A DNA stretch of 64,000 bases, from NCBI GenBank assembly GCA_021731695.1, contig JAKFWZ010000080.1, forward strand, positions 34,021-98,020. Reading direction: 5' to 3'. This stretch comes from Candidatus Daviesbacteria bacterium (GTDB taxonomy: Bacteria; Patescibacteriota; Microgenomatia; Daviesbacterales; UBA10151). Each line of letters opens with the position of its first letter. Positions within the stretch are counted from its first letter, which is position 1. Made by a program: the position numbers and the translations under genes. Below, piece by piece: positions 1-64,000 of this stretch. Below the pieces are notes generated by a model. That model saw only the letters and a program-made list of their open reading frames with translations, ran no database searches and was not told the origin of the DNA.

Positions 1-120
1 TCCGGCTCTGTAAATTCTGCCTGTATCAATAAACTGGTAACCTATTTTTTGAGAGAAAAGGAATCCGACGGAAGATTTTCCGGAAGAAGTAGGACCATCA
101 ATGGTTATAACATTCGGCAC
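1..120 (-). CDS. cmk: cytidylate kinase, N-terminal fragment (gene continues beyond window edge)
   Basis: minus-strand translation from GTG at 120: MPNVITIDGPTSSGKSSVGFLFSQKIGYQFIDTGRIYRAG, a P-loop matching Cmk N-terminus; not in the ORF track because it runs off the window. Confidence 0.5.
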   Translation of the reverse strand, partial: MPNVITIDGPTSSGKSSVGFLFSQKIGYQFIDTGRIYRAG

Positions 121-172
121 TAAAGAGAGATTATATTTGTTCTGGATTAATGTATCAAGTCGAATGATTTAA

Positions 173-655
173 TTAGGGATTTCTAAGTGTAACCCTTACT
201 TGATTTACTGGACCAGTACTATTTGTATGAAACACCCTACCCGCCCCTTTTACACCGCCAGCTCTTCTTCTTTCTCTTAAAACTGCTTCTTCAATAGAAT
301 CAACATTCCACCGGATCATTCTCGCTGAATTATTAAAAGAACTCCTTAAAACTGAATGCAAAACTCCCGATTTTATGTCTCCTGCTTCCATAACCCTCCT
401 CCTTACATCTTTAGCTAACTGCTCTCGCTCTAATGATCCTTCGGGGTCATTCACATTATAAAGATAAAAATCGTTATACCTTTTATCTCCCCAATGACCC
501 CGCGTAACTTCATCTGCTTTTTGAACTAATTCCAGTGCGCCCGTCCTTATCGCATCCTGAATAGGCGCATCTAATGTTTGAAATCTATTTATAGGTTGCG
601 TGGATTTTCCCACAACCCTTGTTAAATATTCTTCTCTATCAGCCTCATTTACCAT
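173..655 (-). CDS. hypothetical protein (160 aa)
   Basis: complete ORF, no family recognised. Confidence 0.35.
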   Translation of the reverse strand: MVNEADREEYLTRVVGKSTQPINRFQTLDAPIQDAIRTGALELVQKADEVTRGHWGDKRYNDFYLYNVNDPEGSLEREQLAKDVRRRVMEAGDIKSGVLHSVLRSSFNNSARMIRWNVDSIEEAVLRERRRAGGVKGAGRVFHTNSTGPVNQVRVTLRNP

Positions 656-685
656 AACCAGATTATACAGAAATTATTACTATTA

Positions 686-2107
686 TCAACTTTTTTCATA
701 ATACTTTTTTCCTTTTAATTTCTCCGGCAGAAAGTCTTCATCACCATACATTTGATATCCTTTTCCATAATCCAATTCCTTCATTAATTTCGTCGGCGCA
801 TTTCTCAAATTTAGGGGAATCGGTAGATGACCGTACTGCTTTACGTCCTCTAAGGCTTTAAAATATGCATCATAAGATCTGCGGTCCTTTTTAGCTGAGG
901 CCAAATAAACTACACCGTGGGCTAAATTAATCTGGCATTCAGGTAGCCCTATTGTTTCACAAGCTCTAAATACTTCATTTGCCACAACTAAAGCAGGCTG
1001 TGCCATTCCGATATCTTCTGAGGCAAAAATGACCATTCGTCTGGCAATAAACAAAGCATCTTCACCTGCATCAACCATCCTTGCAAGATAATACAAAGCC
1101 GCGTCAATATTAGAAGCCCGCATTGATTTTATAAACGCAGAAATTGTGTTGTAGTGGTCTTCACCCGCTTTATCATAAGAAAGTGCTTTTTTCTGAATCG
1201 CTTCCTCGATCAACTCTTTCGAGATAATACCCCTCATCCTAACCTTCTCCCTTAAGGGAGAAGGAACTAATGCACTCCCCTCTCTTTTGAGGGCTGAAGC
1301 AGTGAATCCTGCTTCAGCGGGTTCGACCCTTCGAGGGTCAGGGAGAGGTGGATGCGACTCAGGATTTAAGCCCTGTGCAGCTATCTCAAGCGTATTTAAA
1401 ATCATTCTGCCGTCGCCGTTTGATATCTGGATTAAAAGTTTTTTAGCATCTGGCATAATCTTCGCTTTTAATTCTTTAAGTCCTTTAACAATCATCAAAT
1501 TTAAATCTTCTTCGGTCAATTGCTCTAAAACAAAAACTCTTGATCTTGATAAAAGCGGATTTATAATTTCAAACGACGGGTTTTCTGTCGTGGCGCCAAT
1601 TAAAATTATTGTCCCGTTTTCTACGAAAGGCAAAAATGCATCCTGTTGAGCTTTATTAAATCTGTGAATTTCATCGATAAATATCACTACCTTGTCATCG
1701 CGTAGCGAGATCGCGGAGGCGTCATTACGAGCAAACAACGTTTGCGTAGTAATCTTAAAGATCGAAGGATCGCAAGCTTTGCTTATTTCACCAAGATCGC
1801 GACGTCTACTCGAAAGTCCAATGGACTTTCTCCCTCCTCGCGATGACTCAACTTGTTCAAATATCTTTTTTAACTCTGCAATTCCGGTCGTTACCGCAGA
1901 AAATTCCATAAATTCAGCTTCAATTTCACTCGCAATAATCCGCGCTAAAGTTGTTTTACCAACTCCGGGAGGTCCCCAAAAAATCATGGAAAAAATATTG
2001 CCGGATTTGATTGCTTTATAAAGTAATTTATCTTCGCCGATAATATGCTTTTGTCCAATAAATTCTGAAAGTTTTGAAGGTCTTAACCTGTCCGCCAGTG
2101 GATTCAT
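686..2107 (-). CDS. rarA: replication-associated recombination protein A (AAA+ ATPase) carrying two in-frame palindromic element insertions
   Basis: Walker [21 protein letters not shown] box, MgsA C-terminal domain; inserts 1694-1825 and about 1243-1352. Confidence 0.9.
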
Positions 2108-2225
2108 AATAGTCTCCTAACCATAAGCCGCGAACTCCGTGCCATACGCAATCCAATATATCCGAAAATTAAACGAATATCAAGAAATTTGATTATGAAA
2201 TTAGGATGGATTACACTTCTTAAAT

Positions 2226-2594
2226 ATGGAAAATCCATTCGCAAAAATACTTGATGCACTTGAGCAAAAAGCAGCCAAATGCCAAAAGGTAAGGCGTGCT
2301 CGGAGGGCTAACAGAATATCTTACAAATTGTTTCTTCGTCAGATGACTGAAGTAGGCAGGGACAAACTTTTAATCAAACTAACTGATCCAGTTACAGACA
2401 TACAACATGCGAGGGAAGTAGCAAAAATAATGAGGGTTGATGATCCGTCCGGTATCATGCCTGAACTTAGATGGATGCAACACAACGGATTACTAGTCAT
2501 GCACGGTCCTGAAAATCCGCCTGACTTAGACAGTATTATTATACCAACAGTTCCTGCTTTGCATCTAAGAACACTGCTTCTGCATCAAAAATGA
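2226..2594 (+). CDS. hypothetical protein (122 aa)
   Basis: ORF on opposite strand between rarA and cysS; no recognisable domain. Confidence 0.3.
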   Translation: MENPFAKILDALEQKAAKCQKVRRARRANRISYKLFLRQMTEVGRDKLLIKLTDPVTDIQHAREVAKIMRVDDPSGIMPELRWMQHNGLLVMHGPENPPDLDSIIIPTVPALHLRTLLLHQK

Positions 2595-3992
2595 TCAGGA
2601 AATTATCTTCACTTTAACTCCGTTAACAAAATCCTCTATTTCATACCCCATCTTCTTAATTTCTTTCCTTAATTCATCAGATTTTTCAAAATCTTTTTCT
2701 TCTCTCGCCTTTTCTCTTTGATTTAGCAGTTTTTGAACTTCCGCAGGTATCTCAATTTTTTTACCTACGTAATCAGAAAGTCCTAATCCCAAAACTTTAT
2801 CCATTTCTAAAATTGTTGCGGCTTTTTCGCCGGATGCAAAATCAGACTTCACCATTTCCCAAACAACAGCTAATGCTTTTGAAGTATTTAAATCCTCACC
2901 CAATGCATTAAGAAATTTCTCTGAAACATCCTTCGACACCTTCGACTCCTCCGACACATTCGAATTCCAATCCCTAACAATTTCTCTTAAATTATTTAGA
3001 GCAGTTTGACCGGCTTGCAAAGAATCCCAGGAAAAGTTTAGTTCTTCCCTATAATGAGCTGTTAAAAATAAATATCTTAGCGCTAGAGGATCAAACCCTT
3101 TAGCTCTTATATCATCAATAGTATAGAGATTTTTAAGAGATTTGCTCATTTTAACTTGATCAATTCTCAGGAAATTATGATGAACCCAATATCTGACAAA
3201 TTGCTCTCCGGTCGCTGCCTCTGATTGTGCTATCTCATTAGTATGATGGACAGGAATATGGTCTATTCCACCGGTGTGAATATCTAACGTATTGCCCAAA
3301 TACTCCATGCTCATAGCAGAACACTCTATATGCCAGCCGGGAAAACCTTCTCCCCACGGAGAATTCCATCTCATGACATGATCTTTGAAATGACCCACGG
3401 TAAAAAACCAAAGAGCAAAATCCGCAGGGTTTTTCTTTTTTGGATCAACTCTAACATCCTGTCTCACGCCAACAGTTTTTTCCTCTAATTTCTGACCTGT
3501 CAATTTTCCGTAGTTGGGAAATTTGGAAACATCAAAATAAATTGCCTGCTCTGTTTGATAAATAAAGCCTTTTTTTTCTAGAATTTGTATTAACTTGATC
3601 TGTTCTTTAATGTGATCTGTGGCTTTGACTAAATTATCAGGTGGATAAATATTTAAAGCTAAGGTAGATTTTATGAAATAATCAGTGAAATATTTGGCAA
3701 CTTCCCAAACCGATTCATTTCTTTCCTTAGCACCTTTTTCTAACTTATCATCTCCTTGATCTTCATCTGAAGTTAAATGCCCAACATCAGTTATGTTCAT
3801 CACATGTTTTACTTCATAACCATAAGCGACTAAAACTCTGACCAAAATATCATCGCTTGTATATTTTCTTAAATGACCAATATGGGTGTAGCCGTAAACA
3901 GTCGGTCCGCAGGTATACATTCCGACCTTCCTAGATTCCAGGGAAATAAATTCTTCAAGTTTACGGGATAAAGTGTTGTAAATCTTTAACAT
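2595..3992 (-). CDS. cysS: cysteinyl-tRNA synthetase
   Basis: class I HIGH motif (TCGPTVYGYTHIGH) and KMSKS motif; in-frame CGACTC-type short tandem repeat at 2931-2970. Confidence 0.92.
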   Translation of the reverse strand: MLKIYNTLSRKLEEFISLESRKVGMYTCGPTVYGYTHIGHLRKYTSDDILVRVLVAYGYEVKHVMNITDVGHLTSDEDQGDDKLEKGAKERNESVWEVAKYFTDYFIKSTLALNIYPPDNLVKATDHIKEQIKLIQILEKKGFIYQTEQAIYFDVSKFPNYGKLTGQKLEEKTVGVRQDVRVDPKKKNPADFALWFFTVGHFKDHVMRWNSPWGEGFPGWHIECSAMSMEYLGNTLDIHTGGIDHIPVHHTNEIAQSEAATGEQFVRYWVHHNFLRIDQVKMSKSLKNLYTIDDIRAKGFDPLALRYLFLTAHYREELNFSWDSLQAGQTALNNLREIVRDWNSNVSEESKVSKDVSEKFLNALGEDLNTSKALAVVWEMVKSDFASGEKAATILEMDKVLGLGLSDYVGKKIEIPAEVQKLLNQREKAREEKDFEKSDELRKEIKKMGYEIEDFVNGVKVKIIS

Positions 3993-4121
3993 GGGATGAT
4001 TTTAGTAAATGAGGATTACTTTTACCATATGGAAAATCGTCATTGCGATATCATGAAATGAAGAAGCAATCTCAGTACACTCTGGGATTGCCGCGTCGCA
4101 AGCTCCTCGCAATGACGCAAA

Positions 4122-4628
4122 CTAACCCCCAACTCCCAATTTTCTCTCTGCTTTTGTTTGCTCGGCTTTAATATGTTCTTCCTGAAAACTTTGCTCCTTA
4201 TCCTGCTTTTTCACTTGCTCTTCCTGCTTCTTTTGTTCTTCAACCTGAAGTGTTTCCTGTTTCTTTTGTTCTTCTTCGTGCTTCTTTTGCTTATATCTTT
4301 GCTCATCTTCAGCCATTTGATTTAGGAATTGTTTAACATTGGCTAATTTTTTCTGATCTTCTGCTTTACTCTTTGCTTCATTCATTTGCTGCTGCTGATT
4401 TTGTGCAGGGTCAGAAGACGCGGTAAAAGCCTGAGCTGCAGTTTCTAATATATTCCCCATTTCATCTTTTAGATTAAAAGTTTCCTGAGGTTTTTGCGCA
4501 GGCTGTTGAGGTTGTGCCTGAGCTTGCGGATCCAGTGTTTGTTGAGGCTGTTGAATTGGTTGATTTGTCTCAACATCTTCAAATTCATTGGACTCTTCTG
4601 TTGTTGGTGATTTTGTAGTATCAAACAT
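4122..4628 (-). CDS. Q/E/K-rich low-complexity coiled-coil protein
   Basis: ORF with PQQ and EEQKKQ repeats; may be fast-evolving or spurious. Confidence 0.4.
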   Translation of the reverse strand: MFDTTKSPTTEESNEFEDVETNQPIQQPQQTLDPQAQAQPQQPAQKPQETFNLKDEMGNILETAAQAFTASSDPAQNQQQQMNEAKSKAEDQKKLANVKQFLNQMAEDEQRYKQKKHEEEQKKQETLQVEEQKKQEEQVKKQDKEQSFQEEHIKAEQTKAERKLGVGG

Positions 4629-4659
4629 AATATGAATAAACCAATAAACAAATATAACA

Positions 4660-4794
4660 AATGAAGCACCACGGGCTTACGCCCGTGGTTTCTTCTAGCT
4701 TCAAGCGGCTAAGGTCGCTTGTCCTCACACTACGTGTTCGGAAAATCTTCATCCGCGAGCTAATGCTCGTGGTTTTAAGATTTGTCGCTATAAA
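4660..4794 (+). repeat. 135-bp structured element, copy 1 (100% identical to 46761-46895)
   Basis: direct comparison of both loci; contains hairpins ccacgggc-ttac-gcccgtgg and cgcgagc-taat-gctcgtg. Confidence 0.9.
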
Positions 4795-4858
4795 CCAATT
4801 CCCAATGTTTTTTAATTGGAAATTTGAAATTGGCTTTATTGGTTTATTGGCTTTATTT
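4795..4858. repeat. CCAAT/ATTGG-rich intergenic palindromic element
   Basis: aaaccaattcccaat ... aattggctttattggtttattgg; same family at 12132, 34625, 39888, 60233. Confidence 0.6.
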
Positions 4859-4861
4859 TAA

Positions 4862-5458
4862 TCAGTATTCCTTTCGTCCTTCTAGGGCTCTTCTGAGCGT
4901 TGTCTCATCAGCATACTCCAAATCTCCTCCTACAGGAAGCCCGCGGGCAATTCTTGTGACCTTAATTCCAAGAGGCTTTATCAGCCTTTCAATATACATC
5001 GCCGTCGCTTCCCCTTCCATTGTCGGATTTGTGGCTACGATTATTTCAATAACTTCTTCTGATTTTAAACGGGGTAAAAGTTGTTTAATATAGAGCTCTT
5101 CCGGACCGATATTATCTAAAGGAGAAATTACGCCATGCAAGACATGATAAAGTCCTTTAAAATTTGCCCGTTCCATAGCGAGGACATCTAAGGGATCTTC
5201 AACAATCGCAATTAAAGTCCTGTCCCGACTGCCGTCTTGGTCAATTTCACAGGGATCAGTTTCTGAAATATTAAAACAAGTCTGACAAAGAACAGTTTTT
5301 TCCTTTAAAGCAATAGCAGCAGTTGCAAGCATTTCAGCTTCTTCTTTTGGTGCGTGAAGTAAATGATAAGTTAATCGTTGTGCAGATTTGGGACCAATGC
5401 CGGGGAGCCTTTCAAAAGCCTCAATTAAATCTCGAACAACTCGAGGTATAGTAGCCAT
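4862..5458 (-). CDS. recR: recombination protein RecR
   Basis: HhH N-terminus, C4 zinc finger (CQTCFNISETDPCEIC-like), Toprim domain. Confidence 0.9.
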   Translation of the reverse strand: MATIPRVVRDLIEAFERLPGIGPKSAQRLTYHLLHAPKEEAEMLATAAIALKEKTVLCQTCFNISETDPCEIDQDGSRDRTLIAIVEDPLDVLAMERANFKGLYHVLHGVISPLDNIGPEELYIKQLLPRLKSEEVIEIIVATNPTMEGEATAMYIERLIKPLGIKVTRIARGLPVGGDLEYADETTLRRALEGRKEY

Positions 5459-5540
5459 AACAAAATGTATTATGTATCAGGTATTATGTATTATGCAATC
5501 ATGCTACCACGATTAAAGATTAATGATTTATGATTAAAGA

Positions 5541-5921
5541 ATGAAGAACGGCAAGATCGAAACTTTTACAGATTTGAATGTCTGGAGAGAGGGGCATAAA
5601 TTAGTAATCATGATTTATGCAATTACAAAAGGATTTCCCAGAGAAGAAGTTTATTCGTTAGTAGATCAGATGCGTAGAGCAGCAGCTTCAATTACTGCAA
5701 ATATAGCAGAGGGTTTCGGGAGACAAGGCTATAAAGAAAAAGTTCAGTTTTATTATCTGTCAAAAGGATCTTTAGCGGAATTAAAAAATTTCATTCTAAT
5801 CTCAAAGGATGTAGGGTATCTATCAGAAAAAGATTTTAATTTACTTGTAAGTCAAGCAAATTTGGTAGATCAAATCCTTTCGGGCTTTATCAGAAAAAGC
5901 AAAACATTCATTAATCGTTAA
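5541..5921 (+). CDS. four-helix-bundle protein (TIGR02436 / 23S rRNA IVS protein, Avd-like)
   Basis: typical 120-aa family signature (EGFGRQ, SKGSLAEL); flanked by ATTAATC-type inverted repeats. Confidence 0.75.
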   Translation: MKNGKIETFTDLNVWREGHKLVIMIYAITKGFPREEVYSLVDQMRRAAASITANIAEGFGRQGYKEKVQFYYLSKGSLAELKNFILISKDVGYLSEKDFNLLVSQANLVDQILSGFIRKSKTFINR

Positions 5922-5942
5922 TCTATAATCATTAATCGACGA

Positions 5943-6221
5943 TTACATTCCCGGCAAACCCATACCGCCCATTAACCCGCGCATTTCTTCAGCTGCAATT
6001 TTTTGAGATTGTTTCAATGCCTCATTAACTGCTTCAGTAACTTTTGAAGGCTCCATATCGCCATCGATTGAAACAACTTTTTGATCTGCTGTTAAAACAA
6101 CTGTCACACCTTTATGCTCAACTGTGATTTTTATTGCAGATAGTTTTTTCTGAACTTCCATGGCCTGATCTCTCATCTTTTTGAGATCGCCCATTTGTTT
6201 CATTGAATCCATGAATCCCAT
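5943..6221 (-). CDS. ybaB: nucleoid-associated protein YbaB/EbfC
   Basis: 92 aa with conserved GGMGLPGM C-terminus and the recR-ybaB-dnaX neighbourhood. Confidence 0.85.
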   Translation of the reverse strand: MGFMDSMKQMGDLKKMRDQAMEVQKKLSAIKITVEHKGVTVVLTADQKVVSIDGDMEPSKVTEAVNEALKQSQKIAAEEMRGLMGGMGLPGM

Positions 6222-6281
6222 ATGAAAAGTATTATAAACAAATCATCCGCAAAAAGCGAGCCTGTTTCTGTTTTAAAACTG

Positions 6282-6465
6282 CGAGCTTAGAAACAAAGAC
6301 CGTAAAGATTTTGCGAAGGAGCTATCAGGGGAAAAGCGGACTCTGACGATTAGTCAGATGTCCGAAGGGGCAACCTCCCCGATTAGCGACTGAGAAAAAT
6401 TAGGCCGACTTTCCAGCGAGCAGAGTTTTGGTACTTTTGCGGTCAAAAGTACAAAGAAAGAATTT
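6282..6465 (+). repeat. Family-2 about 200-bp repeat element, copy A (TTTTGCGGTCAAAAG hairpin family)
   Basis: shares the tcagggga core and terminal hairpin gtacttttg-cggt-caaaagtac with copies at 9986, 10201, 27355, 42484. Confidence 0.8.
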
Positions 6466-6505
6466 TGCCATCAAAAGTGGCTAAAAAATATAACTGGATC
6501 CCAGA

Positions 6506-7186
6506 TCAAGTCTGGGATGACAAAGTTATTGCCTCTGCTTTCACTTCATCCAATATCCCAAACTCTTCTTCTCTGATAACTCTCTCCGTTCTTTGAATCG
6601 GCACAAGCTCCCCAGATCTCTCAACCCCAGCCCAAAACTCTGCATTCACATTCCGCTCTATTTCTTTTGCTCTTTCTTGCAAACTTTCTGGTGTGTCATC
6701 TTTTAAAATATCAAATGGTTTGTATATGACTAAATCTCCTTTGTCAAACTCTGGCGAAACTAAATGAATACATATTTCACTATTGAATTCACGGTTTACT
6801 CTTTTAGAAAAATTGAGCACTGCAACATGAACCGCTAGACCTTTCATCCCTTTGCCCCCAAAGTCTGGATGACCGGGATCCAGAGGAGCAGAATGACTAT
6901 TCGTCATTTTGCCTTGATATTTATTCACAACATTTAAAGGAGTCAACAATTCCCAGCCATTATGAGAAATAAAGTCAACCTTATATTTATTAAAGATTGT
7001 AAGTAGCTCCTCACCAAATGCTTCAGATTCCTTACCCTGCCGCAGAACAATTTCGACCGGTACTCCTGCATTTTTTGCTCTTTGAATTATTCCTGCCTGA
7101 GGATTATTCGTTACAACAACCGCCGCATATTTAAACAGAACTTCTGCAGTTGTTCCCTGACCTGATGCTAAAATTGCTAATTTCAT
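6506..7186 (-). CDS. purN: formyltransferase, PurN-like (phosphoribosylglycinamide formyltransferase family)
   Basis: Formyl_trans_N fold (MKLAILASGQGT ...); divergent around the catalytic loop; clustered with folD and glyA. Confidence 0.6.
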   Translation of the reverse strand: MKLAILASGQGTTAEVLFKYAAVVVTNNPQAGIIQRAKNAGVPVEIVLRQGKESEAFGEELLTIFNKYKVDFISHNGWELLTPLNVVNKYQGKMTNSHSAPLDPGHPDFGGKGMKGLAVHVAVLNFSKRVNREFNSEICIHLVSPEFDKGDLVIYKPFDILKDDTPESLQERAKEIERNVNAEFWAGVERSGELVPIQRTERVIREEEFGILDEVKAEAITLSSQT

Positions 7187-7191
7187 ATGAC

Positions 7192-7271
7192 GTCATTCCC
7201 GCGGAGGCGGGAATCCAATAAATAATACTTGGTCGGAATAATCAAGATTGCGACGCTTCGCTCGCAATGAC
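7192..7271. repeat. Family-1 palindromic element (GTCATT...AATGAC modules), intergenic copy
   Basis: gtcattcccgcggaggcgggaat ... aatcaagattgcgacgcttcgctcgcaatgac; begins 6 nt after the purN start codon. Confidence 0.8.
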
Positions 7272-7300
7272 ATGCTTTAGCAATAAAACAATTTAGCAAT

Positions 7301-8224
7301 TTAACCATTTTTTGACGCCTCCAGTATATTTTCCATCAAAGAATAAATAGTCATTGGTCCGACTCCGCCGAATTTAGGGGTATACATTTTAGCTTTTTCA
7401 TAAGTACTGGGGTCAAAATCCCCTAGGCCTACATCTATTAATATTGCACCCTCTTTTATCATTTCGGAATTAACCAGACTCTGAACTCCGGTGCAGGAAA
7501 TAACCACATCTGCTTCCTGCAAATCATCAAAATTGCAGTCAGGATTTCTTTTATCGAGGCGCAGGATTTTATGGGCATTTTTCATACTTAATTGCTCAAC
7601 TAAAGGTTTTCCCACTTCGCCTTCTGAACCGACAACCCCAAAAACTGTTTCTTTATACCAATTTTCGTCATCGCGAAGCGAGATCGCGGAGGCGTCATCG
7701 CGAAGCGAGATCGCGGAGGCGTCATCGCGAGGTGCTTTCTCCGAAGCAATCTCAGAGCTTACGGGGATTGCTTCTTCACTTCGTGATATCGCAATGACTT
7801 CTTCCAGAATCTTCATAACACCCAAAACAGTCGCTGAGACAAATGGGCTGTCTTCTTTCATTCCGTCAATATCTTTTTTCGAATCAATTAAATTAATCAA
7901 ATCCCATTTTGTTTTATCTTTCAAAAAGTCTCTGCTCAGAGGAAGTTGAATCATTATCCCCTTAACCTCGTCGGTTTCGTTTAAACTCCGAATCTTTTTA
8001 GCAACATTTTCAAAGGAAGTATTAACAGAAAATTTCATAGGCAAAAAGTCGATGTAAAATTCATCGGCTTTTTTCTGCTTCATTTGGGTATATAAAAGAG
8101 AATTGGGATCACTGCCGATTAAAATGCTCACTACAAGAGGCCGTTCCTTTAAGGCACCTAATTTAGTTTTTAATTTGTCACCCAGCCTATCAGCTAAAGC
8201 TTTTCCGTCAATAATTTGAGACAT
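7301..8224 (-). CDS. folD: bifunctional methylenetetrahydrofolate dehydrogenase/cyclohydrolase with tandem in-frame element insertion
   Basis: FolD signature (IIDGKALA, QLPLP-like, GVGPMT); insert 7666-7803 encodes AIPVSSEIAS...[20 protein letters not shown]. Confidence 0.85.
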   Translation of the reverse strand: MSQIIDGKALADRLGDKLKTKLGALKERPLVVSILIGSDPNSLLYTQMKQKKADEFYIDFLPMKFSVNTSFENVAKKIRSLNETDEVKGIMIQLPLSRDFLKDKTKWDLINLIDSKKDIDGMKEDSPFVSATVLGVMKILEEVIAISRSEEAIPVSSEIASEKAPRDDASAISLRDDASAISLRDDENWYKETVFGVVGSEGEVGKPLVEQLSMKNAHKILRLDKRNPDCNFDDLQEADVVISCTGVQSLVNSEMIKEGAILIDVGLGDFDPSTYEKAKMYTPKFGGVGPMTIYSLMENILEASKNG

Positions 8225-8278
8225 TACTATTAGTATATCTTATTGACACAGGAAAATTAAGCCTTATAATATTATATT

Positions 8279-8551
8279 ATGTCAAAAGAAAGCCCTGAGG
8301 GGAATAAAATCGTTAAGAGAATGGTTTCAAGCGGTCTTGCGATTTTCTTATTAACTCTTGCAACCTATACAGTGGATTCCGAAGTGAATTACAGGGAGAA
8401 TCCTAATGCAGGCTTTGCTAAAGGTGACAGATTAACAGGTCACCCCCAGTCTTATTTATTCGGATTATATGGAGGTTTGGGACTTGCAACTCTTGGTGTT
8501 GCAGCAGGAATTGCTGAATCAAGAAGAAGAATTGTTAGGGCTGCCGGTTAG
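8279..8551 (+). CDS. small membrane protein, hypothetical
   Basis: 90 aa, two predicted TM helices. Confidence 0.35.
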   Translation: MSKESPEGNKIVKRMVSSGLAIFLLTLATYTVDSEVNYRENPNAGFAKGDRLTGHPQSYLFGLYGGLGLATLGVAAGIAESRRRIVRAAG

Positions 8552-9873
8552 TCTATCCCGGGAACCGGGAACTTCTCTGTAAATTTCGCAATTTCCTTTT
8601 TAATTCTCAAAAGTTTTTTATTTCCGGCAATTTCCTTTTTAAAATTCCTAATATATTCAGCTCTTTGCTCTTTTTCTTTTGGAGTATCATGTCCTCTAAT
8701 CTCTTCCAAAGCCTCTTTAATCCAGGCTGCAATTTGCACCATTTCTTTTTCTTTCATTCCTCTTGTAGTCAGCGCCGGAGTACCGAGCCTTATTCCTGAA
8801 GGATAAAAAGGTGAAACCGGCTCGTTTGGAATGCTGTTTTTATTAACAGTAATTCCTGCAGTCTCAAGCGCGTACTGCCCCTGATAACCCATTCCGTAGC
8901 CATAATCTGTAAGACTCAAAAGTACAAGGTGAGTTTCGGAAATCGTTCCTAATTCTTTTGCCAGAACCGCAGCATTCTTTGCAATTTGTTCACCGTATTT
9001 CTTAAACGATGGCTTTAGCGCTTCCTCCAAACAAACTGCAATCGCAGCTGTTGTATGGTTATGAGGACCACCCTGCGCGCCCGGAATTAACGCCCTTTCG
9101 AGTTTGGTTTTAAGTTCAGGATCTTTTTTCATTCCGCGATCCGTAACCATAATCATCGCGCCTCTTGGACCTCTTAGCGTTTTATGCGTCGTAGTCATAA
9201 TAATGTCAACATATGGAACAGGTGATTCGTGTGCGCCGGCAATAATTAAACCGGTTATATGCGAACAATCTGCAACTAAAACTGCTCCGACTTTATCAGC
9301 AATTTTTCTGAATTTTTTATAATCAAGCTTAAAAGGGTATGCAGTTGTTCCGGCCCAAATTAACTTTGGCTTATGTTTAATCGCTAATTTTTCAAGTGCA
9401 TCAAAATCAATCTTCCAGTCCTTTCCAACCTCATAGTTCACGGCCTTATAAAAAATGCTTGAAAAACTTAAGTTCGCACCATGGGTTAAGTGGCCTCCAG
9501 ATGCAAGCGAAAGCCCCATAACCACATCTTTTGGTTCGCAAACTGCCATAGTGATGATTAAATTAGCCGGAGAACCTGAATATGGCTGAACAATTGCCGC
9601 GGGAACACTAAATAACTTCTTTGCTAAATCAATCGCATAATTTTCAATTTCATCAATAACCTCATTTCCGCCGTAATATCTTCTTCCCGGGAATCCTTCA
9701 GAATATTTATTAGTTAGAATTGAGCCTAAAGCCTGTAAGACTTCCGCTGAAACATAATTTTCAGAAGGTATCATTTCCAAGCCTTCTTTCTGACGGATTT
9801 CTTCTTTTTTGATAAGCGAATAGATCTTTGGGGAATTTTTCTTTAAAGCCGAATAGTTTATCGGGTTAGCCAT
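8548..9873 (-). CDS. glyA: serine hydroxymethyltransferase
   Basis: SHMT PLP-lysine motif TTTHKTLRGPRG and full-length homology. Confidence 0.92.
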   Translation of the reverse strand: MANPINYSALKKNSPKIYSLIKKEEIRQKEGLEMIPSENYVSAEVLQALGSILTNKYSEGFPGRRYYGGNEVIDEIENYAIDLAKKLFSVPAAIVQPYSGSPANLIITMAVCEPKDVVMGLSLASGGHLTHGANLSFSSIFYKAVNYEVGKDWKIDFDALEKLAIKHKPKLIWAGTTAYPFKLDYKKFRKIADKVGAVLVADCSHITGLIIAGAHESPVPYVDIIMTTTHKTLRGPRGAMIMVTDRGMKKDPELKTKLERALIPGAQGGPHNHTTAAIAVCLEEALKPSFKKYGEQIAKNAAVLAKELGTISETHLVLLSLTDYGYGMGYQGQYALETAGITVNKNSIPNEPVSPFYPSGIRLGTPALTTRGMKEKEMVQIAAWIKEALEEIRGHDTPKEKEQRAEYIRNFKKEIAGNKKLLRIKKEIAKFTEKFPVPGID

Positions 9874-9985
9874 TATGACTAGTGTAATTTACATTGAAGT
9901 TGATAAAGTGTCAATATGCGAGATAAGAGATACGTAAAACGAGATACGCTAACTCAAAGATGAATAGAATTTCCAAATAATTTTC

Positions 9986-10160
9986 CTTCCACTTTTGACG
10001 CAAAAGTGGAGCAAAACATACTCGCTGGAAAGTCGACCTAATTTTATTCAGTCGCTAATCGGGGAACCTTACCCCTTCGGCTTTTTTGCTAATCACAAAA
10101 AACCGAAATCCCCTGATAGCTCCTTCATAAAATCTTCACGGTCTTTGTTTCTAAGCTCGT
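9986..10160 (-). repeat. Family-2 repeat element, copy B (inverted orientation)
   Basis: reverse complement matches copies A/D/E; hairpin variant ccacttttg-acgc-caaaagtgg shows compensatory changes. Confidence 0.8.
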
Positions 10161-10200
10161 CTTTAAAAGGCTTTGATTTATTTGAACACAAAAATAAATT

Positions 10201-10450
10201 GCGAGCATGAACGCAGCACCGTTGCTTTGCGAAGCAAAGGGCGTATTAGAATTCTTGAGTGAGCTGTCAGGGAGTGTCGGCTTCAGTTTACTGAAGACCG
10301 AAGTGGGCTCTGCACGAAGTGCGAGCGGGAGTCTAAATGACTCCCCGGAATGTCCCGACAAGTGAACGAAAGAATTTAGGCGACCGTTCCTGTCTCGCAG
10401 AGTTTTGCTTCTTTTGCGGTCAAAAGAAGAAAGAAAGAATTTTGTGATCA
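10201..10450 (+). repeat. Family-2 repeat element, copy C
   Basis: core tagaattcttgagtgagctgtcaggg and hairpin cttcttttg-cggt-caaaagaag. Confidence 0.8.
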
Positions 10451-10466
10451 AAGTAACAAGTAAGAA

Positions 10467-12122
10467 TTAACTATTAAAAATTTCTGAAGCTATTTTTATA
10501 ATTTCATCATCAGCTGCAACTTCCACATTCGCCACTTCCTCAATCCCAACCAATCTTTTGCCCAACCTTGTTGAAACTTTCACAGGCTTTCCTAAGACTT
10601 CAGCTAAAATTGACTCAAGTAAATTTCTTGATTTAGGCGCCTCCAGAATCCTTTGATGAAATGAATAGGGAACTTCGAGAATAACATTCGAACCATCACA
10701 ATTTACAACTTTTGTTTGTTTTAAAAGAGCCTCAAGCGAATAATTATAAGGCTTAATTGTTTCCAATATATAGGTCCATTTATCACTGATTACAATTACA
10801 TCGTCAGTCGACTGCATATCATCAACTGAAGGAATTGGCTCGGATTTGGACGATGGAGGATTGATGATAGAAAATGGGTTTTTGGGAATAGAAGGCTGAG
10901 AATAGACTTCTTTTTCTATTCTTCCAACTTCTACCTTCAAAACACTATCTTCCATCCTACTATATTCGACCTTCGGTTGTTCCTTTGATATGCTTTTCAC
11001 AACCGCAACTTCCAGAGGTAAAACTGCAAGAGTTGTGTACTTAAGTTGTTCTAAAACAGCCTGGAAATTTTCAATGTATGAAACAATTTGTCCGATCTCA
11101 GATTTATCCGCAAAACCCTTAACTTCTTCCCACTTTGCAGTTCCAAGTTCAGATTTAATTGGTTCAACAACTCCATTTTTAGTAAGCATCACAGACCTTA
11201 AAGTCTTCAAAACCAGGTTCGTGAATTCCTTTATATTCGCACCCTTTTCGCTCAAGCTATTAATCAATACTAAGCATTCAGTAGATTTTTTTTGCTGAAT
11301 TAAATTAAGTAAGTTCATAATCTCAGAAAAATCATTTGCTTTAAGCAATGCGCGAACTTCTTCCGGAGTTTTAACGCCTGATGAAGCTATCTGATCAAGA
11401 TTTTTAACAGCATCCCTGAAACTGCCTTCACTTCTTTCGGATATTAAGCTTAAGATTTCATCATTCAATTCCAATTTTTCTTTTTCTGCAATATCTTTAA
11501 GCACTGATTTAATTTGATCACCGGAAGCTAAATTGAAATCAAATCTTTGCACACGGGATAAAATTGTCTGAGGGATTTTTCGATCCTCAGTTGTGGCTAA
11601 AATAAACAAAACGTGTGCAGGCGGTTCTTCTAAAGTTTTCAGAAGCGCATTGAATGCTTCAGGAGTAAGCATATGAACTTCATCGATAATATAAACTTTC
11701 ATCCTCGCTGAGCTCGGAGAAAGTTTGATCTTTTCGCGCAAGTCACGGATATCATCAATTCCCCGGTTTGAAGCGGCATCAATTTCGATCAAGTCCATGT
11801 TAGAACCGTCGGTTATTGAGATGCAGGCTGAGCATTTATTGCAGGGAATCTTTAAGTCGCTAGAATCTAGAGTCGAGAGTCTAGGGGTTTCCTTTTTTTC
11901 ACTAGATTCTAGACTCTGGCGACTAGACTCCTGCGCTTCACAATTTACAAGCTTTGCCAGAATCCGGGCTGTTGAAGTTTTTCCTGATCCTCTTGGGCCG
12001 ACAAATAAGTATGCATGTCCTAATTTTCCCAGGCTAAATGCATTTAAAAGAGTTTTTTTAACATGATCCTGCCCGATAAGTTGTTCAAAATTTTGAGGTC
12101 GGTACTTGCGATAAAAAACCAT
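10467..12122 (-). CDS. dnaX: DNA polymerase III subunit gamma/tau
   Basis: MVFYRKYRPQ start, Walker A GPRGSGKTS, zinc module; in-frame palindrome at 11859-11932. Confidence 0.9.
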   Translation of the reverse strand: MVFYRKYRPQNFEQLIGQDHVKKTLLNAFSLGKLGHAYLFVGPRGSGKTSTARILAKLVNCEAQESSRQSLESSEKKETPRLSTLDSSDLKIPCNKCSACISITDGSNMDLIEIDAASNRGIDDIRDLREKIKLSPSSARMKVYIIDEVHMLTPEAFNALLKTLEEPPAHVLFILATTEDRKIPQTILSRVQRFDFNLASGDQIKSVLKDIAEKEKLELNDEILSLISERSEGSFRDAVKNLDQIASSGVKTPEEVRALLKANDFSEIMNLLNLIQQKKSTECLVLINSLSEKGANIKEFTNLVLKTLRSVMLTKNGVVEPIKSELGTAKWEEVKGFADKSEIGQIVSYIENFQAVLEQLKYTTLAVLPLEVAVVKSISKEQPKVEYSRMEDSVLKVEVGRIEKEVYSQPSIPKNPFSIINPPSSKSEPIPSVDDMQSTDDVIVISDKWTYILETIKPYNYSLEALLKQTKVVNCDGSNVILEVPYSFHQRILEAPKSRNLLESILAEVLGKPVKVSTRLGKRLVGIEEVANVEVAADDEIIKIASEIFNS

Positions 12123-12131
12123 AAGTTGGAA

Positions 12132-12227
12132 ATAAAACCAATTCCCAATATAACAAATAAAACCAATTCCCAATAATCGTTTTCATTGGGCATTTGGCAT
12201 TGGTTTATTGGATTTATTGGTTTATTA
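12132..12227. repeat. CCAAT/ATTGG-rich intergenic palindromic element
   Basis: aaaccaattcccaata x2 ... attgggcatttggcattggtttattgg. Confidence 0.6.
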
Positions 12228-12238
12228 AGTTAAAGAGA

Positions 12239-12670
12239 TTAGTCATGATGGATGCCTAGGAGATGACGGGTTCCGTGTTCAACCAAAAACCTTAATTCCT
12301 CTTCAATTGAAACTCCTTCGATCGCTGCATCTTTGATGATTTGAGGATATGAAATCAAAATATCTCCAAGCCTTAAAACTTTATCCGGCGCTTTTACGAA
12401 TCCTACTTTTGGAATATGTTGAAGGCTTGATGTTGTTGAAGGATCTTCGAGCGGAAAAGATAAAATATTTGTGGTTGCATCCTGACCGCGGAATTTTTTA
12501 TTGATCTCATGCATTTTGCGGTCGCCAACAACTGCGACACCTATTTCTAGATTTCCATGAACATGATGCTGTTTTAAAATCTCTAAAACTGTTGCCTGAA
12601 TTCCTAATTTATTAACCGGATACTTTGGATCTGAATTAACGACGATATTAATCATATATAAAAGCGTCAT
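12239..12670 (-). CDS. ybeY: rRNA maturation RNase YbeY
   Basis: HGTRHLLGIHHD zinc-binding motif near C-terminus; start codon overlaps a Family-1 element. Confidence 0.75.
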   Translation of the reverse strand: MTLLYMINIVVNSDPKYPVNKLGIQATVLEILKQHHVHGNLEIGVAVVGDRKMHEINKKFRGQDATTNILSFPLEDPSTTSSLQHIPKVGFVKAPDKVLRLGDILISYPQIIKDAAIEGVSIEEELRFLVEHGTRHLLGIHHD

Positions 12671-12744
12671 TGCGAGGAGTGAAACGACGTGGCAATCTTG
12701 ATTAAATCAGGATTCCTACGCGCATTTCATGCGCTCTGAATGAC
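12666..12744. repeat. Family-1 palindromic element, intergenic copy
   Basis: gtcattgcgagg ... ggcaatcttgatt ... aggattcctacgcgc-atttcat-gcgctctgaatgac. Confidence 0.8.
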
Positions 12745-12750
12745 AAAACA

Positions 12751-13194
12751 CTAACTCTGTAACTTCCCCCTTACCATTGAACTAACCCTTGCGCCTTCAA
12801 CACGTTGACCGGCCTTCTCCATTACTAAACCTATTACCTTACCCATATCTGCCAAAGACGCAGCCCCTGTCTCAGTTATAGACTCCTCAACAATTTTAGT
12901 CAACTCCTCATCTGAGATCTGTTCTGGCAAGTAAGTTTCCAAGATCTTAAGTTCAGCCTCTTCTTTCGAAGCGAGTTCAGGCCTGTTACCCTTTGTAAAG
13001 CTTTCAATTGACTCTTTCCGTTTTTTAGCTTCTTTTTGAATAGCAGAAATTACATCTTCATCAGACAAATTTTCTGTTTGTTTAGCAACCTTCGCGTAAG
13101 TGAGTTCGGATATCAAAAGTCGCAAGGTCGCAACTTTAACTTCATCTTTTGCAAGTTGAGCCTGTTTTAAATCTTCGCGTAATTTATTTTCCAT
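12751..13194 (-). CDS. yqeY: GatB/YqeY domain protein
   Basis: YqeY-family N-terminal motif and size (147 aa). Confidence 0.75.
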   Translation of the reverse strand: MENKLREDLKQAQLAKDEVKVATLRLLISELTYAKVAKQTENLSDEDVISAIQKEAKKRKESIESFTKGNRPELASKEEAELKILETYLPEQISDEELTKIVEESITETGAASLADMGKVIGLVMEKAGQRVEGARVSSMVRGKLQS

Positions 13195-13203
13195 TTTATA
13201 AGC

Positions 13204-13308
13204 GTCATTGCGAGGAACGACCTGCCTACCGTCAGGCAGGAGTGACGTGGCAATCTTGATTAAAGCAAAATCAGGATTCCTACGCGCACTCTGTGCGCTC
13301 TGAATGAC
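13204..13308. repeat. Family-1 palindromic element, intergenic copy
   Basis: gtcattgcgaggaacgacctgcctaccgtcaggcagg ... gcgctctgaatgac. Confidence 0.8.
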
Positions 13309-13313
13309 AAACC

Positions 13314-13517
13314 TTAAGCATTAGCTAAACGTTTTGCTCTCCTGATTTTTCGGTCTCTTTCAGCAAGCTTTTCTTTTCTTTTCTCTGAGTTCTTTTTATG
13401 GAACATCATATCGCGGTATTCCTGAACAACTTTATCCATAACAACCCTTTTTTGGAATTTACGGATTACAGCGTCAGAATTATCATTTGGTCCGGCTTTT
13501 ACTATAATTGATGACAT
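13314..13517 (-). CDS. rpsU: 30S ribosomal protein S21
   Basis: 67 aa, basic C-terminus, S21 pattern FQKRVV ... RRAKRL. Confidence 0.85.
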   Translation of the reverse strand: MSSIIVKAGPNDNSDAVIRKFQKRVVMDKVVQEYRDMMFHKKNSEKRKEKLAERDRKIRRAKRLANA

Positions 13518-13690
13518 TTGGTTGGGTTATGAGTAATGAGTTCGGAGTTATGAGAATTAAACTCATAACAAATAACTCAAGCAGCTTTGCTGCGTACTCA
13601 TAACTTAAATAACACCTCCTTTAAGACTAGTTATTATATTACATTTAAAGACCGACCGCAATTTAGGGAAAATATATAGAAGTAGATCAA

Positions 13691-14200
13691 TTAATAGGCC
13701 GGTTTTTCTGTTGACAATCTGGATGCAACTCTGAAGACTCTTTGTAGTTTATCTCTATCAACTCCATAACTAGCGAATTGATTCAAAATCGGATTTTGCT
13801 CTTGATTAACTAAAAGACCAAGCATTAAATGACTAGTATTAAAAAACGCTACACCCGCGCGAGCTCTCCGGGCTATTTGTATTCCGTTTCTGACCGCACC
13901 TTTTGCTCTGGCAGTAAAAGGAACTCCATCGATTTGTTCCCAATCGCCTTCATTAATCGGTTTATGCACAATAACAGAATCTAAGCTTAGTCTCATTTTA
14001 TCTGGATCAATACCTAAGCCCACAACCAATGCTCGCACATTCGCGTTATTGTCCAAAGCAGCTCGTGCGATATCAACTGTAGTAACGGGTTTTCCCGTAT
14101 CTCTTAATCTGGCAATTTCGGCTGTAGTATCCAATACACGAATTACTTCGAAAGTTGGTGCTTTACTGTAAGCTCGAGAAAAATGCTCTAAGGTAATCAT
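13691..14200 (-). CDS. Clp N-terminal repeat domain protein (putative adaptor)
   Basis: two Clp_N-like repeats (NVRALVVGLGID / NPILNQFASYGVD). Confidence 0.45.
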   Translation of the reverse strand: MITLEHFSRAYSKAPTFEVIRVLDTTAEIARLRDTGKPVTTVDIARAALDNNANVRALVVGLGIDPDKMRLSLDSVIVHKPINEGDWEQIDGVPFTARAKGAVRNGIQIARRARAGVAFFNTSHLMLGLLVNQEQNPILNQFASYGVDRDKLQRVFRVASRLSTEKPAY

Positions 14201-14237
14201 GGTGGATATTATCTAATATTTAATACTATAAGTCAAA

Positions 14238-15287
14238 TTACTTAACTATAGTTTTGAGGAGATTTAGAGTCTTTGTTTGTCTTAATGCATGTCTTAAATG
14301 CATCTGTGGTTCTTGCTGGGTAAATTGCTGCTTTACTTTATTATCTTGAATTTTATCAATCTCAGCTTGTAACTCAGCATCATTTATATTCACATTCTCC
14401 TGTCGCGCAACTTCAGATAATCCAAGCTCCATGCGCACATTTCTCTCAGCCTGCGGCCTCCATTCAGCTTTTAACTGATCAATCGTTTTTTTCTGTCCTT
14501 TTAAATATTCCTCCATTAAGAGTCCGCGGTCTGAAACATTTCTTTGTAAAGATAAAAGCATTCGGGCAAGCTCATCTGCAACTAAAACTTCTGGAATATC
14601 TACCTGAGTTATTTTTTCAACTTCCTGCAAAATCGATTCTTCGTAATCCAGTTCATTATTATATTTTGCGTCAGCTTCTAAATCTGCCTGTATTTTTGTG
14701 CGCAGTTCTGAAAGAGATCCAACCCCCATTTGTTTTGCGAATTCATCATTCGGAACTGCAGTTTGCGGCACTTGCGGCATTGCCGGATTTGCAGGATTTC
14801 CCGCAGTATTACCGGGCTGAACCGGCTGTCTTAATTTCCATCTGTTAAAAAGATCAGCTACAACTTTATTAACATCATCTTCAGTTGCTGTTTTTATTTG
14901 AGGTCTTTTTGCATTTAGGATTTTATAATTTCCAACTTTAACTTCCGGCTTAACAGTAACTCTGGCATTAAATTTTAATTCTCCACCCTGTGCAAAAGCG
15001 GTTACATTATATTGAGGATAATCGATTGGAACATATGTTGATCCCTGAAGAGCCTGGATTAACGCAGCAGGCATAATCTGCTTTAGAGCTTCCTGCTGAA
15101 CCTGAGGCAATATTCTTGGTCCAACAATATTTGCCGGTGCCTGACCTTTTCTAAATCCTGGAATTTCAACTTCTGAAGCTAAATGATTGTAAACCTCATC
15201 CCATTTAGGCTGTAAATCCGCCCATTGCAAAGTAATCTGGATATCAATCTGGGATTTAGGTAATTTAACAATATTCTTAGTTAGCAT
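14238..15287 (-). CDS. tig: trigger factor
   Basis: N-terminal ribosome-binding motif GFRKGQAP, PPIase-like middle, length. Confidence 0.85.
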   Translation of the reverse strand: MLTKNIVKLPKSQIDIQITLQWADLQPKWDEVYNHLASEVEIPGFRKGQAPANIVGPRILPQVQQEALKQIMPAALIQALQGSTYVPIDYPQYNVTAFAQGGELKFNARVTVKPEVKVGNYKILNAKRPQIKTATEDDVNKVVADLFNRWKLRQPVQPGNTAGNPANPAMPQVPQTAVPNDEFAKQMGVGSLSELRTKIQADLEADAKYNNELDYEESILQEVEKITQVDIPEVLVADELARMLLSLQRNVSDRGLLMEEYLKGQKKTIDQLKAEWRPQAERNVRMELGLSEVARQENVNINDAELQAEIDKIQDNKVKQQFTQQEPQMHLRHALRQTKTLNLLKTIVK

Positions 15288-15339
15288 ATATTTTTATCGG
15301 GCAATGGGTAAGGATACCAAATTTGAGCGTGTAAATCAA

Positions 15340-15636
15340 TTAATCAGATCGCGGGGGACGGTTGGCATCACGCCGCTTTTCAAATCTTATTATTGATTCA
15401 ATATTTTGCCATAAGAATGGAGAAGGTGTCATAGGAGGAATACCGCTTAAGAGTGCTTTCATTAAAGGGAATTCAATAACTGAACCTCTTTCTTCGCAAG
15501 ACCATTTTCTTTCAACCGGTTTAGCAGATCGCCTGACTTCTCCCATCGTCCAAATTTTTGTAGAGCCACAAGACCCTTTTAACATCCTTTCCCGATATCC
15601 TTCACCCTCACCTTCCAAAAATTTTATTATAGCCAT
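15340..15636 (-). CDS. hypothetical small protein, start overlaps proS stop (TAATG)
   Basis: ATG/TAA overlap suggests translational coupling; no homology recognised. Confidence 0.3.
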   Translation of the reverse strand: MAIIKFLEGEGEGYRERMLKGSCGSTKIWTMGEVRRSAKPVERKWSCEERGSVIEFPLMKALLSGIPPMTPSPFLWQNIESIIRFEKRRDANRPPRSD

Positions 15637-16862
15637 TATTTTATTTTAGCCAGGAGAGTTTTTAAACTCATGAACTCAGTTTCTTTTTCATTTCTTTTTT
15701 TAACTTCAATCTTCTCCCCTGTTTTTTTGGAGACAACAATACGAGTTGGAATTCCGATTAAATCTGCATCTGCGAATTTTTCTCCAGCGCGGGCGTCGCG
15801 ATCATCATATAAAACTTCTATTCCTGCAGCCTGTAACTGATTATAAACATCCTCAACTTTGGCCTTAATTTCTTTATCCTCGAGATCTAAGCCAACTAAA
15901 TGAACTTGATATGGCGCCACCGTTTCAGGCCAAATAATCCCCTTTTCATCATTAAACACTTCAACAATCGTACCCATAACTCGTGAGATTCCTAAACCAT
16001 AACAGCCTGCAGAAACAATTTGTTCTTCGCCTTTTTCATCCTGAAAAGTTAATTTAAAAGTTTCGGCAAAGGCAGATTTTAAAGGGAAAATATTTGCAAC
16101 TTCAATTGCTTTTTCCTCATCCACTTCCCCTCCGCATTCAGGGCATTTTCCGGAATTGTCGTAGATTTCAGTATTTATTGCATGAGAGCATTTTTTGCAG
16201 ATATAAACTATATCTTCCCCGCTAGGAGTCAGCGTCTGGAATTCTTGGGAAATATCTGAGAATGTTCCACCTCCAGCTTTAGTTTCTACTACAGGGAGTC
16301 CGATTCTCTTAAAAATTTTCAAGTATGCTTCGCGGACTTTTTCATAATATTTATTTCTGTCTTCATCGCTAGTATGAAATGAATACAAATCCTTCATTAA
16401 AAACTCTCTTCCACGAAGCAATCCAGCTTTCGCTCTTAGTTCATTTCTGAATTTGATTTGAATCTGATATAGAGCGAGCGGCAAATCTCTATATGAAGAA
16501 ACGAATTCTGCAGCTAAAGGATAAATAATTTCCTCGTGCGTTGGACCTAAAACAAAATCAGAATCCTGCGCGCCTTTTAATTTAAATAAAACATCAAATG
16601 AATCAAATCTGCCTGTCTTTTTCCAGTTATCTCCAGGATGAAGCGCAGGCATAACAATTTCCTGTCCTCCTACTGCAGTCATTTCCTCCCTAACAATATC
16701 TGATATTTTATTCAAAACTCTCCAGCCTAAAGGCAAAAATGAATAAACTCCAGCCATCTCCTGATGAATAAAACCGGCTCTTGTTAAAAGCTGCGAGTTT
16801 ACAGACTCCGCACCTGCCGGCGATGCTTTTTGAGTTTTTGGAAATAATTTACTATATTTCAT
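15636..16862 (-). CDS. proS: prolyl-tRNA synthetase (short form lacking editing insertion)
   Basis: class II aaRS motifs, bacterial ProS N-terminus (SQLLTRAGFI), C-terminal Cys cluster. Confidence 0.9.
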   Translation of the reverse strand: MKYSKLFPKTQKASPAGAESVNSQLLTRAGFIHQEMAGVYSFLPLGWRVLNKISDIVREEMTAVGGQEIVMPALHPGDNWKKTGRFDSFDVLFKLKGAQDSDFVLGPTHEEIIYPLAAEFVSSYRDLPLALYQIQIKFRNELRAKAGLLRGREFLMKDLYSFHTSDEDRNKYYEKVREAYLKIFKRIGLPVVETKAGGGTFSDISQEFQTLTPSGEDIVYICKKCSHAINTEIYDNSGKCPECGGEVDEEKAIEVANIFPLKSAFAETFKLTFQDEKGEEQIVSAGCYGLGISRVMGTIVEVFNDEKGIIWPETVAPYQVHLVGLDLEDKEIKAKVEDVYNQLQAAGIEVLYDDRDARAGEKFADADLIGIPTRIVVSKKTGEKIEVKKRNEKETEFMSLKTLLAKIK

Positions 16863-16930
16863 ATTTATTACTATTCAAGATTATATATCATTTGTTTGGG
16901 TAAGTACTTTTTAATTTAAAACCCAAACAT

Positions 16931-17488
16931 TTAGTTATTTTGTGCTCTTTCAATTAAAGCAACTAATCCGTGCTTAATTACCTCATTACCCAATTGCTTT
17001 CTAATTCCATAGTAATTATGTTTACTTCCATGATGCACATAATACCTTCTGCATAATCGTCTATCCCTTAAAATTGCCAAATCCACTAAAGATTTTAATG
17101 AGTCAGCTTCAGATCGTAATACTCCACTATAAAACGACCCATCTTCATAGGTAAAATCGCCAGCTAAGTATTTCACTGCAACTATTGAAGAACGTTGTCT
17201 TTCCTCTCTTCTTTCTTGTTGGTAAGCTGCTTGCATCTCCGATTCAGTTAAACCACTCCACATATAGTCATATAAAAAGTGCAGCCGTTTCCAATTAAAT
17301 TCTAATTTAACTTTTACTCTTCTATCCTGAGCTCTTTCTGCAGTACCATTCAGCCAATGATTCATAATCATTGCTAAATGATTTCTTTGTTGTGCCATAA
17401 CTTGTTCATAGGTTTGGTGCTCGTCTTTCCATCGTAGCGTCTGCAACATTCCCTTCTGTGTTTCCTGTTCATATAATCTATCTAACAT
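16931..17488 (-). CDS. hypothetical protein with atypical composition (Q/R/W-rich)
   Basis: complete ORF; composition differs from neighbours; no family recognised. Confidence 0.35.
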   Translation of the reverse strand: MLDRLYEQETQKGMLQTLRWKDEHQTYEQVMAQQRNHLAMIMNHWLNGTAERAQDRRVKVKLEFNWKRLHFLYDYMWSGLTESEMQAAYQQERREERQRSSIVAVKYLAGDFTYEDGSFYSGVLRSEADSLKSLVDLAILRDRRLCRRYYVHHGSKHNYYGIRKQLGNEVIKHGLVALIERAQNN

Positions 17489-17848
17489 ATTCTCACCTCC
17501 TTTCGGGCATAAAAAAGCCCTTGCAAGCTCACTATTTATCTGGATTCCAGATCAAGTCTGGAATGACAATAGTAAACTCACAAGGGCCTTGAATAGGCGG
17601 TACCACCTTGTACTAATTATCTATGAATGCTAATCGCAATTCTTGCTTTTAGCAATAAAAAACCACCTCGCGGTGGAAGACTCAAAGATAATTCTCATTG
17701 AGCGCTCCGTTACCGACACGCTTTGCAGTACTTTTACGGTTAGCTCCCGTCATAGTTATTAGCTATGCAGCTTGTTTGGTAGGATGCCAAACTCAAATGC
17801 TTTTCTAAACTTAATAAATTATAGCAAAATTAGCGGAAAAGTCAAAAT

Positions 17849-19006
17849 TTAGTGCGGGAGTAATTTCGCGATGTCGGAAATTGAGATCAAAATAATTAAT
17901 GCAATCAGGAAAAATAATCCGAATGTATGAATATATCTTTCAACATTCGCATGAGTCTTCTTTCTGGTTACAGCTTCGATTGCTAAAAACAGGAAGCGTC
18001 CTCCGTCTAAACCGGGGAAAGGCAAAATGTTTACAATGGCAAGATTTAGCGAGAGAGCTGCAACAAAGTCTAAATATTTGAGGACAGGATTCTCTCCTCC
18101 CAAAATTTGATTCGCAACCGCAACGATACCTATTGGACCGGCTACGGCCTGACTAACAGGTTCTATATTTCTTTCTTTAACTGAAATATCGATCAGTTGT
18201 CCCAAAACAACTCCTGAGTATCCCAGTAAGTTATAACTATAAATTGGGCCGGCAAAAAATCTTTGTATTGGAGTGTCAAAACCTAAGTAAGCATCCCTAA
18301 CAAAGCCCAATGAAACCCCCAGAGCTCCTTGATCTTTAGGTGGATTTATACGAGGAATCATTGTTACTTTCCTGCTGTTATCTCCTTGTATGTCCGTTAC
18401 ATCAAGCGTAACAGGTGTTCCTGCACTTTTTTTAATATCGTCAATAAATTTCTGACTGTCGGCTATTTGCTGACCATTCAAGGTAATTAATCTGTCTCCG
18501 TCTTTTAAACCAGCCTGTGCTGCAGGAGAATCTGGCTGTATATTGCCTACAATGATGGCAGATTTAACAGTCTCATTAACTCCCACAAAATCATAATCAA
18601 AATAGAGAGGTAACTTTGTCTTAAATCCCTGAACTCCTAAAACGATATAAAACAATCCCCAGGCCAAAAGAAGATTCATTACAACACCGGCAACAACAAC
18701 TGAGATCCTTTGCCAGACTGGCTTTGCAGCGAAAGATCTTTTGTTATCTAAAACATTTTTATCAACCTCATCTTCACCTAAAAGACGCACAAATCCTCCT
18801 AAAGGCAACCAGTTTAAGCTCCAGATTGTTTCTCCGATTTTTTTACCCCAGGCTCTCGGTGGAATTCCGAAACCAAATTCTAAAACCTTGATATCGAATT
18901 TTTTGGCCGCGAAGAAATGACCGAATTCGTGAATAACAACGAGAACCAGAAGGGTGATGATGAAGACTATGATGACAAATACGAGGAAAAGGAAATCATT
19001 AAACAT
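17849..19006 (-). CDS. rseP: RIP metalloprotease RseP (site-2 protease, M50 with PDZ)
   Basis: HEFGHF HExxH motif in TM1, PDZ domain, LDGG motif. Confidence 0.85.
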   Translation of the reverse strand: MFNDFLFLVFVIIVFIITLLVLVVIHEFGHFFAAKKFDIKVLEFGFGIPPRAWGKKIGETIWSLNWLPLGGFVRLLGEDEVDKNVLDNKRSFAAKPVWQRISVVVAGVVMNLLLAWGLFYIVLGVQGFKTKLPLYFDYDFVGVNETVKSAIIVGNIQPDSPAAQAGLKDGDRLITLNGQQIADSQKFIDDIKKSAGTPVTLDVTDIQGDNSRKVTMIPRINPPKDQGALGVSLGFVRDAYLGFDTPIQRFFAGPIYSYNLLGYSGVVLGQLIDISVKERNIEPVSQAVAGPIGIVAVANQILGGENPVLKYLDFVAALSLNLAIVNILPFPGLDGGRFLFLAIEAVTRKKTHANVERYIHTFGLFFLIALIILISISDIAKLLPH

Positions 19007-19045
19007 GAATTAAGATTTTATAGGAAATTCATCAAAAAAGCGAGT

Positions 19046-19693
19046 ATGTCTTCATTATCTAATCTAGACAAAACTATAGGATTATTATATAATACCCACA
19101 TGTTACCTACGTTTGATAGAGCCAATGTACTTGTAAATCATGCACTTAATAACGGTGAATTCCAGAGGTGGCTTACTGGTGTTAATTTAAGTACACCACA
19201 CCCGCTCCTTGAGCGGGCAACCGAATTGCTTCAAGCATTATCATTAACAGATGAGCAACGTGAAATTTTGAATGCATGGGGTGTGGGAAAGTTGACAACA
19301 ACCAGAAGACTAGCTCAGATCACTTATGGATCCACAGAACCTTACTTTTTAGGTCGAATCCATGACACAAGCTCGCAAATTCGAAGAAAGTTAGGAAAAT
19401 ACGATCCTAAAGCGAAACCATTGTTTAAGTTTCAAGGGGTGATCAAAGGAATTGGCGTAACCACCCGTTTACAACCTAATCAACTCGCAGCGATATTTGA
19501 GTTGAGAAGAGCTAATGAAAAATTTTATCCGAAAGAATTATTATCTGAAAAATTAACTGGTCGCCAGGATAAGACAGGAATCCATCATACAGTTGCTGTG
19601 ATTTGCCGAGCTCAGGCTATTTTACCTCCAAACCTAAAAATTGAGTCAGCAACTCATTTTTCAGCCTATAGACTGGTTAGTATCGGATCTTAA
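19046..19693 (+). CDS. hypothetical protein
   Basis: plus-strand ORF between rseP and frr; start moved to first ATG not overlapping rseP. Confidence 0.35.
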   Translation: MSSLSNLDKTIGLLYNTHMLPTFDRANVLVNHALNNGEFQRWLTGVNLSTPHPLLERATELLQALSLTDEQREILNAWGVGKLTTTRRLAQITYGSTEPYFLGRIHDTSSQIRRKLGKYDPKAKPLFKFQGVIKGIGVTTRLQPNQLAAIFELRRANEKFYPKELLSEKLTGRQDKTGIHHTVAVICRAQAILPPNLKIESATHFSAYRLVSIGS

Positions 19694-20244
19694 ATCTGCA
19701 TCAGATCTTCCTGCTTCTGTTTAACTAAAGAATCAAACTCCAGATTAGCTTTATCAACAATTTCCTGCATTAATTTTTCTCTTCTATACAATTCATCTTC
19801 CCCTATTTCCCCGGCAGTTTTTTCCTTTGCCCATTCATCTTTTTGATCCTGACGATGCTGCCTTATTGAAATTTTTGCTTCCTCGCCTTTAGTATGCGCA
19901 ACTTTTACAAATTCCTGGCGTCTTTCCTCAGTTAGGGGCGGAATCGGAACCCGTACAACTTGTCCTTCTGTTGAAGGAGTTAAACCTAAATTTGCACTCA
20001 TAATCGCTTTCTCAACATCACGGGTTAAGCCACCATCCCAAACTTGAATAGTTAAAAGTGCTGGTTGAGGTGTTGTAATAGTTCCAACTTCCATAAGTTT
20101 CATCTGGGCACCATAAGCATTAATCGGAATGTTTTCTATGAGTGAAGGGTTTGCACGGCCTGCACGAATTGCAGACAATTCTTTTTGAAGGTGTTCTAAC
20201 GAATCCTGAATTTTTTGTGAAAAGGTTAAAAGATTTGGGTCCAT
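19690..20244 (-). CDS. frr: ribosome recycling factor
   Basis: full-length RRF homology (LTEERRQE ... KISIRQHRQD). Confidence 0.9.
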   Translation of the reverse strand: MDPNLLTFSQKIQDSLEHLQKELSAIRAGRANPSLIENIPINAYGAQMKLMEVGTITTPQPALLTIQVWDGGLTRDVEKAIMSANLGLTPSTEGQVVRVPIPPLTEERRQEFVKVAHTKGEEAKISIRQHRQDQKDEWAKEKTAGEIGEDELYRREKLMQEIVDKANLEFDSLVKQKQEDLMQI

Positions 20245-20435
20245 TTTGAATTAAGTTTCCAAGAAATAAGCAGAGCTTGCGATTCTACGAATCTAAAGCA
20301 TAGCTTGCGAGCTTGCGCTCTTAAGATACAAGTATTCCAAACAATAATCAATATTAAAACTTTCAAATCTAAAATATTTGATTATTGAAAATTGTTATTT
20401 GGAGCTTGTTTGTTTCTTGCGTCTTGGACACTTGG

Positions 20436-20891
20436 TTATTGACCTAAGGCTATTCTTGAGAATTTGCCGATTTTAATATTTTCACCAAGCTTGGCAATTG
20501 CTGATTTAATTAAATCACCAACTTTTTGAGAAGGATCACGGACATAATCCTGGTCCATTAATTCATCAGCATCTTTAGGATTCATGGAAGCGATTTGCAA
20601 AGCGAGTTCGTGTGCTAAAGTTTTAAAATCTTCAGTTTTTGCAACAAAATCTGTTTCGCATAAAACTTCAACCAAAACTCCAACTCTTCCGCTGTGAGAA
20701 TAGGTTTCAACAACACCAGCACCAGTTTCTCTGTCTGATTTTTCGCCTGCTTTATCTAAACCTTTTTTATGGAGAATTTCTTTTGCTTTTTCGATATCAC
20801 CTTTGGATTCTTCAAGTGCATTTCTGCAGGCTGCAATTCCTGCGCCTGTTTGATTTCTAAGCTCTTTAACTAAATCAACTGATATTGTCAT
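20436..20891 (-). CDS. tsf: elongation factor Ts (short form)
   Basis: UBA-like N-terminus LVKELRNQTGAGIAACRNAL; conserved tsf-rpsB synteny. Confidence 0.85.
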   Translation of the reverse strand: MTISVDLVKELRNQTGAGIAACRNALEESKGDIEKAKEILHKKGLDKAGEKSDRETGAGVVETYSHSGRVGVLVEVLCETDFVAKTEDFKTLAHELALQIASMNPKDADELMDQDYVRDPSQKVGDLIKSAIAKLGENIKIGKFSRIALGQ

Positions 20892-21000
20892 AATTTGAAA
20901 TTCGAAATTTTAAATTTGAATTCAATATCAAATATTTTAAAATTTAAATTTTAAAATTAGTATTTGATTTAAAATTTCAAACTGAAAATTTAAAATTATT

Positions 21001-21861
21001 CTACCTTTCTCGAGCTCTCTTCAACAACTTTTTCTCAACTTCTTCCTCAATAGCTGCAGCTTCCTGCGCCAATTCTTCATCTAAAACCTCTTCTTTTGCG
21101 CTTGTCTCAGTTTCCTTAGTCGCTTTAGTTGCCTTAGTCTCCTTAGTTACCACTTCTCCTACCTTTATTCCGGCATCTTTTTTGCCCTGAGCATAAGCTC
21201 TTAAAACTGTTTCACAAATTATCTTAATAGCTTTAATACCATCATCGTTTGAGGCAACCGGCCAGTCAAACCATGTCGGATCAGCGTTTGTATCGCAAAG
21301 GCCAAAAACTTTAACTCCGGTTTTGTTTGCTTCTCTAACGGCAATATTATCTCCGACTGCATCAACTACGAAAATCGCATCAGGCATCTTAGCCATATCG
21401 ACGATTCCACCCATATCCTTATCGAATTTGATAAGTTTTTTACCTATCAGCATCTGTTCTCTTTTGGTGTATCGGGAAAGTGTGCCTTTTTCCTGTTCAG
21501 TTTTTAACTCTGAGAGTTTTTTGATATTTTTTCTGATTTCGTCAAAGTTAGTTAAAATTCCACCAGCCCATTTGTGCGCAAGAAAATAAGTATCAGCTTC
21601 TTTTGCTAAGGATTCAACTAATTCCTGAGCCTGTTTTTTAGTTCCTACGATTAACATGACTCCACCTGCTTTTCCTAAATCGTAGGCCGCCTGAGTTGCT
21701 TCTTTAAGTTGAGATTCTGAAACTGCGAGGTCAATAATATGAACTCCATCTCTCGCGCCGAAGATATACCTTTTCATTTTAGGATGACCACGGGAGATCT
21801 TGTGTCCGAAGTGGACACCAGCTCCGAGTAATTCCTGCATATCAGGTGTTTTAATTGTCAT
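21001..21861 (-). CDS. rpsB: 30S ribosomal protein S2
   Basis: S2 N-terminus MQELLGAGVHFGH; K/E-rich C-terminal extension. Confidence 0.92.
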   Translation of the reverse strand: MTIKTPDMQELLGAGVHFGHKISRGHPKMKRYIFGARDGVHIIDLAVSESQLKEATQAAYDLGKAGGVMLIVGTKKQAQELVESLAKEADTYFLAHKWAGGILTNFDEIRKNIKKLSELKTEQEKGTLSRYTKREQMLIGKKLIKFDKDMGGIVDMAKMPDAIFVVDAVGDNIAVREANKTGVKVFGLCDTNADPTWFDWPVASNDDGIKAIKIICETVLRAYAQGKKDAGIKVGEVVTKETKATKATKETETSAKEEVLDEELAQEAAAIEEEVEKKLLKRARER

Positions 21862-22140
21862 AAATGTTATTGGTTAGTTGGTTATTGGTTCATAGTACCC
21901 CAAACAAAAATATGTTTTAGTTGGCGATGAACCAACTAACTATGAACAAATCACAAAAAAGGAAAAAACCTAATGATTCCTTAACCTCTTCAGTACTAGT
22001 GAATTCAGGAATCTAAAGTACTGAATGTGTGATTTGGGTAGTTTATATTAATCTGAGCCTAAAAGTCAACCACAATCATGCGAACTGATTGTGGTCAACG
22101 ATCTTTATTAATTTAATAATTTTGTTATTATGGGATCTTA

Positions 22141-22608
22141 ATGATAGACAGAGCAGCCAACTCAGGAATCAACCCACTTCAGGAACGGGTAATTGTGCCT
22201 GTTGAAAAAGTTAACGGTTCCGCAAATCTGTATTTCAAAGACGAGGATTATCCGGTTTTAAAAACAGCACTTCATGCACGATCCGGAGGATGCGAACACC
22301 CTGAAGGATGTCCCATATCGAGCATGGACAGACTCACAATTGATCATTTCACACCCAGATGTATCGCTGCGATATTGGGTTGGACTTACGAAGAAGCTAA
22401 TCGTTTAGATAACTTGCAGTTGCTTTGCGTACCTCATCATATGGAAAAAGATGAGACAACTGAATCAAGACTAAGACAGCTCATGCGACAAACTGGGGGT
22501 GGTTTTGTGGGAAGAGATTTCTTCGACATAATGGAAGAAAAATATGGAATTACAAGACCTAAGGCTTTTTTTCAAACAATCCCCCAGCCACAGTTAACTC
22601 GCCCTTAA
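22141..22608 (+). CDS. HNH endonuclease (free-standing)
   Basis: HNH core DHFTPRC ... NLQLLCVPHH; 3' end overlaps thyA on the opposite strand. Confidence 0.7.
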   Translation: MIDRAANSGINPLQERVIVPVEKVNGSANLYFKDEDYPVLKTALHARSGGCEHPEGCPISSMDRLTIDHFTPRCIAAILGWTYEEANRLDNLQLLCVPHHMEKDETTESRLRQLMRQTGGGFVGRDFFDIMEEKYGITRPKAFFQTIPQPQLTRP

Positions 22609-23527
22609 GTCCCGGATGCGGATCGTAGCCGATAAGCTCAACGGAATCAGCCTTAAAATCATCAATGTCTTTAACTGTTTTATCAATCTTTACCTCAGGA
22701 AACTTTTTCGGTTTTCTTTTTAATTGCTCCTTAACCTGATCAATATGATTTTCATAAATATGCGCGTCACCGAATGTATGCACGAATTCTCCGGGCTTCA
22801 CTTTCAGGATTTGAGCCAGAACAATAGTTAACAATGCATAAGAAGCAATGTTAAACGGAACTCCTAAGAATAAATCAGCGCTTCTTTGATAAAGCTGGAG
22901 ATATAATTTCCCGTCTTTAATCGACATCTGGAACATGTTGTGGCAAATCGGGAAACGCGAAGCATCATCAAGCCGCGCCATGTTATATAAATATTCAGGA
23001 TTCCATGAATTGACTATCGCGTTGCGGGCATAAGGATCCTCGCGAAGTTCAGAAACTGCCCATTTTAACTGGTCAATTCCCTTACCATACCTCGTAGGCC
23101 AACTTCTCCACATCTCCCCGTAAATCCTGGGTAATTCCCCCCATTTTTTAGCAAACTTCGGATCCCCCGCAATCTTTTCAATAAACTCCTCTTTTGTGAT
23201 TATTTGTTTCTTGTTACTTGTATCTTGTTTCTTAGCGAAGATCTTATAAGGATAATCGTCCCAAATATGGACATTATTATCGACGAGATATTTTATATTT
23301 GTGTCCCCTTTCATGAACCAGACAAGCTCATGAATCACCCCTTTCCAGTAAACCTTTTTTGTAGTGAGAATAGGGAAGCCTTTTGAAAGATCATAACGGG
23401 TTTGACGGCCGAATAAAGAAAGTGATCTCACGCCCGTTCCACGATCAATATTCCAAACCCCGTCCTTTAAAACTTCTTTGAGTAAATCGAGGTATTGATA
23501 TTCGGGGTGTTTAGTAGATTGCTTCAT
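22559..23527 (-). CDS. thyA: thymidylate synthase
   Basis: catalytic PICH-NMFQ, LYQRSADLFLGVPFNIASYALL (Asn gives dUMP specificity), C-terminal GYDPHPG. Confidence 0.9.
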   Translation of the reverse strand: MKQSTKHPEYQYLDLLKEVLKDGVWNIDRGTGVRSLSLFGRQTRYDLSKGFPILTTKKVYWKGVIHELVWFMKGDTNIKYLVDNNVHIWDDYPYKIFAKKQDTSNKKQIITKEEFIEKIAGDPKFAKKWGELPRIYGEMWRSWPTRYGKGIDQLKWAVSELREDPYARNAIVNSWNPEYLYNMARLDDASRFPICHNMFQMSIKDGKLYLQLYQRSADLFLGVPFNIASYALLTIVLAQILKVKPGEFVHTFGDAHIYENHIDQVKEQLKRKPKKFPEVKIDKTVKDIDDFKADSVELIGYDPHPGLKGELTVAGGLFEKKP

Positions 23528-23551
23528 TGCTGAATTGCTAAATTGTTATTC

Positions 23552-23650
23552 GTCATTGCGATATCACGTAGTGAAGAAGCAATCTCAGTCTCTCTGGGAT
23601 TGCCGCGTCAGCCAGAGGCTTCCTCGCAATGACGCTTCGCTCGCAATGAC
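23552..23650. repeat. Family-1 palindromic element in thyA 5' leader
   Basis: gtcattgcgatatcacg ... gaagcaatctcag ... cctcgcaatgac gcttcgctcgcaatgac. Confidence 0.8.
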
Positions 23651-23665
23651 AGAAACGGAACAATC

Positions 23666-23708
23666 ATTATATGAGCTATTTTGAAGTAAGTGTCAAGAAG
23701 GAAAAATT
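23666..23708 (-). promoter_or_regulatory. sigma70-like promoter (TTGACA-19nt-TATAAT) inside a 26-bp direct repeat, reading toward thyA
   Basis: reverse complement of 23666-23696 reads ttgacacttacttcaaaatagctcatataat; the DR gaagtaagtgtcaagaaggaaaaatt recurs at 24131-24156. Confidence 0.5.
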
Positions 23709-23921
23709 GACTATATTTCAATGCGTTGGTAAAGTTTCTTTATGTTTACCATAACAAGATCCCAAATAAAAGTTCTTTCTACAATCTCATCTAATTTTGC
23801 AGTTGTTTGGATTGTGGCTTCTTTCGCTTCACCCGGTATTTTTTCGTTGATCTTAAATCTTTTATCGGCTATAATATCATTAATTATTGCAGTAAAATCA
23901 GAAGAAATCTTGGAGGAACTA

Positions 23922-24031
23922 TGACTAATCTTGAACAAATTTTCACACTGGGTAATATTGCTACAGCTCTCTTCGCAATTGCATTCTTTTTAGCATACTT
24001 GTCTTTTCGCAAAAAACCCCGCAAACACTAA
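23922..24031 (+). CDS. small membrane peptide (36 aa), putative
   Basis: GGAGG SD 7 nt upstream of ATG; single TM helix MTNLEQIFTLGNIATALFAIAFFLAYL. Confidence 0.3.
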
Positions 24032-24130
24032 TAATTCTAGTCCAGATTTCCGCAGGTTTATGGCGGATTTACACAGAAATTCTTATCCGCGGACATCAGT
24101 AATAAATCCGTGATTATCTTGCGATTTTTA

Positions 24131-24156
24131 GAAGTAAGTGTCAAGAAGGAAAAATT
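24131..24156 (-). promoter_or_regulatory. second copy of 26-bp promoter-like direct repeat (TTGACA box)
   Basis: identical to 23683-23708; the -10 element is less good (GATAAT at 20 nt). Confidence 0.4.
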
Positions 24157-24161
24157 AAGCT

Positions 24162-25010
24162 TTAATTCGTTTCTGTAAATTCATGCACAACAGAACTAGC
24201 ATCCATAAATTCAATTAGTCGTTCCCCAAACTCTGTTATAAACTGAACAGTACCACTACCACCATTAAATGTTCCGATCGCAGGATCATTGCCCTGTTTA
24301 AATATTCCGCGTGAGTTATATTCAGCCCAATATTCGCCGAACTGAAATCTTTTTTTCTCTTCTTCTGCACCGAATAAATCAAACGCTTTTCTGCTTTCTT
24401 CGTTTTTATTTCTATTAAACTCTTTTTCCACCCTCTGCTTTTCTTGTTGATACCAAGAATTGTAGTCATGACTAATTGGACTAGTTTTTTTAAGAAAGCC
24501 TCTGTATTCCGTATCTGTAAAACCCAGTTTTTGAGATTTTTCTGGCTTACCCCTTAAATTCAATTCTCTAATAGGAAAAATTTCTGTTTTTATAAAGGCT
24601 AAATGCTGAATCGCAGGCAACGACATAGCTAATGCAGTCTCCTGCAATCTTTCCAAATTATCTTTTGCGTATTCATCAGCATTTAAATAGGCACCAATAA
24701 AAGCTTTTTTGATTACTTCTTGCCGCTCGCTCTCTTTAGCATAGATTAGGTTCATTAACGTTGATCCTAAAGCCTGCTGAAATTCAGCACTCTGTATAAC
24801 TTTCTGAGTAACTTTATCAAATTCAAAAACTTCTTTAGCAAATTTCTCTGTTTCCGAAGGAACTAATTCTAGCAACATATAGTATGGAACTTTGACTGCC
24901 AGTGATGCTGTTGAAAGGTAAACTCTTAGCCCTGGATCTGGAATCTGAGCAATAGCATGATCAATAAGGGAAATTGCTGCCCCCGCCATCGCTTTTTTTA
25001 ACTTGCCCAT
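24162..25010 (-). CDS. hypothetical protein (282 aa) embedded in the pyrimidine-nucleotide cluster
   Basis: complete ORF, no family recognised. Confidence 0.45.
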   Translation of the reverse strand: MGKLKKAMAGAAISLIDHAIAQIPDPGLRVYLSTASLAVKVPYYMLLELVPSETEKFAKEVFEFDKVTQKVIQSAEFQQALGSTLMNLIYAKESERQEVIKKAFIGAYLNADEYAKDNLERLQETALAMSLPAIQHLAFIKTEIFPIRELNLRGKPEKSQKLGFTDTEYRGFLKKTSPISHDYNSWYQQEKQRVEKEFNRNKNEESRKAFDLFGAEEEKKRFQFGEYWAEYNSRGIFKQGNDPAIGTFNGGSGTVQFITEFGERLIEFMDASSVVHEFTETN

Positions 25011-25013
25011 ATG

Positions 25014-25583
25014 TTAAACTTGCTTCTCAACTTTTTCTGCTGTGACTCTTCCACCCTGGTTCTGACCCCTGTACATTACCGTCTCACCTTCTATTTTAAA
25101 GAAAACCATATTGCAGATTCTCGCACCCATTTGGAGCTTTACGGGAAACGGGGATAAATTAACCATTCCGAAAATTAATTTCCCTTTATAACCAGGATCA
25201 GTTTTTGAATTGAGCATTAATATTCCGGCTCTGAAAAGTGAGGAGCGGGGATAAACCACAGGCATTAAATCGTGAGGAGTGTTAACTGTTTCAACGGTTT
25301 GAGCTAAGTAATACTGCCCAGGCTTCAGACTCACACTCTTTTGTGTGACAGCTGACGACTGATAGCTCGCAATCTCCTTTGTCTCCACCCCTTTTCTTTT
25401 TCCTAATCCAGCTTCCCCGTCAGCTTCAATAAACGCCCCACCTTTTTTAATTTGAAAAAGCGCTCCTAATCTAAAATCAACTCCAACACCTTCAGGGTTT
25501 TTAAGCTCACGCTCGCCAAGGTCTTCGATCAAACCTTCTTCCTGAATACGTATCAATATTTGATTAATTCCTAAAACAGGCAT
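25014..25583 (-). CDS. dCTP deaminase/dUTPase superfamily protein (divergent paralog)
   Basis: beta-barrel dUTPase-like motifs (DFRLG, TDPGYKGKL). Confidence 0.6.
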   Translation of the reverse strand: MPVLGINQILIRIQEEGLIEDLGERELKNPEGVGVDFRLGALFQIKKGGAFIEADGEAGLGKRKGVETKEIASYQSSAVTQKSVSLKPGQYYLAQTVETVNTPHDLMPVVYPRSSLFRAGILMLNSKTDPGYKGKLIFGMVNLSPFPVKLQMGARICNMVFFKIEGETVMYRGQNQGGRVTAEKVEKQV

Positions 25584-25591
25584 AGATTTTT

Positions 25592-25826
25592 GTCATTACG
25601 AGGAACGACCTGCCTGACGGCAGGCAGGAGCGACGTAGTAATCTTGATTCTGTCATTCCGGTGAAAACCTGCCTGACGGCAGACAGGCCGGAATCCAGGC
25701 AAAAACATCTGGATCCCAGATCTCCCCTTGTCAAAATGCTTTGCATTTTGCAAGCGACCTCCTGGCTACGCCAGTCCGGTAGTCTGGGATGACAATCGAG
25801 ATTGCGACGCTAACGCTCGCAATGAC
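25592..25826. repeat. Family-1 composite palindromic element (5 nested modules)
   Basis: gtcattacgagg ... ctgcctgacggcaggcagg ... gtcattccgg ... ccggaatccagg ... ctgggatgac ... ctcgcaatgac. Confidence 0.8.
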
Positions 25827-25832
25827 ACAGCG

Positions 25833-26480
25833 TTACTTTTTCTTTTTATTCTTAACAGCTTTTTTGCCCATAATATTCGAAACATCTGGTCTATCAGACC
25901 CGCCATACCTATTATTCGGATTATCATCATAAGATCTCTCAACAGGCGCCGGAAGTTTTTCAAAAGAAAACGCGCAAATCGGCGCTCCTTCATAAATAAT
26001 AATTTTTTTGCCTCTTAAAAAGGTTCCGAATTCGAGCACTGGACAACCATCCCATCCCGGATCAAATCTCGCAGCTGTTGAATGAACAACAACTCCGATA
26101 CGGGCGAGTGATGATTTTCCGTGAAGATGACCGATCATATCATCAGGCAATGTTAAGCGCTCAGCTGTTGTAGCAATCACAAATTGATCATCAGTCAAAA
26201 TAAACGGCTGGCCGGGTTTAAGTTCAACATATTCCATCATCGACTCCATTTCCTCTTTTGAAGTATGCAAAGTATCAATCGTTTCCCAGCCCTGTTTCTT
26301 AAAAACCTTTAAGTGTTTACCGAGATGGAAATCAATCGTAACTTCATCAACAACAGAATCTAAATCTACAGGCATTGGATCGATTTTAATTTCCCCGCTT
26401 TTAATTGCTTCCTTAATCGCCCAATCCGGAAGTGTTCCTATCATGCCTTGTATATTTCTTTTAGCCATATGCTTAGTCAT
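25833..26480 (-). CDS. dcd: dCTP deaminase
   Basis: canonical Dcd motifs (IDFHLG, HGKSSLARIG, FDPGWDG). Confidence 0.85.
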   Translation of the reverse strand: MTKHMAKRNIQGMIGTLPDWAIKEAIKSGEIKIDPMPVDLDSVVDEVTIDFHLGKHLKVFKKQGWETIDTLHTSKEEMESMMEYVELKPGQPFILTDDQFVIATTAERLTLPDDMIGHLHGKSSLARIGVVVHSTAARFDPGWDGCPVLEFGTFLRGKKIIIYEGAPICAFSFEKLPAPVERSYDDNPNNRYGGSDRPDVSNIMGKKAVKNKKKK

Positions 26481-26643
26481 TCAGAGCGCATGTAATGCGC
26501 GTAGGAATCCTGATTATTTTTGTCATTCCGGTGAAAACCGGAATCCAGGCTTTGTTTTTCTGGATCCCGAATCAAGTTCGGGATGACAACAATCAAGATT
26601 GCTCTTTCGAAAGTCGTTCAGACTTTCTCACGCTCGCAATGAC
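26476..26643. repeat. Family-1 composite palindromic element; first module overlaps dcd start codon
   Basis: gtcattcagagcgc-atgtaat-gcgcgtaggaatcct ... gtcattccggtgaaaaccggaatccagg ... gttcgggatgac ... ctcgcaatgac. Confidence 0.8.
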
Positions 26644-26675
26644 AGCTAATAACTTATCCGAAAAGGGTGTTTTTA

Positions 26676-27326
26676 TCAAGAGGGAGATTGCAAAAGCTTT
26701 GTTTCAACTTCTTTCCAAATCTCAGCCTGGATTTCTTCCCTAGTTTTAGCTCCATCCATAATCACAGCATCATCCATTTCCTCAAACACTTCCAAAAACC
26801 CTTCTCGCCGAGTTCGCAAAACATCAATTTCAAAACTGTTGTAGGCATGAATTTCAGTTCCCCTTCCTTCGTTTTCGCGTTTTAAAATCTCCTCTGCAGG
26901 AACATCAATCAAAATCGAAAGATCTGGTTTTAAATGCTGCGAGGCTTTTTCGCCCTGAGTTTTGATCATATTTTTATCAAGCCCTTCCTGATAGCCCTGA
27001 TAAACGATAGCTGAAGCTATAAATCTCGTTAAAATAATCCATTTTCCTGAGGCTAAAGATGGGATTATTAATTCATCAACAAGAGATTTAAGAGCTTTAA
27101 ACAAAAAATCCAATTCCTCATCAGGTGTTAAAACTCCGGCTTCTTTTTTCTCCAAAAGCTGCTGACGCATTTTCTCTGCAAAATCAGTCCCTCCGGGATG
27201 TCTTAAAGAAATCGTCTCAATGCCTTTCTCGTTTAAAACCTGGGCTAACATATTAGCCTGCGTAGTTTTACCCGTAAACCCCTGCCCTTCAATAACGATG
27301 AAACGTCCGTTCATAATAACCAACAT
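26676..27326 (-). CDS. tmk: thymidylate kinase
   Basis: P-loop IVIEGQGFTGKTT, DRF-like motif, LID region. Confidence 0.85.
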   Translation of the reverse strand: MLVIMNGRFIVIEGQGFTGKTTQANMLAQVLNEKGIETISLRHPGGTDFAEKMRQQLLEKKEAGVLTPDEELDFLFKALKSLVDELIIPSLASGKWIILTRFIASAIVYQGYQEGLDKNMIKTQGEKASQHLKPDLSILIDVPAEEILKRENEGRGTEIHAYNSFEIDVLRTRREGFLEVFEEMDDAVIMDGAKTREEIQAEIWKEVETKLLQSPS

Positions 27327-27354
27327 ACAAGTTTTCCAAGTAAATCACAATATT

Positions 27355-27530
27355 GCGAGCTTGAAACAAAGCGCGTATAGAATTTTTGAGCGAGTTATCA
27401 GGGGATTTCGGTTTTTTGCGATTAGCAAAAAAGCCGAAGGGGTAAGGTTCCCCGATTAGCGAACGAAAAAATTTAGCGCGACTTTCCGCGAGTAGAGTTT
27501 TGCTACTTTTGCGGTCAAAAGTAGGAAGAA
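27355..27530 (+). repeat. Family-2 repeat element, copy D
   Basis: tagaatttttgagcgagttatcagggga ... gctacttttg-cggt-caaaagtag; followed by a Family-1 module at 27541-27589. Confidence 0.8.
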
Positions 27531-27581
27531 AAATAAACAAAATCAAGATTGCCACGCCACTTCGTGGTCTCGCAATGACAA

Positions 27582-29216
27582 CTATTTGGATTTCTGAGAG
27601 GATGCTTCTATGAAGCCTAAGAACATTGGGTGTGGATTTAAAGGCCTTGATTTTAACTCCGGATGGAACTGAGAACCCGCAAAGAACGGATGATCCGCGA
27701 GCTCGATCACTTCAACTAATTTTCCATCAGGCGATGTACCAACAATATTAAATCCATTTTTCTCAAAATCAGCTCTGAAATTATTATTAAACTCATATCT
27801 GTGTCTGTGACGCTCTGAAGTCTGCCTGCCGGCAGGCAGGTTTCCCCATTTTTTATAAAGTTCTCCAACTTTCGATCCTTCTTTTAGAACACAATCCCAG
27901 GCTCCAAGTCTCATTGATGCACCGTAATCTTTATCCAAAAGCTTTTTAATTTGATCTGGCATAATATGAATTATCGGATTTTTAGTTTTCTCATCAACCT
28001 CAGTTGTATGAGCATCTTTCAAGCCTAAAACATTGCGGGCAAATTCAATCGAAGCCAGCTGCATTCCGTAACATAATCCAAGATATGGAATTTTATTTTC
28101 CCGTACATATCGAACAGCTTTAATTTTTCCTTCAACATCTCTTGAACCAAATCCTCCCGGGACAATAATTCCGTCAAATTTCGAAAGCTGCTCGACACTA
28201 TGTTCAAGCTTAGAGGCATCAATCCAGGTTATCTCAGGCTTAACCTTTAGCTTATAGGAGGCATGTTTTATCGCCTCAATAACCGAAATATACGAATCCA
28301 TTAATGTAAAATCACCGGTAGTGAAATATTTGCCTACAATTCCAATTTTGACGGGCCTGTCAGTAGTTTCACTAGAATCAACAAACGCTCTCCATTCTTT
28401 TAAATCAGTATTTTTTCTCTCAAGTCCAAGTTTACCCAGGATTCTATCCGTTAAACCCTGATCCTCGAACTTTAATGGAACAGAGTAAACATTTTTAACA
28501 TCCGGAGCGGAGATTATATACTCAGGCTCAAGACCTGTTGAAATTGACAGCTTTTTAATTCTTGATTGATCTAAAGGTCTTTCTGCACGGGCCAATATAA
28601 TATCAGGTTGAATTCCTACAGCATTTAAGTCACGCACTGACATTTGTGCAGGTTTTGACTTCATCTCACCGAGCGAACCGGGGATTGGTAAATAAGTTAC
28701 GTGAATATGGAGCACATCATCGTGTTTCTTAAGTTTTAACTGACGATTAGCCTCGAGAAACAGAACATTTTGATATTCTCCTGCAGTTCCACCAATTTCA
28801 ATTAAAACTATATCTGCATTTTTACTTTTTCCGGCTTCTTTTATTCTGCCGATAATTTCTTCGGTGATATAAGTTACGACGTCAATTGATGCTCCGTCAT
28901 ATTCTAAATTTCTTTCTTTTTGAATAACAGATAAATAAATTGAACCTTGAGTAGCGATATTCGAATTATTTAAAGATTCTCCTAAATATCTTTCATAATG
29001 TCCGAGGTCTTGGTCTGTTTCCGTTCCGTCATCAAGCACGAAAACTTCTCCGTGTTCTATCGGATTCATAGTTCCAGCATCGACATTAAGATAAGGGTCC
29101 ATTTTCATGGGGGAAACTTTATATCCCGCAGCTTTTAAGAGGAGAGCAATCGAGGCAGTTGCAATGCCTTTTCCAATTCCTGATATAACACCACCGCTAA
29201 CAAATATGTACTTCAC
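27582..29216 (-). CDS. pyrG: CTP synthase
   Basis: N-terminal synthetase domain (FVSGGVISGIGKG), C-terminal GATase (GLCYGMQ, HRHRYE). Confidence 0.92.
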   Translation of the reverse strand: MKYIFVSGGVISGIGKGIATASIALLLKAAGYKVSPMKMDPYLNVDAGTMNPIEHGEVFVLDDGTETDQDLGHYERYLGESLNNSNIATQGSIYLSVIQKERNLEYDGASIDVVTYITEEIIGRIKEAGKSKNADIVLIEIGGTAGEYQNVLFLEANRQLKLKKHDDVLHIHVTYLPIPGSLGEMKSKPAQMSVRDLNAVGIQPDIILARAERPLDQSRIKKLSISTGLEPEYIISAPDVKNVYSVPLKFEDQGLTDRILGKLGLERKNTDLKEWRAFVDSSETTDRPVKIGIVGKYFTTGDFTLMDSYISVIEAIKHASYKLKVKPEITWIDASKLEHSVEQLSKFDGIIVPGGFGSRDVEGKIKAVRYVRENKIPYLGLCYGMQLASIEFARNVLGLKDAHTTEVDEKTKNPIIHIMPDQIKKLLDKDYGASMRLGAWDCVLKEGSKVGELYKKWGNLPAGRQTSERHRHRYEFNNNFRADFEKNGFNIVGTSPDGKLVEVIELADHPFFAGSQFHPELKSRPLNPHPMFLGFIEASSQKSK

Positions 29217-29422
29217 TTTTTTAAACTTTCTTTACGCAGTTAGGCAAGCTTAAAAAAGCATGATTTTTAAACTTCTAACCGCTCGCTATCAATAATTAAC
29301 TTTTTTACCAAAAGAGTCAATATCGAAAATTACTACAGGGGGTTTTCTAAACTTCGGCCTACGAAGGTATTTTAAGGCCCTCAATATAATACCAAATCAG
29401 GCGTAAATTTGCAAGAAATTAA

Positions 29423-29689
29423 TTATTTTTCAGATGATGGCGGAGTATTAATGCTAGATAATAAGTTTTGCGCCTCAACCCCTTTGCCTAAGGCAACCAA
29501 ATCACGATATGTGAGCTCTAAAGCATAGTCCAGTAACTTAGAGTGCGGAGGATTATCGCTCCTGAATTGTTGACCTAAAGTGCGTCTTTGTTTTATAAAT
29601 CTTGCCATTCTGGCTTCAAAAAAATCCGCTTTCACCGTACCCCGATCCAACGGTTCATTATTCCCACTTGGTTCTTTATTAACGGCCAT
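29423..29689 (-). CDS. hypothetical protein (88 aa)
   Basis: ORF upstream of topA; no family recognised. Confidence 0.35.
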   Translation of the reverse strand: MAVNKEPSGNNEPLDRGTVKADFFEARMARFIKQRRTLGQQFRSDNPPHSKLLDYALELTYRDLVALGKGVEAQNLLSSINTPPSSEK

Positions 29690-29713
29690 ATTAAAATTGA
29701 TTTTACTCTTTTT

Positions 29714-31921
29714 TTATGCGTTGGCAATAGCCGGATCTTTAGGTTTGGTCCACGAAGCATATTTGCAATTAGGATAATTTTTACATCCGAAAAATGTCTT
29801 GCCTCTTTTAGTTTTTCTTACTACAACGTCCCCTCCGTCATCCGGACATTTTACATCAAGTATTTGTTCAATTCGCTCGGTGTGTTTGCAATCGGGGAAT
29901 CCTGAACAGGCAAGGAATTTACCAAATTTTCCAGTTCTAACAATTAATTGCTTTCCGCATTTTGGACAATTTTTATCAACAGTTTCAACTTCAAGCACTA
30001 CCCTTTCTGCAGTTTCTTCAATAGTTCCGAGCTTTGCTGAAAGAGGCTTAAAATAAGTTGCTACAGTTTCTTTCCATTCCTTTTCTCCTCTTGAAATATC
30101 ATCCAATGAATCCTCCATTTGAGCCGTAAATTGATAATCAAATAGTTCAGGAAAATGCTTCATTAAGAAATCATTAACGGTCATTCCGAGAGAAGTCGGA
30201 TTAAATTTACGCTCAGTTTTTTCAACATAATACCGATCCTGAATTGTTGAAAGAATCGGAGCATAAGTCGATGGGCGACCAATTCCCAGTTCTTCAAGTT
30301 TTTTAACAAGTGAGGCTTCGGTAAATCTGGGAGGAGGTTGAGTGAAATGCTGAAGTGGCTTAATTTCTTTTTGTTCTAAAGCTTCACCTTCTGTTAAATT
30401 AGGAATCTTTTGATCTTCAGCTTTATTTTTTTCTTCGCCTTCAACCTTTTCCTCTTCCTCTTCTTCTTTATCAATTCCGTAAACTTTAAGCCATCCGGGA
30501 AATTTTAATTGTGAACCAGTTGCTCTTAAATTGTATTCGTCATCGCGAAGCGAGATCGCGGAGGCGTCATTGCGAGCCGCAGGCGAAGCAATCTCAGAGC
30601 TTACTGGGATTGCTTCTCCACTTCGTGGTATCGCAATGACGTCAACTGAAGTTTGATCAAATACCGCATCATTAACTTGCGAAGCAACTGTTCTCTTGAA
30701 TATGAGGTCATAAAGTCTTTTGTGATCACGGGTAAAATTATCTCCTTTTAGCTTTTCAGAATTTAAATTCACATCTGTAGGCCTGATTGCTTCGTGAGCT
30801 TCCTGTGCATTTTTTGATTTAGCTTTGTAGAAGCGCGCTTGAGCTGGCAAATATTCTGCCCCTAAATTTGCAGAAATATAATCTCGTGCCATTCCCAAAG
30901 CTAAAGTTGAAAGATTGACGGAATCAGTTCTCATGTAGGTTATATATCCCTGCTCATAAAGGTTTTGAGCAATCATCATAGTTTTTTTCGCAGACATACC
31001 TAGTTTATTGCCTGAAGTTTGCTGCAAGGTTGAAGTGGTAAATGGCGGAGCAGGAGACCGTTTAACTTCTTTTTTAGTAATGGCTCTAACTGAATAAGCA
31101 CTTTGCTTAAGGTTTCCAACGATTTTTTCAGCCTCATCACTATTGTTTATAACTGCCTTTTCCCTGTTGATTTCCGTAAGTTGGGCTGTAAAAACCTTCG
31201 ACTCTTTCGACCCCTCCGACTCCTTCGAATCTAGCAATACTTCTATACTCCAATATTCGTTAGCTTTAAACGCTTCGATCTCGCGCTCACGCTCTACGAT
31301 TAAACGCAAAGCCACAGATTGTACACGACCCGCAGACAGACCTCTTTTTATTTTTTTCCATAATACCGGAGAAAGTTTATAACCGACTAAACGATCCAAA
31401 ACTCTGCGTGCTTGTTGAGCATCGACCAGCTGCAGATTAATTTCGCGCGGATGCTCAAAAGCTTCCATAATTGCGTTCTTTGTAATTTCATGGAATTCAA
31501 CACGCCGAATGGACGGTAGATGACCGATGATAGAAGATGGTTTTTTGAGAGTAGAAGATTGAGAATTGATTTTCTTATCTACTTTCAATCCTCCATTTTC
31601 CGCCCCTACCTTCAATTTTCTATTTTCCATCGTCATAATCTGAGCTAAATGCCAGGCAATTGCTTCTCCTTCACGATCAGGGTCGGTGGCCAGATATAAA
31701 ACATCTGCACCCTCCATCATCTTTTTTAATTCATTAACTTTCTTCTTTTTATCTCGCGGGATTATATATTTAGGCTCAAATGTTTCCTCGTCAACTCCGA
31801 TTTCAGCTTTTGGCAGATCACGGATATGACCCATCGAAGCTTCGATTTTATAATTCTTACCTAAAAATTTTGAAAGTGTTCTCGCTTTTGTAGGCGATTC
31901 GACGATTACAACGTTTTGCAT
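29714..31921 (-). CDS. topA: DNA topoisomerase I with in-frame element insertions
   Basis: Toprim (IVESPTKA), catalytic Tyr region, C-terminal C4 zinc ribbons; inserts at 30538-30641 and 31196-31233. Confidence 0.92.
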   Translation of the reverse strand: MQNVVIVESPTKARTLSKFLGKNYKIEASMGHIRDLPKAEIGVDEETFEPKYIIPRDKKKKVNELKKMMEGADVLYLATDPDREGEAIAWHLAQIMTMENRKLKVGAENGGLKVDKKINSQSSTLKKPSSIIGHLPSIRRVEFHEITKNAIMEAFEHPREINLQLVDAQQARRVLDRLVGYKLSPVLWKKIKRGLSAGRVQSVALRLIVEREREIEAFKANEYWSIEVLLDSKESEGSKESKVFTAQLTEINREKAVINNSDEAEKIVGNLKQSAYSVRAITKKEVKRSPAPPFTTSTLQQTSGNKLGMSAKKTMMIAQNLYEQGYITYMRTDSVNLSTLALGMARDYISANLGAEYLPAQARFYKAKSKNAQEAHEAIRPTDVNLNSEKLKGDNFTRDHKRLYDLIFKRTVASQVNDAVFDQTSVDVIAIPRSGEAIPVSSEIASPAARNDASAISLRDDEYNLRATGSQLKFPGWLKVYGIDKEEEEEEKVEGEEKNKAEDQKIPNLTEGEALEQKEIKPLQHFTQPPPRFTEASLVKKLEELGIGRPSTYAPILSTIQDRYYVEKTERKFNPTSLGMTVNDFLMKHFPELFDYQFTAQMEDSLDDISRGEKEWKETVATYFKPLSAKLGTIEETAERVVLEVETVDKNCPKCGKQLIVRTGKFGKFLACSGFPDCKHTERIEQILDVKCPDDGGDVVVRKTKRGKTFFGCKNYPNCKYASWTKPKDPAIANA

Positions 31922-32073
31922 GTTTTTATATAGTACCAGACAAATTGTGGCCTAGGAATTCTACACTAGCTGTCAAGTGTCGGATTGTTAAATTGCTCAA
32001 TTGTTAGATTGTTGAATTGTTAAAAAACAATTGAACAATGAGTGAGCGTAGCGAACGATAACAATGAAACAAT

Positions 32074-34617
32074 TTAATCTAAGTAGCTTTCGTCAATAGA
32101 AATCGGCTCGCCTTTGGGCATACTTCCTTCAAGAATTTTTTTAGATAATTTAGCCTCAAGCGTATCCTGCATAACTCTCTTTAAAGGACGCGCGCCAAGC
32201 ATCGGATCATATCCTTTTTCAGCTAATTTTGAAACTAAGCCTTCATTAAACTCAATCAAATAGCCTTCTTTTTTCATCACCTGTTTTAACCATTCCAATT
32301 TCAAACGAACTATTTTTTCCAAATCTTCCTCACTTAAAGGCTTAAAGGCGACAACTGCATCAAAACGATTAACAAGTTCCGGCCTATACACCCTTAATAA
32401 TTCTTCACGAATATCTTTATCAAGATCCTCGATACTCTTACCGGATTTCAAACCATCAGCAATCAAAAGCGAACCCGCATTTGAAGTTGCAATGATAATT
32501 GTTTGTGTGAAATCAGTTGTTACACCGTCTGCATCTGTTAAGCGACCATCATCAAGAACCTGAAGGAATAAATTCAGAATCTTAGGCTCCGCCTTTTCAA
32601 ATTCATCAAGAAGCAGCAAACAATATGGTCTGTTACGCACAGATTCCGTTAACTCACCAGGGTTTTCACTTGTTCCGATCAACCGGTCAATTGAGCTTAA
32701 AGTCTGATATTCAGACATATCAAACCTAATAAATGCGTCTGCATTACTAAAATATACTTCAGCTAAAGTTTTCGCCAGTTCTGTTTTACCTACACCTGTT
32801 GGCCCGACAAAAAGAAATGATCCAATCGGACGGTTTTTATCACGTATCTGAGCTGAAGCCCGTCTTAAAGTATCTGAAACTTTTTTAACAGCTTCTTCCT
32901 GATCAATCATTCTTTCGTGAATTTTTCCTTCAAGATTGAGAAGCGTTTGTTTCTGCTCACCCTCGAATTCCCCCACAGGCATTTTGATATCCCTCGAAAG
33001 AACTTCTTTTATAATCGCGGAATTCACAGCCGGATTTGCTCCGCGGGATACAGCCTCAGTCAAACACTCTTCATAAACCATCAGCGCACTATCAGGCAAA
33101 ACCCTCGTATGTATAAGTTCAGAGCATTTTTCAACAAGAAATTTTATTGCGAGGTAAGTAGTTGAAATATGATTAAAACGTGCCTCATCGATCGCGTGAT
33201 TAATCAAAATCTTTACAGTATCATTGATTTTGGCCGGACCTAATTCAATTTTATGGAAAATTCGCGCAAAGCTACTATTTTTTTCGATAATTTTTGCATA
33301 ATTTCTGGGTTCAGTTGTGGCGATAAACTGGAAACGGTCTGATTCTAAATAAGGCAAAAGTAGGGAATATAAATTAAAACTTTTTCCGGCATCGCCAATT
33401 CCTAATTCGTGAATTTCATCAATGAAAATAATAATATCTTCAACAAATTCAACTTCTTCAAAGGCTTTCTTAATTTTTTCAGCTAACTCCCCCTCCGTCC
33501 TAACGGCGGACAAAAGACGCGCAGCCTCGAGCTTCACCACCCTTTTTGTAGCCAGCGAATCAGGCGCATCACCTCTTAAAATCATTTTCGCCAGATAACT
33601 TACTAATGTAGATTTACCGGCCCCGGGCTCACCAACAAGCATTACATTCCTATCACGAGCCTGCGATAAAACAGTAATCACTTCCGTCACAATATCCTGC
33701 CTACCTGCAAATTCCGCTGTTCTTGATCTGCTTATTTCTCTTGTAACATCAACCGAAATCGCATCAAGATCAGGTGTTGGCGCGCCTAACCAACCTCTGT
33801 TTATTCCGCTTAAGTGTCTGATCCCGAAATCTTCATCCCAAATATAAATGCGTCTCCAGCGGTTTCTGTTTGTTTCTAAATAAAGAAGTGCTCCTTCGAA
33901 ATCTTCTTTTTTAAGATTTATTTTCATCAGCTCATTATCAATCCCGCTTAGATCCTCCAGCATTGCTACCCAAAAGTAAGCTTCAGTTAAAAATCTGGCT
34001 TCTGAATTTTTTGCCAGTTCAAATGCCCTTACAGCTATTTCATTAGTTAGTAAAACATCCTGATTCGAGAAATTTTTGGTCTCAAGTTCTAAACTCGCTA
34101 AGTACATTTTTAATTCTTCGCTTTCCAAAAGATCTTTCCACCGCACATCATTTTTATTCAAAGGCGTAGCTTTCCAAATTTCTTCAGCTGAATTCACTTT
34201 CCAGACAGGTTTAATGTTTTTATGCAACTCACGATTTAGAAAAATCGCCAGCCCTAAAAGTATTATTGTGATGTTACTAATCAGGAAAAAGTCAAAATAA
34301 GGCAAAACTAAAACATTAAAAATAAGTAAAAATATCGTTATTGGTGCGCTAAACCAAATCAAAGCCACAAAAAATATCAAAACAACCGCGCATAAAAATC
34401 CAAAAATTCCGATTAAAACTCTACTTAATCTAAAAAGGAAGCTTAAAACCCGTCCGACAATACTGGAATCATGAAATAGAGGAACAAACAATAGTTTGAA
34501 CATTAATCCGACAGCCAAATCTTCCTCTAAAATTAGCAGGATATTTTTTAATGAGCGCTCAAAAACAACAGCAGCTGTTGGATACCAGAATAATAGTAGA
34601 TGTAATGGAAGTAACAT
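32074..34617 (-). CDS. membrane-anchored Clp/Hsp100-family AAA+ ATPase (ClpB/ClpC-like, two NBDs)
   Basis: about 130-aa N-terminal multi-TM region, NBD1 GEPGAGKST, NBD2 GPTGVGKTELAK, sensor motifs. Confidence 0.8.
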   Translation of the reverse strand: MLLPLHLLLFWYPTAAVVFERSLKNILLILEEDLAVGLMFKLLFVPLFHDSSIVGRVLSFLFRLSRVLIGIFGFLCAVVLIFFVALIWFSAPITIFLLIFNVLVLPYFDFFLISNITIILLGLAIFLNRELHKNIKPVWKVNSAEEIWKATPLNKNDVRWKDLLESEELKMYLASLELETKNFSNQDVLLTNEIAVRAFELAKNSEARFLTEAYFWVAMLEDLSGIDNELMKINLKKEDFEGALLYLETNRNRWRRIYIWDEDFGIRHLSGINRGWLGAPTPDLDAISVDVTREISRSRTAEFAGRQDIVTEVITVLSQARDRNVMLVGEPGAGKSTLVSYLAKMILRGDAPDSLATKRVVKLEAARLLSAVRTEGELAEKIKKAFEEVEFVEDIIIFIDEIHELGIGDAGKSFNLYSLLLPYLESDRFQFIATTEPRNYAKIIEKNSSFARIFHKIELGPAKINDTVKILINHAIDEARFNHISTTYLAIKFLVEKCSELIHTRVLPDSALMVYEECLTEAVSRGANPAVNSAIIKEVLSRDIKMPVGEFEGEQKQTLLNLEGKIHERMIDQEEAVKKVSDTLRRASAQIRDKNRPIGSFLFVGPTGVGKTELAKTLAEVYFSNADAFIRFDMSEYQTLSSIDRLIGTSENPGELTESVRNRPYCLLLLDEFEKAEPKILNLFLQVLDDGRLTDADGVTTDFTQTIIIATSNAGSLLIADGLKSGKSIEDLDKDIREELLRVYRPELVNRFDAVVAFKPLSEEDLEKIVRLKLEWLKQVMKKEGYLIEFNEGLVSKLAEKGYDPMLGARPLKRVMQDTLEAKLSKKILEGSMPKGEPISIDESYLD

Positions 34618-34624
34618 GATTTAA

Positions 34625-34765
34625 ATAAACCAATAACCCAATATACAAATAAACCAATTCCCAATGGAATTGTCTTGGGACGTTGTCTAAAACCAATTCC
34701 CAATTTTACTTTTTAAATTTTATTGGGCATTTGGCATTGGGTTATTTGTTTATTGGTTTATTCAT
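34625..34765. repeat. CCAAT/ATTGG-rich intergenic palindromic element
   Basis: aaaccaattcccaatgg ... aaaccaattcccaat ... attgggcatttggcattgggttatttgtttattgg. Confidence 0.6.
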
Positions 34766-35151
34766 TTGACTCTAATAACTTCTCCCTCTAAATCAAGTTC
34801 AACAAAATGGGTCGCCCTTCCTTCTATAAAAGCCGGACATTGATTTTCAGGAAAATCGTCTAAATCCTGTCTCGGATTATGAGCCAAATCTGCAACCCAA
34901 TCCTGATCTAAATCATTTGTTAAACAGGGACCCGTTGAAAAATCTATTCCAATTGCTTTTCGATCCCCGTAAAGTTTTTGCGCCCGGCCAACCATATTAT
35001 CAATTTCATCCGAAAGTCCGGGTTTATATGTTCCTCTTACTGCAGAATTAAATGGATTTGTTTCGTGAACGTAAACAATTAATAGAGAAACAATAGCAAT
35101 TACAGAAAGCACTAATATAAGTAGCTTAGCCCTTGAAACCATATAGACCAA
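34762..35151 (-). CDS. hypothetical protein with N-terminal signal/TM
   Basis: 129 aa; hydrophobic N-terminus LLILVLSVIAIVSLLIV. Confidence 0.4.
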   Translation of the reverse strand: MVYMVSRAKLLILVLSVIAIVSLLIVYVHETNPFNSAVRGTYKPGLSDEIDNMVGRAQKLYGDRKAIGIDFSTGPCLTNDLDQDWVADLAHNPRQDLDDFPENQCPAFIEGRATHFVELDLEGEVIRVK

Positions 35152-35226
35152 TTATCGGTGATCAGTTAACAATTATCAATTGTATCTGGCTTCGCAAAAA
35201 GCCCATTATTAATCTCAAATAACATT

Positions 35227-36306
35227 TCAGATTCTCGTGTAATTTCCCCCACCCAAATTTTTTACGATTCCGGCAATTTCAAGTTTTAATAATAATCCAG
35301 AGATTTCAGCTACAGGTGTTTTAAAATTTCTCGCAATTTCATCAATATGTTTTGGTTCATTTTTAATAAAATCCAAAATTTCTTTTTCAGATTCCGAAAG
35401 ATTTGATGTTGTAACAGGATCTGACACAACAGTTTTTACACCTAATTCATCTAAAATATCAGAAGCATTCATAACCAATTTTGCACCTTCCTTAAGCAAT
35501 GACGAAGTCCCCATAGACATATCAGAGGTTATCGGTCCCGGGACTGCAAAAACTTCTCTGTTTTGTTCTAAAGCAAGCCTTGCAGTAATTAAAGAACCTG
35601 AATCTTCTGCTGCTTCTGTGACCAAAATTCCTTTTGATAAACCAGAAATTATTCTATTTCTCGCGGGGAAATTACCTGCAAGGTGAGGATAATTTGGAGG
35701 GAATTCAGTAATTACGGCGCCGAATCCCGAAGCAATTTTTTCTGCTAAGTGAATATTTTCTGGAGGAAATATTTTAGAAAGTCCTCCGCCTAAAACTGCA
35801 ATCGTTTTTCCATTTTCTTCAATAGTTGTTGCATGCGCGATTGTGTCGACACCACGGGCTAAACCTGAAACTATTGTTAACCCGGCGCAGGCCAGTTCTC
35901 TTGTCAATTTTTCAGTTACGAGTCTTCCGTAACCCGTTGGCATTCTTGTCCCGACTACCCCGAAACATTTTTCTAAAATTTCATCATTCAAATTCCCTTT
36001 GTAATAAAGAATCATCGGAGCGCCGTGAATTTCTTTTAAAAGCTCAGGATAATTTTCATCAAAAATTGTTAAAACACTAATTCCTTTTTTGATTAGGGTT
36101 TCATAATAATCTTGCGGATCCAGTTCTTTCTTCGCGGTTTTAAAATTATCTAACGCTTTTGGCAAAGGCTTAAATTTTGCAATTTCATTAATCGGCGCAT
36201 TCCAAATTGCCTCAAAACTTCCATAATAATCAAAGAGTTTTTGTAACGCCGAGGGACCGAGATATTCAACAGAATGAAGAGCCAAAAGATAATGAAGATC
36301 TTTCAT
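35227..36306 (-). CDS. dprA: DNA processing protein DprA (Smf)
   Basis: Rossmann-like DprA core GVVGTRMPTGYG ... GLARGVDTIAH; C-terminal wHTH. Confidence 0.88.
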   Translation of the reverse strand: MKDLHYLLALHSVEYLGPSALQKLFDYYGSFEAIWNAPINEIAKFKPLPKALDNFKTAKKELDPQDYYETLIKKGISVLTIFDENYPELLKEIHGAPMILYYKGNLNDEILEKCFGVVGTRMPTGYGRLVTEKLTRELACAGLTIVSGLARGVDTIAHATTIEENGKTIAVLGGGLSKIFPPENIHLAEKIASGFGAVITEFPPNYPHLAGNFPARNRIISGLSKGILVTEAAEDSGSLITARLALEQNREVFAVPGPITSDMSMGTSSLLKEGAKLVMNASDILDELGVKTVVSDPVTTSNLSESEKEILDFIKNEPKHIDEIARNFKTPVAEISGLLLKLEIAGIVKNLGGGNYTRI

Positions 36307-36313
36307 ATGCTGA

Positions 36314-36655
36314 TTACTTTAGTTTTATACCATCTTTTGAATAAATCGCAACAAATGGTTTTTTCTTTCTTTTTAAACCTTTGATTGCCGAAATAATTGC
36401 ATCCAAGAAAGGGAAAATTTCTTTGAAATTTGTGTTAGGAAAATCTATGATCATCACACTTACTGATTCCTGGCTTTCAGCAATAAAACCCTTATCAAAA
36501 GTGACAATGACTCTGTTTTCTTTTTGCGCAAGTTCCCGAACTTTGTTGTCAGTCACGCTTTTTGAAGACAATTGGATTTTCTTAATATTAAGTTTCTTTT
36601 TCTGCCAGTAAGAGGCAAGCGGCTGAGGAAAATTTTCATCTATAAGCAGTTTCAC
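36314..36655 (-). CDS. DUF5615/Mut7-C PIN-like putative toxin
   Basis: MKLLIDENFP N-terminus typical of DUF5615; paired and overlapping with a DUF433 gene. Confidence 0.55.
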   Translation of the reverse strand: MKLLIDENFPQPLASYWQKKKLNIKKIQLSSKSVTDNKVRELAQKENRVIVTFDKGFIAESQESVSVMIIDFPNTNFKEIFPFLDAIISAIKGLKRKKKPFVAIYSKDGIKLK

Positions 36656-36915
36656 TAAGTTGGATTAATAAAAGAAATATTTCCATCTTCATCTGAAACC
36701 GGACGAATTTTGGCCTTTGAAACCATTTTTGCTGCGTATGATATAGCAGCCTGAATTTCCTCTCTCTCGAGTTCAGGATATCCCTCGTTTATCTCCTCAA
36801 TAGACATTCCTGCGGCTATAAAATTCATAATTACTTCAACCGAAATTCTGGTGCCTTTTATCACCGGTTTTCCTCCAAGTATTTCAGGATCGGAAATTAT
36901 TTTATACTTTGCCAT
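36655..36915 (-). CDS. DUF433 putative antitoxin
   Basis: GGKPVIKGTRISVEVI motif typical of DUF433. Confidence 0.6.
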   Translation of the reverse strand: MAKYKIISDPEILGGKPVIKGTRISVEVIMNFIAAGMSIEEINEGYPELEREEIQAAISYAAKMVSKAKIRPVSDEDGNISFINPT

Positions 36916-37027
36916 AAATTGATTATATCACCCCGAAAAAGCCCGTAGCATCATTAGATATTCAACAGAATGAAGAGCAAGAAGATAAGCTAAGTTATTT
37001 TTTGGGAGGTCAGTTCCCATATATTAT

Positions 37028-37513
37028 TTATACTCTCATTGCAGGCAATGAGGACATTGGTCTTCTGAGATCTTCTCTGAACCTAGCAAGCTTAGTATGT
37101 AGCGAGTATAAACTATCACTAATAGGCTCTGCTAAGTTCATTAAACCAACTAAATACTGCACATCATCTAGCACAATCGCTCTCCCTTGTTGCGAGGGTA
37201 TAGTTACAGAACTATGTAAATCATCAGGATTAATATGAGCAACTACTAGAGGGTATTTAGCTGGTTGAAGATACTGAGAAATCCATAAATCATAATTTGA
37301 TTCAGGCCTATCAATATTATTGGTAGCAATAGACATAACAACTCCATCATCTCTTGAAGAAAAAGTTGTAAAGGCACGCAAGCCTCTCTCTACACCACTC
37401 TGATTAAATCTTGCCATAGCTTCAGTTGCTGCAGATCTGATTCTAAGGGAATCTGCTGTACCTAATAATACATTTGTAGCTCTGGACTGTGCTAATCTTT
37501 CACTTAATAACAT
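37028..37513 (-). CDS. hypothetical protein (161 aa)
   Basis: complete ORF, no family recognised. Confidence 0.35.
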   Translation of the reverse strand: MLLSERLAQSRATNVLLGTADSLRIRSAATEAMARFNQSGVERGLRAFTTFSSRDDGVVMSIATNNIDRPESNYDLWISQYLQPAKYPLVVAHINPDDLHSSVTIPSQQGRAIVLDDVQYLVGLMNLAEPISDSLYSLHTKLARFREDLRRPMSSLPAMRV

Positions 37514-37554
37514 CTTAAATGAATTATATTTTATGAAATCTCATAGTCAATATA

Positions 37555-39399
37555 CTATTCTCCTAAAGTCCTTGCCGATTCAGTTGCCACAAAACCAATA
37601 TCCTTAAGTAAGTTAGACTTATCCTCAGAGAAATACCATCTAAAAATTTCTTTAACTACAGGTGAGGCGTTTGTTGAACCCTCCCCTCCTCCTTCAAGTA
37701 ATACTGTTGCAGTGATCTTAGGATTATCAGCCGGCGCGTAGGCCGTATACCATGCATGCGTTTTATTTGGTTCCCCATATTCCGCAGTTCCTGTTTTTCC
37801 TGCAGTTTTAATTGGGAAGGTGAAGAACGGCCAGGCGGTTCCGCCGTCTTTCGGCACTTCTTCTAAACCAACCTTAATTAAATTAATAAATTGAGGATCT
37901 GCTCCCTGATTCAGTGGATCATATTTAAATTCCTTAACAGCTCCTTTTCTAGAGTCTTCAATCGCGAGACCTAAATGAGGGGGGAATTGTTTTCCGTTTG
38001 AAGCTATATATGAAATTAAATTGGAAACCTGAAGTGGAGTTGCAAGTAAAAATCCCTGACCAATTGACATATGCAGCGTGTCTCCCGGATACCAGACTTC
38101 GCCTATTTCTTTATCTTTCCAATCGGGAGTAGGAACCAAACCTGCTTCCTCTCCTAAAATATCAATTCCTATTTTTTTACCAAAACCTAATTTAGTAGCC
38201 TCATTAGCAATTGCTTTTTCTCCGACTAAAGCGCCGAGCTGATAAAAATAAATATCATTTGATCGTTTTAAAGCCCGAACCAAATCAACCGGTTCAGGTT
38301 CTTTCCTTCCATACTGAGTAAAATACCAATTCGCAAAAGAATACGGACCTAAATTCATCACACCTGTGTCTTCAAATTTTGTTTCAGGAGTAATTTTTCC
38401 GGATTCTAAACCAGCAAGCCCTGAGGCAATTTTAAAAGTTGAAGCCGGTGGATAAACACCTGCAATTGCTCTGTTTAAAAGCGGAGAATTCAGTGCAGTT
38501 AATGCTTCTGCTAAATTATCAGGATTATACGAAGGTATAGAAACCATAGCCAAAACTTCACCATTATTTGGGTCAGTTACAACCGCAGCCCCGCAGCAAC
38601 TGCCTGATTTTTGAAGAGTCTCCAGTAGTTTTTGATATGTCACTTCCTGTAGCGCAATATCAATTGTCAGTCTTAAATTTTGCCCTGGAACAGCCTCCTT
38701 TTTACGCAATGTTCGTAATTTCCTACCCGAAGCATCTACTTCAATAATTTCTCCGCCATCAATGCCTCTTAACGTTTTTTCGTAGGCTTCCTCAACTCCA
38801 CCTCTGCCGATTTTATCTCCACCTTTGTAGTTTATATATTTTTCACTGGTAAGTTCCTCTTCCGTTATTTCCCCCATATATCCTAAAACATGACTGGATT
38901 TTTCTTTGTGTGGGTATGTTCTGAGCGAGTCTATTTCAAGATTTGCGAGTCTCGGATCATTATTTACTTCCATATTTATCGCTTCCTCCCTTGTTATATA
39001 CAAAGCTTTCGCAGATCCGCTGGCGTTTAGCATTCGAAATCCCGGAGCATTTGCTGCAACTATTTTTCCGTTTCGATCATAGATAACTCCACGGGGTGCA
39101 TGAATAACTTTAATCTGAATTCGATTTGAATCAGCCAATTCGAGGTTTTCTTTTCCGCGGGCAATTTGAAGATGAAATGCCCTTCCAAAAAGCAAAGCAA
39201 AACCCGTAATAAAAACCAAAACAAGAATTGTTTTTATCCACGGACTCATCTGATGAGTGACAATTTCTTCAGTATCAGAAAAGAACAAATTATCAGAGAT
39301 ATTAAAAGTGTTTAATTTTTTATTATGGAAATGACCCGAGGCACGGGCAGTTTTTTTTAGTTCATCATTAAATGCTTTGCCAAATTTAAGTTTAGCCAT
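37555..39399 (-). CDS. mrdA: penicillin-binding protein 2 (peptidoglycan D,D-transpeptidase)
   Basis: N-terminal TM and dimerisation domain, transpeptidase STFK, SxN and KTG motifs. Confidence 0.88.
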   Translation of the reverse strand: MAKLKFGKAFNDELKKTARASGHFHNKKLNTFNISDNLFFSDTEEIVTHQMSPWIKTILVLVFITGFALLFGRAFHLQIARGKENLELADSNRIQIKVIHAPRGVIYDRNGKIVAANAPGFRMLNASGSAKALYITREEAINMEVNNDPRLANLEIDSLRTYPHKEKSSHVLGYMGEITEEELTSEKYINYKGGDKIGRGGVEEAYEKTLRGIDGGEIIEVDASGRKLRTLRKKEAVPGQNLRLTIDIALQEVTYQKLLETLQKSGSCCGAAVVTDPNNGEVLAMVSIPSYNPDNLAEALTALNSPLLNRAIAGVYPPASTFKIASGLAGLESGKITPETKFEDTGVMNLGPYSFANWYFTQYGRKEPEPVDLVRALKRSNDIYFYQLGALVGEKAIANEATKLGFGKKIGIDILGEEAGLVPTPDWKDKEIGEVWYPGDTLHMSIGQGFLLATPLQVSNLISYIASNGKQFPPHLGLAIEDSRKGAVKEFKYDPLNQGADPQFINLIKVGLEEVPKDGGTAWPFFTFPIKTAGKTGTAEYGEPNKTHAWYTAYAPADNPKITATVLLEGGGEGSTNASPVVKEIFRWYFSEDKSNLLKDIGFVATESARTLGE

Positions 39400-39434
39400 T
39401 TTAAACGCAGTTTTTAAAAGAGGCGTTGCCTCAT

Positions 39435-39878
39435 CTAAATCTTAAGCTTAATATTTCTTTTAACAATAAATCTTCCCTCCCAGACTCTAATTAAATAAAA
39501 CGCCGGAATAATAAGTAGTGTTTCAATTAAAGCCGGAACGAATTCAAAATTTGTGTGCATAAAAATCATATTTAAAAATTCAAGGGAAAAAATAATAATT
39601 CCCGCCCAAAGGGTTACAGTAAAAGGCGTCAAAGATATCGGCAGCTTAGAAATCATATAGCAAATTTTAACAGTCAAAAGTAAAATCAGAGGCCAATAAC
39701 CCATATTATCCTGAGTCAAAAAAGACAAGATTAAACCACCAAAAAATGCCAGATAATAATTAGAACTATCCTGAATAAGTAAGCTCCTTGCGATAAGACA
39801 AATTAAAATAAGATTAACCGGCAAAAATGCACTTTGTAAAAAGGCAAAAAGTATTAGCACTAATAAAAATATCTTCAT
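39435..39878 (-). CDS. mreD: rod shape-determining protein MreD
   Basis: polytopic 147-aa membrane protein downstream of mreC and upstream of mrdA. Confidence 0.6.
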   Translation of the reverse strand: MKIFLLVLILFAFLQSAFLPVNLILICLIARSLLIQDSSNYYLAFFGGLILSFLTQDNMGYWPLILLLTVKICYMISKLPISLTPFTVTLWAGIIIFSLEFLNMIFMHTNFEFVPALIETLLIIPAFYLIRVWEGRFIVKRNIKLKI

Positions 39879-39887
39879 TATTTAATA

Positions 39888-39990
39888 AAACCAATAAACA
39901 AATAACCCAATAAAACCAATTCCCAATTTATTTTTCCTGCCTTTTATTTGGCATTGGTTTTATTTGCATATTGGCTTCATTGGTTTATTC
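39888..39990. repeat. CCAAT/ATTGG-rich intergenic palindromic element
   Basis: aaaccaataaacaaataacccaataaaaccaattcccaat ... ttggcattggttttatttgcatattggcttcattgg. Confidence 0.6.
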
Positions 39991-39995
39991 CTTAT

Positions 39996-40787
39996 TTACT
40001 CACCCACAATAAACACTAAATCCAAGTCTCCTATATTAAAAACTGGCTTAACCTTTGCCTGCTTGAATGCCTCCTCGTCTTTTTCAATAATTTCTGTCAC
40101 CTGACCTAAAACTAAACCTCTCGGGATTTCAATTTCCTGACCTTCTGAATAAACTAAATTATTTACCTCAATCGGCTCTTCGTGCAAAATTTTATCGAGT
40201 AACATTTCAGAACCAAACTGTCCGACTAGTAGTCCCTTTGCTCTGCCTGCATCAGATTGAGAAAAGGCAGTTAGCCTGGAGTCGGGGTCTGATGCTAAAA
40301 CTACTTTTGATCTTTTTGGATCAACCTCGAACACTTTTCCAATATAGCTATCTTTAAAAACAACAGCCTGATTAACTTTTATTCCATCATCGCTGCCTTT
40401 ATCTATAAGAAGAAATCTTGAAAATCCAATCGGCCGTGCCGGAATTAAATTAAAAACCTCATCACTCAAAGCTTTGTCCTGATCCAAAAACGCTTGTGTT
40501 TCGGCAAGTTTTTTTCTTAAACTCGCATTTTCAGAAAGCACCAGCGCAAGCTGTTCGCTCAATGCTTTATTTTCCTGACTCGCTTTTCTGGCGTTAACAA
40601 TATATCCAAACTGACCGGAAACATTTAAATAGCTCCTAAAAAGACCATATTGAATCGGAACTGTGACATTTTGGACCAAAGATTTTGGCAGATTCAGGAA
40701 TTTAAAACTGTCTAAAAAAATCAACACAACTGCGATAAAAAGCAACAATCCATATACTTTTATATCTTCAAGGATTAGCTTCACCAT
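39996..40787 (-). CDS. mreC: rod shape-determining protein MreC
   Basis: N-terminal TM, coiled coil, beta-barrel domain; start moved to internal ATG (MVKLILED) to avoid overlapping pyrF. Confidence 0.8.
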   Translation of the reverse strand: MVKLILEDIKVYGLLLFIAVVLIFLDSFKFLNLPKSLVQNVTVPIQYGLFRSYLNVSGQFGYIVNARKASQENKALSEQLALVLSENASLRKKLAETQAFLDQDKALSDEVFNLIPARPIGFSRFLLIDKGSDDGIKVNQAVVFKDSYIGKVFEVDPKRSKVVLASDPDSRLTAFSQSDAGRAKGLLVGQFGSEMLLDKILHEEPIEVNNLVYSEGQEIEIPRGLVLGQVTEIIEKDEEAFKQAKVKPVFNIGDLDLVFIVGE

Positions 40788-40833
40788 TAGGTTGTTAATG
40801 TAGCATAAATATGGTACTCTTTGACAGGACAAA

Positions 40834-41664
40834 ATGGCCGATTCATTCATAGAAAAGCTAAAACAAAAATGGAATGAAGACCGTTTTATTTGTATCGGCT
40901 TAGATTCAGATTTCTCCAAAATCCCTCAAAGTTTCAAAGATCAAAGTTCAGATTCAGAAGTTCCAATCGAAGGAGCCATTTATGAGTTCAATAAATCAAT
41001 CATTGATTCAACTCATGACCTAGTCTGCGCCTATAAAATCAACAGTGCATTTTATGAAGCAGATGCTCAAACCTGGGAAGCAATGCTAAATACCTTTTAT
41101 TACATCCAAAGAACATATCCTGAAATTCCGGTTATCTTAGATGCAAAACGCGGAGATATCGGAAATACGAATCAGGGTTACGTAAAAATGGCTTTTGAAA
41201 CTATAAAAGCTGATGCAATTACAATTCACCCATATTTAGGACAGGAAGCAAATCAGCCGTTTTTAGATCAAAAAGACAAAGGCATAATTGTTTTAGTTAG
41301 AACTTCGAATGAAGGCGCAGGAGAATTTCAGGACCTTCCAGTTAGTGGTCGCCCGCTTTATGAGATAGTTGCAGAAAATGTTGCAACGAAGTGGAATACA
41401 AACGGAAACTGCGCAGTTGTTGTTGGAGCAACTTATCCGGAAGAGTTAAAGAAAGTTAGGGAAATTGTCGGAGATATGCCTATTTTAGTGCCTGGAATTG
41501 GAGCCCAAGGCGGAGATTTAGAAGGAGTTTTAGCAAATGGACTTAATAAAGAAAAGCAGGGATTGATAATAAGTTCCTCAAGGGCAATAATCTACGCAGA
41601 TGATCCGAGAATGGCTGCGCAGGATTTGGACCAGAAAATTTCGTCATTCCACCGGACCAAGTGA
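40834..41664 (+). CDS. pyrF: orotidine 5'-phosphate decarboxylase (type 2)
   Basis: long-form OMPdecase motifs (ICIGLD, DAKRGDIGNT). Confidence 0.85.
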   Translation: MADSFIEKLKQKWNEDRFICIGLDSDFSKIPQSFKDQSSDSEVPIEGAIYEFNKSIIDSTHDLVCAYKINSAFYEADAQTWEAMLNTFYYIQRTYPEIPVILDAKRGDIGNTNQGYVKMAFETIKADAITIHPYLGQEANQPFLDQKDKGIIVLVRTSNEGAGEFQDLPVSGRPLYEIVAENVATKWNTNGNCAVVVGATYPEELKKVREIVGDMPILVPGIGAQGGDLEGVLANGLNKEKQGLIISSSRAIIYADDPRMAAQDLDQKISSFHRTK

Positions 41665-41772
41665 AACTTGGGAGGTCGCTTGCAAAAAATGTCTAAACGA
41701 CAATTTTTGACAAGGGGGCGAAGTCTGGAATCCAGGCAAATCACACTGGATCCCAAATCAAGTTTGGGATGA
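41643..41772. repeat. Family-1 palindromic element between pyrF and pyrE
   Basis: gtcattccaccggaccaagtgaaacttgggaggtcgcttgc ... ggaatccagg ... ctggatcccaaatcaagtttgggatgac. Confidence 0.8.
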
Positions 41773-41783
41773 CAGGAGAAAAT

Positions 41784-42434
41784 ATGAACACAGAAACATC
41801 TAAACAAGTTGCAAAAATATTACTTGAACTTAAAGCTATAACGCTTAAGCCAAACGAGCCTTTTAAATATGCTTCAGGAATTTTATCGCCTGTTTATACA
41901 GACTGCAGAGTGATTATTGCCTATCCTGAAAAAAGAAAAGAAATCAGGGATTTATATATAGAAGCTATTGAGGAATCAGGTGTTGAATTTGATATCGTCG
42001 CAGGAACTGCCACTGCCGGAATTCCTCATGCCGCCTGGATTGCAGATAAATTAGAGTTGCCGATGATTTATGTTCGGGGCAAAGCGAAAGATCACGGTAA
42101 AGGAAATACTGTCGAAGGAATAATCGAAGAAGGGCAATCAGCAGTAGTTATTGAGGATTTAGTTTCAACCGGAGAAAGTTCGATCAATAGTGTTAAAGCA
42201 ATCGAAGAAGCCGGCGGAAAAGTCTCGCACGTTTTTTCAATCATTCAATATGGTTTAGATAAAGGAAAAAATAATTTTAGCGAGAATAATATAGAACTTA
42301 TATCGCTGACAGATTTCAAAACAGTTGTCGAAGAAGCGCAAAAAATGGGTTATATAAATGAAGAGGAAATTGAAGTGGTTATGGATTGGATCGCGGATCC
42401 CGAAGGCTGGGGCAAAAAACACGGGTTTGAATAG
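41784..42434 (+). CDS. pyrE: orotate phosphoribosyltransferase
   Basis: PRPP-binding motif VVIEDLVSTGESS; AGGAG SD upstream. Confidence 0.88.
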   Translation: MNTETSKQVAKILLELKAITLKPNEPFKYASGILSPVYTDCRVIIAYPEKRKEIRDLYIEAIEESGVEFDIVAGTATAGIPHAAWIADKLELPMIYVRGKAKDHGKGNTVEGIIEEGQSAVVIEDLVSTGESSINSVKAIEEAGGKVSHVFSIIQYGLDKGKNNFSENNIELISLTDFKTVVEEAQKMGYINEEEIEVVMDWIADPEGWGKKHGFE

Positions 42435-42483
42435 ATTTAATGAAGCGAGCTATGAAAGCAGCTCTCTTTTAGTAGGCGAGTCC

Positions 42484-42700
42484 TGAACGCAGCGCCGTTT
42501 GAGTTTAAAGTTTTTGTCTAAGAACAAAGCGCGTTTAGAATTTTTGAGTGAGTTGTCAGGGGATTTCGGTTTTTTGTGATTAGCAAAAAAGCCGAAGGGG
42601 CAGCCTCCCCGACTAACGAACAAAAAAATTTAGCGCGACTTCTCGACAAAAAGAGTTTTGCTACTTTTGCGGTCAAAAGTAGAAGAAAGAAAAGAAAAAA
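42484..42700 (+). repeat. Family-2 repeat element, copy E
   Basis: tagaatttttgagtgagttgtcagggga ... gctacttttg-cggt-caaaagtag; Family-1 module 42701-42739 follows. Confidence 0.8.
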
Positions 42701-42747
42701 ATCGAGATTGCCACGTCGCCTTTGGCTCCTCGCAATGACAAACATTT

Positions 42748-43959
42748 ATGACTAACATTATTAAACTTCCTGGACTAATCGATACTCACGTCCATTTACG
42801 CGAACCCGGTCTTACGCATAAAGAAGACTTTGAGTCAGGCACAAAAGCTGCAATTGCAGGCGGATACACAGTTGTTTTAGATATGCCCAACAACCCAAAC
42901 CCAATTACCAATCCCGAAGCTTTAGCTGAGAAAATAAAATTAGCTGAGGGCGTCATTGCGATATCACGCAATGAAGAAGCAATCCCAGCAAGCTCTGAGA
43001 TTGCCGCGTCGCCACGTTCAGTTAACATGAATGTGGCTCCTCGCAATGACGATACAAATACCCTCGCCCTCAAGGGAGAGGGCCAGGGTGAGGGGTATTC
43101 CAGAATCTACTGTGACTTAGGTTTTCATTTCGGCGCCTCAGAAGAAGCAATTAAATATTTCGGGGATGTTCAGGAAAAAGTCTTTGGTTTAAAGGTTTAT
43201 ATGAACCACACAACCGGTGAACTATTGATAGAAGACAAAAAATTACTTAATGAGATATTTGAAGCCTGGCCCAAAGATAAAGTATTAATGGTTCATGCAG
43301 AAACAGAAACTTTAGCTATGGCTATAGAACTGGCGAAAAAACATGGCAACACTCTTCACGTTTGCCACGTTGCGAGGAAAATTGAACTGGAATTAATTAA
43401 GCAGGCAAAATCAGAAGGGCTTCCAATCACTTGCGAAGTTTCTCTTCATCATCTTTATTTAACCCACGAAGATGAGGAAAGACTCAGGCATTTCGGAATG
43501 ATGCGCCCACCCTTAGCCTCGCCTGAAGATGTGCAATATCTTTGGGATAATATTGATTCAATCGATACGATAGCTTCGGATCACGCACCTCACACAAAGG
43601 AAGAAAAGGAAAGCGAGAAAGTTGTAAATGGTGTGCCAGGATTAGAAACCAGTCTTCCTCTATTACTTAACGCGATTAATGATGAAAGATTAACGATTAA
43701 TGATTTAATCAGACTAACTTCTGAAAATCCCAGAAAGATATTTAATATCCCTAAACAGCAGGATACATATGTAGAGGTTGATCTCGACGCAGAATGGACA
43801 ATTTCTAATGACGGATTATTTACAAAAGCGGGCTGGACACCTTTCGCAGGAATGAAAATAAAAGGAAAAATCCTAAAAACAGTTTTAAGAGGAGAGACAG
43901 TTTTTGAGAATGGTGAAATTAAAAATGCTCCTTCAGGAAAAGTTATTTTCCCAAAATGA
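42748..43959 (+). CDS. pyrC: dihydroorotase with in-frame element insertion
   Basis: metal ligands DTHVHLREPG, amidohydrolase fold; insert 42952-43100 encodes GVIAISRNEEAIPASSEIAAS ... APRND ... LALKGEGQGEG. Confidence 0.85.
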   Translation: MTNIIKLPGLIDTHVHLREPGLTHKEDFESGTKAAIAGGYTVVLDMPNNPNPITNPEALAEKIKLAEGVIAISRNEEAIPASSEIAASPRSVNMNVAPRNDDTNTLALKGEGQGEGYSRIYCDLGFHFGASEEAIKYFGDVQEKVFGLKVYMNHTTGELLIEDKKLLNEIFEAWPKDKVLMVHAETETLAMAIELAKKHGNTLHVCHVARKIELELIKQAKSEGLPITCEVSLHHLYLTHEDEERLRHFGMMRPPLASPEDVQYLWDNIDSIDTIASDHAPHTKEEKESEKVVNGVPGLETSLPLLLNAINDERLTINDLIRLTSENPRKIFNIPKQQDTYVEVDLDAEWTISNDGLFTKAGWTPFAGMKIKGKILKTVLRGETVFENGEIKNAPSGKVIFPK

Positions 43960-44111
43960 AAACAAGCACAGAAGATATAACAGATAAAATAGTTGATAAA
44001 CTTAACCGAATACTTACCGAGCTCAGGGAAGCCCGCCTGGAGATGGCAGAATCGAACAGGAAGTATCAGGAATCTAAAAGATTGAGAGATTACGACAAAC
44101 TCAATATTTAA
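43956..44111 (+). CDS. small coiled-coil ORF (51 aa), ATGA overlap with pyrC stop
   Basis: overlapping start/stop; charged helical sequence; not in ORF track (under 60 aa). Confidence 0.2.
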   Translation: MKTSTEDITDKIVDKLNRILTELREARLEMAESNRKYQESKRLRDYDKLNI

Positions 44112-44160
44112 CGGGCAAAGTAATTTATCCTAAATCTTAAATCAATAAATTTATCTAATT

Positions 44161-44724
44161 TTACTTGGGTGGTTGTTTTGCAAAAGAAGCTTTCGCTAAT
44201 TCTCTACCTAATACTACTCCTTGGTTAAAAAAGTTCTTATACACTCCGATTGGAAACAATCTGGTTGATGCTTTACCTACTAAGGATTTAAGCACTGGCA
44301 AAGTATCCGGAAGTCTTGGGATATTAAGAGCAAGAGACAGCGAATCGGCATCACCAGACACACGAGTTTCTGTTAAACCTGAATTTTCAAAGATTAAACT
44401 AAAATCTTGCTCTGCTAATGCGCCTGTTCCAGAAACAACATCCCGGTCGTGCTCCCTATCATACACCTCAAGCACTAAAGCTGCCCCCTCAAGTAACGGT
44501 TGCTTATAAGCTTTCACCTTATTAGTATAACTGTCAATTCTATCATTAAGTGCTCGAGCTAAAACAGGGTTGGCTTCAACTAAACTGATCATTACCTGGT
44601 TAGTTAGTTCTGTGCTGGCGTGGTGCGGGTTTTTTGAAGCTTCAGCAGATGCGTTAATTCCCATTATCACTGATCGGGTACCATCATTCACATCAATATT
44701 TAGCTCACTTGTCAGTTGCCGCAA
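44161..44724 (-). CDS. hypothetical protein (187 aa)
   Basis: complete ORF, no family recognised. Confidence 0.4.
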   Translation of the reverse strand: MRQLTSELNIDVNDGTRSVIMGINASAEASKNPHHASTELTNQVMISLVEANPVLARALNDRIDSYTNKVKAYKQPLLEGAALVLEVYDREHDRDVVSGTGALAEQDFSLIFENSGLTETRVSGDADSLSLALNIPRLPDTLPVLKSLVGKASTRLFPIGVYKNFFNQGVVLGRELAKASFAKQPPK

Positions 44725-44812
44725 AGATTCCTCACTGATATCTCCTAGAGATGGGGGGGAGTAGGTTCACCTTCTGGACTTCCAAACATGATTTAATTAT
44801 CTAGAAAAACCT

Positions 44813-45883
44813 TCATCCTGTCAATCCTTCTTTTATTTCTTTCACTAAATCTGGATTCCACATTGCGCCTGTTGCAGACATTACCACATCCGCTCCTGCA
44901 TCCCTATATTCTTTATAATCTTCAGGCGTCATTACTCCGCCTACACCCGTTATCGAAAACTTATAACCCTTTTTATCTCTAATCTTTTTCATCCTTTTTA
45001 CAAAATCAATTCCCGCCCATTTTATCCCCGCTCCGCAAATTCCGCTTCTTAATCTGTTTTCCCCAGGCAAAGCCTGCAGACCCTGAGCATCAACCACAGT
45101 TGCCTGCAGAGTATTAATCCCTGCTATATCATCAACAACTGCGTTTGCAATCGAGGCTAATCGCTCCATGTCCTTATCGTCTTGATAGTAACCAACCTTG
45201 ATAATAAAGGGAGTGTCGCCAATAACCTCACGGATTCCTTTAATAATCTTTTCTGTTACTTCAAGGTTATAGCAAACCAATCCTTCATTCCCGATATTTG
45301 GGCATGAAAGGTTGGCTTCAAGAACTTTTGCACCAGTTTCTTTGGCAAGCTTCCCGGCCAATATAAAATCTTTTATAAATTCCTCCTGAGTCTGACCCTT
45401 CCAAACGGTACCCATAAAAGATAAAACCATAACCTGTCCCTTTCCTGCATAAGACATCGCCTTTTTTACATCAGTCTGCCAGACATCAGGGATTTTCGAA
45501 GGCACTCCGAAGGAATTGGTAATTGATAAAGGTTCTTTATAATCGCTAGATGCAGTCAATGGACTTTGGAGTTTTTCAGGCGTTAAATCACCCTCAACTT
45601 CTACAGCTAAAACATTCGGGAAAGGATGCGAAGGATAGGAATTTGCCCTGACTGTTTTATAAACCACAATATCAAACCCCGCCTTAAACGCGGCTTCACA
45701 ATATTTTGAATTTAAAAGGGGACCTGCAGGAATACCGAAAGGCGCGTAAACTTTCTGGCCTAGAAAATCGATTTCAGGCTCGCCTGTTTGTTCAAATTTT
45801 TCTTTACCAAGTTCCCCGGACGGACCTTTTTCATAATTTTCCTCGTAGCTTAGCAGCGGATCGTAAAATGGAGTCTTGAGCAC
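44813..45883 (-). CDS. pyrD: dihydroorotate dehydrogenase (class 1 catalytic subunit)
   Basis: EANLSCPN motif, FMN-binding GGV ... G motif, TIM-barrel length. Confidence 0.85.
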   Translation of the reverse strand: MLKTPFYDPLLSYEENYEKGPSGELGKEKFEQTGEPEIDFLGQKVYAPFGIPAGPLLNSKYCEAAFKAGFDIVVYKTVRANSYPSHPFPNVLAVEVEGDLTPEKLQSPLTASSDYKEPLSITNSFGVPSKIPDVWQTDVKKAMSYAGKGQVMVLSFMGTVWKGQTQEEFIKDFILAGKLAKETGAKVLEANLSCPNIGNEGLVCYNLEVTEKIIKGIREVIGDTPFIIKVGYYQDDKDMERLASIANAVVDDIAGINTLQATVVDAQGLQALPGENRLRSGICGAGIKWAGIDFVKRMKKIRDKKGYKFSITGVGGVMTPEDYKEYRDAGADVVMSATGAMWNPDLVKEIKEGLTG

Positions 45884-45928
45884 GACGTAATGATAGCAAA
45901 ACAGGTTCTAAGAAACAATTTGGGTATC

Positions 45929-46327
45929 TTACCTAGGCAATCCACTACGGTATCTTTCGGGTTTTAACAAAGCATTTCTAAAGTTCCCGGGTAGTGATAC
46001 ATAAGGCACTTTCCATGGTGTTACTCTATTATAATTAATAATTACACCCGTACTCATTTCACCCTGCGGTTCTCCGTATCCTATTACAACTTCTTCTTCC
46101 CTAAACTCAGCAGCAGCTCCGGCAAGGGATTTCATTTCTCCAGATTCTAAATTCACGGTAAAATCCGAACCTCTTTTAGAACTGCTCCATACAATTACAA
46201 ATCTTGGATACCTTACTATCTCTAGCCCTTCTTTATGAATGGGTGGTTCGTGATTTGTGGAGTAAGCAATCTGCAGTGGATTGACCTCACTCCAGGGCAA
46301 CACCTTACGTCTTTCAATACCAAACAT
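45929..46327 (-). CDS. hypothetical protein (132 aa)
   Basis: complete ORF, no family recognised. Confidence 0.35.
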   Translation of the reverse strand: MFGIERRKVLPWSEVNPLQIAYSTNHEPPIHKEGLEIVRYPRFVIVWSSSKRGSDFTVNLESGEMKSLAGAAAEFREEEVVIGYGEPQGEMSTGVIINYNRVTPWKVPYVSLPGNFRNALLKPERYRSGLPR

Positions 46328-46471
46328 ATGTAAATTCTAATCCTCTTTATTTTTTAAATCAAATTTCATAGCTTCTCTTCGTTAAATTAATCCCTACACC
46401 TATGTTTCAATAATCAAACGATCGTCTGTTTTTTGAAACGTTAATGTAGTTAAAACGAATACATACCTTCG

Positions 46472-47104
46472 CTACAAATCTACCTCACCAGATTCAATCA
46501 CCATCACCCAATCTTTTATTCCCAACTGCTTAATGTATTTTCTTAGCGGATCTTTACAATCCCTCTTTGATGCCCAAAGACTTTTCTGCCAAGGTACGAA
46601 CCCCCATTCCCTAAGTCTAAATCTAAGTAAATTCCTGGCTTCTTTCCTTTTTTCCGGAATATCAAACGAAACCAAAGTCCACTTGCCATTCCACTCTTTA
46701 TCGTCTACTTCTTTTAGTTTTGCCCAAATCGCCTTGTCTAAACCTGTATCGCTTAACTTTAATGAAGCACCACGGGCTTACGCCCGTGGTTTCTTCTAGC
46801 TTCAAGCGGCTAAGGTCGCTTGTCCTCACACTACGTGTTCGGAAAATCTTCATCCGCGAGCTAATGCTCGTGGTTTTAAGATTTGTCGCTATAAAAGCTT
46901 TTCTTCGTCAATAAAATCAACTAAACCTTTTTCCCTTAGCCTCTTCAGCGCCTGAGCAAGGAGGGGTTTCTTAATCATTTTGGGATAACCATACAAATAC
47001 TTGTGTGGATGATTGATAAAATCTTCAAATTTTACATAGCCGTCAACAGATTTCTCAAGTGCCAATAAGATTGTATTCGTTAAAGGTTTTTTTGTTCCGC
47101 CCAT
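46472..47104 (-). pseudogene. wHTH plus Cas2-like gene split by insertion of the 135-bp element (paralog of 59025-59570)
   Basis: N-terminal piece 46889-47104 (LLAQALKRLREKGLV) and C-terminal piece 46472-46777 (KWTLVSFDIPEKRKEARNLL ... WQKSLW) are in the same frame; the element introduces TAG/TGA/TAA stops. Confidence 0.6.
46761..46895 (+). repeat. 135-bp structured element, copy 2 (100% identical to 4660-4794)
   Basis: exact identity over 135 bp; length is 45 codons. Confidence 0.9.
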
Positions 47105-47204
47105 ATTTCATTTATACAGCGATCGTTGGAATTTTGAAACAAAGTTCATCCAGGACCCACATCCGTGGTTTTTCGTATGAATTTGAAAGAGTAATTTTAA
47201 AAAC

Positions 47205-47241
47205 CCCCGCGTAAGTTTTATCTCACGCGGGGATATTTTTT
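47205..47241. terminator. bidirectional rho-independent terminator
   Basis: ccccgcgt-aagttttatctc-acgcgggg followed by TTTTTT on the plus strand and TTTTT on the minus strand. Confidence 0.6.
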
Positions 47242-47372
47242 CCGCAAGCCAAATACAAATAGCCTTTGGTTTAATTTTTTGGAGGGAACAAGGAAACTGC
47301 TGCAGATTAAAGGATCGCTTTAAAAAGTTGTTGCAACAAATTACAACAGCTCCGTCCTCACGCTTCCACTAT

Positions 47373-47687
47373 CTAGCGCTTCGGACTAATTCTTCCTCCA
47401 TCTACACTTCTCCCTCGCGGAGCTCCATCATTAACTGATATCTTAGAAGCCCTGCTACTGCCTTCACCAACAGCTGCCAGCAACCTACTTCTATCAATCA
47501 CAACTCCGTCCGGACCCACTACGCCTGAGAATCTTGGTTTTTGTACCATTCTCAACTCATTTGTAACTGATTGAGCTTCCATCTGAACCGGCCCTTCATT
47601 ATTACTGACTCCGGTATAATCTTCCTGGGTCACTACTTCCGGTACAAGTTCAAAACCTTCTTTTCTGTCTATTGCCATTTTTATCAC
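47373..47687 (-). CDS. hypothetical protein (104 aa)
   Basis: complete ORF followed by a terminator hairpin. Confidence 0.4.
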   Translation of the reverse strand: MIKMAIDRKEGFELVPEVVTQEDYTGVSNNEGPVQMEAQSVTNELRMVQKPRFSGVVGPDGVVIDRSRLLAAVGEGSSRASKISVNDGAPRGRSVDGGRISPKR

Positions 47688-47788
47688 CTCCTTTCTTTAC
47701 TGGTTTCAAAATATCACATCAATTTAATCAATTTCAACACCCCCCATTTGACTCTATAGTTTAAAAGTAATAAAATTATAGGCCTAAA

Positions 47789-48436
47789 ATGAATATTGAC
47801 GCAGAAAGAAGCCGGATGATAGCTCAAATATTGGTAAGGCCTGATCCCGGTAATCCACGGGTAACCGCTATCAGTTACCCAAGCAAAGGTCCAGGAGATT
47901 TATTCCCTATTCAGCCTAGATTTAAAGTTCTTGATAGTTACCCGAAGGCAAAGGAAACGATAGTTGACGCATTATTACAAGAAACTACAACTGCACCTAG
48001 CCCGACACTTCTGGTAGCTACAAGACCGTTTGGGGAAAGATTTGCTCTCGATCTGGCCAGGATTCGACAGATGCCTGAAGTTGGCTATGACACTACGGAA
48101 GAAAGATTTCACGATGCAGATATTTTATATGATATGCCGAACAGTAAAGCTGTTGTTGTCGTTGATAGTCTGGGAGGCGGCGGATCGGCAAAAACTATTA
48201 TCAGTCGTCTTGAGGCAGATTACGGCATCAAAACTCCCCTTTTGCTTTGTGTAATGATCAGTGCAATGTCCAAAAGTATGAAAGAGATAGAAGCAATGGG
48301 GACAGAAGTCAGGCCGCTGACCACCGATGAGGAGATTATGCGAAATCTTGATTTTCTTGCTTACGGAAATAACAAAGCGAGAGTCGGGAAAAGAAGGCGA
48401 TACCTTCATGCACACGCAGGTCAACTACCTGGTTAA
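47789..48436 (+). CDS. hypothetical protein, phosphoribosyltransferase-like
   Basis: PRTase-type motif VVVVDSLGGGGSAKTI; assignment weak. Confidence 0.4.
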   Translation: MNIDAERSRMIAQILVRPDPGNPRVTAISYPSKGPGDLFPIQPRFKVLDSYPKAKETIVDALLQETTTAPSPTLLVATRPFGERFALDLARIRQMPEVGYDTTEERFHDADILYDMPNSKAVVVVDSLGGGGSAKTIISRLEADYGIKTPLLLCVMISAMSKSMKEIEAMGTEVRPLTTDEEIMRNLDFLAYGNNKARVGKRRRYLHAHAGQLPG

Positions 48437-49474
48437 TCCCCCCGTAACCCTAACCTTTGCCAATAAATCCAAATCATCTAATAACTTGTAGCAGCCTCTT
48501 ACCACCGTTGTTAATGGATCGTCCGCGACCCAAACCGGAATTTTCGTTTCTTCAGAAATTCTTTTATCAAGCCCGCGGATTAACGCACCTCCGCCGGTAA
48601 TAATAATTCCACGCTCCAAAATATCCGCCAAAAGCTCCGGAGGCGTTTCCTCTAAAACTTCCTGTATTGCGTTGATTATTTGCGCGATTGTCGAAGACAA
48701 CGCTTCCCTTATTTCAACTGAAGTAACTCTAATTGATTTTGGCAAACCTGTAGCTAACTCCCGCCCTCTAACAACCGCTTCTTTTTCTTTAACTAGTTGG
48801 GTCGCTGATCCAAGTTCAATTTTTAAATCCTCTGCAGTTCTCTCACCAATCAACATTCCATATCTCATTCTCATATACGAAATTATGTCTTCGTCGAGTT
48901 CATCGCCTGCAATCCTCAGACTTCGATTTAAAACCATTCCTCCTAAAGAAATAACTGCAATTTCAGTCGTCCCTCCACCAATATCAACAACCATATTCCC
49001 TTCGGGCTCTTCAATATTCATATTAGAACCTATCGCATCAGCCATCGGCTCTTCAATTAAATAAGCTTCGCGCGCGCCTGCAGACATTGCCGCATCCTGA
49101 ACTGCTCTTCGTTCCACTTCTGTGACACCTGAAGGGATTCCAATGACCACACGGGGACGCGGAATTTTGGGAAAACGACTGGGAAGTTGGTGAACTTTTT
49201 GGATAAAATGACGGAGCATTGCTTCTGTAGTATCAAAATCCGATATAACACCATCGCGTAAAGGACGGATTGCCTCAATAATTTGTGGTGTTCTGCCGAT
49301 CATCCTTTTAGCTTCAGTACCGATTGCGAGGACTTGTTTTGTTTTTTTGTGAATTGCTACAACTGAGGGTTCACGGATTAATATTCCCTTACCCCGGACA
49401 GCAACAAGAGTATTAACAGTTCCCAAATCGATACCAATATCATGAGAAATAAGTTGCCAGAGGCGGCTTAGCAT
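48425..49474 (-). CDS. mreB: rod shape-determining protein MreB
   Basis: actin-fold phosphate loops (IGIDLGTVNTLV, DIGGGTTE). Confidence 0.92.
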   Translation of the reverse strand: MLSRLWQLISHDIGIDLGTVNTLVAVRGKGILIREPSVVAIHKKTKQVLAIGTEAKRMIGRTPQIIEAIRPLRDGVISDFDTTEAMLRHFIQKVHQLPSRFPKIPRPRVVIGIPSGVTEVERRAVQDAAMSAGAREAYLIEEPMADAIGSNMNIEEPEGNMVVDIGGGTTEIAVISLGGMVLNRSLRIAGDELDEDIISYMRMRYGMLIGERTAEDLKIELGSATQLVKEKEAVVRGRELATGLPKSIRVTSVEIREALSSTIAQIINAIQEVLEETPPELLADILERGIIITGGGALIRGLDKRISEETKIPVWVADDPLTTVVRGCYKLLDDLDLLAKVRVTGGLTR

Positions 49475-49543
49475 AATGGGTTTGAGTTTAAGGTTTCCCG
49501 GCTAAAAAGGCAAGGATGCCAGAATACTCAAGTTGAATTTAAA

Positions 49544-50962
49544 CTACTGTGAGCAGGTAAACGGGTGATTTAAATCATTTTTTATCATCCCTCCCCACTC
49601 AACTAGTGTAAATCCCTTACGCAAAGGAGTAATTACTTCAGGCGGAGTTGCAGTTCTTGGTTTTTCAAGTTTTTCAAAATATAAACTAAACCTGATTGAG
49701 GAGTCGGGTTTAGGAATAACTGTTAAAGGCTCGATATAATCTTTCATTTTTTGATCTACAATTCCTACGAAATAATAGGGGGAATCAGGCAAATGCTTCG
49801 TCCAATATTCTATAAAATCAGCTTCTTCTTTAGAATTTAAACCCAGCTTCGGCAAAATCTCTTTATAGAAAATAGGCAGATCTTTATATTTCAAAACCCA
49901 ACCTTTTTCAGGCTTTTTAAATGCATCATCACGAATCTTACTTTCGTAATACAAATAATCATATGTGTTAATTGATAATTGATAACTGCTAACTGTTAAC
50001 TGCCCTCCGGGCTCAGCCCAAACTGTCCAACCCTTTTCCATATCATACGGCGGATCAACATATATCAACTCCCCTTTTGGCTTAACCTTAACATTCACAA
50101 GTTGAGTGGTTTGGGGATAAAGATATACCGCGGGCTTACAATGAACGCTGAAGAATGCCCCGCCCGGATTGGTAAATTCAAACCATTCCAGCTGAAGCTG
50201 ACTACTGTCTGTACTAAATTCCTGAGGCGGAACCACAACACTGGCACCTTTACTAAAACCCTCGGCTGTCGGATAAACATCGGCTATAAATCTGGCATTC
50301 GGTGAACACTCGTAGGCCTCCGCATTATCATCATAACTCCGCGCAGGATCATCGTGGATCGATTTCATTTGGTATAAATCCGCAACCTCACCATAAGGCG
50401 GTTCACCGCTATCCGGGTTCGTTGGGTCAAAATCGACTATTATCGGAGATCCCGTATCGGTTAAGTGTTGGGCGAACAAAAAACCTTCCTTATATAAGTT
50501 ATAGACTCTATTACCCCCACCCTGATTACCATCCTCATCAAAATTATAATATCCGGCCACAGCCTGAGAGAACTCATCCCTCAAGCCAAATTCACCCCAA
50601 TCGGTGGCAAAAAGCGGTCGATATAACTTTGTTACACCATCGGGCTTTGTTATCGGCACAGAGGGAGTATTCGGAATTTGTTCCGCGTGCTCCAGAGATC
50701 TGAACATTAATTCCCGTCCCCCAATAATCACATTCTCCCTAACCAAAATATAGTCCACCGTATTTTGTCTATTCCCGGCATTCTCGGGGAATTGCACGAT
50801 AAACTCTTCACCGTAATCCGGAGCATTTCCAACAATCGGACAATCAGACTGCGTTTTTTTAGGAGGCTGGTGGTTATAAGGGTAGAGAACTGCAGAAAGA
50901 AAAATCATGAAGACTAAAATGGTTTCGGCAATATAACCATGTTGGGAAAGTTTAGGCAGCAT
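49544..50962 (-). CDS. hypothetical secreted/membrane-anchored protein (472 aa)
   Basis: N-terminal TM helix; no family recognised. Confidence 0.45.
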   Translation of the reverse strand: MLPKLSQHGYIAETILVFMIFLSAVLYPYNHQPPKKTQSDCPIVGNAPDYGEEFIVQFPENAGNRQNTVDYILVRENVIIGGRELMFRSLEHAEQIPNTPSVPITKPDGVTKLYRPLFATDWGEFGLRDEFSQAVAGYYNFDEDGNQGGGNRVYNLYKEGFLFAQHLTDTGSPIIVDFDPTNPDSGEPPYGEVADLYQMKSIHDDPARSYDDNAEAYECSPNARFIADVYPTAEGFSKGASVVVPPQEFSTDSSQLQLEWFEFTNPGGAFFSVHCKPAVYLYPQTTQLVNVKVKPKGELIYVDPPYDMEKGWTVWAEPGGQLTVSSYQLSINTYDYLYYESKIRDDAFKKPEKGWVLKYKDLPIFYKEILPKLGLNSKEEADFIEYWTKHLPDSPYYFVGIVDQKMKDYIEPLTVIPKPDSSIRFSLYFEKLEKPRTATPPEVITPLRKGFTLVEWGGMIKNDLNHPFTCSQ

Positions 50963-50996
50963 AAGTATATTTTAATATACAGTAGATACACTTGCT

Positions 50997-53174
50997 TTGC
51001 TAACCCCTAAACCTTTAATATTGAAGCTGATTATGCTTCTTAAAATTTTGAAGGCGGGTTTTATTCTCCTTTTTTGCTTAACACCATTTGTATTCACAAA
51101 ATTTAACTCCGAGCTTTTTGAGTACAACAAAATGATGCTGGTCTACTTATTAACCGTTATTACGGCGGGAACCTGGATATTAAGAATGATTTCCGAAAAA
51201 AGATTGATCTGGAAGAGGACTATCCTGGACATTCCTTTAGCTTTATTCCTAATAAGCCAACTTATCTCAACTATTATCTCAATCGATATTCACACTTCAA
51301 TTTGGGGCTATTACTCGCGCTCAAACGGCGGACTTCTTTCGGTAATTTCTTTTATTGTTTTGTATTTTGCATTCGTTTCGAATTTTGAAAGCAAAGATGT
51401 TTTGAAGTTTTTAAAAGCTTCGGTTGTAGCCGGAGCATTTGTTGCTTTATATGCAATTCCGGAACACTTCGGTGCCTCCTTTTCCTGTTTAATTTTGGAA
51501 CAAGGACTAACTGTAAGCTGCTGGGTTCAGGATGTTCAGGCAAGAGTTTTCGGAACTCTCGGCCAGCCGAATTGGTTAGCTGCATATCTCTCCATGTTAA
51601 TCTTTCCGGCAATATACTTTTTCATAACAGCCAAAACTGTTTCTAAACGTATCTCGTATTTCGTATTGCTTATTGCGTATTACCTGGCCTTCACTTTCAC
51701 CTACTCAAGAGGCGCAACTTTAGGTTTAATCGCCGGAGCGGCAGTAATGGGACTTGGCGTTTTATATTCTGGAGTAAGATCAAACGATTATAAAAACTTT
51801 AAACTTTACACCATCGTTATCATTGTTCTTTTATTTTTGAGCATGGTTTACGGAACAGCGATCAGCGAATACAGACTATTAAACGATCCTTCAGTTCCTT
51901 TGCGTCCTACACTATCAGAATCAGGCTCAAGCGGAACACAACTGGAAAATGGCGGAACTGAATCAGGAAAAATCAGGCTAATTGTATGGAACGGCGCTTT
52001 AGATATTTTTAGAGCTTTTCCAATATTTGGCTCAGGCGTTGAAACCTTTGCTTATGCTTATTATCAATTCAGACCACCCGAGCATAACATGGTTTCAGAG
52101 TGGGACTTTTTATATAACAAGGCTCATAATGAGTATCTTAATTATTTAGCCACAACAGGAGCTTTTGGGTTTTTAAGTTATATTGCGGTTATTATTGTTT
52201 TTTTGTTATGGGTTATGCGTTATGTGCTGCTCATAAAACCCAAAGAACTCATAACTCATAACTCACTACTCAAGAGCGAAAGCTCGCAAGCTCTGCTTAT
52301 AACGTCCCTTGCTGCAGGTTATATCAGCTTCTTGGTTCAAAATTTCTTCCTTTTCTCCGTAGTTACAGGCTCCTTATTTTTCTATATGTTTCCCGCAATT
52401 CTTTTCGTTTACTTTGACGAAGTCAAAGAGCTTTCGCCTAAAAATATCCTGTCCAGGTCTTTAGAAAAGCTTTTCATATTAATCAGCCGTAATAAGATCT
52501 CTTTGTGGATTGTGCGAATCTTGATTGTTCTCATTATCTTAATTTTTCTGAATAACCTTTTATCACTTTGGGAAGCTGATAAAGCGTATAAAGACGGCTC
52601 TGCGTATAATGACTATGGAAATCCCGGAAGAGCTTACAATTTTTTAATTGAAGCAGTTGGTTTAAACCCAGGTGAACCTCTATATTTAGTAGAACTTGGA
52701 AACGCAGCCGGATCATCAGCAATTGCATTAGCAGAAGAAGATGCAACAACTTCAGCTGAACTTATTGGCGATTCGGAATTTTTTACAGATTTAGGAATAT
52801 CAATCAGTCCAGTTAATACTTCAGTCCTACGAACTGCAATAAGAACTTACTTTCAATTAAGTTTACTCGACCCAAAATATAAAGATAAAACGCTCGAAAT
52901 CGTTAACCAGACAATAGAACTTGCACCAACTGATCCAAAACTTTTAGTTAATAAGGCAGTTATATTAACGCAATTCGAGCAGATTCCTGAGGCAATTGAA
53001 GCGTATAAAAAAGCTGTTGAATTAAAACCCGATTATCGGGAAGCCAGATTGCAGTTGGGGGATTTGTATGTAAAAACAAATCAGAAGGATTTGGCAAAGC
53101 AACAGGCGGATTATGTTTTGGAAAAAATTCCCAATGATCCTGATGCTTTAAAACTTCAGGAAGCGGCAAAATAA
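50997..53174 (+). CDS. polytopic membrane protein, O-antigen ligase/Wzy-like with C-terminal TPR repeats
   Basis: at least 10 TM helices, then TPR-like repeats (AIEAYKKAVELKPDYREARLQLGDLY). Confidence 0.55.
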   Translation: MLTPKPLILKLIMLLKILKAGFILLFCLTPFVFTKFNSELFEYNKMMLVYLLTVITAGTWILRMISEKRLIWKRTILDIPLALFLISQLISTIISIDIHTSIWGYYSRSNGGLLSVISFIVLYFAFVSNFESKDVLKFLKASVVAGAFVALYAIPEHFGASFSCLILEQGLTVSCWVQDVQARVFGTLGQPNWLAAYLSMLIFPAIYFFITAKTVSKRISYFVLLIAYYLAFTFTYSRGATLGLIAGAAVMGLGVLYSGVRSNDYKNFKLYTIVIIVLLFLSMVYGTAISEYRLLNDPSVPLRPTLSESGSSGTQLENGGTESGKIRLIVWNGALDIFRAFPIFGSGVETFAYAYYQFRPPEHNMVSEWDFLYNKAHNEYLNYLATTGAFGFLSYIAVIIVFLLWVMRYVLLIKPKELITHNSLLKSESSQALLITSLAAGYISFLVQNFFLFSVVTGSLFFYMFPAILFVYFDEVKELSPKNILSRSLEKLFILISRNKISLWIVRILIVLIILIFLNNLLSLWEADKAYKDGSAYNDYGNPGRAYNFLIEAVGLNPGEPLYLVELGNAAGSSAIALAEEDATTSAELIGDSEFFTDLGISISPVNTSVLRTAIRTYFQLSLLDPKYKDKTLEIVNQTIELAPTDPKLLVNKAVILTQFEQIPEAIEAYKKAVELKPDYREARLQLGDLYVKTNQKDLAKQQADYVLEKIPNDPDALKLQEAAK

Positions 53175-53177
53175 AAT

Positions 53178-53306
53178 GTCATTCCCACCGGACCATCAAA
53201 GCTGGGAGGTCGCTTGCAAAAATTGTCATTCAGAGCCCCGAAGGGGCGTGGAATCCTGATTTAAATATAATCAAGATTGCGACGTCACTTTGTTCCTCGC
53301 AATGAC
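53178..53306. repeat. Family-1 composite palindromic element
   Basis: gtcattcccaccggaccatcaaagctgggaggtcgcttgc ... gtcattcagagccccgaaggggc ... aatcaagattgcgacg ... cctcgcaatgac. Confidence 0.8.
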
Positions 53307-53315
53307 ATCAATTTT

Positions 53316-53579
53316 ATGAAATCAATATCAGCTATTCTTGATAAAACCAAGGAAACTAAAAGACCCAAGAACATCTCGCAGGAATTTCAATCATATGGAG
53401 TTTATGTAGCTGATACTTTAGGAGACTCGAAACATTATTCACTTTATATAAAACTTGCAAAAACAATGCCGAGAAAAATTTTAGACGAAGCGTTAAGTTA
53501 TGTAAAAGATTATCCAAATCCAAAATCCAAACCTAAGCTGTTTATGTGGAAAATTAAACAGTTGAAAAATCCTACCTGA
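53316..53579 (+). CDS. hypothetical protein (87 aa)
   Basis: ATG just downstream of a Family-1 element; no family recognised. Confidence 0.3.
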   Translation: MKSISAILDKTKETKRPKNISQEFQSYGVYVADTLGDSKHYSLYIKLAKTMPRKILDEALSYVKDYPNPKSKPKLFMWKIKQLKNPT

Positions 53580-53581
53580 TT

Positions 53582-54283
53582 TCATTTATCCCCTAAAAAA
53601 GTAACTGGTGCTCCGGGATAAGATTGCGAAAGCCTCACTCTTAAAGATTGAAGATTTACTAATTTACGGGGAATAAATTTACCAGTTTGAACATCATGAA
53701 CTGTAGCATCGACAAATAAACCTCCTGCTACAGACATTTCTAGCCTACTAACACTAACTTCAGTACCTTGATATTCATCTGGCACGACGATGATCGGATC
53801 CATTATTGGACATATCCTATCCCGATTAGTTGAATAAAAGATTTCCAAACTCAGATCGGCTCTATATGGATCTAACTCCGGTATATGAGGAATACCTAGG
53901 GGATTTAAAGCTATACCTCCATACCTGGAACTGACATGGGTTATCCTTGTGTCTTTAACTAATCTTAGGTCTGATGGATCAATAACCAAGACTATATCAC
54001 CCAATAATTCTGTTCCTTTGGCGTCCCTGCCTTCATACTTCCTTACTTGAATTTCAGGTGTTTCATTTATACTTCTGCCTACCGAAATTCTATGTCCTAA
54101 AGCACATAATTTATCTAGACTAGGGGAGAAAAATTCCCTACTTCTCCTATAATTAGGATCATCAGTATAAAAATGGCCTCTGTTGAACTGAATATTTCTT
54201 GGACTTGAGCTTTGTAATATTCTGCTTGCATCGGATACATATTCAGGGGTTACTTTTACCATACCAGTTTCAAATTCCGTCAT
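53582..54283 (-). CDS. hypothetical protein (233 aa)
   Basis: complete ORF, no family recognised. Confidence 0.4.
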   Translation of the reverse strand: MTEFETGMVKVTPEYVSDASRILQSSSPRNIQFNRGHFYTDDPNYRRSREFFSPSLDKLCALGHRISVGRSINETPEIQVRKYEGRDAKGTELLGDIVLVIDPSDLRLVKDTRITHVSSRYGGIALNPLGIPHIPELDPYRADLSLEIFYSTNRDRICPIMDPIIVVPDEYQGTEVSVSRLEMSVAGGLFVDATVHDVQTGKFIPRKLVNLQSLRVRLSQSYPGAPVTFLGDK

Positions 54284-54358
54284 AATGTCGGGATTATAGG
54301 ACTGATTTGAGAGTAAAGCAAGTAGTGTTTTGCGAAATAAAATGCTAAAATTTCACCC

Positions 54359-54877
54359 ATGATACTGGTAATTGCGCCCGATAATAAATTAAGGGTTCAG
54401 ACAAAGCATATAAAAAAATTCTCGCCCAAATATCAACAGACTATTAAAGATATGGTAAAGCTGACTAAAACTTTCGTTGATCCGGAAGGTGTTGGACTGG
54501 CTTCAACTCAAGTTGGTTTAGACGAGCAATATTTCGTTGCCAAAAAAGACGACGGTAAATTTAAAGCCTACTTTAATCCTAAAATATTAAAGAGTTCAAA
54601 GGTTACAAAAGTTTATACTGAAGGCTGCTTATCGATTCCAAATTATTGGGGTGAAGTTTCAAGACACTTATGGGTTGATGTTGAATATCAGGATATTAAT
54701 GGCAATAAAATTAAAGAAAGATTGAAGGGTTTAGAGGCACATATTTATCAGCATGAATGCGATCATTTAAAAGGCGTTTTATTTATGGATCATATTTTAG
54801 AGAAGAAAACTAAACTGTATAAAGTTGTCGGAAAAGATCAAACAGGAGCGGATGTTTATGAGCAAGTGCCGCTCTAG
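54359..54877 (+). CDS. def: peptide deformylase
   Basis: motifs GVGLASTQVG, EGCLSIP, QHECDHL. Confidence 0.88.
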   Translation: MILVIAPDNKLRVQTKHIKKFSPKYQQTIKDMVKLTKTFVDPEGVGLASTQVGLDEQYFVAKKDDGKFKAYFNPKILKSSKVTKVYTEGCLSIPNYWGEVSRHLWVDVEYQDINGNKIKERLKGLEAHIYQHECDHLKGVLFMDHILEKKTKLYKVVGKDQTGADVYEQVPL

Positions 54878-54993
54878 CTTCGCTAGAGAAATTTCAAGAA
54901 ACAAGTTACAAGTGTCCAATTAATGACCAAATAATAATTTTCAATTTGAATATTTGAATTTGTGATTTGTTTGTTTCTTGTTTCTTGTTTCTT

Positions 54994-55860
54994 ATGAAAA
55001 TTATATTCCTTGGCACTCCTGATTACGTTGATCCAATAATCCAAACTCTTGATGAAAACTTCGAGCTCGTCAAAGTCATTCGCTCTTCCTCCGACTCTTT
55101 CGACTCATTCGACTCTTTGCAGCCTGACCTTTTAGTTGTCGCTTCATTTGGAAAAATAATTCCTCAATCAATTCTGGAAATTCCAAAGTTCGGAGCAATA
55201 AATATTCACCCTTCACTTTTGCCTAAGTACCGCGGTCCTTCACCTCTTCAAAATCAGATTTTAGACGGAGTTACTGATTCTGCAATTTCGTTTATTTTAA
55301 TGGACAGCGAAATGGATCACGGACCGATATTAAAACAAGTGCCTTTTCAGATTTCAGAAAATGACACGTTCCAGAGTCTTTGCGAAAAAATGTTTGCCGA
55401 GTCTGCAAAATATATTTCAGAAGTTGTTCAGAGTTTAGCTGATGGCAGTATTCAAAAAACAGCGCAAAATGAAGAAGACGCAACTGTTACTAAATTAGTT
55501 GAAAAAGAAGACGGATACTTCGATATCGATAACCCTCCGGCTCCAGAAAAATTACAAAAAATGATCCGCGCATATTATCCTTGGCCAGGAACCTGGACAA
55601 AATGGAATGGGAAAATTGTGAAGTTTTTACCTAACCCCTCCGTCATCGCGAAGCGAGATCGCGAAGGCGTCATTGCGAGACCACGAAGTGGCGAAGCAAT
55701 CTCAGAAAGCGAATCCAATAAATCTATCAGCACTGGGATTGCTTCGGAGAAAGCACCTCGCAATGACGCACCTTTCTTAGTGCAAATGGAAGGGAAAAAA
55801 GCCACAGACTTTAAATCATTCCTAAACGGCTACCCTGATTTTCCTCTCAAATCTATTTGA
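54994..55860 (+). CDS. fmt: methionyl-tRNA formyltransferase with in-frame element insertions
   Basis: formyltransferase N-domain (MKIIFLGTPD, NIHPSLLPKYRG); inserts 55087-55118 and 55642-55767 encode SVIAKRDREGVIARPRSGEAISESE ... IASEKAPRNDA. Confidence 0.8.
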   Translation: MKIIFLGTPDYVDPIIQTLDENFELVKVIRSSSDSFDSFDSLQPDLLVVASFGKIIPQSILEIPKFGAINIHPSLLPKYRGPSPLQNQILDGVTDSAISFILMDSEMDHGPILKQVPFQISENDTFQSLCEKMFAESAKYISEVVQSLADGSIQKTAQNEEDATVTKLVEKEDGYFDIDNPPAPEKLQKMIRAYYPWPGTWTKWNGKIVKFLPNPSVIAKRDREGVIARPRSGEAISESESNKSISTGIASEKAPRNDAPFLVQMEGKKATDFKSFLNGYPDFPLKSI

Positions 55861-55934
55861 CTTTAATTATCAAACCGTTATAATTCTAATGTAGAATTAA
55901 TGAGTATAACTTGTTATACGAATATAATTATATT

Positions 55935-56225
55935 ATGAGTAATACTATTTTGCAGGTACCTATGAGCAAAGACTTACGTGATCAGGCAGCTTCTGCTGCT
56001 TCAAAAATGGGCTTTTCCTCCCTGCAGGAAACTGTCCGGGTTTTCTTAAGCCAGTTGGCTTCTAAAGAGGTACGGATTAATTTCGAGACAAATACTGTTA
56101 GGCTTTCTGCTAAAAATGAGAAAAGATATTCAAAAATGATTGAAGATATCGAATCAGGCAAGGCCAAAACTAAAACTTTTACTACTGTAGAGGCTCTAAT
56201 GCAGGATTTAAATAGTGAAGATTGA
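55935..56225 (+). CDS. type II antitoxin (RelB/DinJ-like)
   Basis: small acidic protein immediately upstream of and overlapping a RelE/YafQ-like toxin gene. Confidence 0.55.
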   Translation: MSNTILQVPMSKDLRDQAASAASKMGFSSLQETVRVFLSQLASKEVRINFETNTVRLSAKNEKRYSKMIEDIESGKAKTKTFTTVEALMQDLNSED

Positions 56226-56481
56226 ACGGCACCTAAGCTTTAAAAGATCCTATCAGAAAAGGATTGCTCAAAATCCGAAGCTTTCTGCTCAAACAATTCT
56301 AAGAATTAAACTTTTCTCAGAAAACCCTACCAATCCAGCCTTAAAAGACCATTCACTAAAAGGCAGAAAGTTAGGCTTAAGGGCATTTTCTGTATCCGGA
56401 GATATCAGGATTGTATACATAAAAATTTCAGAAAACCATGTACTATTTCTTGATATCGGAAGCCACAACCAGGTTTACTAA
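56215..56481 (+). CDS. type II toxin, RelE/YafQ family mRNA interferase
   Basis: C-terminal signature GDIRIVYIKISENHVLFLDIGSHNQVY. Confidence 0.7.
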   Translation: MKIERHLSFKRSYQKRIAQNPKLSAQTILRIKLFSENPTNPALKDHSLKGRKLGLRAFSVSGDIRIVYIKISENHVLFLDIGSHNQVY

Positions 56482-56555
56482 CGTCTACCCAATTTTCCTC
56501 TGAAAAATATAGTCCTATAGTTGATGTTTGGGCTTAAATTTGATACACTACAGGC

Positions 56556-57389
56556 ATGATTAGCCTAGATAGAGGTGAGTATTTTGCAGACCACTTTGGC
56601 ATGGTCACTGAACCTCATTTTCAACTTTACTCCCGATTTTTAAATAATTCAGGCCCCGAAAGAGTTGGTGCCAGACTAGCCTTTATGGAAACTCCTTTAG
56701 CTGTTACAAAATTAAAGACCTTATATCGCAAACTTTCTAATACAGTGTGGGATGAATTGGGCCAAGACGTACTGCGACCATGGCGTGAATTTAAAGGTGC
56801 CGCAATCGAAGTGCTTTTAGGAGACTTTATGACTGAAAAAGTTGCGAGAGAAGGAAAACAAATTGTGACCGGAGAAGAGTTGATTAGAGGAATCAGAAAC
56901 AGCATAATGCTGTATTCCGATGTCGAAAGGAACGGACAGCATCTTCACAGTAAGGGTAAGATTTACTCCTGTCCCGATGCCGTAGGAGTGGCAGTAATAC
57001 CAAGAGAAATGGCAATACTTTCGAGCGTATATGAATTTAAAGCAGCAGACGAACAACATGAAAGACAAATTAAACAGGCTGGTATTTTAAGAAGAGACTT
57101 AGAAGACCCCGATTTTGTAACAATTCTTAAAGAGGCCGTTGCGGAACATTTTTTAATTGATGACAGCCGTAATATGTTAGTTGAATCCAGACTAAGTGCT
57201 GAATTAGTTACCGCATCCAACAAAGCCAAAAGAGGCGAAAGACTTTCAGTCTTATATGACAAAGTACATTCACCTGAAATAAACCCTGAATTATTCAGTT
57301 TTTTTGTGCTTAAAATAATGGCCGGAGTAATTCAAAAGCCTGGATTTACATGGGACAATCTTTTTATACCTGTAAAGTCGAAGAAGTAG
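56556..57389 (+). CDS. hypothetical protein (277 aa)
   Basis: complete ORF, no family recognised. Confidence 0.4.
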   Translation: MISLDRGEYFADHFGMVTEPHFQLYSRFLNNSGPERVGARLAFMETPLAVTKLKTLYRKLSNTVWDELGQDVLRPWREFKGAAIEVLLGDFMTEKVAREGKQIVTGEELIRGIRNSIMLYSDVERNGQHLHSKGKIYSCPDAVGVAVIPREMAILSSVYEFKAADEQHERQIKQAGILRRDLEDPDFVTILKEAVAEHFLIDDSRNMLVESRLSAELVTASNKAKRGERLSVLYDKVHSPEINPELFSFFVLKIMAGVIQKPGFTWDNLFIPVKSKK

Positions 57390-57398
57390 AAAATTAGC

Positions 57399-57647
57399 TT
57401 AAACGGAAGCTGGTGCAGGGGTTGCAATAGTTTTTACTTCAATAGCTTTTGGAGTCCACTTTGGCTTAACCATTCTTAAACATTTTGTGCAATACATATT
57501 ACCCTGATATTTATGCAGATTTGGTTTTTGAAGTTTTTTAACAATTTGCGCACGTAAGGGCCACTCGGAAGCGCCTGAAGAGCCCTTCTGGTGTCTTGAC
57601 CAGGTTCTTATATGTGTTTTTTTACTACAAAGTGCACAACTAGACAT
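57399..57647 (-). CDS. rpmB: 50S ribosomal protein L28-like (with internal insertion)
   Basis: CxxC ... KKLQKPNLHKYQ ... CTKC pattern resembling L28 (KRRFLPNL); about 12-aa extra segment. Confidence 0.5.
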   Translation of the reverse strand: MSSCALCSKKTHIRTWSRHQKGSSGASEWPLRAQIVKKLQKPNLHKYQGNMYCTKCLRMVKPKWTPKAIEVKTIATPAPASV

Positions 57648-57731
57648 AATTTTTAACTCCTGCAAACAAGAATACTAAATGTATTTTTAATCTGCATTGC
57701 GGTAGAATACCATTTATTAGTAGCAATTTCA

Positions 57732-58370
57732 ATGGAAGCACAAGTACTGGCGCTCGCTATAGTCATATTAGTTTTCTCGGTCATCGTTCATGAAGTTATG
57801 CATGGATACGTGGCTTTAATGTTCGGCGATCATACTGCCGAAAGAGCTGGCAGATTAACCTTAAATCCAATTCCGCATATTGATCCAATCGGCACAATTT
57901 TAGTCCCCGGACTTTTAATCGTTACCAGTTTGATTACCGGAGGAGCCGGATTTTTAATTGGCTGGGCAAAACCTGTACCTGTAAATCCTTTGAACTTTCA
58001 TGATCTTAGACGTGGAGAAATCATGGTTTCTTTAGCAGGCGTTGGCGCAAATTTTGTTTTAGCCTTACTATTCGCAGTTCTGTATCATATCAGCGGAGCC
58101 TTTTTCCCAAACAGGCTTTTAATACTGGTTTTTGAATTTGCAGTCCAAATTAATTTAGTCTTAGCAGTTTTTAACCTTTTACCGGTTCCTCCTTTGGACG
58201 GCTCGAAAGTTTTAATCGCATTGTTACCATACCAAGCCGCCAAAGCTTTTGAGCAAATTTCATTTCAGTATGGTCTTTTTATCCTTTTGATTCTTTTATA
58301 CTTTAATATCATCGGATTTATCTTTGATTTAGTTATTCCACCTTTAATGCAAATTCTCCAGGTTGGTTGA
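57732..58370 (+). CDS. site-2 protease family (M50) membrane metalloprotease, short form
   Basis: HEVMH HExxH in TM1, multiple TM helices, LDG motif. Confidence 0.75.
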   Translation: MEAQVLALAIVILVFSVIVHEVMHGYVALMFGDHTAERAGRLTLNPIPHIDPIGTILVPGLLIVTSLITGGAGFLIGWAKPVPVNPLNFHDLRRGEIMVSLAGVGANFVLALLFAVLYHISGAFFPNRLLILVFEFAVQINLVLAVFNLLPVPPLDGSKVLIALLPYQAAKAFEQISFQYGLFILLILLYFNIIGFIFDLVIPPLMQILQVG

Positions 58371-58855
58371 CCACATTCAGATGACGTTAACGCGTTTGAT
58401 TTTAGCCTCAAAATAGCATGATTAATCCAGTGCCAAAAGCCTTTCTGTAGTTTGACACTTTTCTCTAAAGTTGTTAGTCTTTAGGTGTTTCCGAAAGGAA
58501 ACAAAGATGGCTAAAAGCCGCCCAAAGGGGCACTTGCCTACTTAGCACGTTTGAAATCTTAAGTTGCATTTTTCTCCACATATTGCAACCTGATAAGGGA
58601 ATACCTTTTAAAAAGAGGTTTTGCTCAAGTTTTCAGGATCTTTGGATCGTGAGGCAGAGCTCCCGTCTTAAAATTTATCGGGGGAAAACGCTTAAGACAC
58701 GGCCGAGTAGGCAGAAATTATCTTTATAAAAGGTAAACAAATTTAAATATGGAAGATTAGTTAAACCAGTTGCTGAAAAGTAGCTGGTTTTTTATACCCT
58801 GAGCTCGTGGTGGATTTTTCAAGCCTGTTAGTTTAAAATTTAACTTCAGTCTTAA

Positions 58856-58929
58856 GCCGATGTAGCTCAGTTGGTTAGAGCGCCACTTTTGTAAAGTGGA
58901 TGTCACGGGTTCGAATCCTGTCATCGGCT
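58856..58929 (+). tRNA. tRNA-Thr (anticodon TGT)
   Basis: cloverleaf: acceptor gccgatg/catcggc, D-arm gctcagttggttagagc, anticodon loop tttgtaa, T-arm ggttcgaatcc; 74 nt. Confidence 0.85.
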
Positions 58930-58991
58930 CCTTACGACAATCTAATCTATATATAAAAACATTTCATCTATAGAGACATTTTTCTGCTATT

Positions 58992-59007
58992 GCAAGATTT
59001 TGTATCA
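58992..59007 (+). repeat. 16-bp direct repeat GCAAGATTTTGTATCA (left copy) flanking the Cas2-like cassette
   Basis: exact second copy at 59609-59624. Confidence 0.7.
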
Positions 59008-59024
59008 AGTAATATTCTGTTCTC

Positions 59025-59570
59025 GTGAACCCAAAGGTTAAGGATATTTTACAGATTCTGGGAATTACAGGCTTTATTGCCGCATCAATATTAATGCCTG
59101 GTCTGCCTAAAGTCCTGACTCCATTCTATAAGAAACAATATAAACGCTGGGGTCATTTTAATAAGCGAATTCTTAAAGCCAATTTAAGAAGGCTTCAAAA
59201 AAGCGGCGTTATTGAGGAGTCAGAAAATGCAGGCGAAATAATTTATAAAATCTCAGAAAAAGGGAAATTTAAGTTATTTAAATATCGGCTTGATGATATG
59301 AATCTAAACAGAACTAGTTGGGATAAAAAGTGGAGGCTTGTTGCATATGATATTCCAAAGGGAAAGAAAAACCAGGCTGAAGCTTTCAGAACACTACTCA
59401 AGAAAATGAATTTTATGCAACTTCAAAAAAGTCTATGGTTAACACCATATTCCTGTAATAATGAGATTGAATTCTTAAAACAAATCTATTACTTAGACAA
59501 TCATGTTTCGATATTAACTGTTTCTGAAATTGAAGGCGAGTCTGAATACAGAAAATATTTCGGAATTTAG
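59025..59570 (+). CDS. wHTH plus Cas2/VapD-like domain protein (possibly PaaX-like) with N-terminal TM segment
   Basis: C-terminal WDKKWRLVAYDIPKGKKNQAEAFRTLLKKMNFMQLQKSLW follows the Cas2 pattern (LVxYDI...R...L..L...G.RVQxSVF); paralog of split gene at 46472-47104. Confidence 0.5.
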   Translation: MNPKVKDILQILGITGFIAASILMPGLPKVLTPFYKKQYKRWGHFNKRILKANLRRLQKSGVIEESENAGEIIYKISEKGKFKLFKYRLDDMNLNRTSWDKKWRLVAYDIPKGKKNQAEAFRTLLKKMNFMQLQKSLWLTPYSCNNEIEFLKQIYYLDNHVSILTVSEIEGESEYRKYFGI

Positions 59571-59608
59571 TTGTTACTAGTCATTCATTGATACAATTCC
59601 TTGCAATG

Positions 59609-59624
59609 GCAAGATTTTGTATCA
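59609..59624 (+). repeat. 16-bp direct repeat GCAAGATTTTGTATCA (right copy), embedded in hairpin gatacaa ... ttgtatc
   Basis: sequence identity with 58992-59007. Confidence 0.7.
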
Positions 59625-59685
59625 TGTGAGTGTCTTCCTTGATCTAGTCCTAAATTAAATTTTTTGGTAAAATGCTGCAACGAGT

Positions 59686-59712
59686 GCCGACATGGCTCAG
59701 GAAGAGCACGTC
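59686..59712 (+). pseudogene. degenerate duplicate of the 5' half of tRNA-Thr(GGT)
   Basis: gccgacatggctcagg-aagagcac matches gccgacatggctcagtggtagagcac of the intact tRNA 61 nt downstream. Confidence 0.5.
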
Positions 59713-59746
59713 AGATTAGGTAGGTGTGTTTTTGAAAGTTTAGATT

Positions 59747-59818
59747 GCCGACATGGCTCAGTGGTAGAGCACCTTCTTGGTAAGAAGGACGTCATGGGTC
59801 CGATTCCCATTGTCGGCT
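59747..59818 (+). tRNA. tRNA-Thr (anticodon GGT)
   Basis: cloverleaf: acceptor gccgaca/tgtcggc, anticodon stem ccttc/gaagg with loop ttggtaa, T-arm gtccgattccc; 72 nt. Confidence 0.85.
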
Positions 59819-60063
59819 CCGAACGAAGTGAGGAGACAACAAGAGCTTTGCTCATTGTCGGCTCATTCATAAAAAATCCGACCCTTGTGGTCGGTATTTT
59901 TTTGAATTAGTCATCAAGGTAGGAATAAGTAAATTCAGCTGATAACCTAACAATTTAGCCTCGTTGGAATTATCGTTAATAGAATCTATGAATCCGACCC
60001 TAACACCGGCTCCCACTCAATTCCTTGCAAATGGACGCCTGCTTAGTGTAAAATTCCAAAGTT

Positions 60064-60234
60064 ATGGCAAAGAAAGACGCAAGAGCAGCAATTGGTTTAG
60101 AATGCACAGAGTGCAAAAGCCGGAATTATGTTACTCAAAAAAACTCAACAAACACCAAGGACAAATTGTCTTTGCAAAAATACTGCAAAAAATGCCGCAA
60201 ATCCACACTTCATCAGGAATACAAACTGAAATAA
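60064..60234 (+). CDS. rpmG: 50S ribosomal protein L33
   Basis: translation [56 protein letters not shown] with L33 zinc-ribbon CxxC ... CxxC; the ORF-track entry 59964-60242 is a different, spurious frame. Confidence 0.85.
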
Positions 60235-60378
60235 ACCAATAAAGCCAATAACCCAATATACAAATGCCCAATGAGCACACGAGCTTCGCTCGTAAAACTT
60301 TAAAGCAAAAAATTGGGAATTGGTTTTAAACAAAGTTGCAAGCTTTGCTTATTTGTATATTTGTTTATTGGTTTATTC
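60233..60378. repeat. CCAAT/ATTGG-rich intergenic palindromic element
   Basis: aaaccaataaagccaataacccaat ... attgggaattggtttt ... tttgtttattggtttattc. Confidence 0.6.
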
Positions 60379-60379
60379 A

Positions 60380-60664
60380 ATGTATATTGTAGTTATGGAT
60401 TTTAAATCCCTGTCCGATCCTGTAGTTATTGTTGGAGATAATGAAAACAAGCCTTCATTTTTAAGCAAAATCCGTCCCCCTAAAACTGATCCTAAAAAAT
60501 TTATGGGTGCAGGGCTCACTGTACTTTTACTTTTTGCGGTTGGGATAGGGGTTTATGTTGCACAAAGACCTACGAATATAGTTCCGCGCGCGGATGAAGT
60601 TCAGCCTTCCTCTGATTTAAGGACTGCTTCCCCATCTGCTTCACTAAATCCGATTAACGATTAA
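60380..60664 (+). CDS. hypothetical single-pass membrane protein
   Basis: one TM helix (GAGLTVLLLFAVGIGVYVA); start chosen at internal ATG. Confidence 0.35.
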   Translation: MYIVVMDFKSLSDPVVIVGDNENKPSFLSKIRPPKTDPKKFMGAGLTVLLLFAVGIGVYVAQRPTNIVPRADEVQPSSDLRTASPSASLNPIND

Positions 60665-60728
60665 GCAAAGCTTGCGAGCTTGCGCTCTAAACGACTAACA
60701 ATCACACACCCCTCCTTCGGAGGCAACG

Positions 60729-60801
60729 ATTTTTTATGCACGGGTGGTAGGAATCGAACCTACAACCTACGGTTTTGGAGACCGTTGCGCTACCAATTGC
60801 G
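60729..60801 (-). tRNA. tRNA-Trp (anticodon CCA)
   Basis: minus-strand cloverleaf: acceptor acgggtg/cacccgt, anticodon loop ctccaaa, T-arm ggttcgattcc; 73 nt. Confidence 0.85.
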
Positions 60802-61046
60802 CCACACCCGTATTTAAACACCCCGTGATTCCTGGGTTAACAATCTATTATATTCCTGCATTCGCAGGTAAAAGGAAGTTAACCCGCTTTGCTTGCATTT
60901 AGCAACCAAAGCCCATTTCACCATACACGTATGAAGCAAATTCTACCTTTTGCAAAGCAAACAGGCAAGACTTGCTTACATTGTCAAGCGCGCCTGCGCG
61001 AGCTTAGCTCATTCTAAATTGTCCATTTTTATAGTATGCTAAATAT

Positions 61047-61715
61047 ATGTCTGTCCCTGAAATCATTCATCGTTTTTCGTTCATCGTTGGTCAGAAAAAA
61101 CAAAAAATATCTTCAGAAAATAACGAACAGCGAACTACGAACCGATCCGGTTTTACTTTAATAAACCGTGGGACTATTAAAGCTAGCCCTACAGGCTTCA
61201 CTTTAATTGAATTAATGATTGCAATTACTATTATTGCCGTCCTTTCAACTGTGGCATTCGTTTCCTATTCTAAAGCCCAGCAGCTTGGTCGGGATGCAAA
61301 AAGAAAACAGGATTTAAGAACCATAGCAATATCATTGGAACTCTATAAACAAAGAAACGGCAGATATCCATGCGCAGAACCATGGCAGGATAGTAATGAT
61401 ACTCAACCCTGGATAAGAGACTCATTACTATCGCCAAATACAATTTGTGATAACTTAAAGCCCGCTTTTGATACTAACTATATAAGCGCCCTACCTAAAG
61501 ATCCTAGGAGCACAGGTTCGAGTCCATCCGCTGGTGGAAATTTTGTTTACGGATATAGAGCTTTCGAGTGCGGAACGGACGGTTCGCATTATATTCTTAT
61601 AGCTGAACTTGAAAATACTAGTGATCCTGACAGAGCTATTTTAACTACACCATGGTGCGGAGGAACCTATGCCGATATCACTAGTGCCACTAATAAATTC
61701 ATCATTGCCAATTAA
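61047..61715 (+). CDS. type IV pilin/pseudopilin-like protein (prepilin N-terminal methylation domain)
   Basis: G-FTLIELMIAITIIAVL class-III signal motif; unusually long leader if ATG 61047 is the start. Confidence 0.6.
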   Translation: MSVPEIIHRFSFIVGQKKQKISSENNEQRTTNRSGFTLINRGTIKASPTGFTLIELMIAITIIAVLSTVAFVSYSKAQQLGRDAKRKQDLRTIAISLELYKQRNGRYPCAEPWQDSNDTQPWIRDSLLSPNTICDNLKPAFDTNYISALPKDPRSTGSSPSAGGNFVYGYRAFECGTDGSHYILIAELENTSDPDRAILTTPWCGGTYADITSATNKFIIAN

Positions 61716-61717
61716 TC

Positions 61718-63040
61718 ATGGATGAAATCCCAAAAGCAAAGCACGACCACGGCCCTTTAAAATTCCCTGAACATTTTCTGTGGGGGACTGCAACCAGCGC
61801 CCACCAGGTTGAAGGAAATAATACCAATAGTGATTGGTGGGAATGGGAACAAAGAAAGCCTTTGGATAAACAGAGCGGAAAAGCGGCGGATGAATACAAC
61901 CGTTATGATGAGGATTTTGAAATTGCAAAATCCCTTAGTTTAAACTCCCAAAGGATTTCTATTGAGTGGGCCAGAATCGAACCTGTAGAGGGACAATTCG
62001 ATCAATCAGCAATAGATCACTACAAACTAGTTTTAAAATCCCTAAAAGCAAAACATTTTAAGGTTATGTTAACTCTCTGGCATTTTACACTGCCAAAGTG
62101 GATTGCAGATATTGGCGGCTGGGAAAATGCTCAAACAACAGATTATTTTCTGAGATTTATCGAAAGAGTCGTACCGGAATTTGACGATTACGTTGATTTT
62201 TGGGTGACTTTAAACGAACCGGGTGTATACGCATTTATGTCATACCTGCAAGGTTTTTGGCCCCCTCAGAAAAAAAGCCGCTGGGCAGCTTTAAGGGTCC
62301 AGTGGAATTTAGCAAAAGCGCATCAAAAAGCTTATAAACTTTTAAAAATGCAATCCCGCCACCCGGTTGGAATCGCCCAAAATATGCAGTCATTTCACTC
62401 AAGTCATAAGCATTCTATAATAGAGCTTGCATCGGTTTACGTCAGTGATATCATCACTAATCATGCCTTCTACAAATTAACCGGCTACGACACTCATGAT
62501 TTTTTGGGAATTAACTATTACTTTCATCACAGGTTTAATAGAAGAGATAAATTTTTACCCACCGTGGAGGATGCAAGAGAGCAGCACAGAGACATTTCGG
62601 ATTTAGGCTGGGAGGTTTTTCCGGAAGGAATTTATGATGTCTTAATGGATATTTCTAATCACAAGCCAATTTATATAACTGAGTGCGGAATTGCTTCAAC
62701 CAACGATGACCGCAGAACCAGATTTCTAATTCAATACTTGTCCGAAGTTTTTCGGGCGGTAGAATCCGGAGTTAGAGTTAAAGGATTTTTCTACTGGAGC
62801 TTAATTGATAATTTCGAATGGGATAAAGGATTTGATCCGAGATTTGGGTTGGTCGCGATTGATTATAAAGATCAGCAGAGGACAGTGAGAGCTTCGGCTT
62901 ATGTTTATTCAGAAATTGCCAAACATAATCAAATGCCTCATTCGCTGCTTCGGCTTTTGGGTCATACTGTAAGAGTTGAGGAAGTATTATGCTACATGCA
63001 TGACAAGCCAAAAGCGCTTTGCCAGCATTTTAATACGTGA
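61718..63040 (+). CDS. glycoside hydrolase family 1 (beta-glucosidase-like)
   Basis: GH1 signatures FLWGTATSAHQVEG, TLNEP (acid/base), ITECG (nucleophile region). Confidence 0.85.
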   Translation: MDEIPKAKHDHGPLKFPEHFLWGTATSAHQVEGNNTNSDWWEWEQRKPLDKQSGKAADEYNRYDEDFEIAKSLSLNSQRISIEWARIEPVEGQFDQSAIDHYKLVLKSLKAKHFKVMLTLWHFTLPKWIADIGGWENAQTTDYFLRFIERVVPEFDDYVDFWVTLNEPGVYAFMSYLQGFWPPQKKSRWAALRVQWNLAKAHQKAYKLLKMQSRHPVGIAQNMQSFHSSHKHSIIELASVYVSDIITNHAFYKLTGYDTHDFLGINYYFHHRFNRRDKFLPTVEDAREQHRDISDLGWEVFPEGIYDVLMDISNHKPIYITECGIASTNDDRRTRFLIQYLSEVFRAVESGVRVKGFFYWSLIDNFEWDKGFDPRFGLVAIDYKDQQRTVRASAYVYSEIAKHNQMPHSLLRLLGHTVRVEEVLCYMHDKPKALCQHFNT

Positions 63041-63121
63041 TATGCAAAACGTGATATGTAAAACGACTATATATTACGCAATTTTTTCCATATAACGTAT
63101 GCCGTATTACATATCACTTAT

Positions 63122-64000
63122 AACCTAACCTATGAACTATTTAGTACTTGCTACAATTGCATATCTACTTAATGCTGTCGCAATTACCATCGACAAAATT
63201 TTACTTGTCAAAAGATTGCCAAACCCTGCACTTTATGTTTTTTATATTTCTGTTTTTAGCTTAATTGTTTTTTTCGGAATTCCATTTGCAACATTTCCTG
63301 ATCAATGGGCTTTTATAAATGGCTCAATTTCTACAATACTTTGGACATTAGGCGCCTATTTTATGTTCAAAGCCCTAAAAGATGGCGAGGCGGTTCGTGT
63401 TGTTCCGATAATCGGAACTCTTATTCCGTTAATTCTATTTGCCATGGCCGCGGTTTCAGATACGATAAATTTAAACGAGATATGGGCGGTTGTATTTTTA
63501 CTTATTGGTTTAATTTTTCTAATTCTTCCTTATTTAAAAGGCAAATTTTCTAAAGTAGAAATTTACTACGAAATAATTTCAGCTCTTTTATTTGCTAATT
63601 CATATTTTCTTTTAAAGGTCGCTTATGACACCAGCAACTTTTTATCTGTCATGGTTTATTCGAGAGTTGTTTTAGTTCCGATTCTTTTAGCAATTTTAAT
63701 CATTCCGTTTTTGCGAAAAAAAGTTTTCAGCAGCGACTCCCCCCGAGAAAAAATAAATCTATGGAGCAAAACCGGTTTTATTCTTTTAATCGGCCAGGCT
63801 TGTGGAGGATTTTCAGGTTTACTCCTAACCTTTTCAATCTCTCTGGCAAATCCAGCCGTAATCAATTCAATTCAGGGAATTCAATATGTCTTCTTATTCA
63901 TTTTAGGTTTAACTGTCGCTAAAAAATTCCCCGCTGCCTTCAATGAGAAATTAACAAAGTCTCATTTCGGAGCAAAGATTATTGGAATTATTTTTATATT
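63122..64000 (+). CDS. DMT/EamA-like polytopic membrane transporter (3' end beyond window)
   Basis: ATG at 63122; continuous hydrophobic translation (MNYLVLATIAYLLNAV ...) to the window edge; not in ORF track because no stop. Confidence 0.5.

Follow-up and report, generated by a model that had tools for sequence, protein, structure and literature searches.

In-frame copies of a palindromic REP/RPE-type repeat in five genes of a Candidatus Daviesbacteria contig

Rickettsia palindromic elements (RPE) were described by Ogata et al. (2000, 2002) and are reviewed in PMC2229807 and PMC10969869. RPE-4 and RPE-6, together with dRS3 of Neisseria, are included in the superfamily of CGTC-tagged REPs (Di Nocera, De Gregorio & Rocco 2013, PMC3733652), a survey that covers five phyla, with CPR genomes absent, and documents in-frame REPs in other bacteria. 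In this study, a 64-kb stretch of DNA from an uncultured Candidatus Daviesbacteria (CPR) bacterium (the window) was analyzed. A preliminary description had placed one repeat in frame inside rarA, folD, topA, pyrC and fmt; the sequences were found at those places, the host ORFs were confirmed by Pfam, and the translations showed the common peptide signature as claimed. Each segment represents a non-autonomous palindromic repeat of REP/RPE type that belongs to the CGTC/TGTC-tagged superfamily. In-frame palindromic repeats within genes are thus of a kind known elsewhere. In full-text literature searches, no description of REP/RPE-type in-frame insertions was found for CPR/Patescibacteria, the Daviesbacteria lineage included, in agreement with the earlier statement.

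Repeat units and their distribution

Motif GTCATYGCGA had 26 matches in the window, compared with 0.10 expected from shuffled sequences, and GAAGCAATC had 12 compared with 0.97. The basic unit is a hairpin consisting of a (C/T)GTC tag, ATTGCGAG, a variable arm, CGAAGCAAT and a C(T/C)CAG tail. The paired form comprises two inverted units (approximately 75–100 nt) and can fold as one long hairpin or as a cruciform. In folD, topA and fmt the pair is preceded by a single 27-nt unit, CGTCATCGCGAAGCGAGATCGCGGAGG, which in rarA heads a divergent cluster. Between the folD and topA copies, the 27-nt units were 100% identical and the 60-nt cores 93% identical. Five copies folded better as DNA than shuffled sequences (z = -4.4 to -6.3), whereas the folD and rarA copies did not (z = -1.4 and -1.9). 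Within single units a stem position covaried, with ATTGC..GCAAT observed 303 times, ATTAC..GTAAT 6 times and G..T never (Fisher p = 2e-11). Repeat identity and hairpin anatomy were both shown directly.

An HMM search with counts of genic copies, intergenic copies and stop codons, as proposed earlier for the whole genome, was run on the 64-kb window. It gave 6 full pairs, 4 genic and 2 intergenic (nhmmer E values from 1e-17 to 1e-22); the rarA cluster was not detected by this model of the paired element. The preliminary description treated the copies as genic. The five genic copies stand, and at least 11 intergenic copies, namely the two full pairs and at least 9 single or mixed units, had been overlooked. 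One inverted pair (4038–4117, plus strand; z = -4.4, E = 9e-23) is of the same subfamily (D9) as the pyrC copy. The other, with an extra half unit, lies at 23551–23650 on the plus strand (pair 23551–23634; z = -5.5); measured from GTCAT to ATGAC (23552–23633) it has 82 nt, a length not divisible by three. A mixed pair formed by a ATTGCGAGG unit and an inverted ATTCAGAGC unit was found at 12665–12744 (plus strand), and a second one at 13203–13308. The folD-purN spacer holds a single ATTGCGA-type unit (7246–7271, minus strand; TGTC ATTGCGA GCGAAGCG TCGCAAT). A canonical CGTC-type unit (7191–7214, plus strand; CGTC ATTCCCGC GGAG GCGGGAAT CCA) shares its stem type with the CGTC-1 peptides VIPAKAGI and SFPRKRES published for R. 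conorii. Both units are missing from the syntenic spacer of L120. Another single unit (25800–25826, minus strand) lies 7 nt past the stop codon of dcd, and similar ones were found at 26597–26643, 27547–27579, 42706–42739 and 53275–53306. Intergenic single units sit 3–33 nt past stop codons.

In the window there were 0.41 boxes per kb, compared with approximately 0.03 per kb across 22 contigs of related CPR bacteria. The same boxes occur in many bacterial phyla, Rickettsia tamurae included, and in some cases lie in frame within credible genes of other phyla. Genes coding for a transposase, a RAYT or an integrase were not found within the 64-kb window, and none of these recurs beside 119 copies in other genomes. 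The dispersed copies agree with the earlier notion of a mobile, non-autonomous element, whose mobility is suggested by its distribution only. No target-site duplication was seen in comparisons with the closest empty-site orthologs, which are only 73–87% identical in DNA and leave the exact junctions blurred.

In-frame copies and their orthologs

The folD host (7301–8224, minus strand) encodes 307 aa with Pfam domains THF_DHG_CYH and THF_DHG_CYH_C, compared with 262–265 aa in most FolD orthologs. Its insert (7666–7798, plus strand) consists of the 27-nt unit twice (7666–7719) and then an inverted pair (7720–7798), and encodes residues 143–186. As described before, the core is tandemly duplicated, in exact form (27 nt × 2.4 copies, 100% matches). 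The site is empty in P0123–P0128, including the nearest branch (P0127), and in other orthologs. The topA host (29714–31921, minus strand; 735 aa; Pfam Toprim, Topoisom_bac and Zn_ribbon_Top1), whose homologs carry the name Candidatus Daviesbacteria, holds an insert at 30538–30641 (plus strand) formed by the 27-nt unit (30538–30564) and an inverted pair (30565–30641). It encodes residues 428–461, and its DNA folds with -33 kcal/mol (z = -6.3). E. coli TopA is without this segment (at its residues 417–421), and the site is empty in 10 of 42 aligned orthologs; at least 20 aa were present at this position in 34 of 88 parsed orthologs.

The fmt host (54967–55860, plus strand; Pfam Formyl_trans_N and Formyl_trans_C) has 297 aa as called, with an uncertain start codon. 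Its insert (55641–55768, plus strand; z = -6.2), comprising the 27-nt unit (55641–55667) and an inverted pair (55668–55768), encodes residues 226–267 and is oriented, relative to the host gene, opposite to the folD and topA copies. CPR orthologs of Fmt have 3–4 aa at the insert point. The pyrC host (42748–43959, plus strand; 403 aa; Pfam Amidohydro_1) encodes a CAD-type dihydroorotase, the best solved relative being the dihydroorotase domain of human CAD (E = 6.5e-104). The first part of its insert (42951–43051, plus strand) is an inverted pair with a nested extra hairpin (43011–43037) and encodes residues 69–101 (z = -4.8; nhmmer E = 1e-22); the second (43051–43104, plus strand) is an unrelated G/C-rich palindromic repeat starting with DTNTLALKGEGQGEGY. 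Together they add 51 aa missing in orthologs, so that the approximately 33–46 aa per copy given previously has to be corrected for pyrC. An exact empty site with no remnant was found in L122–L125 and L127–L132.

The rarA/mgsA host (686–2107, minus strand) encodes 473 aa with Pfam domains MgsA_C, AAA_assoc_2 and AAA. The presence of a copy was confirmed; its extent, given earlier as 1694–1825, is 1693–1847 (plus strand), a divergent cluster of three units. The first is the 27-nt unit (1693–1719); the second, of type ATTACGAG..GTAAT (1720–1754), shows a compensatory exchange (ATTAC/GTAAT); the third (1795–1847) is an inverted, long-armed ATCGCGA unit. RarA aligns to E. coli MgsA (3pvs) on either side of two extra segments; judged against this one distant homolog only, residues 96–138 (approximately 43 aa), just before the Walker B strand, are an insertion. 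Calling all host genes essential was too strong for some of them, since rarA is dispensable in E. coli.

Pfam matches flank the insert on both sides in all five ORFs. Empty sites were found for TopA, FolD, PyrC and Fmt in orthologs at 63–80% identity, and the inserts are also extra relative to the solved structures of FolD, Fmt, dihydroorotase, MgsA and TopA. Alignment with orthologs, suggested at the outset, therefore showed lineage-specific insertions in these four proteins and, by the MgsA comparison, in RarA. That the segments are not insertions at all, but low-complexity protein sequence of ancestral or convergent origin or an artefact of metagenome assembly, is the least probable of the alternatives, even though the contig is metagenome-derived and these exact proteins occur in one assembly only. 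The sites are empty in orthologs, and the same DNA lies between genes, which identifies the segments as dispersed repeats rather than protein sequence of ancestral origin, as had been proposed. In addition, each copy is flanked on both sides by the same gene in frame, an outcome not produced by chimeric joining at repeats, and independent assemblies hold related inserts at the same sites of TopA and FolD.

Close orthologs were empty at these sites, and in other orthologs of TopA, FolD, PyrC and Fmt different repeat families occupy exactly the same loop and residue position. Some present copies could therefore be repeat-to-repeat replacements at long-standing landing pads, through gene conversion or recombination with further copies in the genome by way of the shared GTCAT...ATGAC ends, and not insertions into naive sites. 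The tag and AT-initiated stem common to all families fit this possibility, as does the P0008/P0023 pair, in which an 81-nt repeat stands in place of 18 nt from the native loop and is not a simple addition. However, distance trees built without the inserts grouped the FolD and TopA of the window with empty-site orthologs, which makes recent gain into an empty site the simpler reading. Moreover, the PyrC empty sites are exact and remnant-free, and a selective filter, with this loop alone tolerating added residues, accounts just as well for the recurrence. Replacement is thus considered unlikely, though it deserves more weight than the other alternatives.

A location in loops, raised in the preliminary description, is predicted by AlphaFold models of FolD and TopA, in which the inserts form low-confidence coil or loop between well-folded parts: in FolD (mean pLDDT 91.6) the insert has pLDDT 50–76 and is predicted as coil, and in TopA it caps a beta-hairpin, with pLDDT under 50. 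The inserts might instead be domesticated, as mRNA hairpins regulating stability or translation or as loops mediating interactions, and be kept by selection. The compensatory change maintains the hairpin, the intergenic single units after stop codons resemble terminators or stabilizers, several element frames are stop-free, and rarA and topA fit the bias of intragenic REPs to DNA-metabolism genes (Di Nocera et al. 2013, PMC3733652). Against this, the closest orthologs are without inserts, insert sequences differ among orthologs, the FolD and TopA inserts are predicted to be disordered, unrelated enzymes hold the same peptide, and the one RPE insert tested, that of gmk in R. conorii, had a neutral or slightly harmful effect according to Abergel (2006) as cited in PMC2229807. 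A selected function is accordingly rather improbable.

Reading frame and proposed origin

The inserts in folD, topA, pyrC and fmt are 132, 102, 99 and 126 nt, all multiples of three, and the host frame is stop-free through the insert in all five genes, including across the 154-nt rarA cluster. At least one frame is also open on the other strand in the folD, topA, pyrC and fmt inserts, consistent with the earlier claim of open frames in both orientations. Both intergenic full pairs, in contrast, have stops in the frame used by the genes. This pattern favors translation over splicing or bypass, and the inserts are probably transcribed and translated with their host proteins.

Removal before the mature protein, as an intron, an intein or by ribosomal bypass, has some precedent. 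The elements form strong hairpins as DNA, and ribosomes skip over coding gaps that contain hairpins, as in phage T4 gene 60 and the yeast mitochondrial 'byp' elements. Introns in rRNA and tRNA genes have also been reported from CPR genomes in a preprint (10.1101/2025.07.03.662931). Removal, however, would lift exactly the frame constraint that the genic copies obey and the intergenic copies do not. Searches of the segments for intein-like size or motifs were negative, as the inserts (33–51 aa) are far below intein size, start with Val and are without terminal Cys/Ser and His-Asn; no group I or II intron or other Rfam family matched. We regard removal as very improbable.

The favored explanation, in which confidence is high, is a burst of the repeat with in-frame survival and translation of tolerated copies. 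In the Daviesbacteria lineage the family would have spread into both genic and intergenic sites, and genic copies would have survived only where they added a multiple of three, were stop-free in the host frame and fell in tolerant loops or linkers. Transcribed and translated, these would give hydrophilic, largely disordered loops of 33–51 aa, probably neutral or slightly harmful, and the enzymes would gain floppy extra loops much as in Rickettsia. In folD, the 27-nt unit may later have been doubled by slippage; as it equals nine codons, the frame would be kept. Mobilization may depend on an enzyme that is encoded elsewhere and acts in trans. On the model of REP/RAYT and IS200/IS605, such an enzyme could work on hairpins of single-stranded DNA, cutting at the tag and leaving no target duplications.

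Comparison with known palindromic repeats

The comparison with RPE made in the preliminary description is apt, as the CGTC/TGTC tag and AT-initiated stem are those of the RPE-4/RPE-6 superfamily (PMC3733652) and the ATTGCGAG/GAAGCAAT boxes recur in a full pair of R. tamurae (L037). Like RPE, the Daviesbacteria elements are short palindromic repeats that end in inverted repeats of about 12 bp, are dispersed between genes as well as inserted in frame within conserved housekeeping genes, add a family-specific peptide at fold-compatible positions, and reside in a small-genome, host-dependent bacterium. They differ in their host, Candidatus Daviesbacteria (CPR) instead of Rickettsia, in being shorter (78–132 nt compared with 105–150 bp) and in being visibly assembled from small REP units, two or three in number, together with a 27-nt unit specific to the lineage. 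They are not assigned to a numbered RPE family. Translation has been shown for RPE (gmk), whereas that of the Daviesbacteria inserts is predicted from sequence.

With the CGTC superfamily the repeats share the tag, a stem opening with A-T pairs, frequent inverted pairs, a mostly intergenic position just downstream of genes, some in-frame intragenic pairs or clusters encoding 20–82 aa, and the lack of a dedicated transposase; the unit at 7191–7214 is a canonical member. The genic family combines a 5-bp base (ATTGC/GCAAT) with an internal loop and an arm that varies from 8 to 22 nt, unlike the published definition (8–9 bp stem, 4–5 nt loop), and its tail is C(T/C)CAG, not CCA. Peptides VIAR, VIAS, ARND and PRND and the string ATTGCGA were not found in the supplementary tables of PMC3733652.

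REPINs (Bertels & Rainey 2011, PMC3116915) are similar in that the replicating unit is an inverted REP hairpin doublet, foldable into one long hairpin, that spreads within genomes in bursts. They differ in carrying a GTAG tag and a linked RAYT gene (IS200/IS605-like Y1 transposase) flanked by the same REPs; the Daviesbacteria tag is CGTC/TGTC, and no RAYT-type gene was seen in the window. A further difference concerns location. REPINs are, to our knowledge, essentially extragenic.

The enterobacterial ERIC/RU, the 107-bp Correia element and the Wolbachia WPE are also small palindromic mobile repeats with open frames and occasional in-frame fusion into conserved genes (Delihas 2007, PMC2229807, PMC2759123). 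Those elements resemble MITEs, produce TA target duplications and are unrelated in sequence, whereas no duplication was seen for the Daviesbacteria copies and the genic share of full pairs is much higher (4 of 6, or 5 of 7 when the rarA cluster is included).

Palindromic repeats in the reading frames of five genes

The terminal box GTCATYGCGA was found 26 times in the 64-kb window versus 0.10 expected from dinucleotide-preserving shuffles, and the inner box GAAGCAATC 12 times versus 0.97 expected from such shuffles. The five stretches singled out in the preliminary description were confirmed in sequence at all five loci. They lie in the ORFs for RarA/MgsA (686–2107, minus strand), FolD (7301–8224, minus strand), TopA (29714–31921, minus strand), dihydroorotase (PyrC; 42748–43959, plus strand), and Fmt (54967–55860, plus strand), and Pfam domains match both sides of the insert in all five ORFs. 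The four inserts measured, those in folD (132 nt), topA (102 nt), pyrC (99 nt), and fmt (126 nt), have lengths divisible by three and are stop-free in the host frame, and their opposite strands have at least one open frame. The proposal of an in-frame element in five genes was thereby borne out; the term essential, applied to all five hosts, had to be dropped, as not every host is strictly essential.

Several details were refined. The tandem duplication proposed for the folD core proved to be an exact 27-nt unit in 2.4 copies. The rarA element, placed at 1694–1825, is present but does not end there; it is a divergent cluster of three units (1693–1847), in which the paired-element HMM gave no match. 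In pyrC, the repeat is present as described, but the insert taken as one element totals 51 aa, with a second, unrelated G/C-rich palindromic repeat (43051–43104) adjoining the first. The family does occupy the five genes but is also intergenic, with two full pairs (4038–4117 and 23551–23634) and at least nine further units, single or mixed, in the window. The genic copies are solely in-frame and stop-free; two intergenic pairs carry stops in that frame, and one of them is 82 nt long. VIA...RND is read in four of the five genic copies. The rarA copy reads SSR at one end, and all three reading phases are in use among the copies listed from other phyla; therefore, a fixed reading phase was ruled out.

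The basic unit is a hairpin consisting of a (C/T)GTC tag, ATTGCGAG, a variable arm, CGAAGCAAT, and a C(T/C)CAG tail, and a pair comprises two inverted units with their tags outward, spanning approximately 75–100 nt. Folding as single-stranded DNA gave an outer stem of 11–13 bp (CGTCATTGCGA/TCGCAATGACG), a central 13-bp hairpin, and two small side arms. Fold z-scores ranged from −4.4 to −6.3 for the two intergenic copies and those in topA, pyrC, and fmt; the copies in folD and rarA folded no better than shuffled sequences. Hairpins were predicted in 64 of 120 variable arms, with a mean energy only slightly below that of shuffles, many arms being of the GCGNAGC type and too short for the energy model. 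Within single units, stem position 4 was observed to covary (ATTGC..GCAAT 303 times, ATTAC..GTAAT 6 times, G..T never; Fisher p = 2e-11). The 6 ATTAC..GTAAT cases include two window copies and cyanobacterial copies, and because copies share descent, the independent covariation events are few (at least 2).

Ahead of the pair in three of the genes (folD, topA, and fmt) stands a single unit of 27 nt (CGTCATCGCGAAGCGAGATCGCGGAGG), which also heads the rarA cluster. Between folD and topA, identity is 100% for the 27-nt unit and 93% for the 60-nt cores; the whole composite therefore appears to have moved recently, as one piece, in folD, topA, and fmt. A search of JGI metagenomes for the 27-nt unit plus GTCAT returned no match, and the composite of 27-nt unit and pair appears private to this lineage.

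Empty sites in orthologs and placement in predicted loops

The closest homologs of TopA were named Candidatus Daviesbacteria (CPR, Microgenomates), at no more than 80% identity. At the TopA site, located between DQTSVDV.A and F/YxLRATGS, the native loop is short in 10 of 42 aligned orthologs, and others contain the same family (VIATPRSGEAI..RND, VIARSETTKQSHEIAALPPVARND) or very different repeat peptides. Among 88 parsed orthologs, the loop was at most 12 aa long in 37 and at least 20 aa long in 34, and a tree from which the insert was left out placed the window TopA with empty-site orthologs. FolD is 307 aa long in the window versus 262–265 aa in most orthologs, and its insert is positioned in the linker preceding the Rossmann domain. 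In the FolD tree, an empty ortholog forms the sister branch of the window protein, and the insert-bearing orthologs are scattered, indicating at least 3 or 4 gains at one site. For PyrC, the site is exactly empty (..KLAE|GRVY..) in 10 orthologous loci and holds another repeat family in 3; for Fmt, most CPR orthologs have 3–4 aa versus 42 aa in the window, and 2 orthologs contain other repeat peptides. RarA carries approximately 43 aa without counterpart in E. coli MgsA, the sole comparison, immediately before the Walker B strand. Comparison with solved homologs of FolD, dihydroorotase, and TopA confirmed that the segments are additional. The closest empty orthologs of the window genes are 73–76% identical in DNA; in the best filled/empty pair (P0008/P0023, 86.7% identical), an 81-nt repeat stands in place of 18 nt of the native loop.

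The empty sites in TopA, FolD, PyrC, and Fmt orthologs agree with the proposed lineage-specific insertion. Since copies also lie between genes and both flanks of each insert continue in frame, they exclude, in combination with these facts, the alternatives that the shared peptide is ancestral protein sequence or an assembly artefact.

The AlphaFold2 model of FolD had a mean pLDDT of 91.6, with residues 152–185 (approximately) in coil at pLDDT 50–76 and flanks of at least 94. In the TopA model (overall pLDDT 70), residues 435–458 had pLDDT below 50 and formed the tip of a well-predicted beta-hairpin. The inserts are thus predicted to lie in low-confidence coil or loops between well-folded parts, as had been anticipated for these segments. 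By analogy, we infer that they are translated as hydrophilic, disordered, tolerated loops, and the frame and stop pattern of the genic copies gives indirect support for translation. A domesticated function of the inserts is improbable and found no support: the nearest orthologs lack them, and disorder is predicted for them.

Other sites in the window showed comparable features. A second in-frame insert in rarA (1229–1372, residues 246–293) is a three-hairpin chain (−30.7 kcal/mol as DNA), has no counterpart in E. coli MgsA, and is of another repeat family than the inserts described above. TopA has a second hypervariable site (31511–31633, residues 97–137; pLDDT below 50), at which orthologs have from none to approximately 40 aa, some with other repeat-like peptides (SPLTLNALP, SSILKKPSPILNH). 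The Pfam alignments of thyA (22559–23527), dnaX (10467–12173), and pyrG (27582–29216) are approximately 23–45 residues longer than the profiles, and dnaX has an inverted repeat at 11858–11935; these three genes are candidates for additional repeat insertions in frame.

Distribution, local burst, and mobilization

When one genome per species was scanned for the exact pattern, at least 119 loci matched, in Cyanobacteria, Chloroflexi, Omnitrophota, Bacteroidota, Nitrospirota, Planctomycetota, Proteobacteria, Firmicutes, and CPR. The matches listed include Rickettsia tamurae and Bradyrhizobium among Proteobacteria, and Falkowbacteria, Saccharibacteria, and Peribacteria among CPR groups; all listed loci have the same boxes, and the inverted partner is usually present. 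A spanning ORF of at least 150 aa surrounds 19 of 120 copies among the matches listed. Several of these ORFs, assigned by eye from flanking residues, look like real genes with the repeat in frame: GuaA-like in a gammaproteobacterium (locus L001), PriA-like in Dehalococcoidia (L016), aminomethyltransferase-like (L027), ArgS-like in Saccharibacteria (L059), and an N6-methyltransferase (L073), with Omnitrophota also represented among the first four loci. Residence of the ATTGCGAG repeat in frame is therefore not specific to this genome. Searching the 44-aa peptide alone against an index of 5.8 billion proteins gave no match, a limit of the word index, as related peptides surfaced in full-length searches. 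Only 15 matches were found among 2.9 million viral contigs, giving no support to a viral vector.

Box density was 0.41/kb in the window versus approximately 0.03/kb in 22 related CPR contigs (approximately 230 kb in total), and the sequence data point to a repeat burst in this genome. In a syntenic contig (L120; SHMT-folD-purN-ybaB..recR), the folD site is empty and the folD-purN spacer is 61 nt without repeats, versus 114 nt, essentially two REP (tagged hairpin repeat) units, in the window.

Single REP units at 25800–25826, 26597–26643, 27547–27579, and 7246–7271 follow the dcd, tmk, pyrG, and folD stop codons at a distance of 3–33 nt, the position expected of terminator-like or mRNA-stabilizing hairpins. 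A canonical CGTC unit (7187–7230) gave a sub-threshold Rfam match to the Francisella sRNA FtrB (25 bits versus a cut-off of 66), probably either by chance or because a REP is embedded in the FtrB family. An intergenic module of approximately 190 nt is present in four copies (27365–27545, 42523–42705, approximately 6285–6475, and approximately 10255–10452), all in plus-strand orientation, with conserved hairpins (CAGGGG..CCCCG; GAGTTTTGCTACTTTTGCGGTCAAAAGTAG) and no Rfam match; an ATTGCGA-type single REP directly follows two of the four. Since its orientation to neighbouring genes varies among copies, a DNA-level repeat rather than a cis-acting RNA is suggested. A 135-nt duplicate with two GC-rich hairpins (CCACGGGCTTACGCCCGTGG; CCGCGAGCTAATGCTCGTGG) occurs at 4660–4794 and 46761–46895, 42 kb apart at 100% identity. 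Between recR and ybaB lies the gene of a 23S rRNA intervening-sequence protein (5541–5921, plus strand; PF05635, E = 5e-35); in L120 that position is taken by another ORF, which makes the window gene a lineage-specific arrival. A/T-rich periodic repeats (AAACCAATAACCCAATA..) at 12135–12174, 34619–34767, 39884–39989, and 60233–60374 form long imperfect inverted repeats in intergenic positions and constitute a separate family, unrelated to the inserts.

No transposase, RAYT (the Y1 transposase of REP doublets, REPINs), or integrase was found among the 73 ORFs of the window. Elsewhere, the 127 ORFs flanking the listed copies fall into 185 Pfam families, none of which recurs. By analogy with REP/RAYT and IS200/IS605, an enzyme acting on single-stranded hairpins and cutting at the tag, without duplications, would fit the mobilization. 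The ATTGCGAG family is almost unchanged in sequence from Rickettsia through cyanobacteria to CPR, which might, though only tentatively, point to a putative, very widespread activity mobilizing or maintaining CGTC-tagged REPs. To our knowledge, the transposase of these REPs has never been found, and almost identical boxes in many phyla bring the question of their mobilization into sharper focus.

The reuse of one loop per protein has two possible explanations: either selection permits that loop only, or later repeats replace or nest into earlier ones. The recurrence could also arise if insertion were directed to DNA that is hairpin-prone or already carries repeats, with later turnover of families. 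Only tentatively do we consider that REP palindromes in CPR/Microgenomates might be a systematic source of lineage-specific loops in core enzymes, with 'landing-pad' loops (the TopA beta-hairpin tip, the FolD interdomain linker, and loops in PyrC and the Fmt C-terminal domain) hit repeatedly by different families.

Overall, the observation is confirmed and its initial interpretation is supported. That REP/RPE-type selfish palindromes are tolerated in frame was already known, and the present case is an extension rather than a surprise. New are the lineage (CPR, Daviesbacteria), the particular family with its 27-nt-unit composite, and the finding that, in four core enzymes, different repeat families have repeatedly used the same loop. 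The phenomenon of selfish DNA residing within protein-coding sequences, for which Rickettsia is the best-known case, extends to the Candidate Phyla Radiation, whose members likewise have small genomes and depend on hosts. Such insertions explain part of the length variation and odd low-complexity loops of CPR core proteins, and repeat-derived loops could be masked by annotators and structure predictors. Different families in one loop of four enzymes provide a natural map of insertion-tolerant sites and allow one to ask whether repeats choose their targets or are subject to selective filtering only.

Comparison with known elements

Inteins are at least approximately 130 aa long, begin with Cys/Ser, and end in His-Asn with Cys/Ser/Thr as the next residue, and group I/II introns are structured RNAs of at least approximately 200 nt. 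The inserts are 33–51 aa long, start with Val-Ile-Ala, and end with Arg-Asn-Asp or Arg-Asp-Asp; the elements span 99–154 nt and gave no Rfam match at gathering thresholds or with E values up to 1, and a known RNA family was likewise rejected. Removal as an intein or intron, or skipping by ribosomal bypass, is thus disfavoured by size, end residues, and the lack of an Rfam match, and above all because removal would make the constraint on frame and stop codons needless. The segments do not, on these grounds, appear to be removed at the RNA or protein level, in keeping with the preliminary description.

IS-derived MITEs have target-site duplications and a parent IS. No consistent direct repeat flanks the seven window copies, the P0008 copy has one possible, ambiguous flanking 6-nt repeat (GTGGAC/GTGGAT), and no IS was seen. 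The repeats also differ from REPIN/RAYT systems: the tag is CGTC/TGTC instead of GTAG, and no Y1 transposase was found within the 64-kb window, nor does one recur beside the listed copies elsewhere.

The likeness to Rickettsia palindromic elements (RPEs) that had been proposed was substantiated. RPEs are palindromes with terminal inverted repeats of approximately 12 bp and a long stem-loop, matched here by the outer stem, and they insert in frame into conserved genes at fold-compatible positions, as in the five genes, the structural part being a prediction here. The size of 78–132 nt is at or below the published 105–150 bp. The numbered RPE families are defined in the genus Rickettsia; the host here belongs to CPR, so the repeat is not a Rickettsia element by name, although R. 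tamurae (L037) has the same boxes. According to an experiment cited in PMC2229807, the RPE in R. conorii gmk is translated and tolerated, and the protein is active. RPEs are regarded in a 2024 review of prokaryotic MITEs as the extreme case of in-frame fusion; the review only speculates on such fusions elsewhere and leaves Patescibacteria unmentioned. Full-text searches of open-access papers and bioRxiv yielded no account of REP/RPE-type repeats in CPR genomes, consistent with the preliminary description, which knew of none for this lineage, and the box sequences appeared there only as unrelated primers.

The repeats also resemble the CGTC-tagged REPs (Di Nocera et al. 2013, PMC3733652), which have a CGTC tag (or TGTC/CCTC), an 8–9 bp stem opening A-T, a 4–5 nt loop, and a CCA tail, occur mainly as inverted pairs, and have no dedicated transposase. 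In that study, CGTC-1 and CGTC-4 of R. conorii correspond to RPE-6 and RPE-4, CGTC-1 of Neisseria corresponds to dRS3, and intragenic pairs or clusters encode 20–82 aa in frame, often in DNA-metabolism genes. Among 14 element ends in the window, 11 are CGTC, 1 is TGTC, and 2 are AGTC; the base before GTCAT in the at least 119 copies from many phyla was T in 67 and C in 38 among the matches listed. All units open with ATTGC, ATCGC, or ATTCC and close with ..AAT or ..GAT, showing the A-T stem opening along with the covariation at stem position 4. Inverted pairs without a flanking transposase are likewise common to both, with six pairs in the window and an inverted partner within 110 nt in 73 of the 119 listed copies. 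Canonical intergenic units at 7191–7214 (CGTC ATTCCCGC GGAG GCGGGAAT CCA) and 6498–6522 (TGTC ATCCCAGA CTTGA TCTGGGAT CCAG) have the published stem and loop, and the R. conorii peptides VIPAKAGI, SFPRKRES, and VIPWLDHGI (table in PMC3733652) fit this unit type. The genic ATTGCGAG family differs: its base measures 5 bp, it contains an internal loop, and its variable arm is 8–22 nt long. It is therefore a structural variant belonging to none of the four published families. Its tail, C(T/C)CAG, may also differ from CCA: canonical units end in CCAG or CCAA, and ATTGCGAG units in CTCAG, CCCAG, or CTTG. Neither its peptides nor the ATTGCGA string was found in the supplementary tables of PMC3733652. 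Because the tag, A-T opening, and pairing are common to both and the stem/loop and peptides, and possibly the tail, differ, the genic family would be best filed as a further family of the CGTC superfamily, which works like an RPE and is not named as one.

Follow-up and report, generated by a model that had tools for sequence, protein, structure and literature searches.

In-frame hairpin repeats and short tandem arrays in exposed loops of housekeeping proteins of a Daviesbacteria-like genome

Palindromic repeats that reside inside bacterial genes have been documented both as intragenic REPs, many of which lie in genes for replication and repair, and as in-frame RPEs (PMC3733652, PMC10969869), with the CGTC class of REPs being described as lacking a dedicated transposase (Di Nocera et al. 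2013, PMC3733652). Among short tandem repeats, the comparators are the cyanobacterial heptamers, the TAACTGA repeats of Beggiatoaceae (PMC4679880) and heptameric repeats (PMC4692102). The DNA analysed here, 64 kb of one Daviesbacteria-like (Patescibacteria) genome and referred to below as the window, comes from a small-genome bacterium of the candidate phyla radiation, in which hairpin repeats and arrays of 7-9-base units lie in frame in exposed loops of housekeeping proteins. It represents a known kind of phenomenon in a new lineage, the unusual variant being hairpins with tandem-repeat arms. The host genes were named by Pfam within the ORFs of the window, which bore out the gene names of an earlier note on this DNA; each string quoted there was also found at its place.

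686-2107, minus strand: rarA/MgsA
2595-3992, minus strand: cysS
10467-12122, minus strand: dnaX
29714-31921, minus strand: topA
42748-43959, plus strand: pyrC, a CAD-type dihydroorotase
50997-53174, plus strand: O-antigen-ligase-like gene, a Wzy_C+TPR protein
54994-55860, plus strand: fmt

The earlier note had proposed that palindromic and tandem segments inserted into genes systematically pepper the proteome with repeat-derived peptides. Such peptides, missing in orthologs, do occur, but the list mixed three different things, namely inserted G+C-rich palindromes, resident coding arrays with little or no gain in residues, and a mostly intergenic motif. Measured against close relatives and solved structures, the inserted peptides hold for rarA, dnaX, pyrC and the ligase-like loop, barely for cysS and topA, and not for fmt. 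E. coli DnaX, E. coli TopA, human CAD dihydroorotase and B. burgdorferi CysRS are all without the segments. Several of the listed elements are not unique to this genome: relatives at 65-76% protein identity likewise have the dnaX hairpin, the topA array and the pyrC unit. The inserts missing in orthologs belong to repeat families (unit A of rarA excepted), vary in frame and orientation and form hairpins, and the inserted residues are predicted by AlphaFold to be disordered.

1229-1264, minus strand: unit B of the rarA insert, GEG palindrome family; hairpin CCTTCTCCC-TTAA-GGGAGAAGG with a TTAGGATGAGGGGT tail, 12-residue translation
1272-1356, minus strand: unit A of the rarA insert; outer CCTCTC/GAGAGG stem with two inner hairpins, 27-residue translation
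11850-11936, minus strand: 87-nt insert in dnaX, 29 codons long; imperfect hairpin, A-rich in its loop and with arms of repeated heptamers
43060-43096, plus strand: GEG unit of pyrC, 37 nt; ACCCTCGCCCTCAAGGGAGAGGGCCAGGGTGAGGGGT, translated TLALKGEGQGEG

The insertions in rarA, dnaX and pyrC are real, but their boundaries are wider than had been noted. The rarA insert comprises 44 in-frame codons (about 1232-1363), is missing in six of nine relatives (L003, L004, L005, L007, L008, L009) and folds with z = -4.0 to -4.7. Its unit B has a perfect 9-bp stem and matches the pyrC unit at 80% identity over 35 nt (blastn), and the GEG family (about 35 nt) is read in two frames, giving the 12-residue peptide in rarA and LALKGEGQGEG in pyrC. 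Unit A, with the inner hairpins GCTGAAGCAG..CTGCTTCAGC and GACCCT-TCG-AGGGTC (fold z = -4.0 and -4.7), is missing from relatives; neither a second copy in the window or in 797 kb of related loci nor its peptide in 1.8 billion representative proteins was found, and since no second copy turned up wherever it was searched for, it does not qualify as a repeat family. In pyrC, a composite insert of ~150 nt (50 codons, about 42951-43101) has the GEG unit at its 3' end, and its remainder is a Family-1 element, called CGTC-tagged because it starts with CGTCATTGCGA and ends with TCGCAATGACG. The whole insert is missing in the human enzyme and in most close relatives; L114 has an empty site at the DNA level, and L115 and L116 carry the GEG unit alone at the same site. 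Comparison of the pyrC junction with the L114 empty site revealed neither a target-site duplication nor any terminal inverted repeat other than the hairpin itself. AlphaFold assigns residues 68-125 of the pyrC product a pLDDT <50, as coil. Both this loop and site 2 of rarA hold different elements in different relatives, and one element found between genes in the window lies in frame within rarA of L001.

The dnaX insert, with arms of CTAGAAT/CTAGAGT/CGAGAGT heptamers, separates the first two Cys of the zinc module, at a point where E. coli gamma/tau has 4 residues. Its DNA folds with z = -2.8, and DnaX residues 66-89 have a pLDDT <50 in AlphaFold. While 4 of 23 Daviesbacteria DnaX proteins are without an insert, the others hold at least four unrelated kinds, and L027 has a homologous 87-nt hairpin. 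The site folds better than shuffles in five of the six orthologs with DNA (z -2.2 to -5.3), even though the arms are built from unrelated heptamers or 9-mers (GAGTCTA, CAGCTGT, CGACGAG, GAGTCGAAG). In L113, the left arm is (GRGTCGRAN)x4 and the right arm contains CCTTCGACTC twice; because the 9-mer of the arrays thus builds both arms of a hairpin, arrays and hairpins are regarded as one phenomenon.

2930-2969, minus strand: cysS 9-bp array, ~4 units of TCGAAGGTG type, read S-[EK]-[EV] (TRF, pattern test)
31195-31233, minus strand: topA 9-bp array, TCG AAG GAG TCG GAG GGG TCG AAA GAG TCG AAG = SKESEGSKESK (TRF)
55088-55118, plus strand: fmt 9-bp array, GAC TCT TTC / GAC TCA TTC / GAC TCT TTG = DSFDSFDSL (TRF, pattern test)

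These TTCGACTC 9-bp arrays do exist and are related to one another, yet they scarcely qualify as insertions: fmt gains 0 codons, cysS 1-4 and topA 5. The cysS array replaces a variable loop, and its inserted appearance is marginal at a net +1 to +4 residues in the alignment with syntenic relatives. The topA array does add residues against most relatives, but only five, and it is common to relatives: L108 has a matching array (36/39 nt identical), L110 a (ACTAAGGAG) variant and L109, at this site too, (TCAAGGG) x3.5, an array of heptamers. The topA array predates the genome of the window. In fmt, the notion of an insertion fails, the closest relative L028 being equal in length (SPKEALDQLNS vs SSSDSFDSFDS). 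In B. anthracis Fmt the aligned region is a helix, L029/L030 have ETIEQFNNL at the array site, and the array retains the physicochemical pattern that the ancestral helix had; this retention, together with the zero added residues, means that homogenised native sequence explains the fmt array better than insertion. Its DNA unit is that of cysS and topA on the opposite strand, read D-S-F as against S-K-E, and the 9-mer unit GAGTCGAAG occurs in four different genes of two genomes.

52204-52300, plus strand: variable loop of the ligase-like gene; hairpin (GTTATGN)x3 / (AACTCAT)x3, then a reverse-orientation copy of the AGAGC-GCAAGCTCGCAAGCT-type motif
20265-20321, plus strand: two adjacent motif copies, ATAAGCARAGCTTGCGAG(CTTGCGCTCT), intergenic, in the 191-nt tsf-frr spacer
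60662-60688, plus strand: intergenic motif copy between ORF 60320-60664 and tRNA-Trp
1769-1789, minus strand: partial motif copy, reading ATAAGCAAAGCTTGCGATCC on the coding strand, within the other rarA insert (Family-1)
60338-60354: further partial motif copy

The AGCTTGCG motif is present in at least six copies in the window, with more in L032, L035/L036, L038 and L044. All segments had been said to keep the frame, which is true of those in genes, but of the three gcagagcttgcgag copies two fall outside genes, in the tsf-frr spacer (20265-20321) and after an ORF (60662-60688), and for these the claim fails. The tsf-frr spacer measures 191 nt in the window vs 8 nt in the relative L026. Alignment with 10 syntenic relatives places an insertion of ~12 residues in the ligase-like loop, whose hairpin folds with z = -3.4 and whose left arm overlaps W and R residues conserved in the relatives; L032 and L038 have other elements in this loop.

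Across the window, the pattern YCGACN4YCGAC gave 6 matches vs 0.12 expected, every one on the plus strand, and AGCTTGCGAGCTTGCGCTCT gave 3 vs 0 expected. Perfect G+C-rich hairpins with a stem of at least 8 numbered 11 against 1.1 expected and are denser outside genes, where 7 of them fall in ~23% of the DNA. Tandem arrays of 7-9-nt units occupy 45 loci (5.9 expected), 9 of the 10 period-9 arrays being genic and 10 of the 14 period-8 arrays intergenic. The codons in the arrays are minority ones (TCG 15%, GAC 22%, AAG 24%). Intergenic spacers are rich in heptamer arrays, and many are occupied by similar hairpins with tandem-repeat arms.

The reading that we consider likely is that of REP/RPE-like selfish palindromes together with coding microsatellites that arise by slippage, with selection for an intact frame and for permissive loops acting as the filter. 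Small non-autonomous REP/RPE/MITE-like palindromes, among them the ~36-nt GEG unit, the AGCTTGCG motif and CGTC-tagged Family-1 elements, would land at many places, whereas replication slippage and fold-back template switching would make and reshape arrays of 7-9-nt units and also yield inverted array pairs, i.e. hairpins with tandem-repeat arms. In a gene-dense genome, the in-gene survivors would be those that keep the frame, bring no stop codon and lie in exposed, disorder-tolerant loops. The outcome would be repeat-derived peptides in a few permissive hot loops, with the same loops of orthologs holding different elements. A slippage signature is seen at the topA site, which has 9-mer, variant 9-mer or 7-mer arrays depending on the relative. 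No transposase domain was found in any ORF of the window, which fits non-autonomous elements. We infer the slippage and template-switch mechanism, selective neutrality and a mobilising enzyme, which was not found in the window. The missing enzyme, the pyrC junction with neither duplication nor extra inverted repeats, the single-copy unit A of rarA and the fmt array that adds no residues all count against this reading.

Persistence of the dnaX hairpin in five of six orthologs despite unrelated arms is something that pure neutral decay of selfish palindromes does not predict, and it needs repeated replacement, concerted evolution of both arms, or selection for structure. It lends weight to an alternative, by which the in-gene hairpins are selected functional nucleic-acid structures, possibly acting in mRNA stability or as RNase sites, in translational pausing, or as DNA cruciforms in replication or transcription, with the peptides as a by-product. 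In the same direction point the loop AAACAGAAGA, common to the dnaX hairpins of L027 and L112 with their different arms, and the tandem-repeat-armed hairpins of many intergenic spacers. However, the host genes are unrelated in function, some DnaX orthologs do without any insert, that of L026 has decayed (z = -0.6), and other relatives have Family-1-type elements at the dnaX site, so that we regard this alternative as unlikely.

An explanation by selection at the protein level, which takes the segments for common low-complexity linkers or disordered loops peculiar to the lineage and their DNA repetitiveness for incidental, would account for their S/E/K/D/G-rich composition, their location in variable loops with AlphaFold-predicted disorder, and the replacement of ETIEQFNNL by DSFDSFDSL in fmt with the amphipathic helix pattern retained. 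It appears improbable given that one DNA unit is used in several frames and on both strands, with copies also in intergenic DNA, that the DNA is palindromic far above chance, that the arrays depart from the usual codon usage of the genome, and that matching sites of orthologs hold unrelated peptides. Metagenome assembly or binning artefacts (repeat-induced chimeras, collapsed repeats) come to mind with a MAG contig of 101.5 kb, since assemblers are known to stumble over short repeats, yet they are very improbable here: long ORFs stay open across every in-gene segment, the elements are far shorter than sequencing reads, and homologous segments occupy the same sites in independent assemblies made from different samples with different pipelines (L115 from ENA; L027, L108 and L116 from Logan).

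Seen as selfish palindromes and slippage-generated arrays, the elements closely resemble the Rickettsia RPE (Ogata et al. 2000, via PMC10969869 and PMC3733652), a likeness of palindromy and placement. As far as these two accounts describe them, both are dispersed palindromes in frame in unrelated housekeeping genes of a small genome, with the host ORF intact, fold-compatible positions and intergenic copies as well, whereas the units here measure ~20-45 nt as against ~100-150 bp. Further differences are that several unrelated units stand side by side in one loop, that orthologs reuse the same loops for different elements, and that the host belongs to Patescibacteria, not Rickettsiales. With the GTAG/CGTC REPs (PMC3733652) they have in common intragenic hosts (here dnaX, topA and rarA) and, through the Family-1 partner in the pyrC composite, the CGTC tag; CGTC REPs go without a dedicated transposase, and none was seen in the window. 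They differ in that the GEG unit, the AGCTTGCG motif and rarA unit A bear neither a GTAG nor a CGTC tag, in that the window has no RAYT gene, and in that Patescibacteria are missing from the phyla given in PMC3733652. Like MITEs, they are short, non-autonomous, hairpin-forming and dispersed, with in-frame fusions possible, but the units are smaller than the usual MITE and, at the one comparable junction (pyrC/L114), without target-site duplication or IS-derived terminal inverted repeats. Coding SSRs (6-9-nt units) and heptamer repeats are matched in the excess of 7-9-nt arrays, the whole-unit length variation and the intergenic heptamers; in contrast to them, the arrays here are found within essential genes, there mostly with period 9, a single 9-mer (GAGTCGAAG) recurs in four genes of two genomes, and the arrays are often inverted pairs that form long hairpins.

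Comparison with orthologs bears out in part the proposal of an earlier note that short palindromic or tandem segments have been inserted into genes of the window: the segments of rarA, dnaX, pyrC and one loop of the ligase-like gene do look inserted, those of cysS and topA are marginal, and that of fmt does not look inserted. The observation is thus confirmed in part, and the interpretation placed on it is supported in part. The genes had been named correctly, as judged by Pfam, and all quoted strings were found where they had been placed; chance does not account for them. The claim that every segment keeps the frame holds for rarA, dnaX, pyrC and the ligase loop, where the ORF is intact, and is meaningless for the motif copies at 20265-20321 and 60662-60688, since these are intergenic.

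Coding segments of the window
1229-1264: rarA insert, unit B, CCTTCTCCC-TTAA-GGGAGAAGG and then a tail
1272-1356: rarA insert, unit A, an outer CCTCTC/GAGAGG stem enclosing two inner hairpins
2930-2969: cysS, 9-bp array
31195-31233: topA, 9-bp array
pyrC composite: a CGTC-tagged element CGTCATTGCGA...TCGCAATGACG of Family-1 (another class of in-frame insert), and then the 37-nt unit ACCCTCGCCCTCAAGGGAGAGGGCCAGGGTGAGGGGT
50997-53174, plus strand: ligase-like gene (Wzy_C and TPR protein) with a hairpin and a motif copy in one loop
55088-55118: fmt, 9-bp array

The window has a G+C content of about 38%, most of its genes lie on the minus strand, and Rfam recognizes three tRNAs in it and nothing else. 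DnaX, TopA and PyrC each have a single exact entry in the protein collection, and their nearest named relatives belong to Candidatus Daviesbacteria, Microgenomates and Patescibacteria; an exact look-up of the RarA protein returned no match. The gene order rpsB-tsf-frr-rseP-proS-...-tig-...-ybeY-dnaX-glyA-...-recR-...-rarA is kept in the related loci L026 and L027, which makes orthologous sites comparable at the DNA level. The window's closest relatives (L001, L002, L006, L007 and L009) are deposited as 'uncultured Gammaproteobacteria' MAGs, a label that looks wrong because all other homologs are from Patescibacteria. Between about 41 and 56 kb the predominant gene orientation changes from minus to plus, and the cumulative GC skew is lowest near 54-56 kb; this region may lie close to a replication origin, and neither dnaA nor dnaN was identified there. 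ORF 5541-5921 belongs to the 23S rRNA-intervening-sequence protein family (PF05635) and has an L026 homolog at the syntenic place.

When aligned with RarA proteins from genome contigs, a 44-residue segment encoded at about 1232-1363 is missing from six of nine relatives. At the same point the L001 gene carries CTGGATCCCGGATCAAGTCCGGGATGACA, an element that also occurs in intergenic DNA at four places in the window, the L002 gene a 105-nt hairpin with arms of GGTACC-type repeats, and the L003 gene a small CCGGTC/GACCGG palindrome, while the window's own insert is a composite of units A and B. A search of the 44-residue peptide against 1.8 billion representative proteins gave no matches at E<=0.001, a weak negative given the short, low-complexity query; megablast of rarA against plasmids likewise gave no match, a second copy of unit A was absent from 797 kb of related loci (blastn-short), and the GEG core gave no pattern match in the loci of rarA relatives.

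The GEG unit, a palindrome family of about 36 nt that comprises rarA unit B and the 37-nt unit of pyrC, links the two genes, the pyrC unit being 80% identical over 35 nt to the coding strand of unit B (CCTTCTCCCTTAAGGGAGAAGGTTAGGATGAGGGG; blastn). PyrC residues 68-121 are extra relative to human CAD dihydroorotase, and in most close relatives, including the closest (P0242), KLAE is joined directly to GRIY. At the DNA level the L114 gene provides the empty site, in which GCAGAAGGA abuts CGGATTTAT, and the window has about 150 nt inserted at this position. The L115 and L116 genes carry the 37-nt unit alone at the same site with shared flanking bases, which indicates that the unit predates this genome. 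AlphaFold2 models built on clade alignments place PyrC residues 68-125 in coil with pLDDT <50, between the helix 56-67 and the strand 126-129; DnaX likewise folds confidently, with pLDDT <50 at residues 66-89, so that the inserts are predicted to form disordered loops at the protein surface.

The dnaX insert lies in the zinc module, where the E. coli gamma/tau protein has four residues from NCE(T) to (T)PC, that is, from the first to the second cysteine, and the window protein has about 29 more. Among 23 DnaX proteins of the clade, four are without an insert, one (P0004) has an insert homologous to that of the window, and the remainder carry at least three other kinds, Family-1-like peptides among them. 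In the six orthologs whose DNA was available, the insert forms a hairpin with short tandem-repeat arms.

Arm units and DNA fold z-scores of the dnaX-site hairpin
Window: GAGTCTA / CTAGACT, z -2.8
L027: GAGTCTA / CTAGACT, z -5.3
L111: CAGCTGT, z -4.8
L112: CGACGAG, z -2.2
L113: GAGTCGAAG, z -3.2
L026: decayed CAGC-type arms, z -0.6

Programmed -1 frameshifting at the A AAA AAG found in the zero frame within the hairpin loop was considered and rejected: L027, L111, L112 and L113 do not share the motif, it sits in the loop and not upstream of the stem, and a shift at about codon 77 would yield truncation only.

The loop of the ligase-like gene, about 12 residues longer than in relatives, is shared by a hairpin, in which (GTTATGN)x3 pairs with (AACTCAT)x3 (z = -3.4), and a copy of the AGCTTGCG motif that follows it; other elements occupy this loop in L032 and L038. 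The left arm overlaps residues kept in relatives, a hint that native sequence may have been copied in inverted orientation to give the right arm. The core of the gcagagcttgcgag motif is ATAAGCARAGCTTGCGAG, often followed by CTTGCGCTCT, and AGCTTGCGAGCTTGCGCTCT occurs three times in the window against an expectation of 0. At least six full or partial copies of the AGCTTGCG motif are present in the window, and more are found in L032, L035/L036, L038 and L044.

Copies of the AGCTTGCG motif in the window
20265-20321: two copies, tsf-frr spacer
60338-60354: one copy
60662-60688: one copy, after ORF 60320-60664
rarA: one copy, inside the Family-1 insert
ligase-like gene: one copy

The tsf-frr spacer (20245-20435) is filled with repeats and measures 191 nt, as opposed to 8 nt in L026, so that its motif copy lies within an intergenic insertion. 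Truncation of tsf by an insertion was rejected, as EF-Ts has 151 aa in the window and L026 alike and the short gene is thus a feature of the clade.

The arrays of cysS, topA and fmt have one unit in common and contain minority codons; the period-9 pattern YCGACN4YCGAC has six matches in the window against 0.12 expected, all on the plus strand and all in these three genes. In cysS and topA the 9-mer encodes S-K-E, and fmt reads it off the opposite strand as D-S-F. In cysS the array lies in a variable loop that is longer by one to four residues than in syntenic relatives, and in topA it adds five residues relative to most relatives. At the topA site the window and L108 share (TCGAAGGAG)~4, with 36 of 39 nt identical, L110 has the (ACTAAGGAG) variant, and L109 a perfect heptamer array, (TCAAGGG)x3.5; judged from these alignments, the topA array is a resident evolving coding repeat and not itself a recent insertion. 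The closest relative of fmt is of equal length at the array, and DSFDSFDSL mirrors the ancestral ETIEQFNNL / EALDQLNSL residue by residue, a pattern that reads as homogenisation, not insertion. The L113 dnaX hairpin has the 9-mer as its left arm, (GRGTCGRAN)x4, and two copies of the complement CCTTCGACTC as its right arm, which ties the arrays to the hairpins. A role of the GAGTC arrays as nicking or restriction sites (PleI/MlyI-type GAGTC, or GANTC) was discarded, with GAGTC (32 against 26 expected) and GACTC (40 against 32) neither depleted nor enriched.

Across the whole window, tandem arrays of 7-9-nt units occupy 45 loci, compared with 5.9 +/- 2.5 in Markov-1 simulations. In what are small samples, nine of ten period-9 arrays are genic and one is intergenic, and ten of 14 period-8 arrays are intergenic, with two genic and two at gene edges, as would be expected if a general array-forming process were subject to a frame filter; genic period-7 arrays have mostly about 3-4 copies. 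The window contains 11 perfect G+C-rich hairpins (stem >=8 bp, loop 3-8), where simulations give 1.1; three lie in rarA and one in pyrC, and their density is higher in intergenic DNA.

Several other repeats were noted. Family-1 CGTC-tagged elements (CGTCATCGCGAAGCGAGATCGCGGAGG..., CGTCATTGCGA...TCGCAATGACG) stand in frame in folD (7610-7800, including a 27-nt unit repeated 2.4 times), topA (30535-30643), the C-terminal part of fmt (55628-55775) and rarA (1691-1840), and give recurring peptides. The mini-palindrome CTGCCTGCCGGCAGGCAGG in pyrG (27801-27853) encodes 'NLPAGRQT' in CTP synthase just ahead of the ERHRHRYE motif; palindromes of this type are intergenic at 25606-25628 and 13201-13260, and give LPAGRQ in L003 cysS and in L031 and L038 fmt. 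A (TTGTTTC)n array lies inside thyA (23204-23233), whose thymidylate synthase Pfam match is about 38 residues longer than the model, and another in the spacer upstream of fmt (54971-54993). A 135-nt repeat has two intergenic copies of 100% identity (4660-4794 and 46761-46895); its minus strand has a strong RNA fold (z = -6.2), with a G+C hairpin followed by a U-rich tail at the end, and no Rfam family matches it. It is a candidate for a small RNA encoded in two copies, or else may have been duplicated very recently. Another intergenic repeat, of about 100-180 nt (families D1, D4 and D13), is present in three to four copies of 66-95% identity (6348-6475, 10201-10452, 27365-27547 and 42523-42705); ORF 10125-10451, which overlaps one of them, is without a Pfam match and perhaps spurious. 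Long A+T-rich intergenic hairpins with arms of 7-8-nt tandem units (ATTGGTTT/AAACCAAT type) lie between co-directional genes at 4811-4871, 12135-12226, 34624-34767, 39884-39989 and 60230-60388, and are possibly terminators or promoter regions.

The best-supported reading, and a likely one, is that the segments are selfish palindromes together with products of slippage and template switching, filtered by selection. REP/RPE-like palindromes would insert, slippage with template switching would generate both tandem arrays and inverted pairs of arrays, and selection would retain those that keep the frame, introduce no stop codons and fall in permissive loops. That the segments are instead linkers selected at the protein level seems quite improbable; they are predicted to be disordered, as linkers might be. 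Translation of the GEG unit is shifted by one frame between pyrC (LALKGEGQGEG) and rarA (a 12-residue peptide), and this shows most clearly that the segments are DNA elements rather than protein motifs. An assembly artefact is barely credible; the 37-nt unit recurs at the pyrC site of L115 and L116.

The hairpin at the dnaX site is kept despite unrelated arms; it may have been replaced repeatedly, its two arms may have evolved in concert, or selection may have maintained the structure. A functional hairpin, whose pairing is kept by selection, is unlikely, the folds of most orthologs speaking for it and the decayed arms of L026 against. It is similarly doubtful that Daviesbacteria, and perhaps other Patescibacteria, keep a distinct hairpin module with an A-rich loop and arms of 7-9-nt tandem repeats, located in spacers and in fixed loops of essential genes such as the DnaX zinc module, with the arms replaced in concert and the pairing preserved; if true, either selection would be acting on nucleic-acid structure within coding DNA, or the lineage would possess a dedicated mechanism of its own for generating and homogenising hairpins.

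The inserts matter in several respects. Patescibacteria genomes are tiny and gene-dense and are usually called streamlined, and here the same loops are reused by different elements in sister genomes. The inserts inflate apparent protein divergence, disrupt profile alignments (the Pfam matches of DnaX, PyrC and Fmt are split around the segments), give rise to spurious small ORFs, and may lead MAG annotation astray. Permissive loops of essential proteins are marked by them as well, and in the hairpins with tandem-repeat arms one could study naturally how palindromes arise and persist in coding DNA.

In-frame palindromic repeats are classic in Rickettsia, where they are known as RPEs, and REPs within genes, often genes for replication and repair, have been described from several phyla (PMC10969869, PMC3733652), while heptamer repeat arrays are known from cyanobacteria and Beggiatoaceae (PMC4679880, PMC4692102). 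No papers linking Patescibacteria or Microgenomates to intragenic REPs or MITEs were found in the incomplete literature covered, which is weak evidence of novelty. As with RPEs, the segments of rarA, dnaX, pyrC and the ligase loop are absent from orthologs and introduce no stop, and the insertion points fall in loops or at the surface, according to AlphaFold predictions and to alignments with solved structures, where they coincide with gaps or variable loops; the inserts form hairpins (z from -2.6 to -5.3). Copies at unrelated loci were found, in the 64 kb of this genome covered and in related loci, for the GEG unit (rarA and pyrC, and pyrC of L115 and L116), the AGCTTGCG motif and the 9-mer unit. 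No dispersed copies of rarA unit A or of the exact dnaX hairpin sequence were seen in the 64-kb window, in 797 kb of related loci or, for the rarA insert peptide, among the 1.8 billion proteins; blastn-short of every element against the related loci matched nothing but the dnaX hairpin of L027 and short stretches of the AGCTTGCG motif. As in slippage-type coding repeats, the number or type of units differs among close relatives at one site (topA; TRF), and multiples of three are favoured in genes. Unlike RPEs, which measure about 100-150 bp, the units are 20-45 nt long, and the composites of 87-150 nt consist of unrelated units. The GTAG/CGTC tag by the stem that marks REPs is lacking from the GEG unit, rarA unit A and the AGCTTGCG motif, whereas the neighbouring Family-1 element in pyrC has CGTC at both ends; no Pfam domain of a RAYT (the IS200/IS605-type tyrosine transposase that partners GTAG REPs) was found in window ORFs of >=100 aa, and no transposase domain in any window ORF. 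Unlike a MITE, the filled pyrC site shows no target-site duplication relative to L114, the sole junction that could be compared. The elements described here work like RPE, REP and MITE systems, but are not members of the described families.

Follow-up and report, generated by a model that had tools for sequence, protein, structure and literature searches.

The window, by which we mean the whole 64,000-nucleotide stretch analysed here, holds housekeeping genes and, between them, five copies of a non-coding element of about 180 nt (170–240 nt), termed Family 2 (Table 1). A covariance model (CM) was built from the five copies and scanned over the entire window with filters off. Only these five were returned, at 141–200 bits and E values of 3e-33 to 1e-47, the next-best match having an E value of 0.09; Family 2 is a real repeat family, far beyond chance. 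Apart from small boundary corrections from the CM scan and the sequence, the copies lie where the initial annotation had placed them, within operon junctions and in either orientation, and the core sequences it quoted are correct. ORFs overlapping the copies (27289–27555; 10125–10451, minus strand) are consistent with spurious calls, the explanation it had given for ORFs at the copies.

Table 1. Family 2 copies, their settings and their terminal hairpins in the window
Feature	Position	Strand	Details	Basis
Copy c1	6280–6462	+	186.6 bits, E 2e-44	CM, sequence
c1 setting	ybaB 5943–6221; formyltransferase gene 6506–7186	both genes −	c1 antisense to both	Pfam (neighbours)
c1 terminal hairpin	6431–6452	+	GTACTTTTG-CGGT-CAAAAGTAC; alignment pairs 224–232 with 237–245	Sequence, fold
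Copy c2	9981–10161	−	186.8 bits, E 2e-44	CM, sequence
c2 setting	glyA 8548–9873	gene −	Upstream of glyA, sense orientation; head-to-head with c3	
c2 terminal hairpin	9989–10009	−	CCACTTTTG-CGT-CAAAAGTGG	Sequence
Copy c3	10200–10440	+	141 bits, E 3e-33; fold z-score −5.3	CM, fold
c3 terminal hairpin	10408–10429	+	CTTCTTTTG-CGGT-CAAAAGAAG	Sequence
Copy c4	27354–27532	+	199.7 bits	CM, synteny alignments
c4 setting	tmk 26676–27326; pyrG 27582–29216	both genes −	c4 antisense to both	
c4 terminal hairpin	27503–27524	+	CTACTTTTG-CGGT-CAAAAGTAG	
Copy c5	42510–42692	+	198.2 bits	CM, sequence
c5 setting	Phosphoribosyltransferase gene 41769–42434; amidohydrolase/dihydroorotase-like gene 42748–43959	both genes +	Sense orientation	Pfam
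c5 terminal hairpin	42661–42682	+	CTACTTTTG-CGGT-CAAAAGTAG, as in c4	Sequence

The 3' end of c1 faces the stop codon of the formyltransferase gene, and about 25 nt past its tail (to about 6485) are common to c1 and c3. The latter is the most divergent window copy, reaching 219–240 nt in total through added hairpins, one in the 5' strand (GAACGCAGCACCGTTGC...) and two apical; duplex prediction gives its closing helix as GCGAGCA.GAACG / CGTTC.TGTCTCGC, and the stop codon opposite its 3' end is that of dnaX (10467). For c5 the predicted closing duplex is TTTTTGTC/GACAAAAA, and an accessory module, GGCGAGTCCTGAACGCAGCGCCGTT (about 42475–42499), precedes the copy and is also present in c3 and in the related copy L066. 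The copies had been described as usually followed by a Family-1 module, which is true of two of the five, c4 (module at 27547–27579) and c5 (42706–42739); after c1 comes another kind of hairpin module (6486–6522), and after c2 and c3 none. Since the relatives L104 and L055 carry the element without Family 1, the latter is an independent module. The source genome is rich in REP-like hairpin modules of the form GTCAT plus stem.

Family 2 folds into four parts: a closing helix (P0), a rod whose internal loops are conserved, an apex that varies and, on the 3' side, an invariant hairpin. P0 pairs the 5' end with a segment that lies about 45 nt short of the 3' end. The rod is made of short helices split by internal loops conserved in sequence (CAAA/GAC, and two tandem GA/GA loops with a 2-bp helix between them), and the apical junction combines an invariant UCAGGGG...GGGG...CCCCGA core with freely replaceable hairpins. 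On the 3' side of P0 follow a linker, (A/G)GAGUUUUG, the near-invariant hairpin NNN-CUUUUG-CGGU-CAAAAG-NNN and an A/G-rich tail.

Covariation was assessed in an alignment of 22 copies from several genomes, with register-shifted partners and 500 shuffles as controls. Across these copies 92% of the predicted pairs were formed, compared with 43–53% in register-shifted controls, and 38 of 56 pairs showed double compensatory changes, compared with 7–14; the observed pairing and compensation values were reached by none of the 500 shuffles. Both the rod and the hairpin came out again in an independent MAFFT and RNAalifold run, in which 19 of 34 pairs were compensatory. P0 is built from at least nine different complementary sequence pairs and is weakened in c1, c2, c4 and L023, because its 3' strand there reads GCGAG, not CUCGC. 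The stem of the terminal hairpin varies by compensatory changes as initially described, reading CTAC/GTAG (c4, c5), GTAC/GTAC (c1), CTTC/GAAG (c3), CCAC/GTGG (c2) and, in the L104 counterpart of c4, CAAC/GTTG; the CGGT loop ascribed to every copy is CGT in c2, one base shorter than in the other window copies. The secondary structure is supported by covariation and strand-specific, and the selected structure claimed from the hairpin extends well past it over the whole element, with the 22 copies adding covariation. G-U and U-G pairs outnumber A-C and C-A pairs by 59 to 8, and therefore only one strand folds well, namely the sense strand in the orientation given; in c4 the plus strand folds better than the minus strand (z-score −3.6 versus −2.7). 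For the same reason, a double-stranded cruciform site, one of the forms first suggested, is unlikely.

Comparison with relatives revealed that the window copies are insertions. The dnaX|glyA junction spans 37 nt in L099 and L100, compared with 594 nt here, where it holds c2 and c3, and the fmt|ybaB junction, 285 nt here, measures 142 nt (L099), 63 nt (L100) and 15 nt (L102) when free of the element. In L107 pyrG and tmk overlap and their junction is empty of the element, in L105 and L106 unrelated ORFs lie there, and in L104 and L055 it is filled by positional counterparts of c4. Sequence comparison points to turnover and concerted evolution of the copies: with c5, copy c4 shares 83% identity, yet with its counterpart in L055 only 68%. 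In L104, where Tmk is 95% identical, the counterpart departs from c4 through paired changes in the hairpin (CUAC/GUAG to CAAC/GUUG) and in the 2-bp helix, and it has c5-like states as well; L066 is 91% identical to c2, yet lies in a different gene context. The MITE-like behaviour initially proposed thus holds as far as insertion relative to relatives is concerned, whereas a classical MITE was rejected: the element ends have no terminal inverted repeats, and the copy borders show no target-site duplications, flanking direct repeats being no longer than in mismatched controls. The searches yielded neither a mobilising enzyme nor a target-site duplication nor a defined target, and 'mobile' therefore rests here on presence/absence and copy similarity, both of which recombination or gene conversion could also yield.

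No transposase, reverse transcriptase or Cas/TnpB-like gene adjoins the window copies. At 19 other loci the neighbours comprise 111 ORFs and 121 Pfam families, with no family in more than three loci; transposase, reverse transcriptase, TnpB and Cas are absent among the 25 neighbour families listed, and no neighbouring gene family common to the copies was found. The window copies flank glyA, folD, the formyltransferase gene, tmk, pyrG and pyr genes, a nucleotide/folate enrichment, and glyA and the dihydroorotase-like gene have c2 and c5, respectively, upstream on the same strand, which would suit a riboswitch or other cis-regulatory leader in front of genes for nucleotide or one-carbon metabolism. 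However, three of the five window copies are antisense to both neighbours, the neighbours in other genomes are unrelated (trpA, MaoC, NUDIX, FemAB, histidine kinase and others among the 121 families), relatives lack the element at the same genes, and riboswitch models gave no match to it. A gene leader, scarcely credible on these grounds, is effectively refuted by the orientation and neighbour data and was rejected, the neighbours being mutually unrelated.

Another candidate reading is an orphan guide-RNA scaffold (OMEGA/TnpB-, IscB- or bridge-RNA-like); the RNA-guided nuclease or recombinase would be encoded elsewhere, and the flank would be the guide. In keeping with this, the structured RNA is about 180 nt long and multi-copy, its flanks vary, its terminal hairpin is conserved and target-site duplications are lacking. 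HEARO RNA was itself a multi-copy orphan motif until IscB explained it, and HEARO/OMEGA (IscB, TnpB) scaffolds likewise are large, multi-copy, covariation-supported folds on mobile DNA, many without an adjoining ORF. We nevertheless judge this explanation quite improbable: none of about 35 full-length copies adjoins a candidate effector, the Rfam HEARO and IS605-orfB motifs give no match at E thresholds as permissive as 10, the 5' end is held within the fold by P0, the closing helix that locks both ends of the body, and the internal loops are conserved in sequence, not programmable.

A gene stop codon is faced by the element's 3' end in 16 of 23 scorable cases, often at 1–75 nt, a modest bias from cases that are not independent, and gene ends make up 30 of 47 flanks. 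Such placement is compatible with a host-useful RNA element of the REP/BIME/ERIC kind, whose fold in a 3' UTR or inter-cistronic position insulates, terminates, processes or stabilises transcripts, or with a multi-copy small-RNA gene; we consider this possible, if unlikely. Persistence of the pyrG|tmk copy in L104 and L055, with its fold kept in relatives down to 64% Tmk identity, is also expected of a host-useful RNA, and on the minus strand a weak terminator-like CGCGGAAAGTCGCG precedes a T-run. A precedent is the Coxiella QMITE2 repeat of 150–190 bp, which lies in 3' UTRs and is the source of an sRNA (PMC5896051). Against this, close relatives lack the element at the same junctions, and because the folding strand is usually antisense to the adjoining operon, neighbour mRNAs would bear its poorly pairing complement. 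The terminal hairpin is U-rich on the 5' side and A-rich on the 3' side on both strands and is therefore not an intrinsic terminator on either. No consistent upstream promoter and no canonical downstream terminator were found; were the A/T-rich box immediately 5' of P0 a −10 element, transcription would start inside P0, and these points count against the structured-RNA reading favoured below.

QMITE2/CbsR16, the Neisseria Correia elements and enterobacterial ERIC resemble Family 2 as non-coding 3' UTR or intergenic repeats of 130–190 bp that have a stable predicted RNA fold, are present or absent at orthologous sites and may be transcribed. Unlike it, QMITE2, Correia and ERIC have terminal inverted repeats and direct repeats (7–11 bp in full-size QMITE2), and a rod-like fold that merely follows from having inverted repeats; the fold of Family 2 is set apart by its G-U strand asymmetry, by its conserved loops and by a 3' hairpin that lies beyond the closing helix.

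Related copies reach distant taxa. Relatives of full length are present in Levybacteria, in other Patescibacteria and in MAGs titled Gammaproteobacteria; the taxon labels of non-CPR MAGs are record titles only, and the single check of these labels landed on a PrrC-like defence gene, which is mobile, and left them as such. In Pedobacter and Sphingobacterium the 3' hairpin module alone is present, attached to a different body, in either orientation at one orthologous site and in a 4-unit tandem array; a Pedobacter-like contig holds head-to-tail arrays. Rfam, plasmid and phage comparisons of the element gave no match.

The Pedobacter tandem arrays and the two orientations at one site, together with the GTCAT-plus-stem modules of the source genome, the lack of target-site duplications and terminal inverted repeats, the subterminal hairpin close to one end and three head-to-head pairs resembling REPIN doublets (c2/c3, L010, L012), would fit a single-stranded DNA substrate of a trans-encoded HUH/Y1 transposase (IS200/IS605- or REP/RAYT-like) or, attC-like, of a tyrosine recombinase. 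Integron attC sites also share the conservation of structure over sequence, the variable apex, the bulged rod and strand-specific folding, but they span 57–141 nt, carry R/L core boxes, form same-orientation arrays flanking cassettes and need IntI, none of which was seen in the element. Known HUH or attC substrates are far smaller and less RNA-like than Family 2, whose 180-nt fold has about 55 pairs and includes tandem G.A loops and many G-U pairs; the element has a hairpin at one end only, whereas IS200/605 elements have one per end. Its flanks show no orientation bias with respect to gene direction (21 co-oriented, 26 opposed), and Y1, RAYT and integrase are absent among the neighbour families listed. 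A DNA substrate is thus distinctly unlikely.

A self-cleaving ribozyme, or a SINE-like retroposon mobilised as RNA by a reverse transcriptase recognising the 3' stem-loop and A-rich tail, appears very improbable. Conserved unpaired nucleotides lie at the junctions, and two invariant G-runs compete for a single C-run, which suggests a pseudoknot or switch; the conserved 3' stem-loop and A/G-rich tail resemble the 'stringent' 3' handle of LINE/SINE pairs, and the head-to-tail arrays on the Pedobacter-like contig point the same way. However, ribozyme families do not match the element, the neighbour families listed include no reverse transcriptase, the borders lack variable-length duplications, and we know of no bacterial retroposon of this kind.

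REP/BIME/REPIN sequences (RAYT, proteobacteria) are likewise multi-copy, strictly intergenic, often placed right after stop codons, hairpin-forming, free of terminal inverted repeats and target-site duplications, and mosaic with other small modules, with occasional inverted doublets. REPs, however, are 20–40-nt palindromes with a conserved 5' tetranucleotide, belong to lineage-specific families and come with RAYT, whereas Family 2, at 180 nt, folds into several helices, keeps its internal loops conserved, bears an asymmetric 3' module, is common to several phyla and has no RAYT gene in sight.

Taken together, we favour, as an evenly balanced proposition, a non-autonomous, horizontally spreading structured-RNA element whose 3' hairpin is a handle for a trans-acting factor. 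It has inserted into gene junctions that are otherwise very compact, in a Daviesbacteria-like genome (CPR, Microgenomates), where it most likely works as a structured RNA, presumably not as single-stranded DNA, and would be selfish, not in host service. The invariant 3' hairpin and tail would be the handle for a factor that another locus of the genome encodes, and selection may keep the fold because the element needs it for its own spread or persistence.

As the initial annotation had proposed, we built a covariance model (CM) from the five copies of the Family-2 element (c1-c5). Searching the 64 kb with it, filters off, returned exactly those five copies (141-200 bits, E 3e-33 to 1e-47; next best match E 0.09). 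Reading the sequence confirmed the shared cores and the terminal hairpin in all five regions for which they had been described. The hairpin loop was CGGT as claimed except in c2, where it is CGT, and the reported tendency of copies to be followed by Family 1, a separate short hairpin module, held for c4 and c5 only and not for the remaining three. Elements measure 170-240 nt and form about 55 pairs in 8-9 helices, with extra inserted hairpins present in c3. As a structured repeat family, Family 2 is real, well supported and not catalogued so far; we rated it as belonging to the structured non-autonomous intergenic repeats.

Positions of Family-2 copies, comparison loci and other repeats (window coordinates unless a locus in another genome, L-number, is named)
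Feature	Position	Strand	Remarks
c1	6280-6462	+	CM and sequence; junction ybaB / c1 / formyltransferase
c2	9981-10161	-	CM and sequence; junction glyA / c2, c3 / dnaX
c3	10200-10440	+	CM and sequence; junction glyA / c2, c3 / dnaX
c4	27354-27532	+	CM and sequence; junction tmk / c4 / pyrG
c5	42510-42692	+	CM and sequence; junction phosphoribosyltransferase / c5 / dihydroorotase-like gene
P0 3' strand, GCGAG variant, c1	6413-6424
P0 3' strand, GCGAG variant, c2	10018-10029	-
P0 3' strand, GCGAG variant, c4	27486-27496
G-runs and C-run (example)	27399-27405, 27439-27442, 27450-27453
dnaX/glyA junction	9873-10467		hot spot
pyrG/tmk junction	27326-27582		hot spot
The two hot-spot junctions in relatives	L102 1136-1405; L103 14-271; L105 2289-2972; L106 2069-2431
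pyrG/tmk in L104			Tmk identity 95%; Family-2 element, same orientation
pyrG/tmk in L105			Tmk identity 85%; unrelated ORF
pyrG/tmk in L107			Tmk identity 70%; genes overlapping, empty
pyrG/tmk in L106			Tmk identity 68%; unrelated ORF
pyrG/tmk in L055			Tmk identity 64%; Family-2 element, same orientation
Palindrome in Levybacteria copy	L013 ~6870-6891	-
Array of short form	L063 10382-11077	-
Family-1-type module	1691-1730		inside MgsA/RarA-like ORF 686-2107
Family-1-type module	7664-7801		inside folD ORF 7301-8224
Family-1-type module	30536-30643		inside topA ORF 29714-31921
Family-1-type module	42946-43012		inside ORF 42748-43959
Family-1-type module	55639-55775		inside fmt-like ORF 54967-55860
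135-nt repeat	4660-4794, 46761-46895
(G/A)ATGACA-ending modules	6486-6522, 17532-17568, 26552-26588, 41738-41774
Further (G/A)ATGACA-ending modules	12704-12747, 13268-13311, 26470-26515
CCAAT/ATTGG-type tracts	12135-12214, 34619-34751, 39884-40000, 60233-60388, 4800-4860

Single copies folded with z-scores of -3.6 to -5.3 on the sense (+) strand, the complement strand of c4 folded with -2.7, and RNAalifold on c1-c5 alone recorded double changes at 22 of 56 pairs. Relatives were gathered by two hairpin-pattern scans, one of genomes and one of metagenomes, and confirmed with the CM. Across 22 full-length copies, 92% of cells were paired versus 43-53% when partners were slid by 1-3 columns, double changes affected 38 of 56 pairs versus 7-14 under the same sliding, and none of 500 shuffles matched the observed pairing and double-change values. 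Because this alignment had been fitted to the CM, the test was repeated independently with MAFFT and RNAalifold on 16 copies, which again produced the rod and the hairpin, with compensatory changes at 19 of 34 pairs. Both analyses add covariation to that from which a selected secondary structure had been argued, and Family 2 has one hallmark of a structured non-coding RNA, namely a covariation-supported fold on one strand.

The closing helix, P0, in which the 5' end (TGCGAGC...) pairs about 45 nt inside the 3' end and not with the 3' terminus, lies outside the CM and was examined separately. Nine or more pairs of complementary sequences, unrelated to one another, build this helix, among them UGCGAGC/GCUCGCA, CUAGCUU/AAGCUAG, UUCGGCA/UGCCGAA, CAGUCGA/UCGACUG and UUUUUGUC/GACAAAAA. 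Its 3' strand reads GCGAG in c1, c2, c4 and L023 and CUCGC in other copies; the GCGAG variant is a local inversion of 4-5 nt that weakens P0. Unlike the GCGAG copies, the nearly identical copy L066 carries this strand in the complementary version.

Conserved unpaired positions comprise a CAAA/GAC internal loop, two tandem GA/GA loops flanking a covarying 2-bp helix, and the stretches UCAGGGG, a second GGGG and CCCCGA(Y)UA(R)CGA, and a linker, (A/G)GAGUUUUG, is likewise conserved. In the 3' hairpin, the loop and the six inner pairs (CUUUUG/CAAAAG) do not vary except in the divergent copies L010b and L012b, whose inner-pair changes are compensatory. All copies hold two invariant G-runs (UCAGGGG, GAAGGGG) and a single C-run (CCCC), a second C-run occurring in c3 only. 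Competition of two G-runs for one C-run suggests alternative conformations or a pseudoknot; as these columns are invariant, covariation cannot pick the partner.

G-U/U-G pairs were counted 59 times and A-C/C-A 8 times, so the sense strand is the folding strand, and the cruciform site considered in the initial annotation is unlikely in its symmetric, double-stranded form. A single-stranded DNA substrate for an HUH or tyrosine recombinase is rather improbable: so large a fold, with tandem G.A loops and abundant G-U pairs, speaks for RNA over ssDNA.

The window copies are insertions. At dnaX/glyA, relatives with 88-89% GlyA identity have a spacer of 37 nt versus 594 nt in the window, and at formyltransferase/ybaB the spacer is 15-142 nt versus 285 nt; by CM, Family 2 is absent from the relatives' loci at both junctions. 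Orthologous junctions are empty in L099, L100, L102 and L107, and two other relatives have a small reverse ORF at dnaX/glyA instead of Family 2. At pyrG/tmk, about 35 nt of tmk-side flank are common to L104, L055 and the window, and this shared sequence points to a probable common origin of flank plus element. Nevertheless, c4 resembles its paralogues (83% identity to c5, 79-80% to c2 and L066) more closely than it does the L055 copy (68%). Paired substitutions set the L104 copy apart from c4, both in the hairpin (CUAC/GUAG to CAAC/GUUG) and in the 2-bp helix (GC to AU), and c5-like states are present in it as well, which suggests that Family-2 copies undergo exchange. L066 is 91% identical to c2, yet its gene context is different. 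Family 1 is missing beside the L104 and L055 copies and is therefore an independent module.

Among related genomes, the dnaX/glyA and pyrG/tmk junctions are hot spots of insertion, empty in some genomes and in others occupied by Family-2 elements or small unrelated ORFs; these ORFs comprise a reverse ORF of 85-89 aa, another of 227 aa and a 120-aa 23S_rRNA_IVP-family protein. Within the Family-2 5' strand of one Levybacteria copy lies a 20-nt perfect palindrome, CCTGCCTGCCGGCAGGCAGG, which looks like a yet smaller insertion nested in the element.

The copies had been likened to a MITE, and Family 2 is indeed small, non-coding, multi-copy (five copies in 64 kb) and present or absent at orthologous sites. 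Terminal inverted repeats are absent from its ends, the 3' terminus being an asymmetric hairpin plus A-rich tail, and the flanks of 25 copies held no target-site duplications above control, a check that had likewise been proposed (longest word common to 5' and 3' flanks, mean 4.88 nt versus 4.99 nt in mismatched flank pairs). As both hallmarks were tested and not found, Family 2 is not a classical MITE. The window contains no autonomous relative with a transposase, and its larger ORFs, when scanned, were all housekeeping genes. Promoter and terminator scans around Family 2 returned nothing consistent; the GC-skew profile of the window tracks gene direction and is therefore of no use for inferring replication direction.

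In the window, three copies run antisense to the genes on either side and the other two are in sense orientation; GlyA and Tmk have their best matches in Candidatus Daviesbacteria, and look-ups of window proteins by exact sequence found no entry. In 16 of the 23 cases that could be scored among 27 copies, the 3' end points at the stop codon of a gene, a modest bias among cases that are not mutually independent; three head-to-head pairs occur (c2/c3, L010, L012). The genes next to the element in other genomes show no relationship to one another (trpA, MaoC, NUDIX, FemAB, histidine kinase and others), which rules out a conserved leader of one gene family, the alternative that the initial annotation had itself raised. 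A riboswitch or cis-regulatory leader, prompted by the glyA, folD and pyr neighbours, was rejected on orientation and on the neighbours elsewhere, as Family 2 lacks a constant upstream, same-strand place before one gene class; gene leader and riboswitch are both effectively refuted. The 111 ORFs neighbouring 19 other loci gave 121 Pfam families, none in more than three loci, and enrichment by clustering and Pfam detected synteny within genera only and no partner. No transposase, reverse transcriptase, TnpB or Cas was among the 25 Pfam families listed for these ORFs. Earlier multi-copy orphan RNA folds of this kind proved to be guide RNAs or ribozymes; for Family 2, an orphan guide-RNA scaffold is quite improbable, and a ribozyme or SINE-like retroposon very improbable.

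Full-length Family 2 was found in Levybacteria/Levyibacteriota, in a further Patescibacteria MAG and in several MAGs whose records are titled 'uncultured Gammaproteobacteria', these taxon labels being record titles only. One ORF adjoining the element in a 'Gammaproteobacteria'-titled MAG is a PrrC-like mobile defence gene. L026, from a MAG so titled, is 64-69% identical to c1, c2, c4 and c5 and 45% to the divergent c3, the corresponding values for the Daviesbacteria-like L055 being 62-70% and 48%; the core is equally similar between MAGs labelled as different phyla and between related CPR genomes. Pedobacter, Sphingobacterium and relatives carry the 3' hairpin module only, on a different, poorly folding body. 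Without this module the Pedobacter short form folds no better than shuffles (z -0.85), and we therefore treat it as sharing the 3' module alone. In the Pedobacter group two conserved sites carry the module, one following trpA and one flanked by an oxidoreductase gene and maoC; at the latter it stands in opposite orientations in different species (L005/L028 versus L016), and L063 has a head-to-tail array of four short-form units after trpA with a period of about 209 nt.

Rfam 15 at gathering thresholds gave three tRNAs only in the window; searches of the element regions with E up to 10 returned only chance microRNA/Enterococcus-1 matches far below threshold, and loci related to Family 2 had no match. 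Membership in any Rfam family was rejected, no match reaching the gathering threshold. In plasmid and phage collections c4 had no BLAST match, and a hairpin scan of viral contigs gave 14 matches, none with a Family-2 body. In full-text literature searches the hairpin sequence occurred in no paper and the Family-1 sequence gave unrelated, mostly primer-type matches only; the literature on CPR repeats yielded no paper describing Family 2.

REP/REPIN-RAYT elements are imperfect palindromes of 20-40 nt with a conserved 5' tetranucleotide, and Family 2 was set apart from them on size and helix number; that it is a host-useful, REP/BIME-like RNA element is unlikely. IS200/IS605-derived PATEs and TnpB omega/reRNAs have subterminal hairpins at both ends, whereas Family 2 has one at its 3' end only. 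The lack of target-site duplications is compatible with the IS200/IS605 type, but neither tnpA nor tnpB is among the Pfam families listed for neighbouring ORFs, Rfam IS605-orfB and HEARO gave no match with E up to 10, and membership was rejected on the single hairpin and the listed neighbours. Integron attC sites span 57-141 nt with R''/L''-L'/R' boxes and form same-orientation arrays flanking cassettes, together with IntI; the length of Family 2, its mixed orientation and its housekeeping neighbours, which keep their synteny, speak against its being an attC site. Among published elements, QMITE2 of Coxiella behaves most similarly but, unlike Family 2, has inverted and direct repeats (PMC5896051).

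Other small repeats share the window. Family-1-type hairpin modules (GTCAT(T/C)GCGA...GCAATC and relatives) lie inside ORFs whose frames are unbroken, and FolD has about 75 extra residues between its two Pfam domains, exactly at the Family-1 repeats; these modules resemble Rickettsia palindromic elements, which are in-frame insertions into genes. Family-1 sequence also occurs in the Pedobacter-like loci L016 and L063. Another hairpin-rich repeat, AATGAAGCACCACGGGCTTACGCCCGTGG...CCGCGAGCTAATGCTCGTGG..., is present in two 135-nt copies that are 100% identical; it is probably a small element of its own that was active recently. More short hairpin-module families all end in (G/A)ATGACA (for example CTGGATCCCAGATCAAGTCTGGGATGACA), share the foot GTCAT, read on the complementary strand, and often directly follow stop codons; they look like REP-like elements. 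A/T-rich tracts of CCAAT/ATTGG-type short repeats recur intergenically in both orientations (D6, D11, D17, D18; I18, I21, I22).

For Family 2 itself, we consider it an even proposition that it is a non-autonomous element acting as a structured RNA, which would need its fold and invariant 3' hairpin in order to spread or persist by way of a factor encoded elsewhere. It is rather unlikely that Family 2 is the RNA part of an undescribed RNA-centred system crossing phyla, either a protein-independent or trans-mobilised 'bacterial SINE', with the invariant 3' hairpin and A-rich tail as the handle for mobilisation, or else a ribozyme or guide scaffold of a new type. If so, the 3' module on different bodies, the CPR/gammaproteobacterial long form and the Sphingobacteriaceae short form, would point to a modular superfamily.

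In the tiny and densely packed genomes of CPR bacteria, five non-coding 180-nt copies in 64 kb amount to a notable investment or parasite load. The covariation signal is among the clearer ones obtainable from a few dozen sequences, yet it has no Rfam family, and the features that mark the known classes of prokaryotic repeat (terminal inverted repeats, target-site duplications, a linked enzyme) are all missing from the element. Recognising Family 2 would remove spurious ORF calls from CPR annotations, and the 3' hairpin module in cultivable Pedobacter offers an entry point for experiments. Its partner or activity, once found, could bring to light a new mechanism of mobility or regulation.
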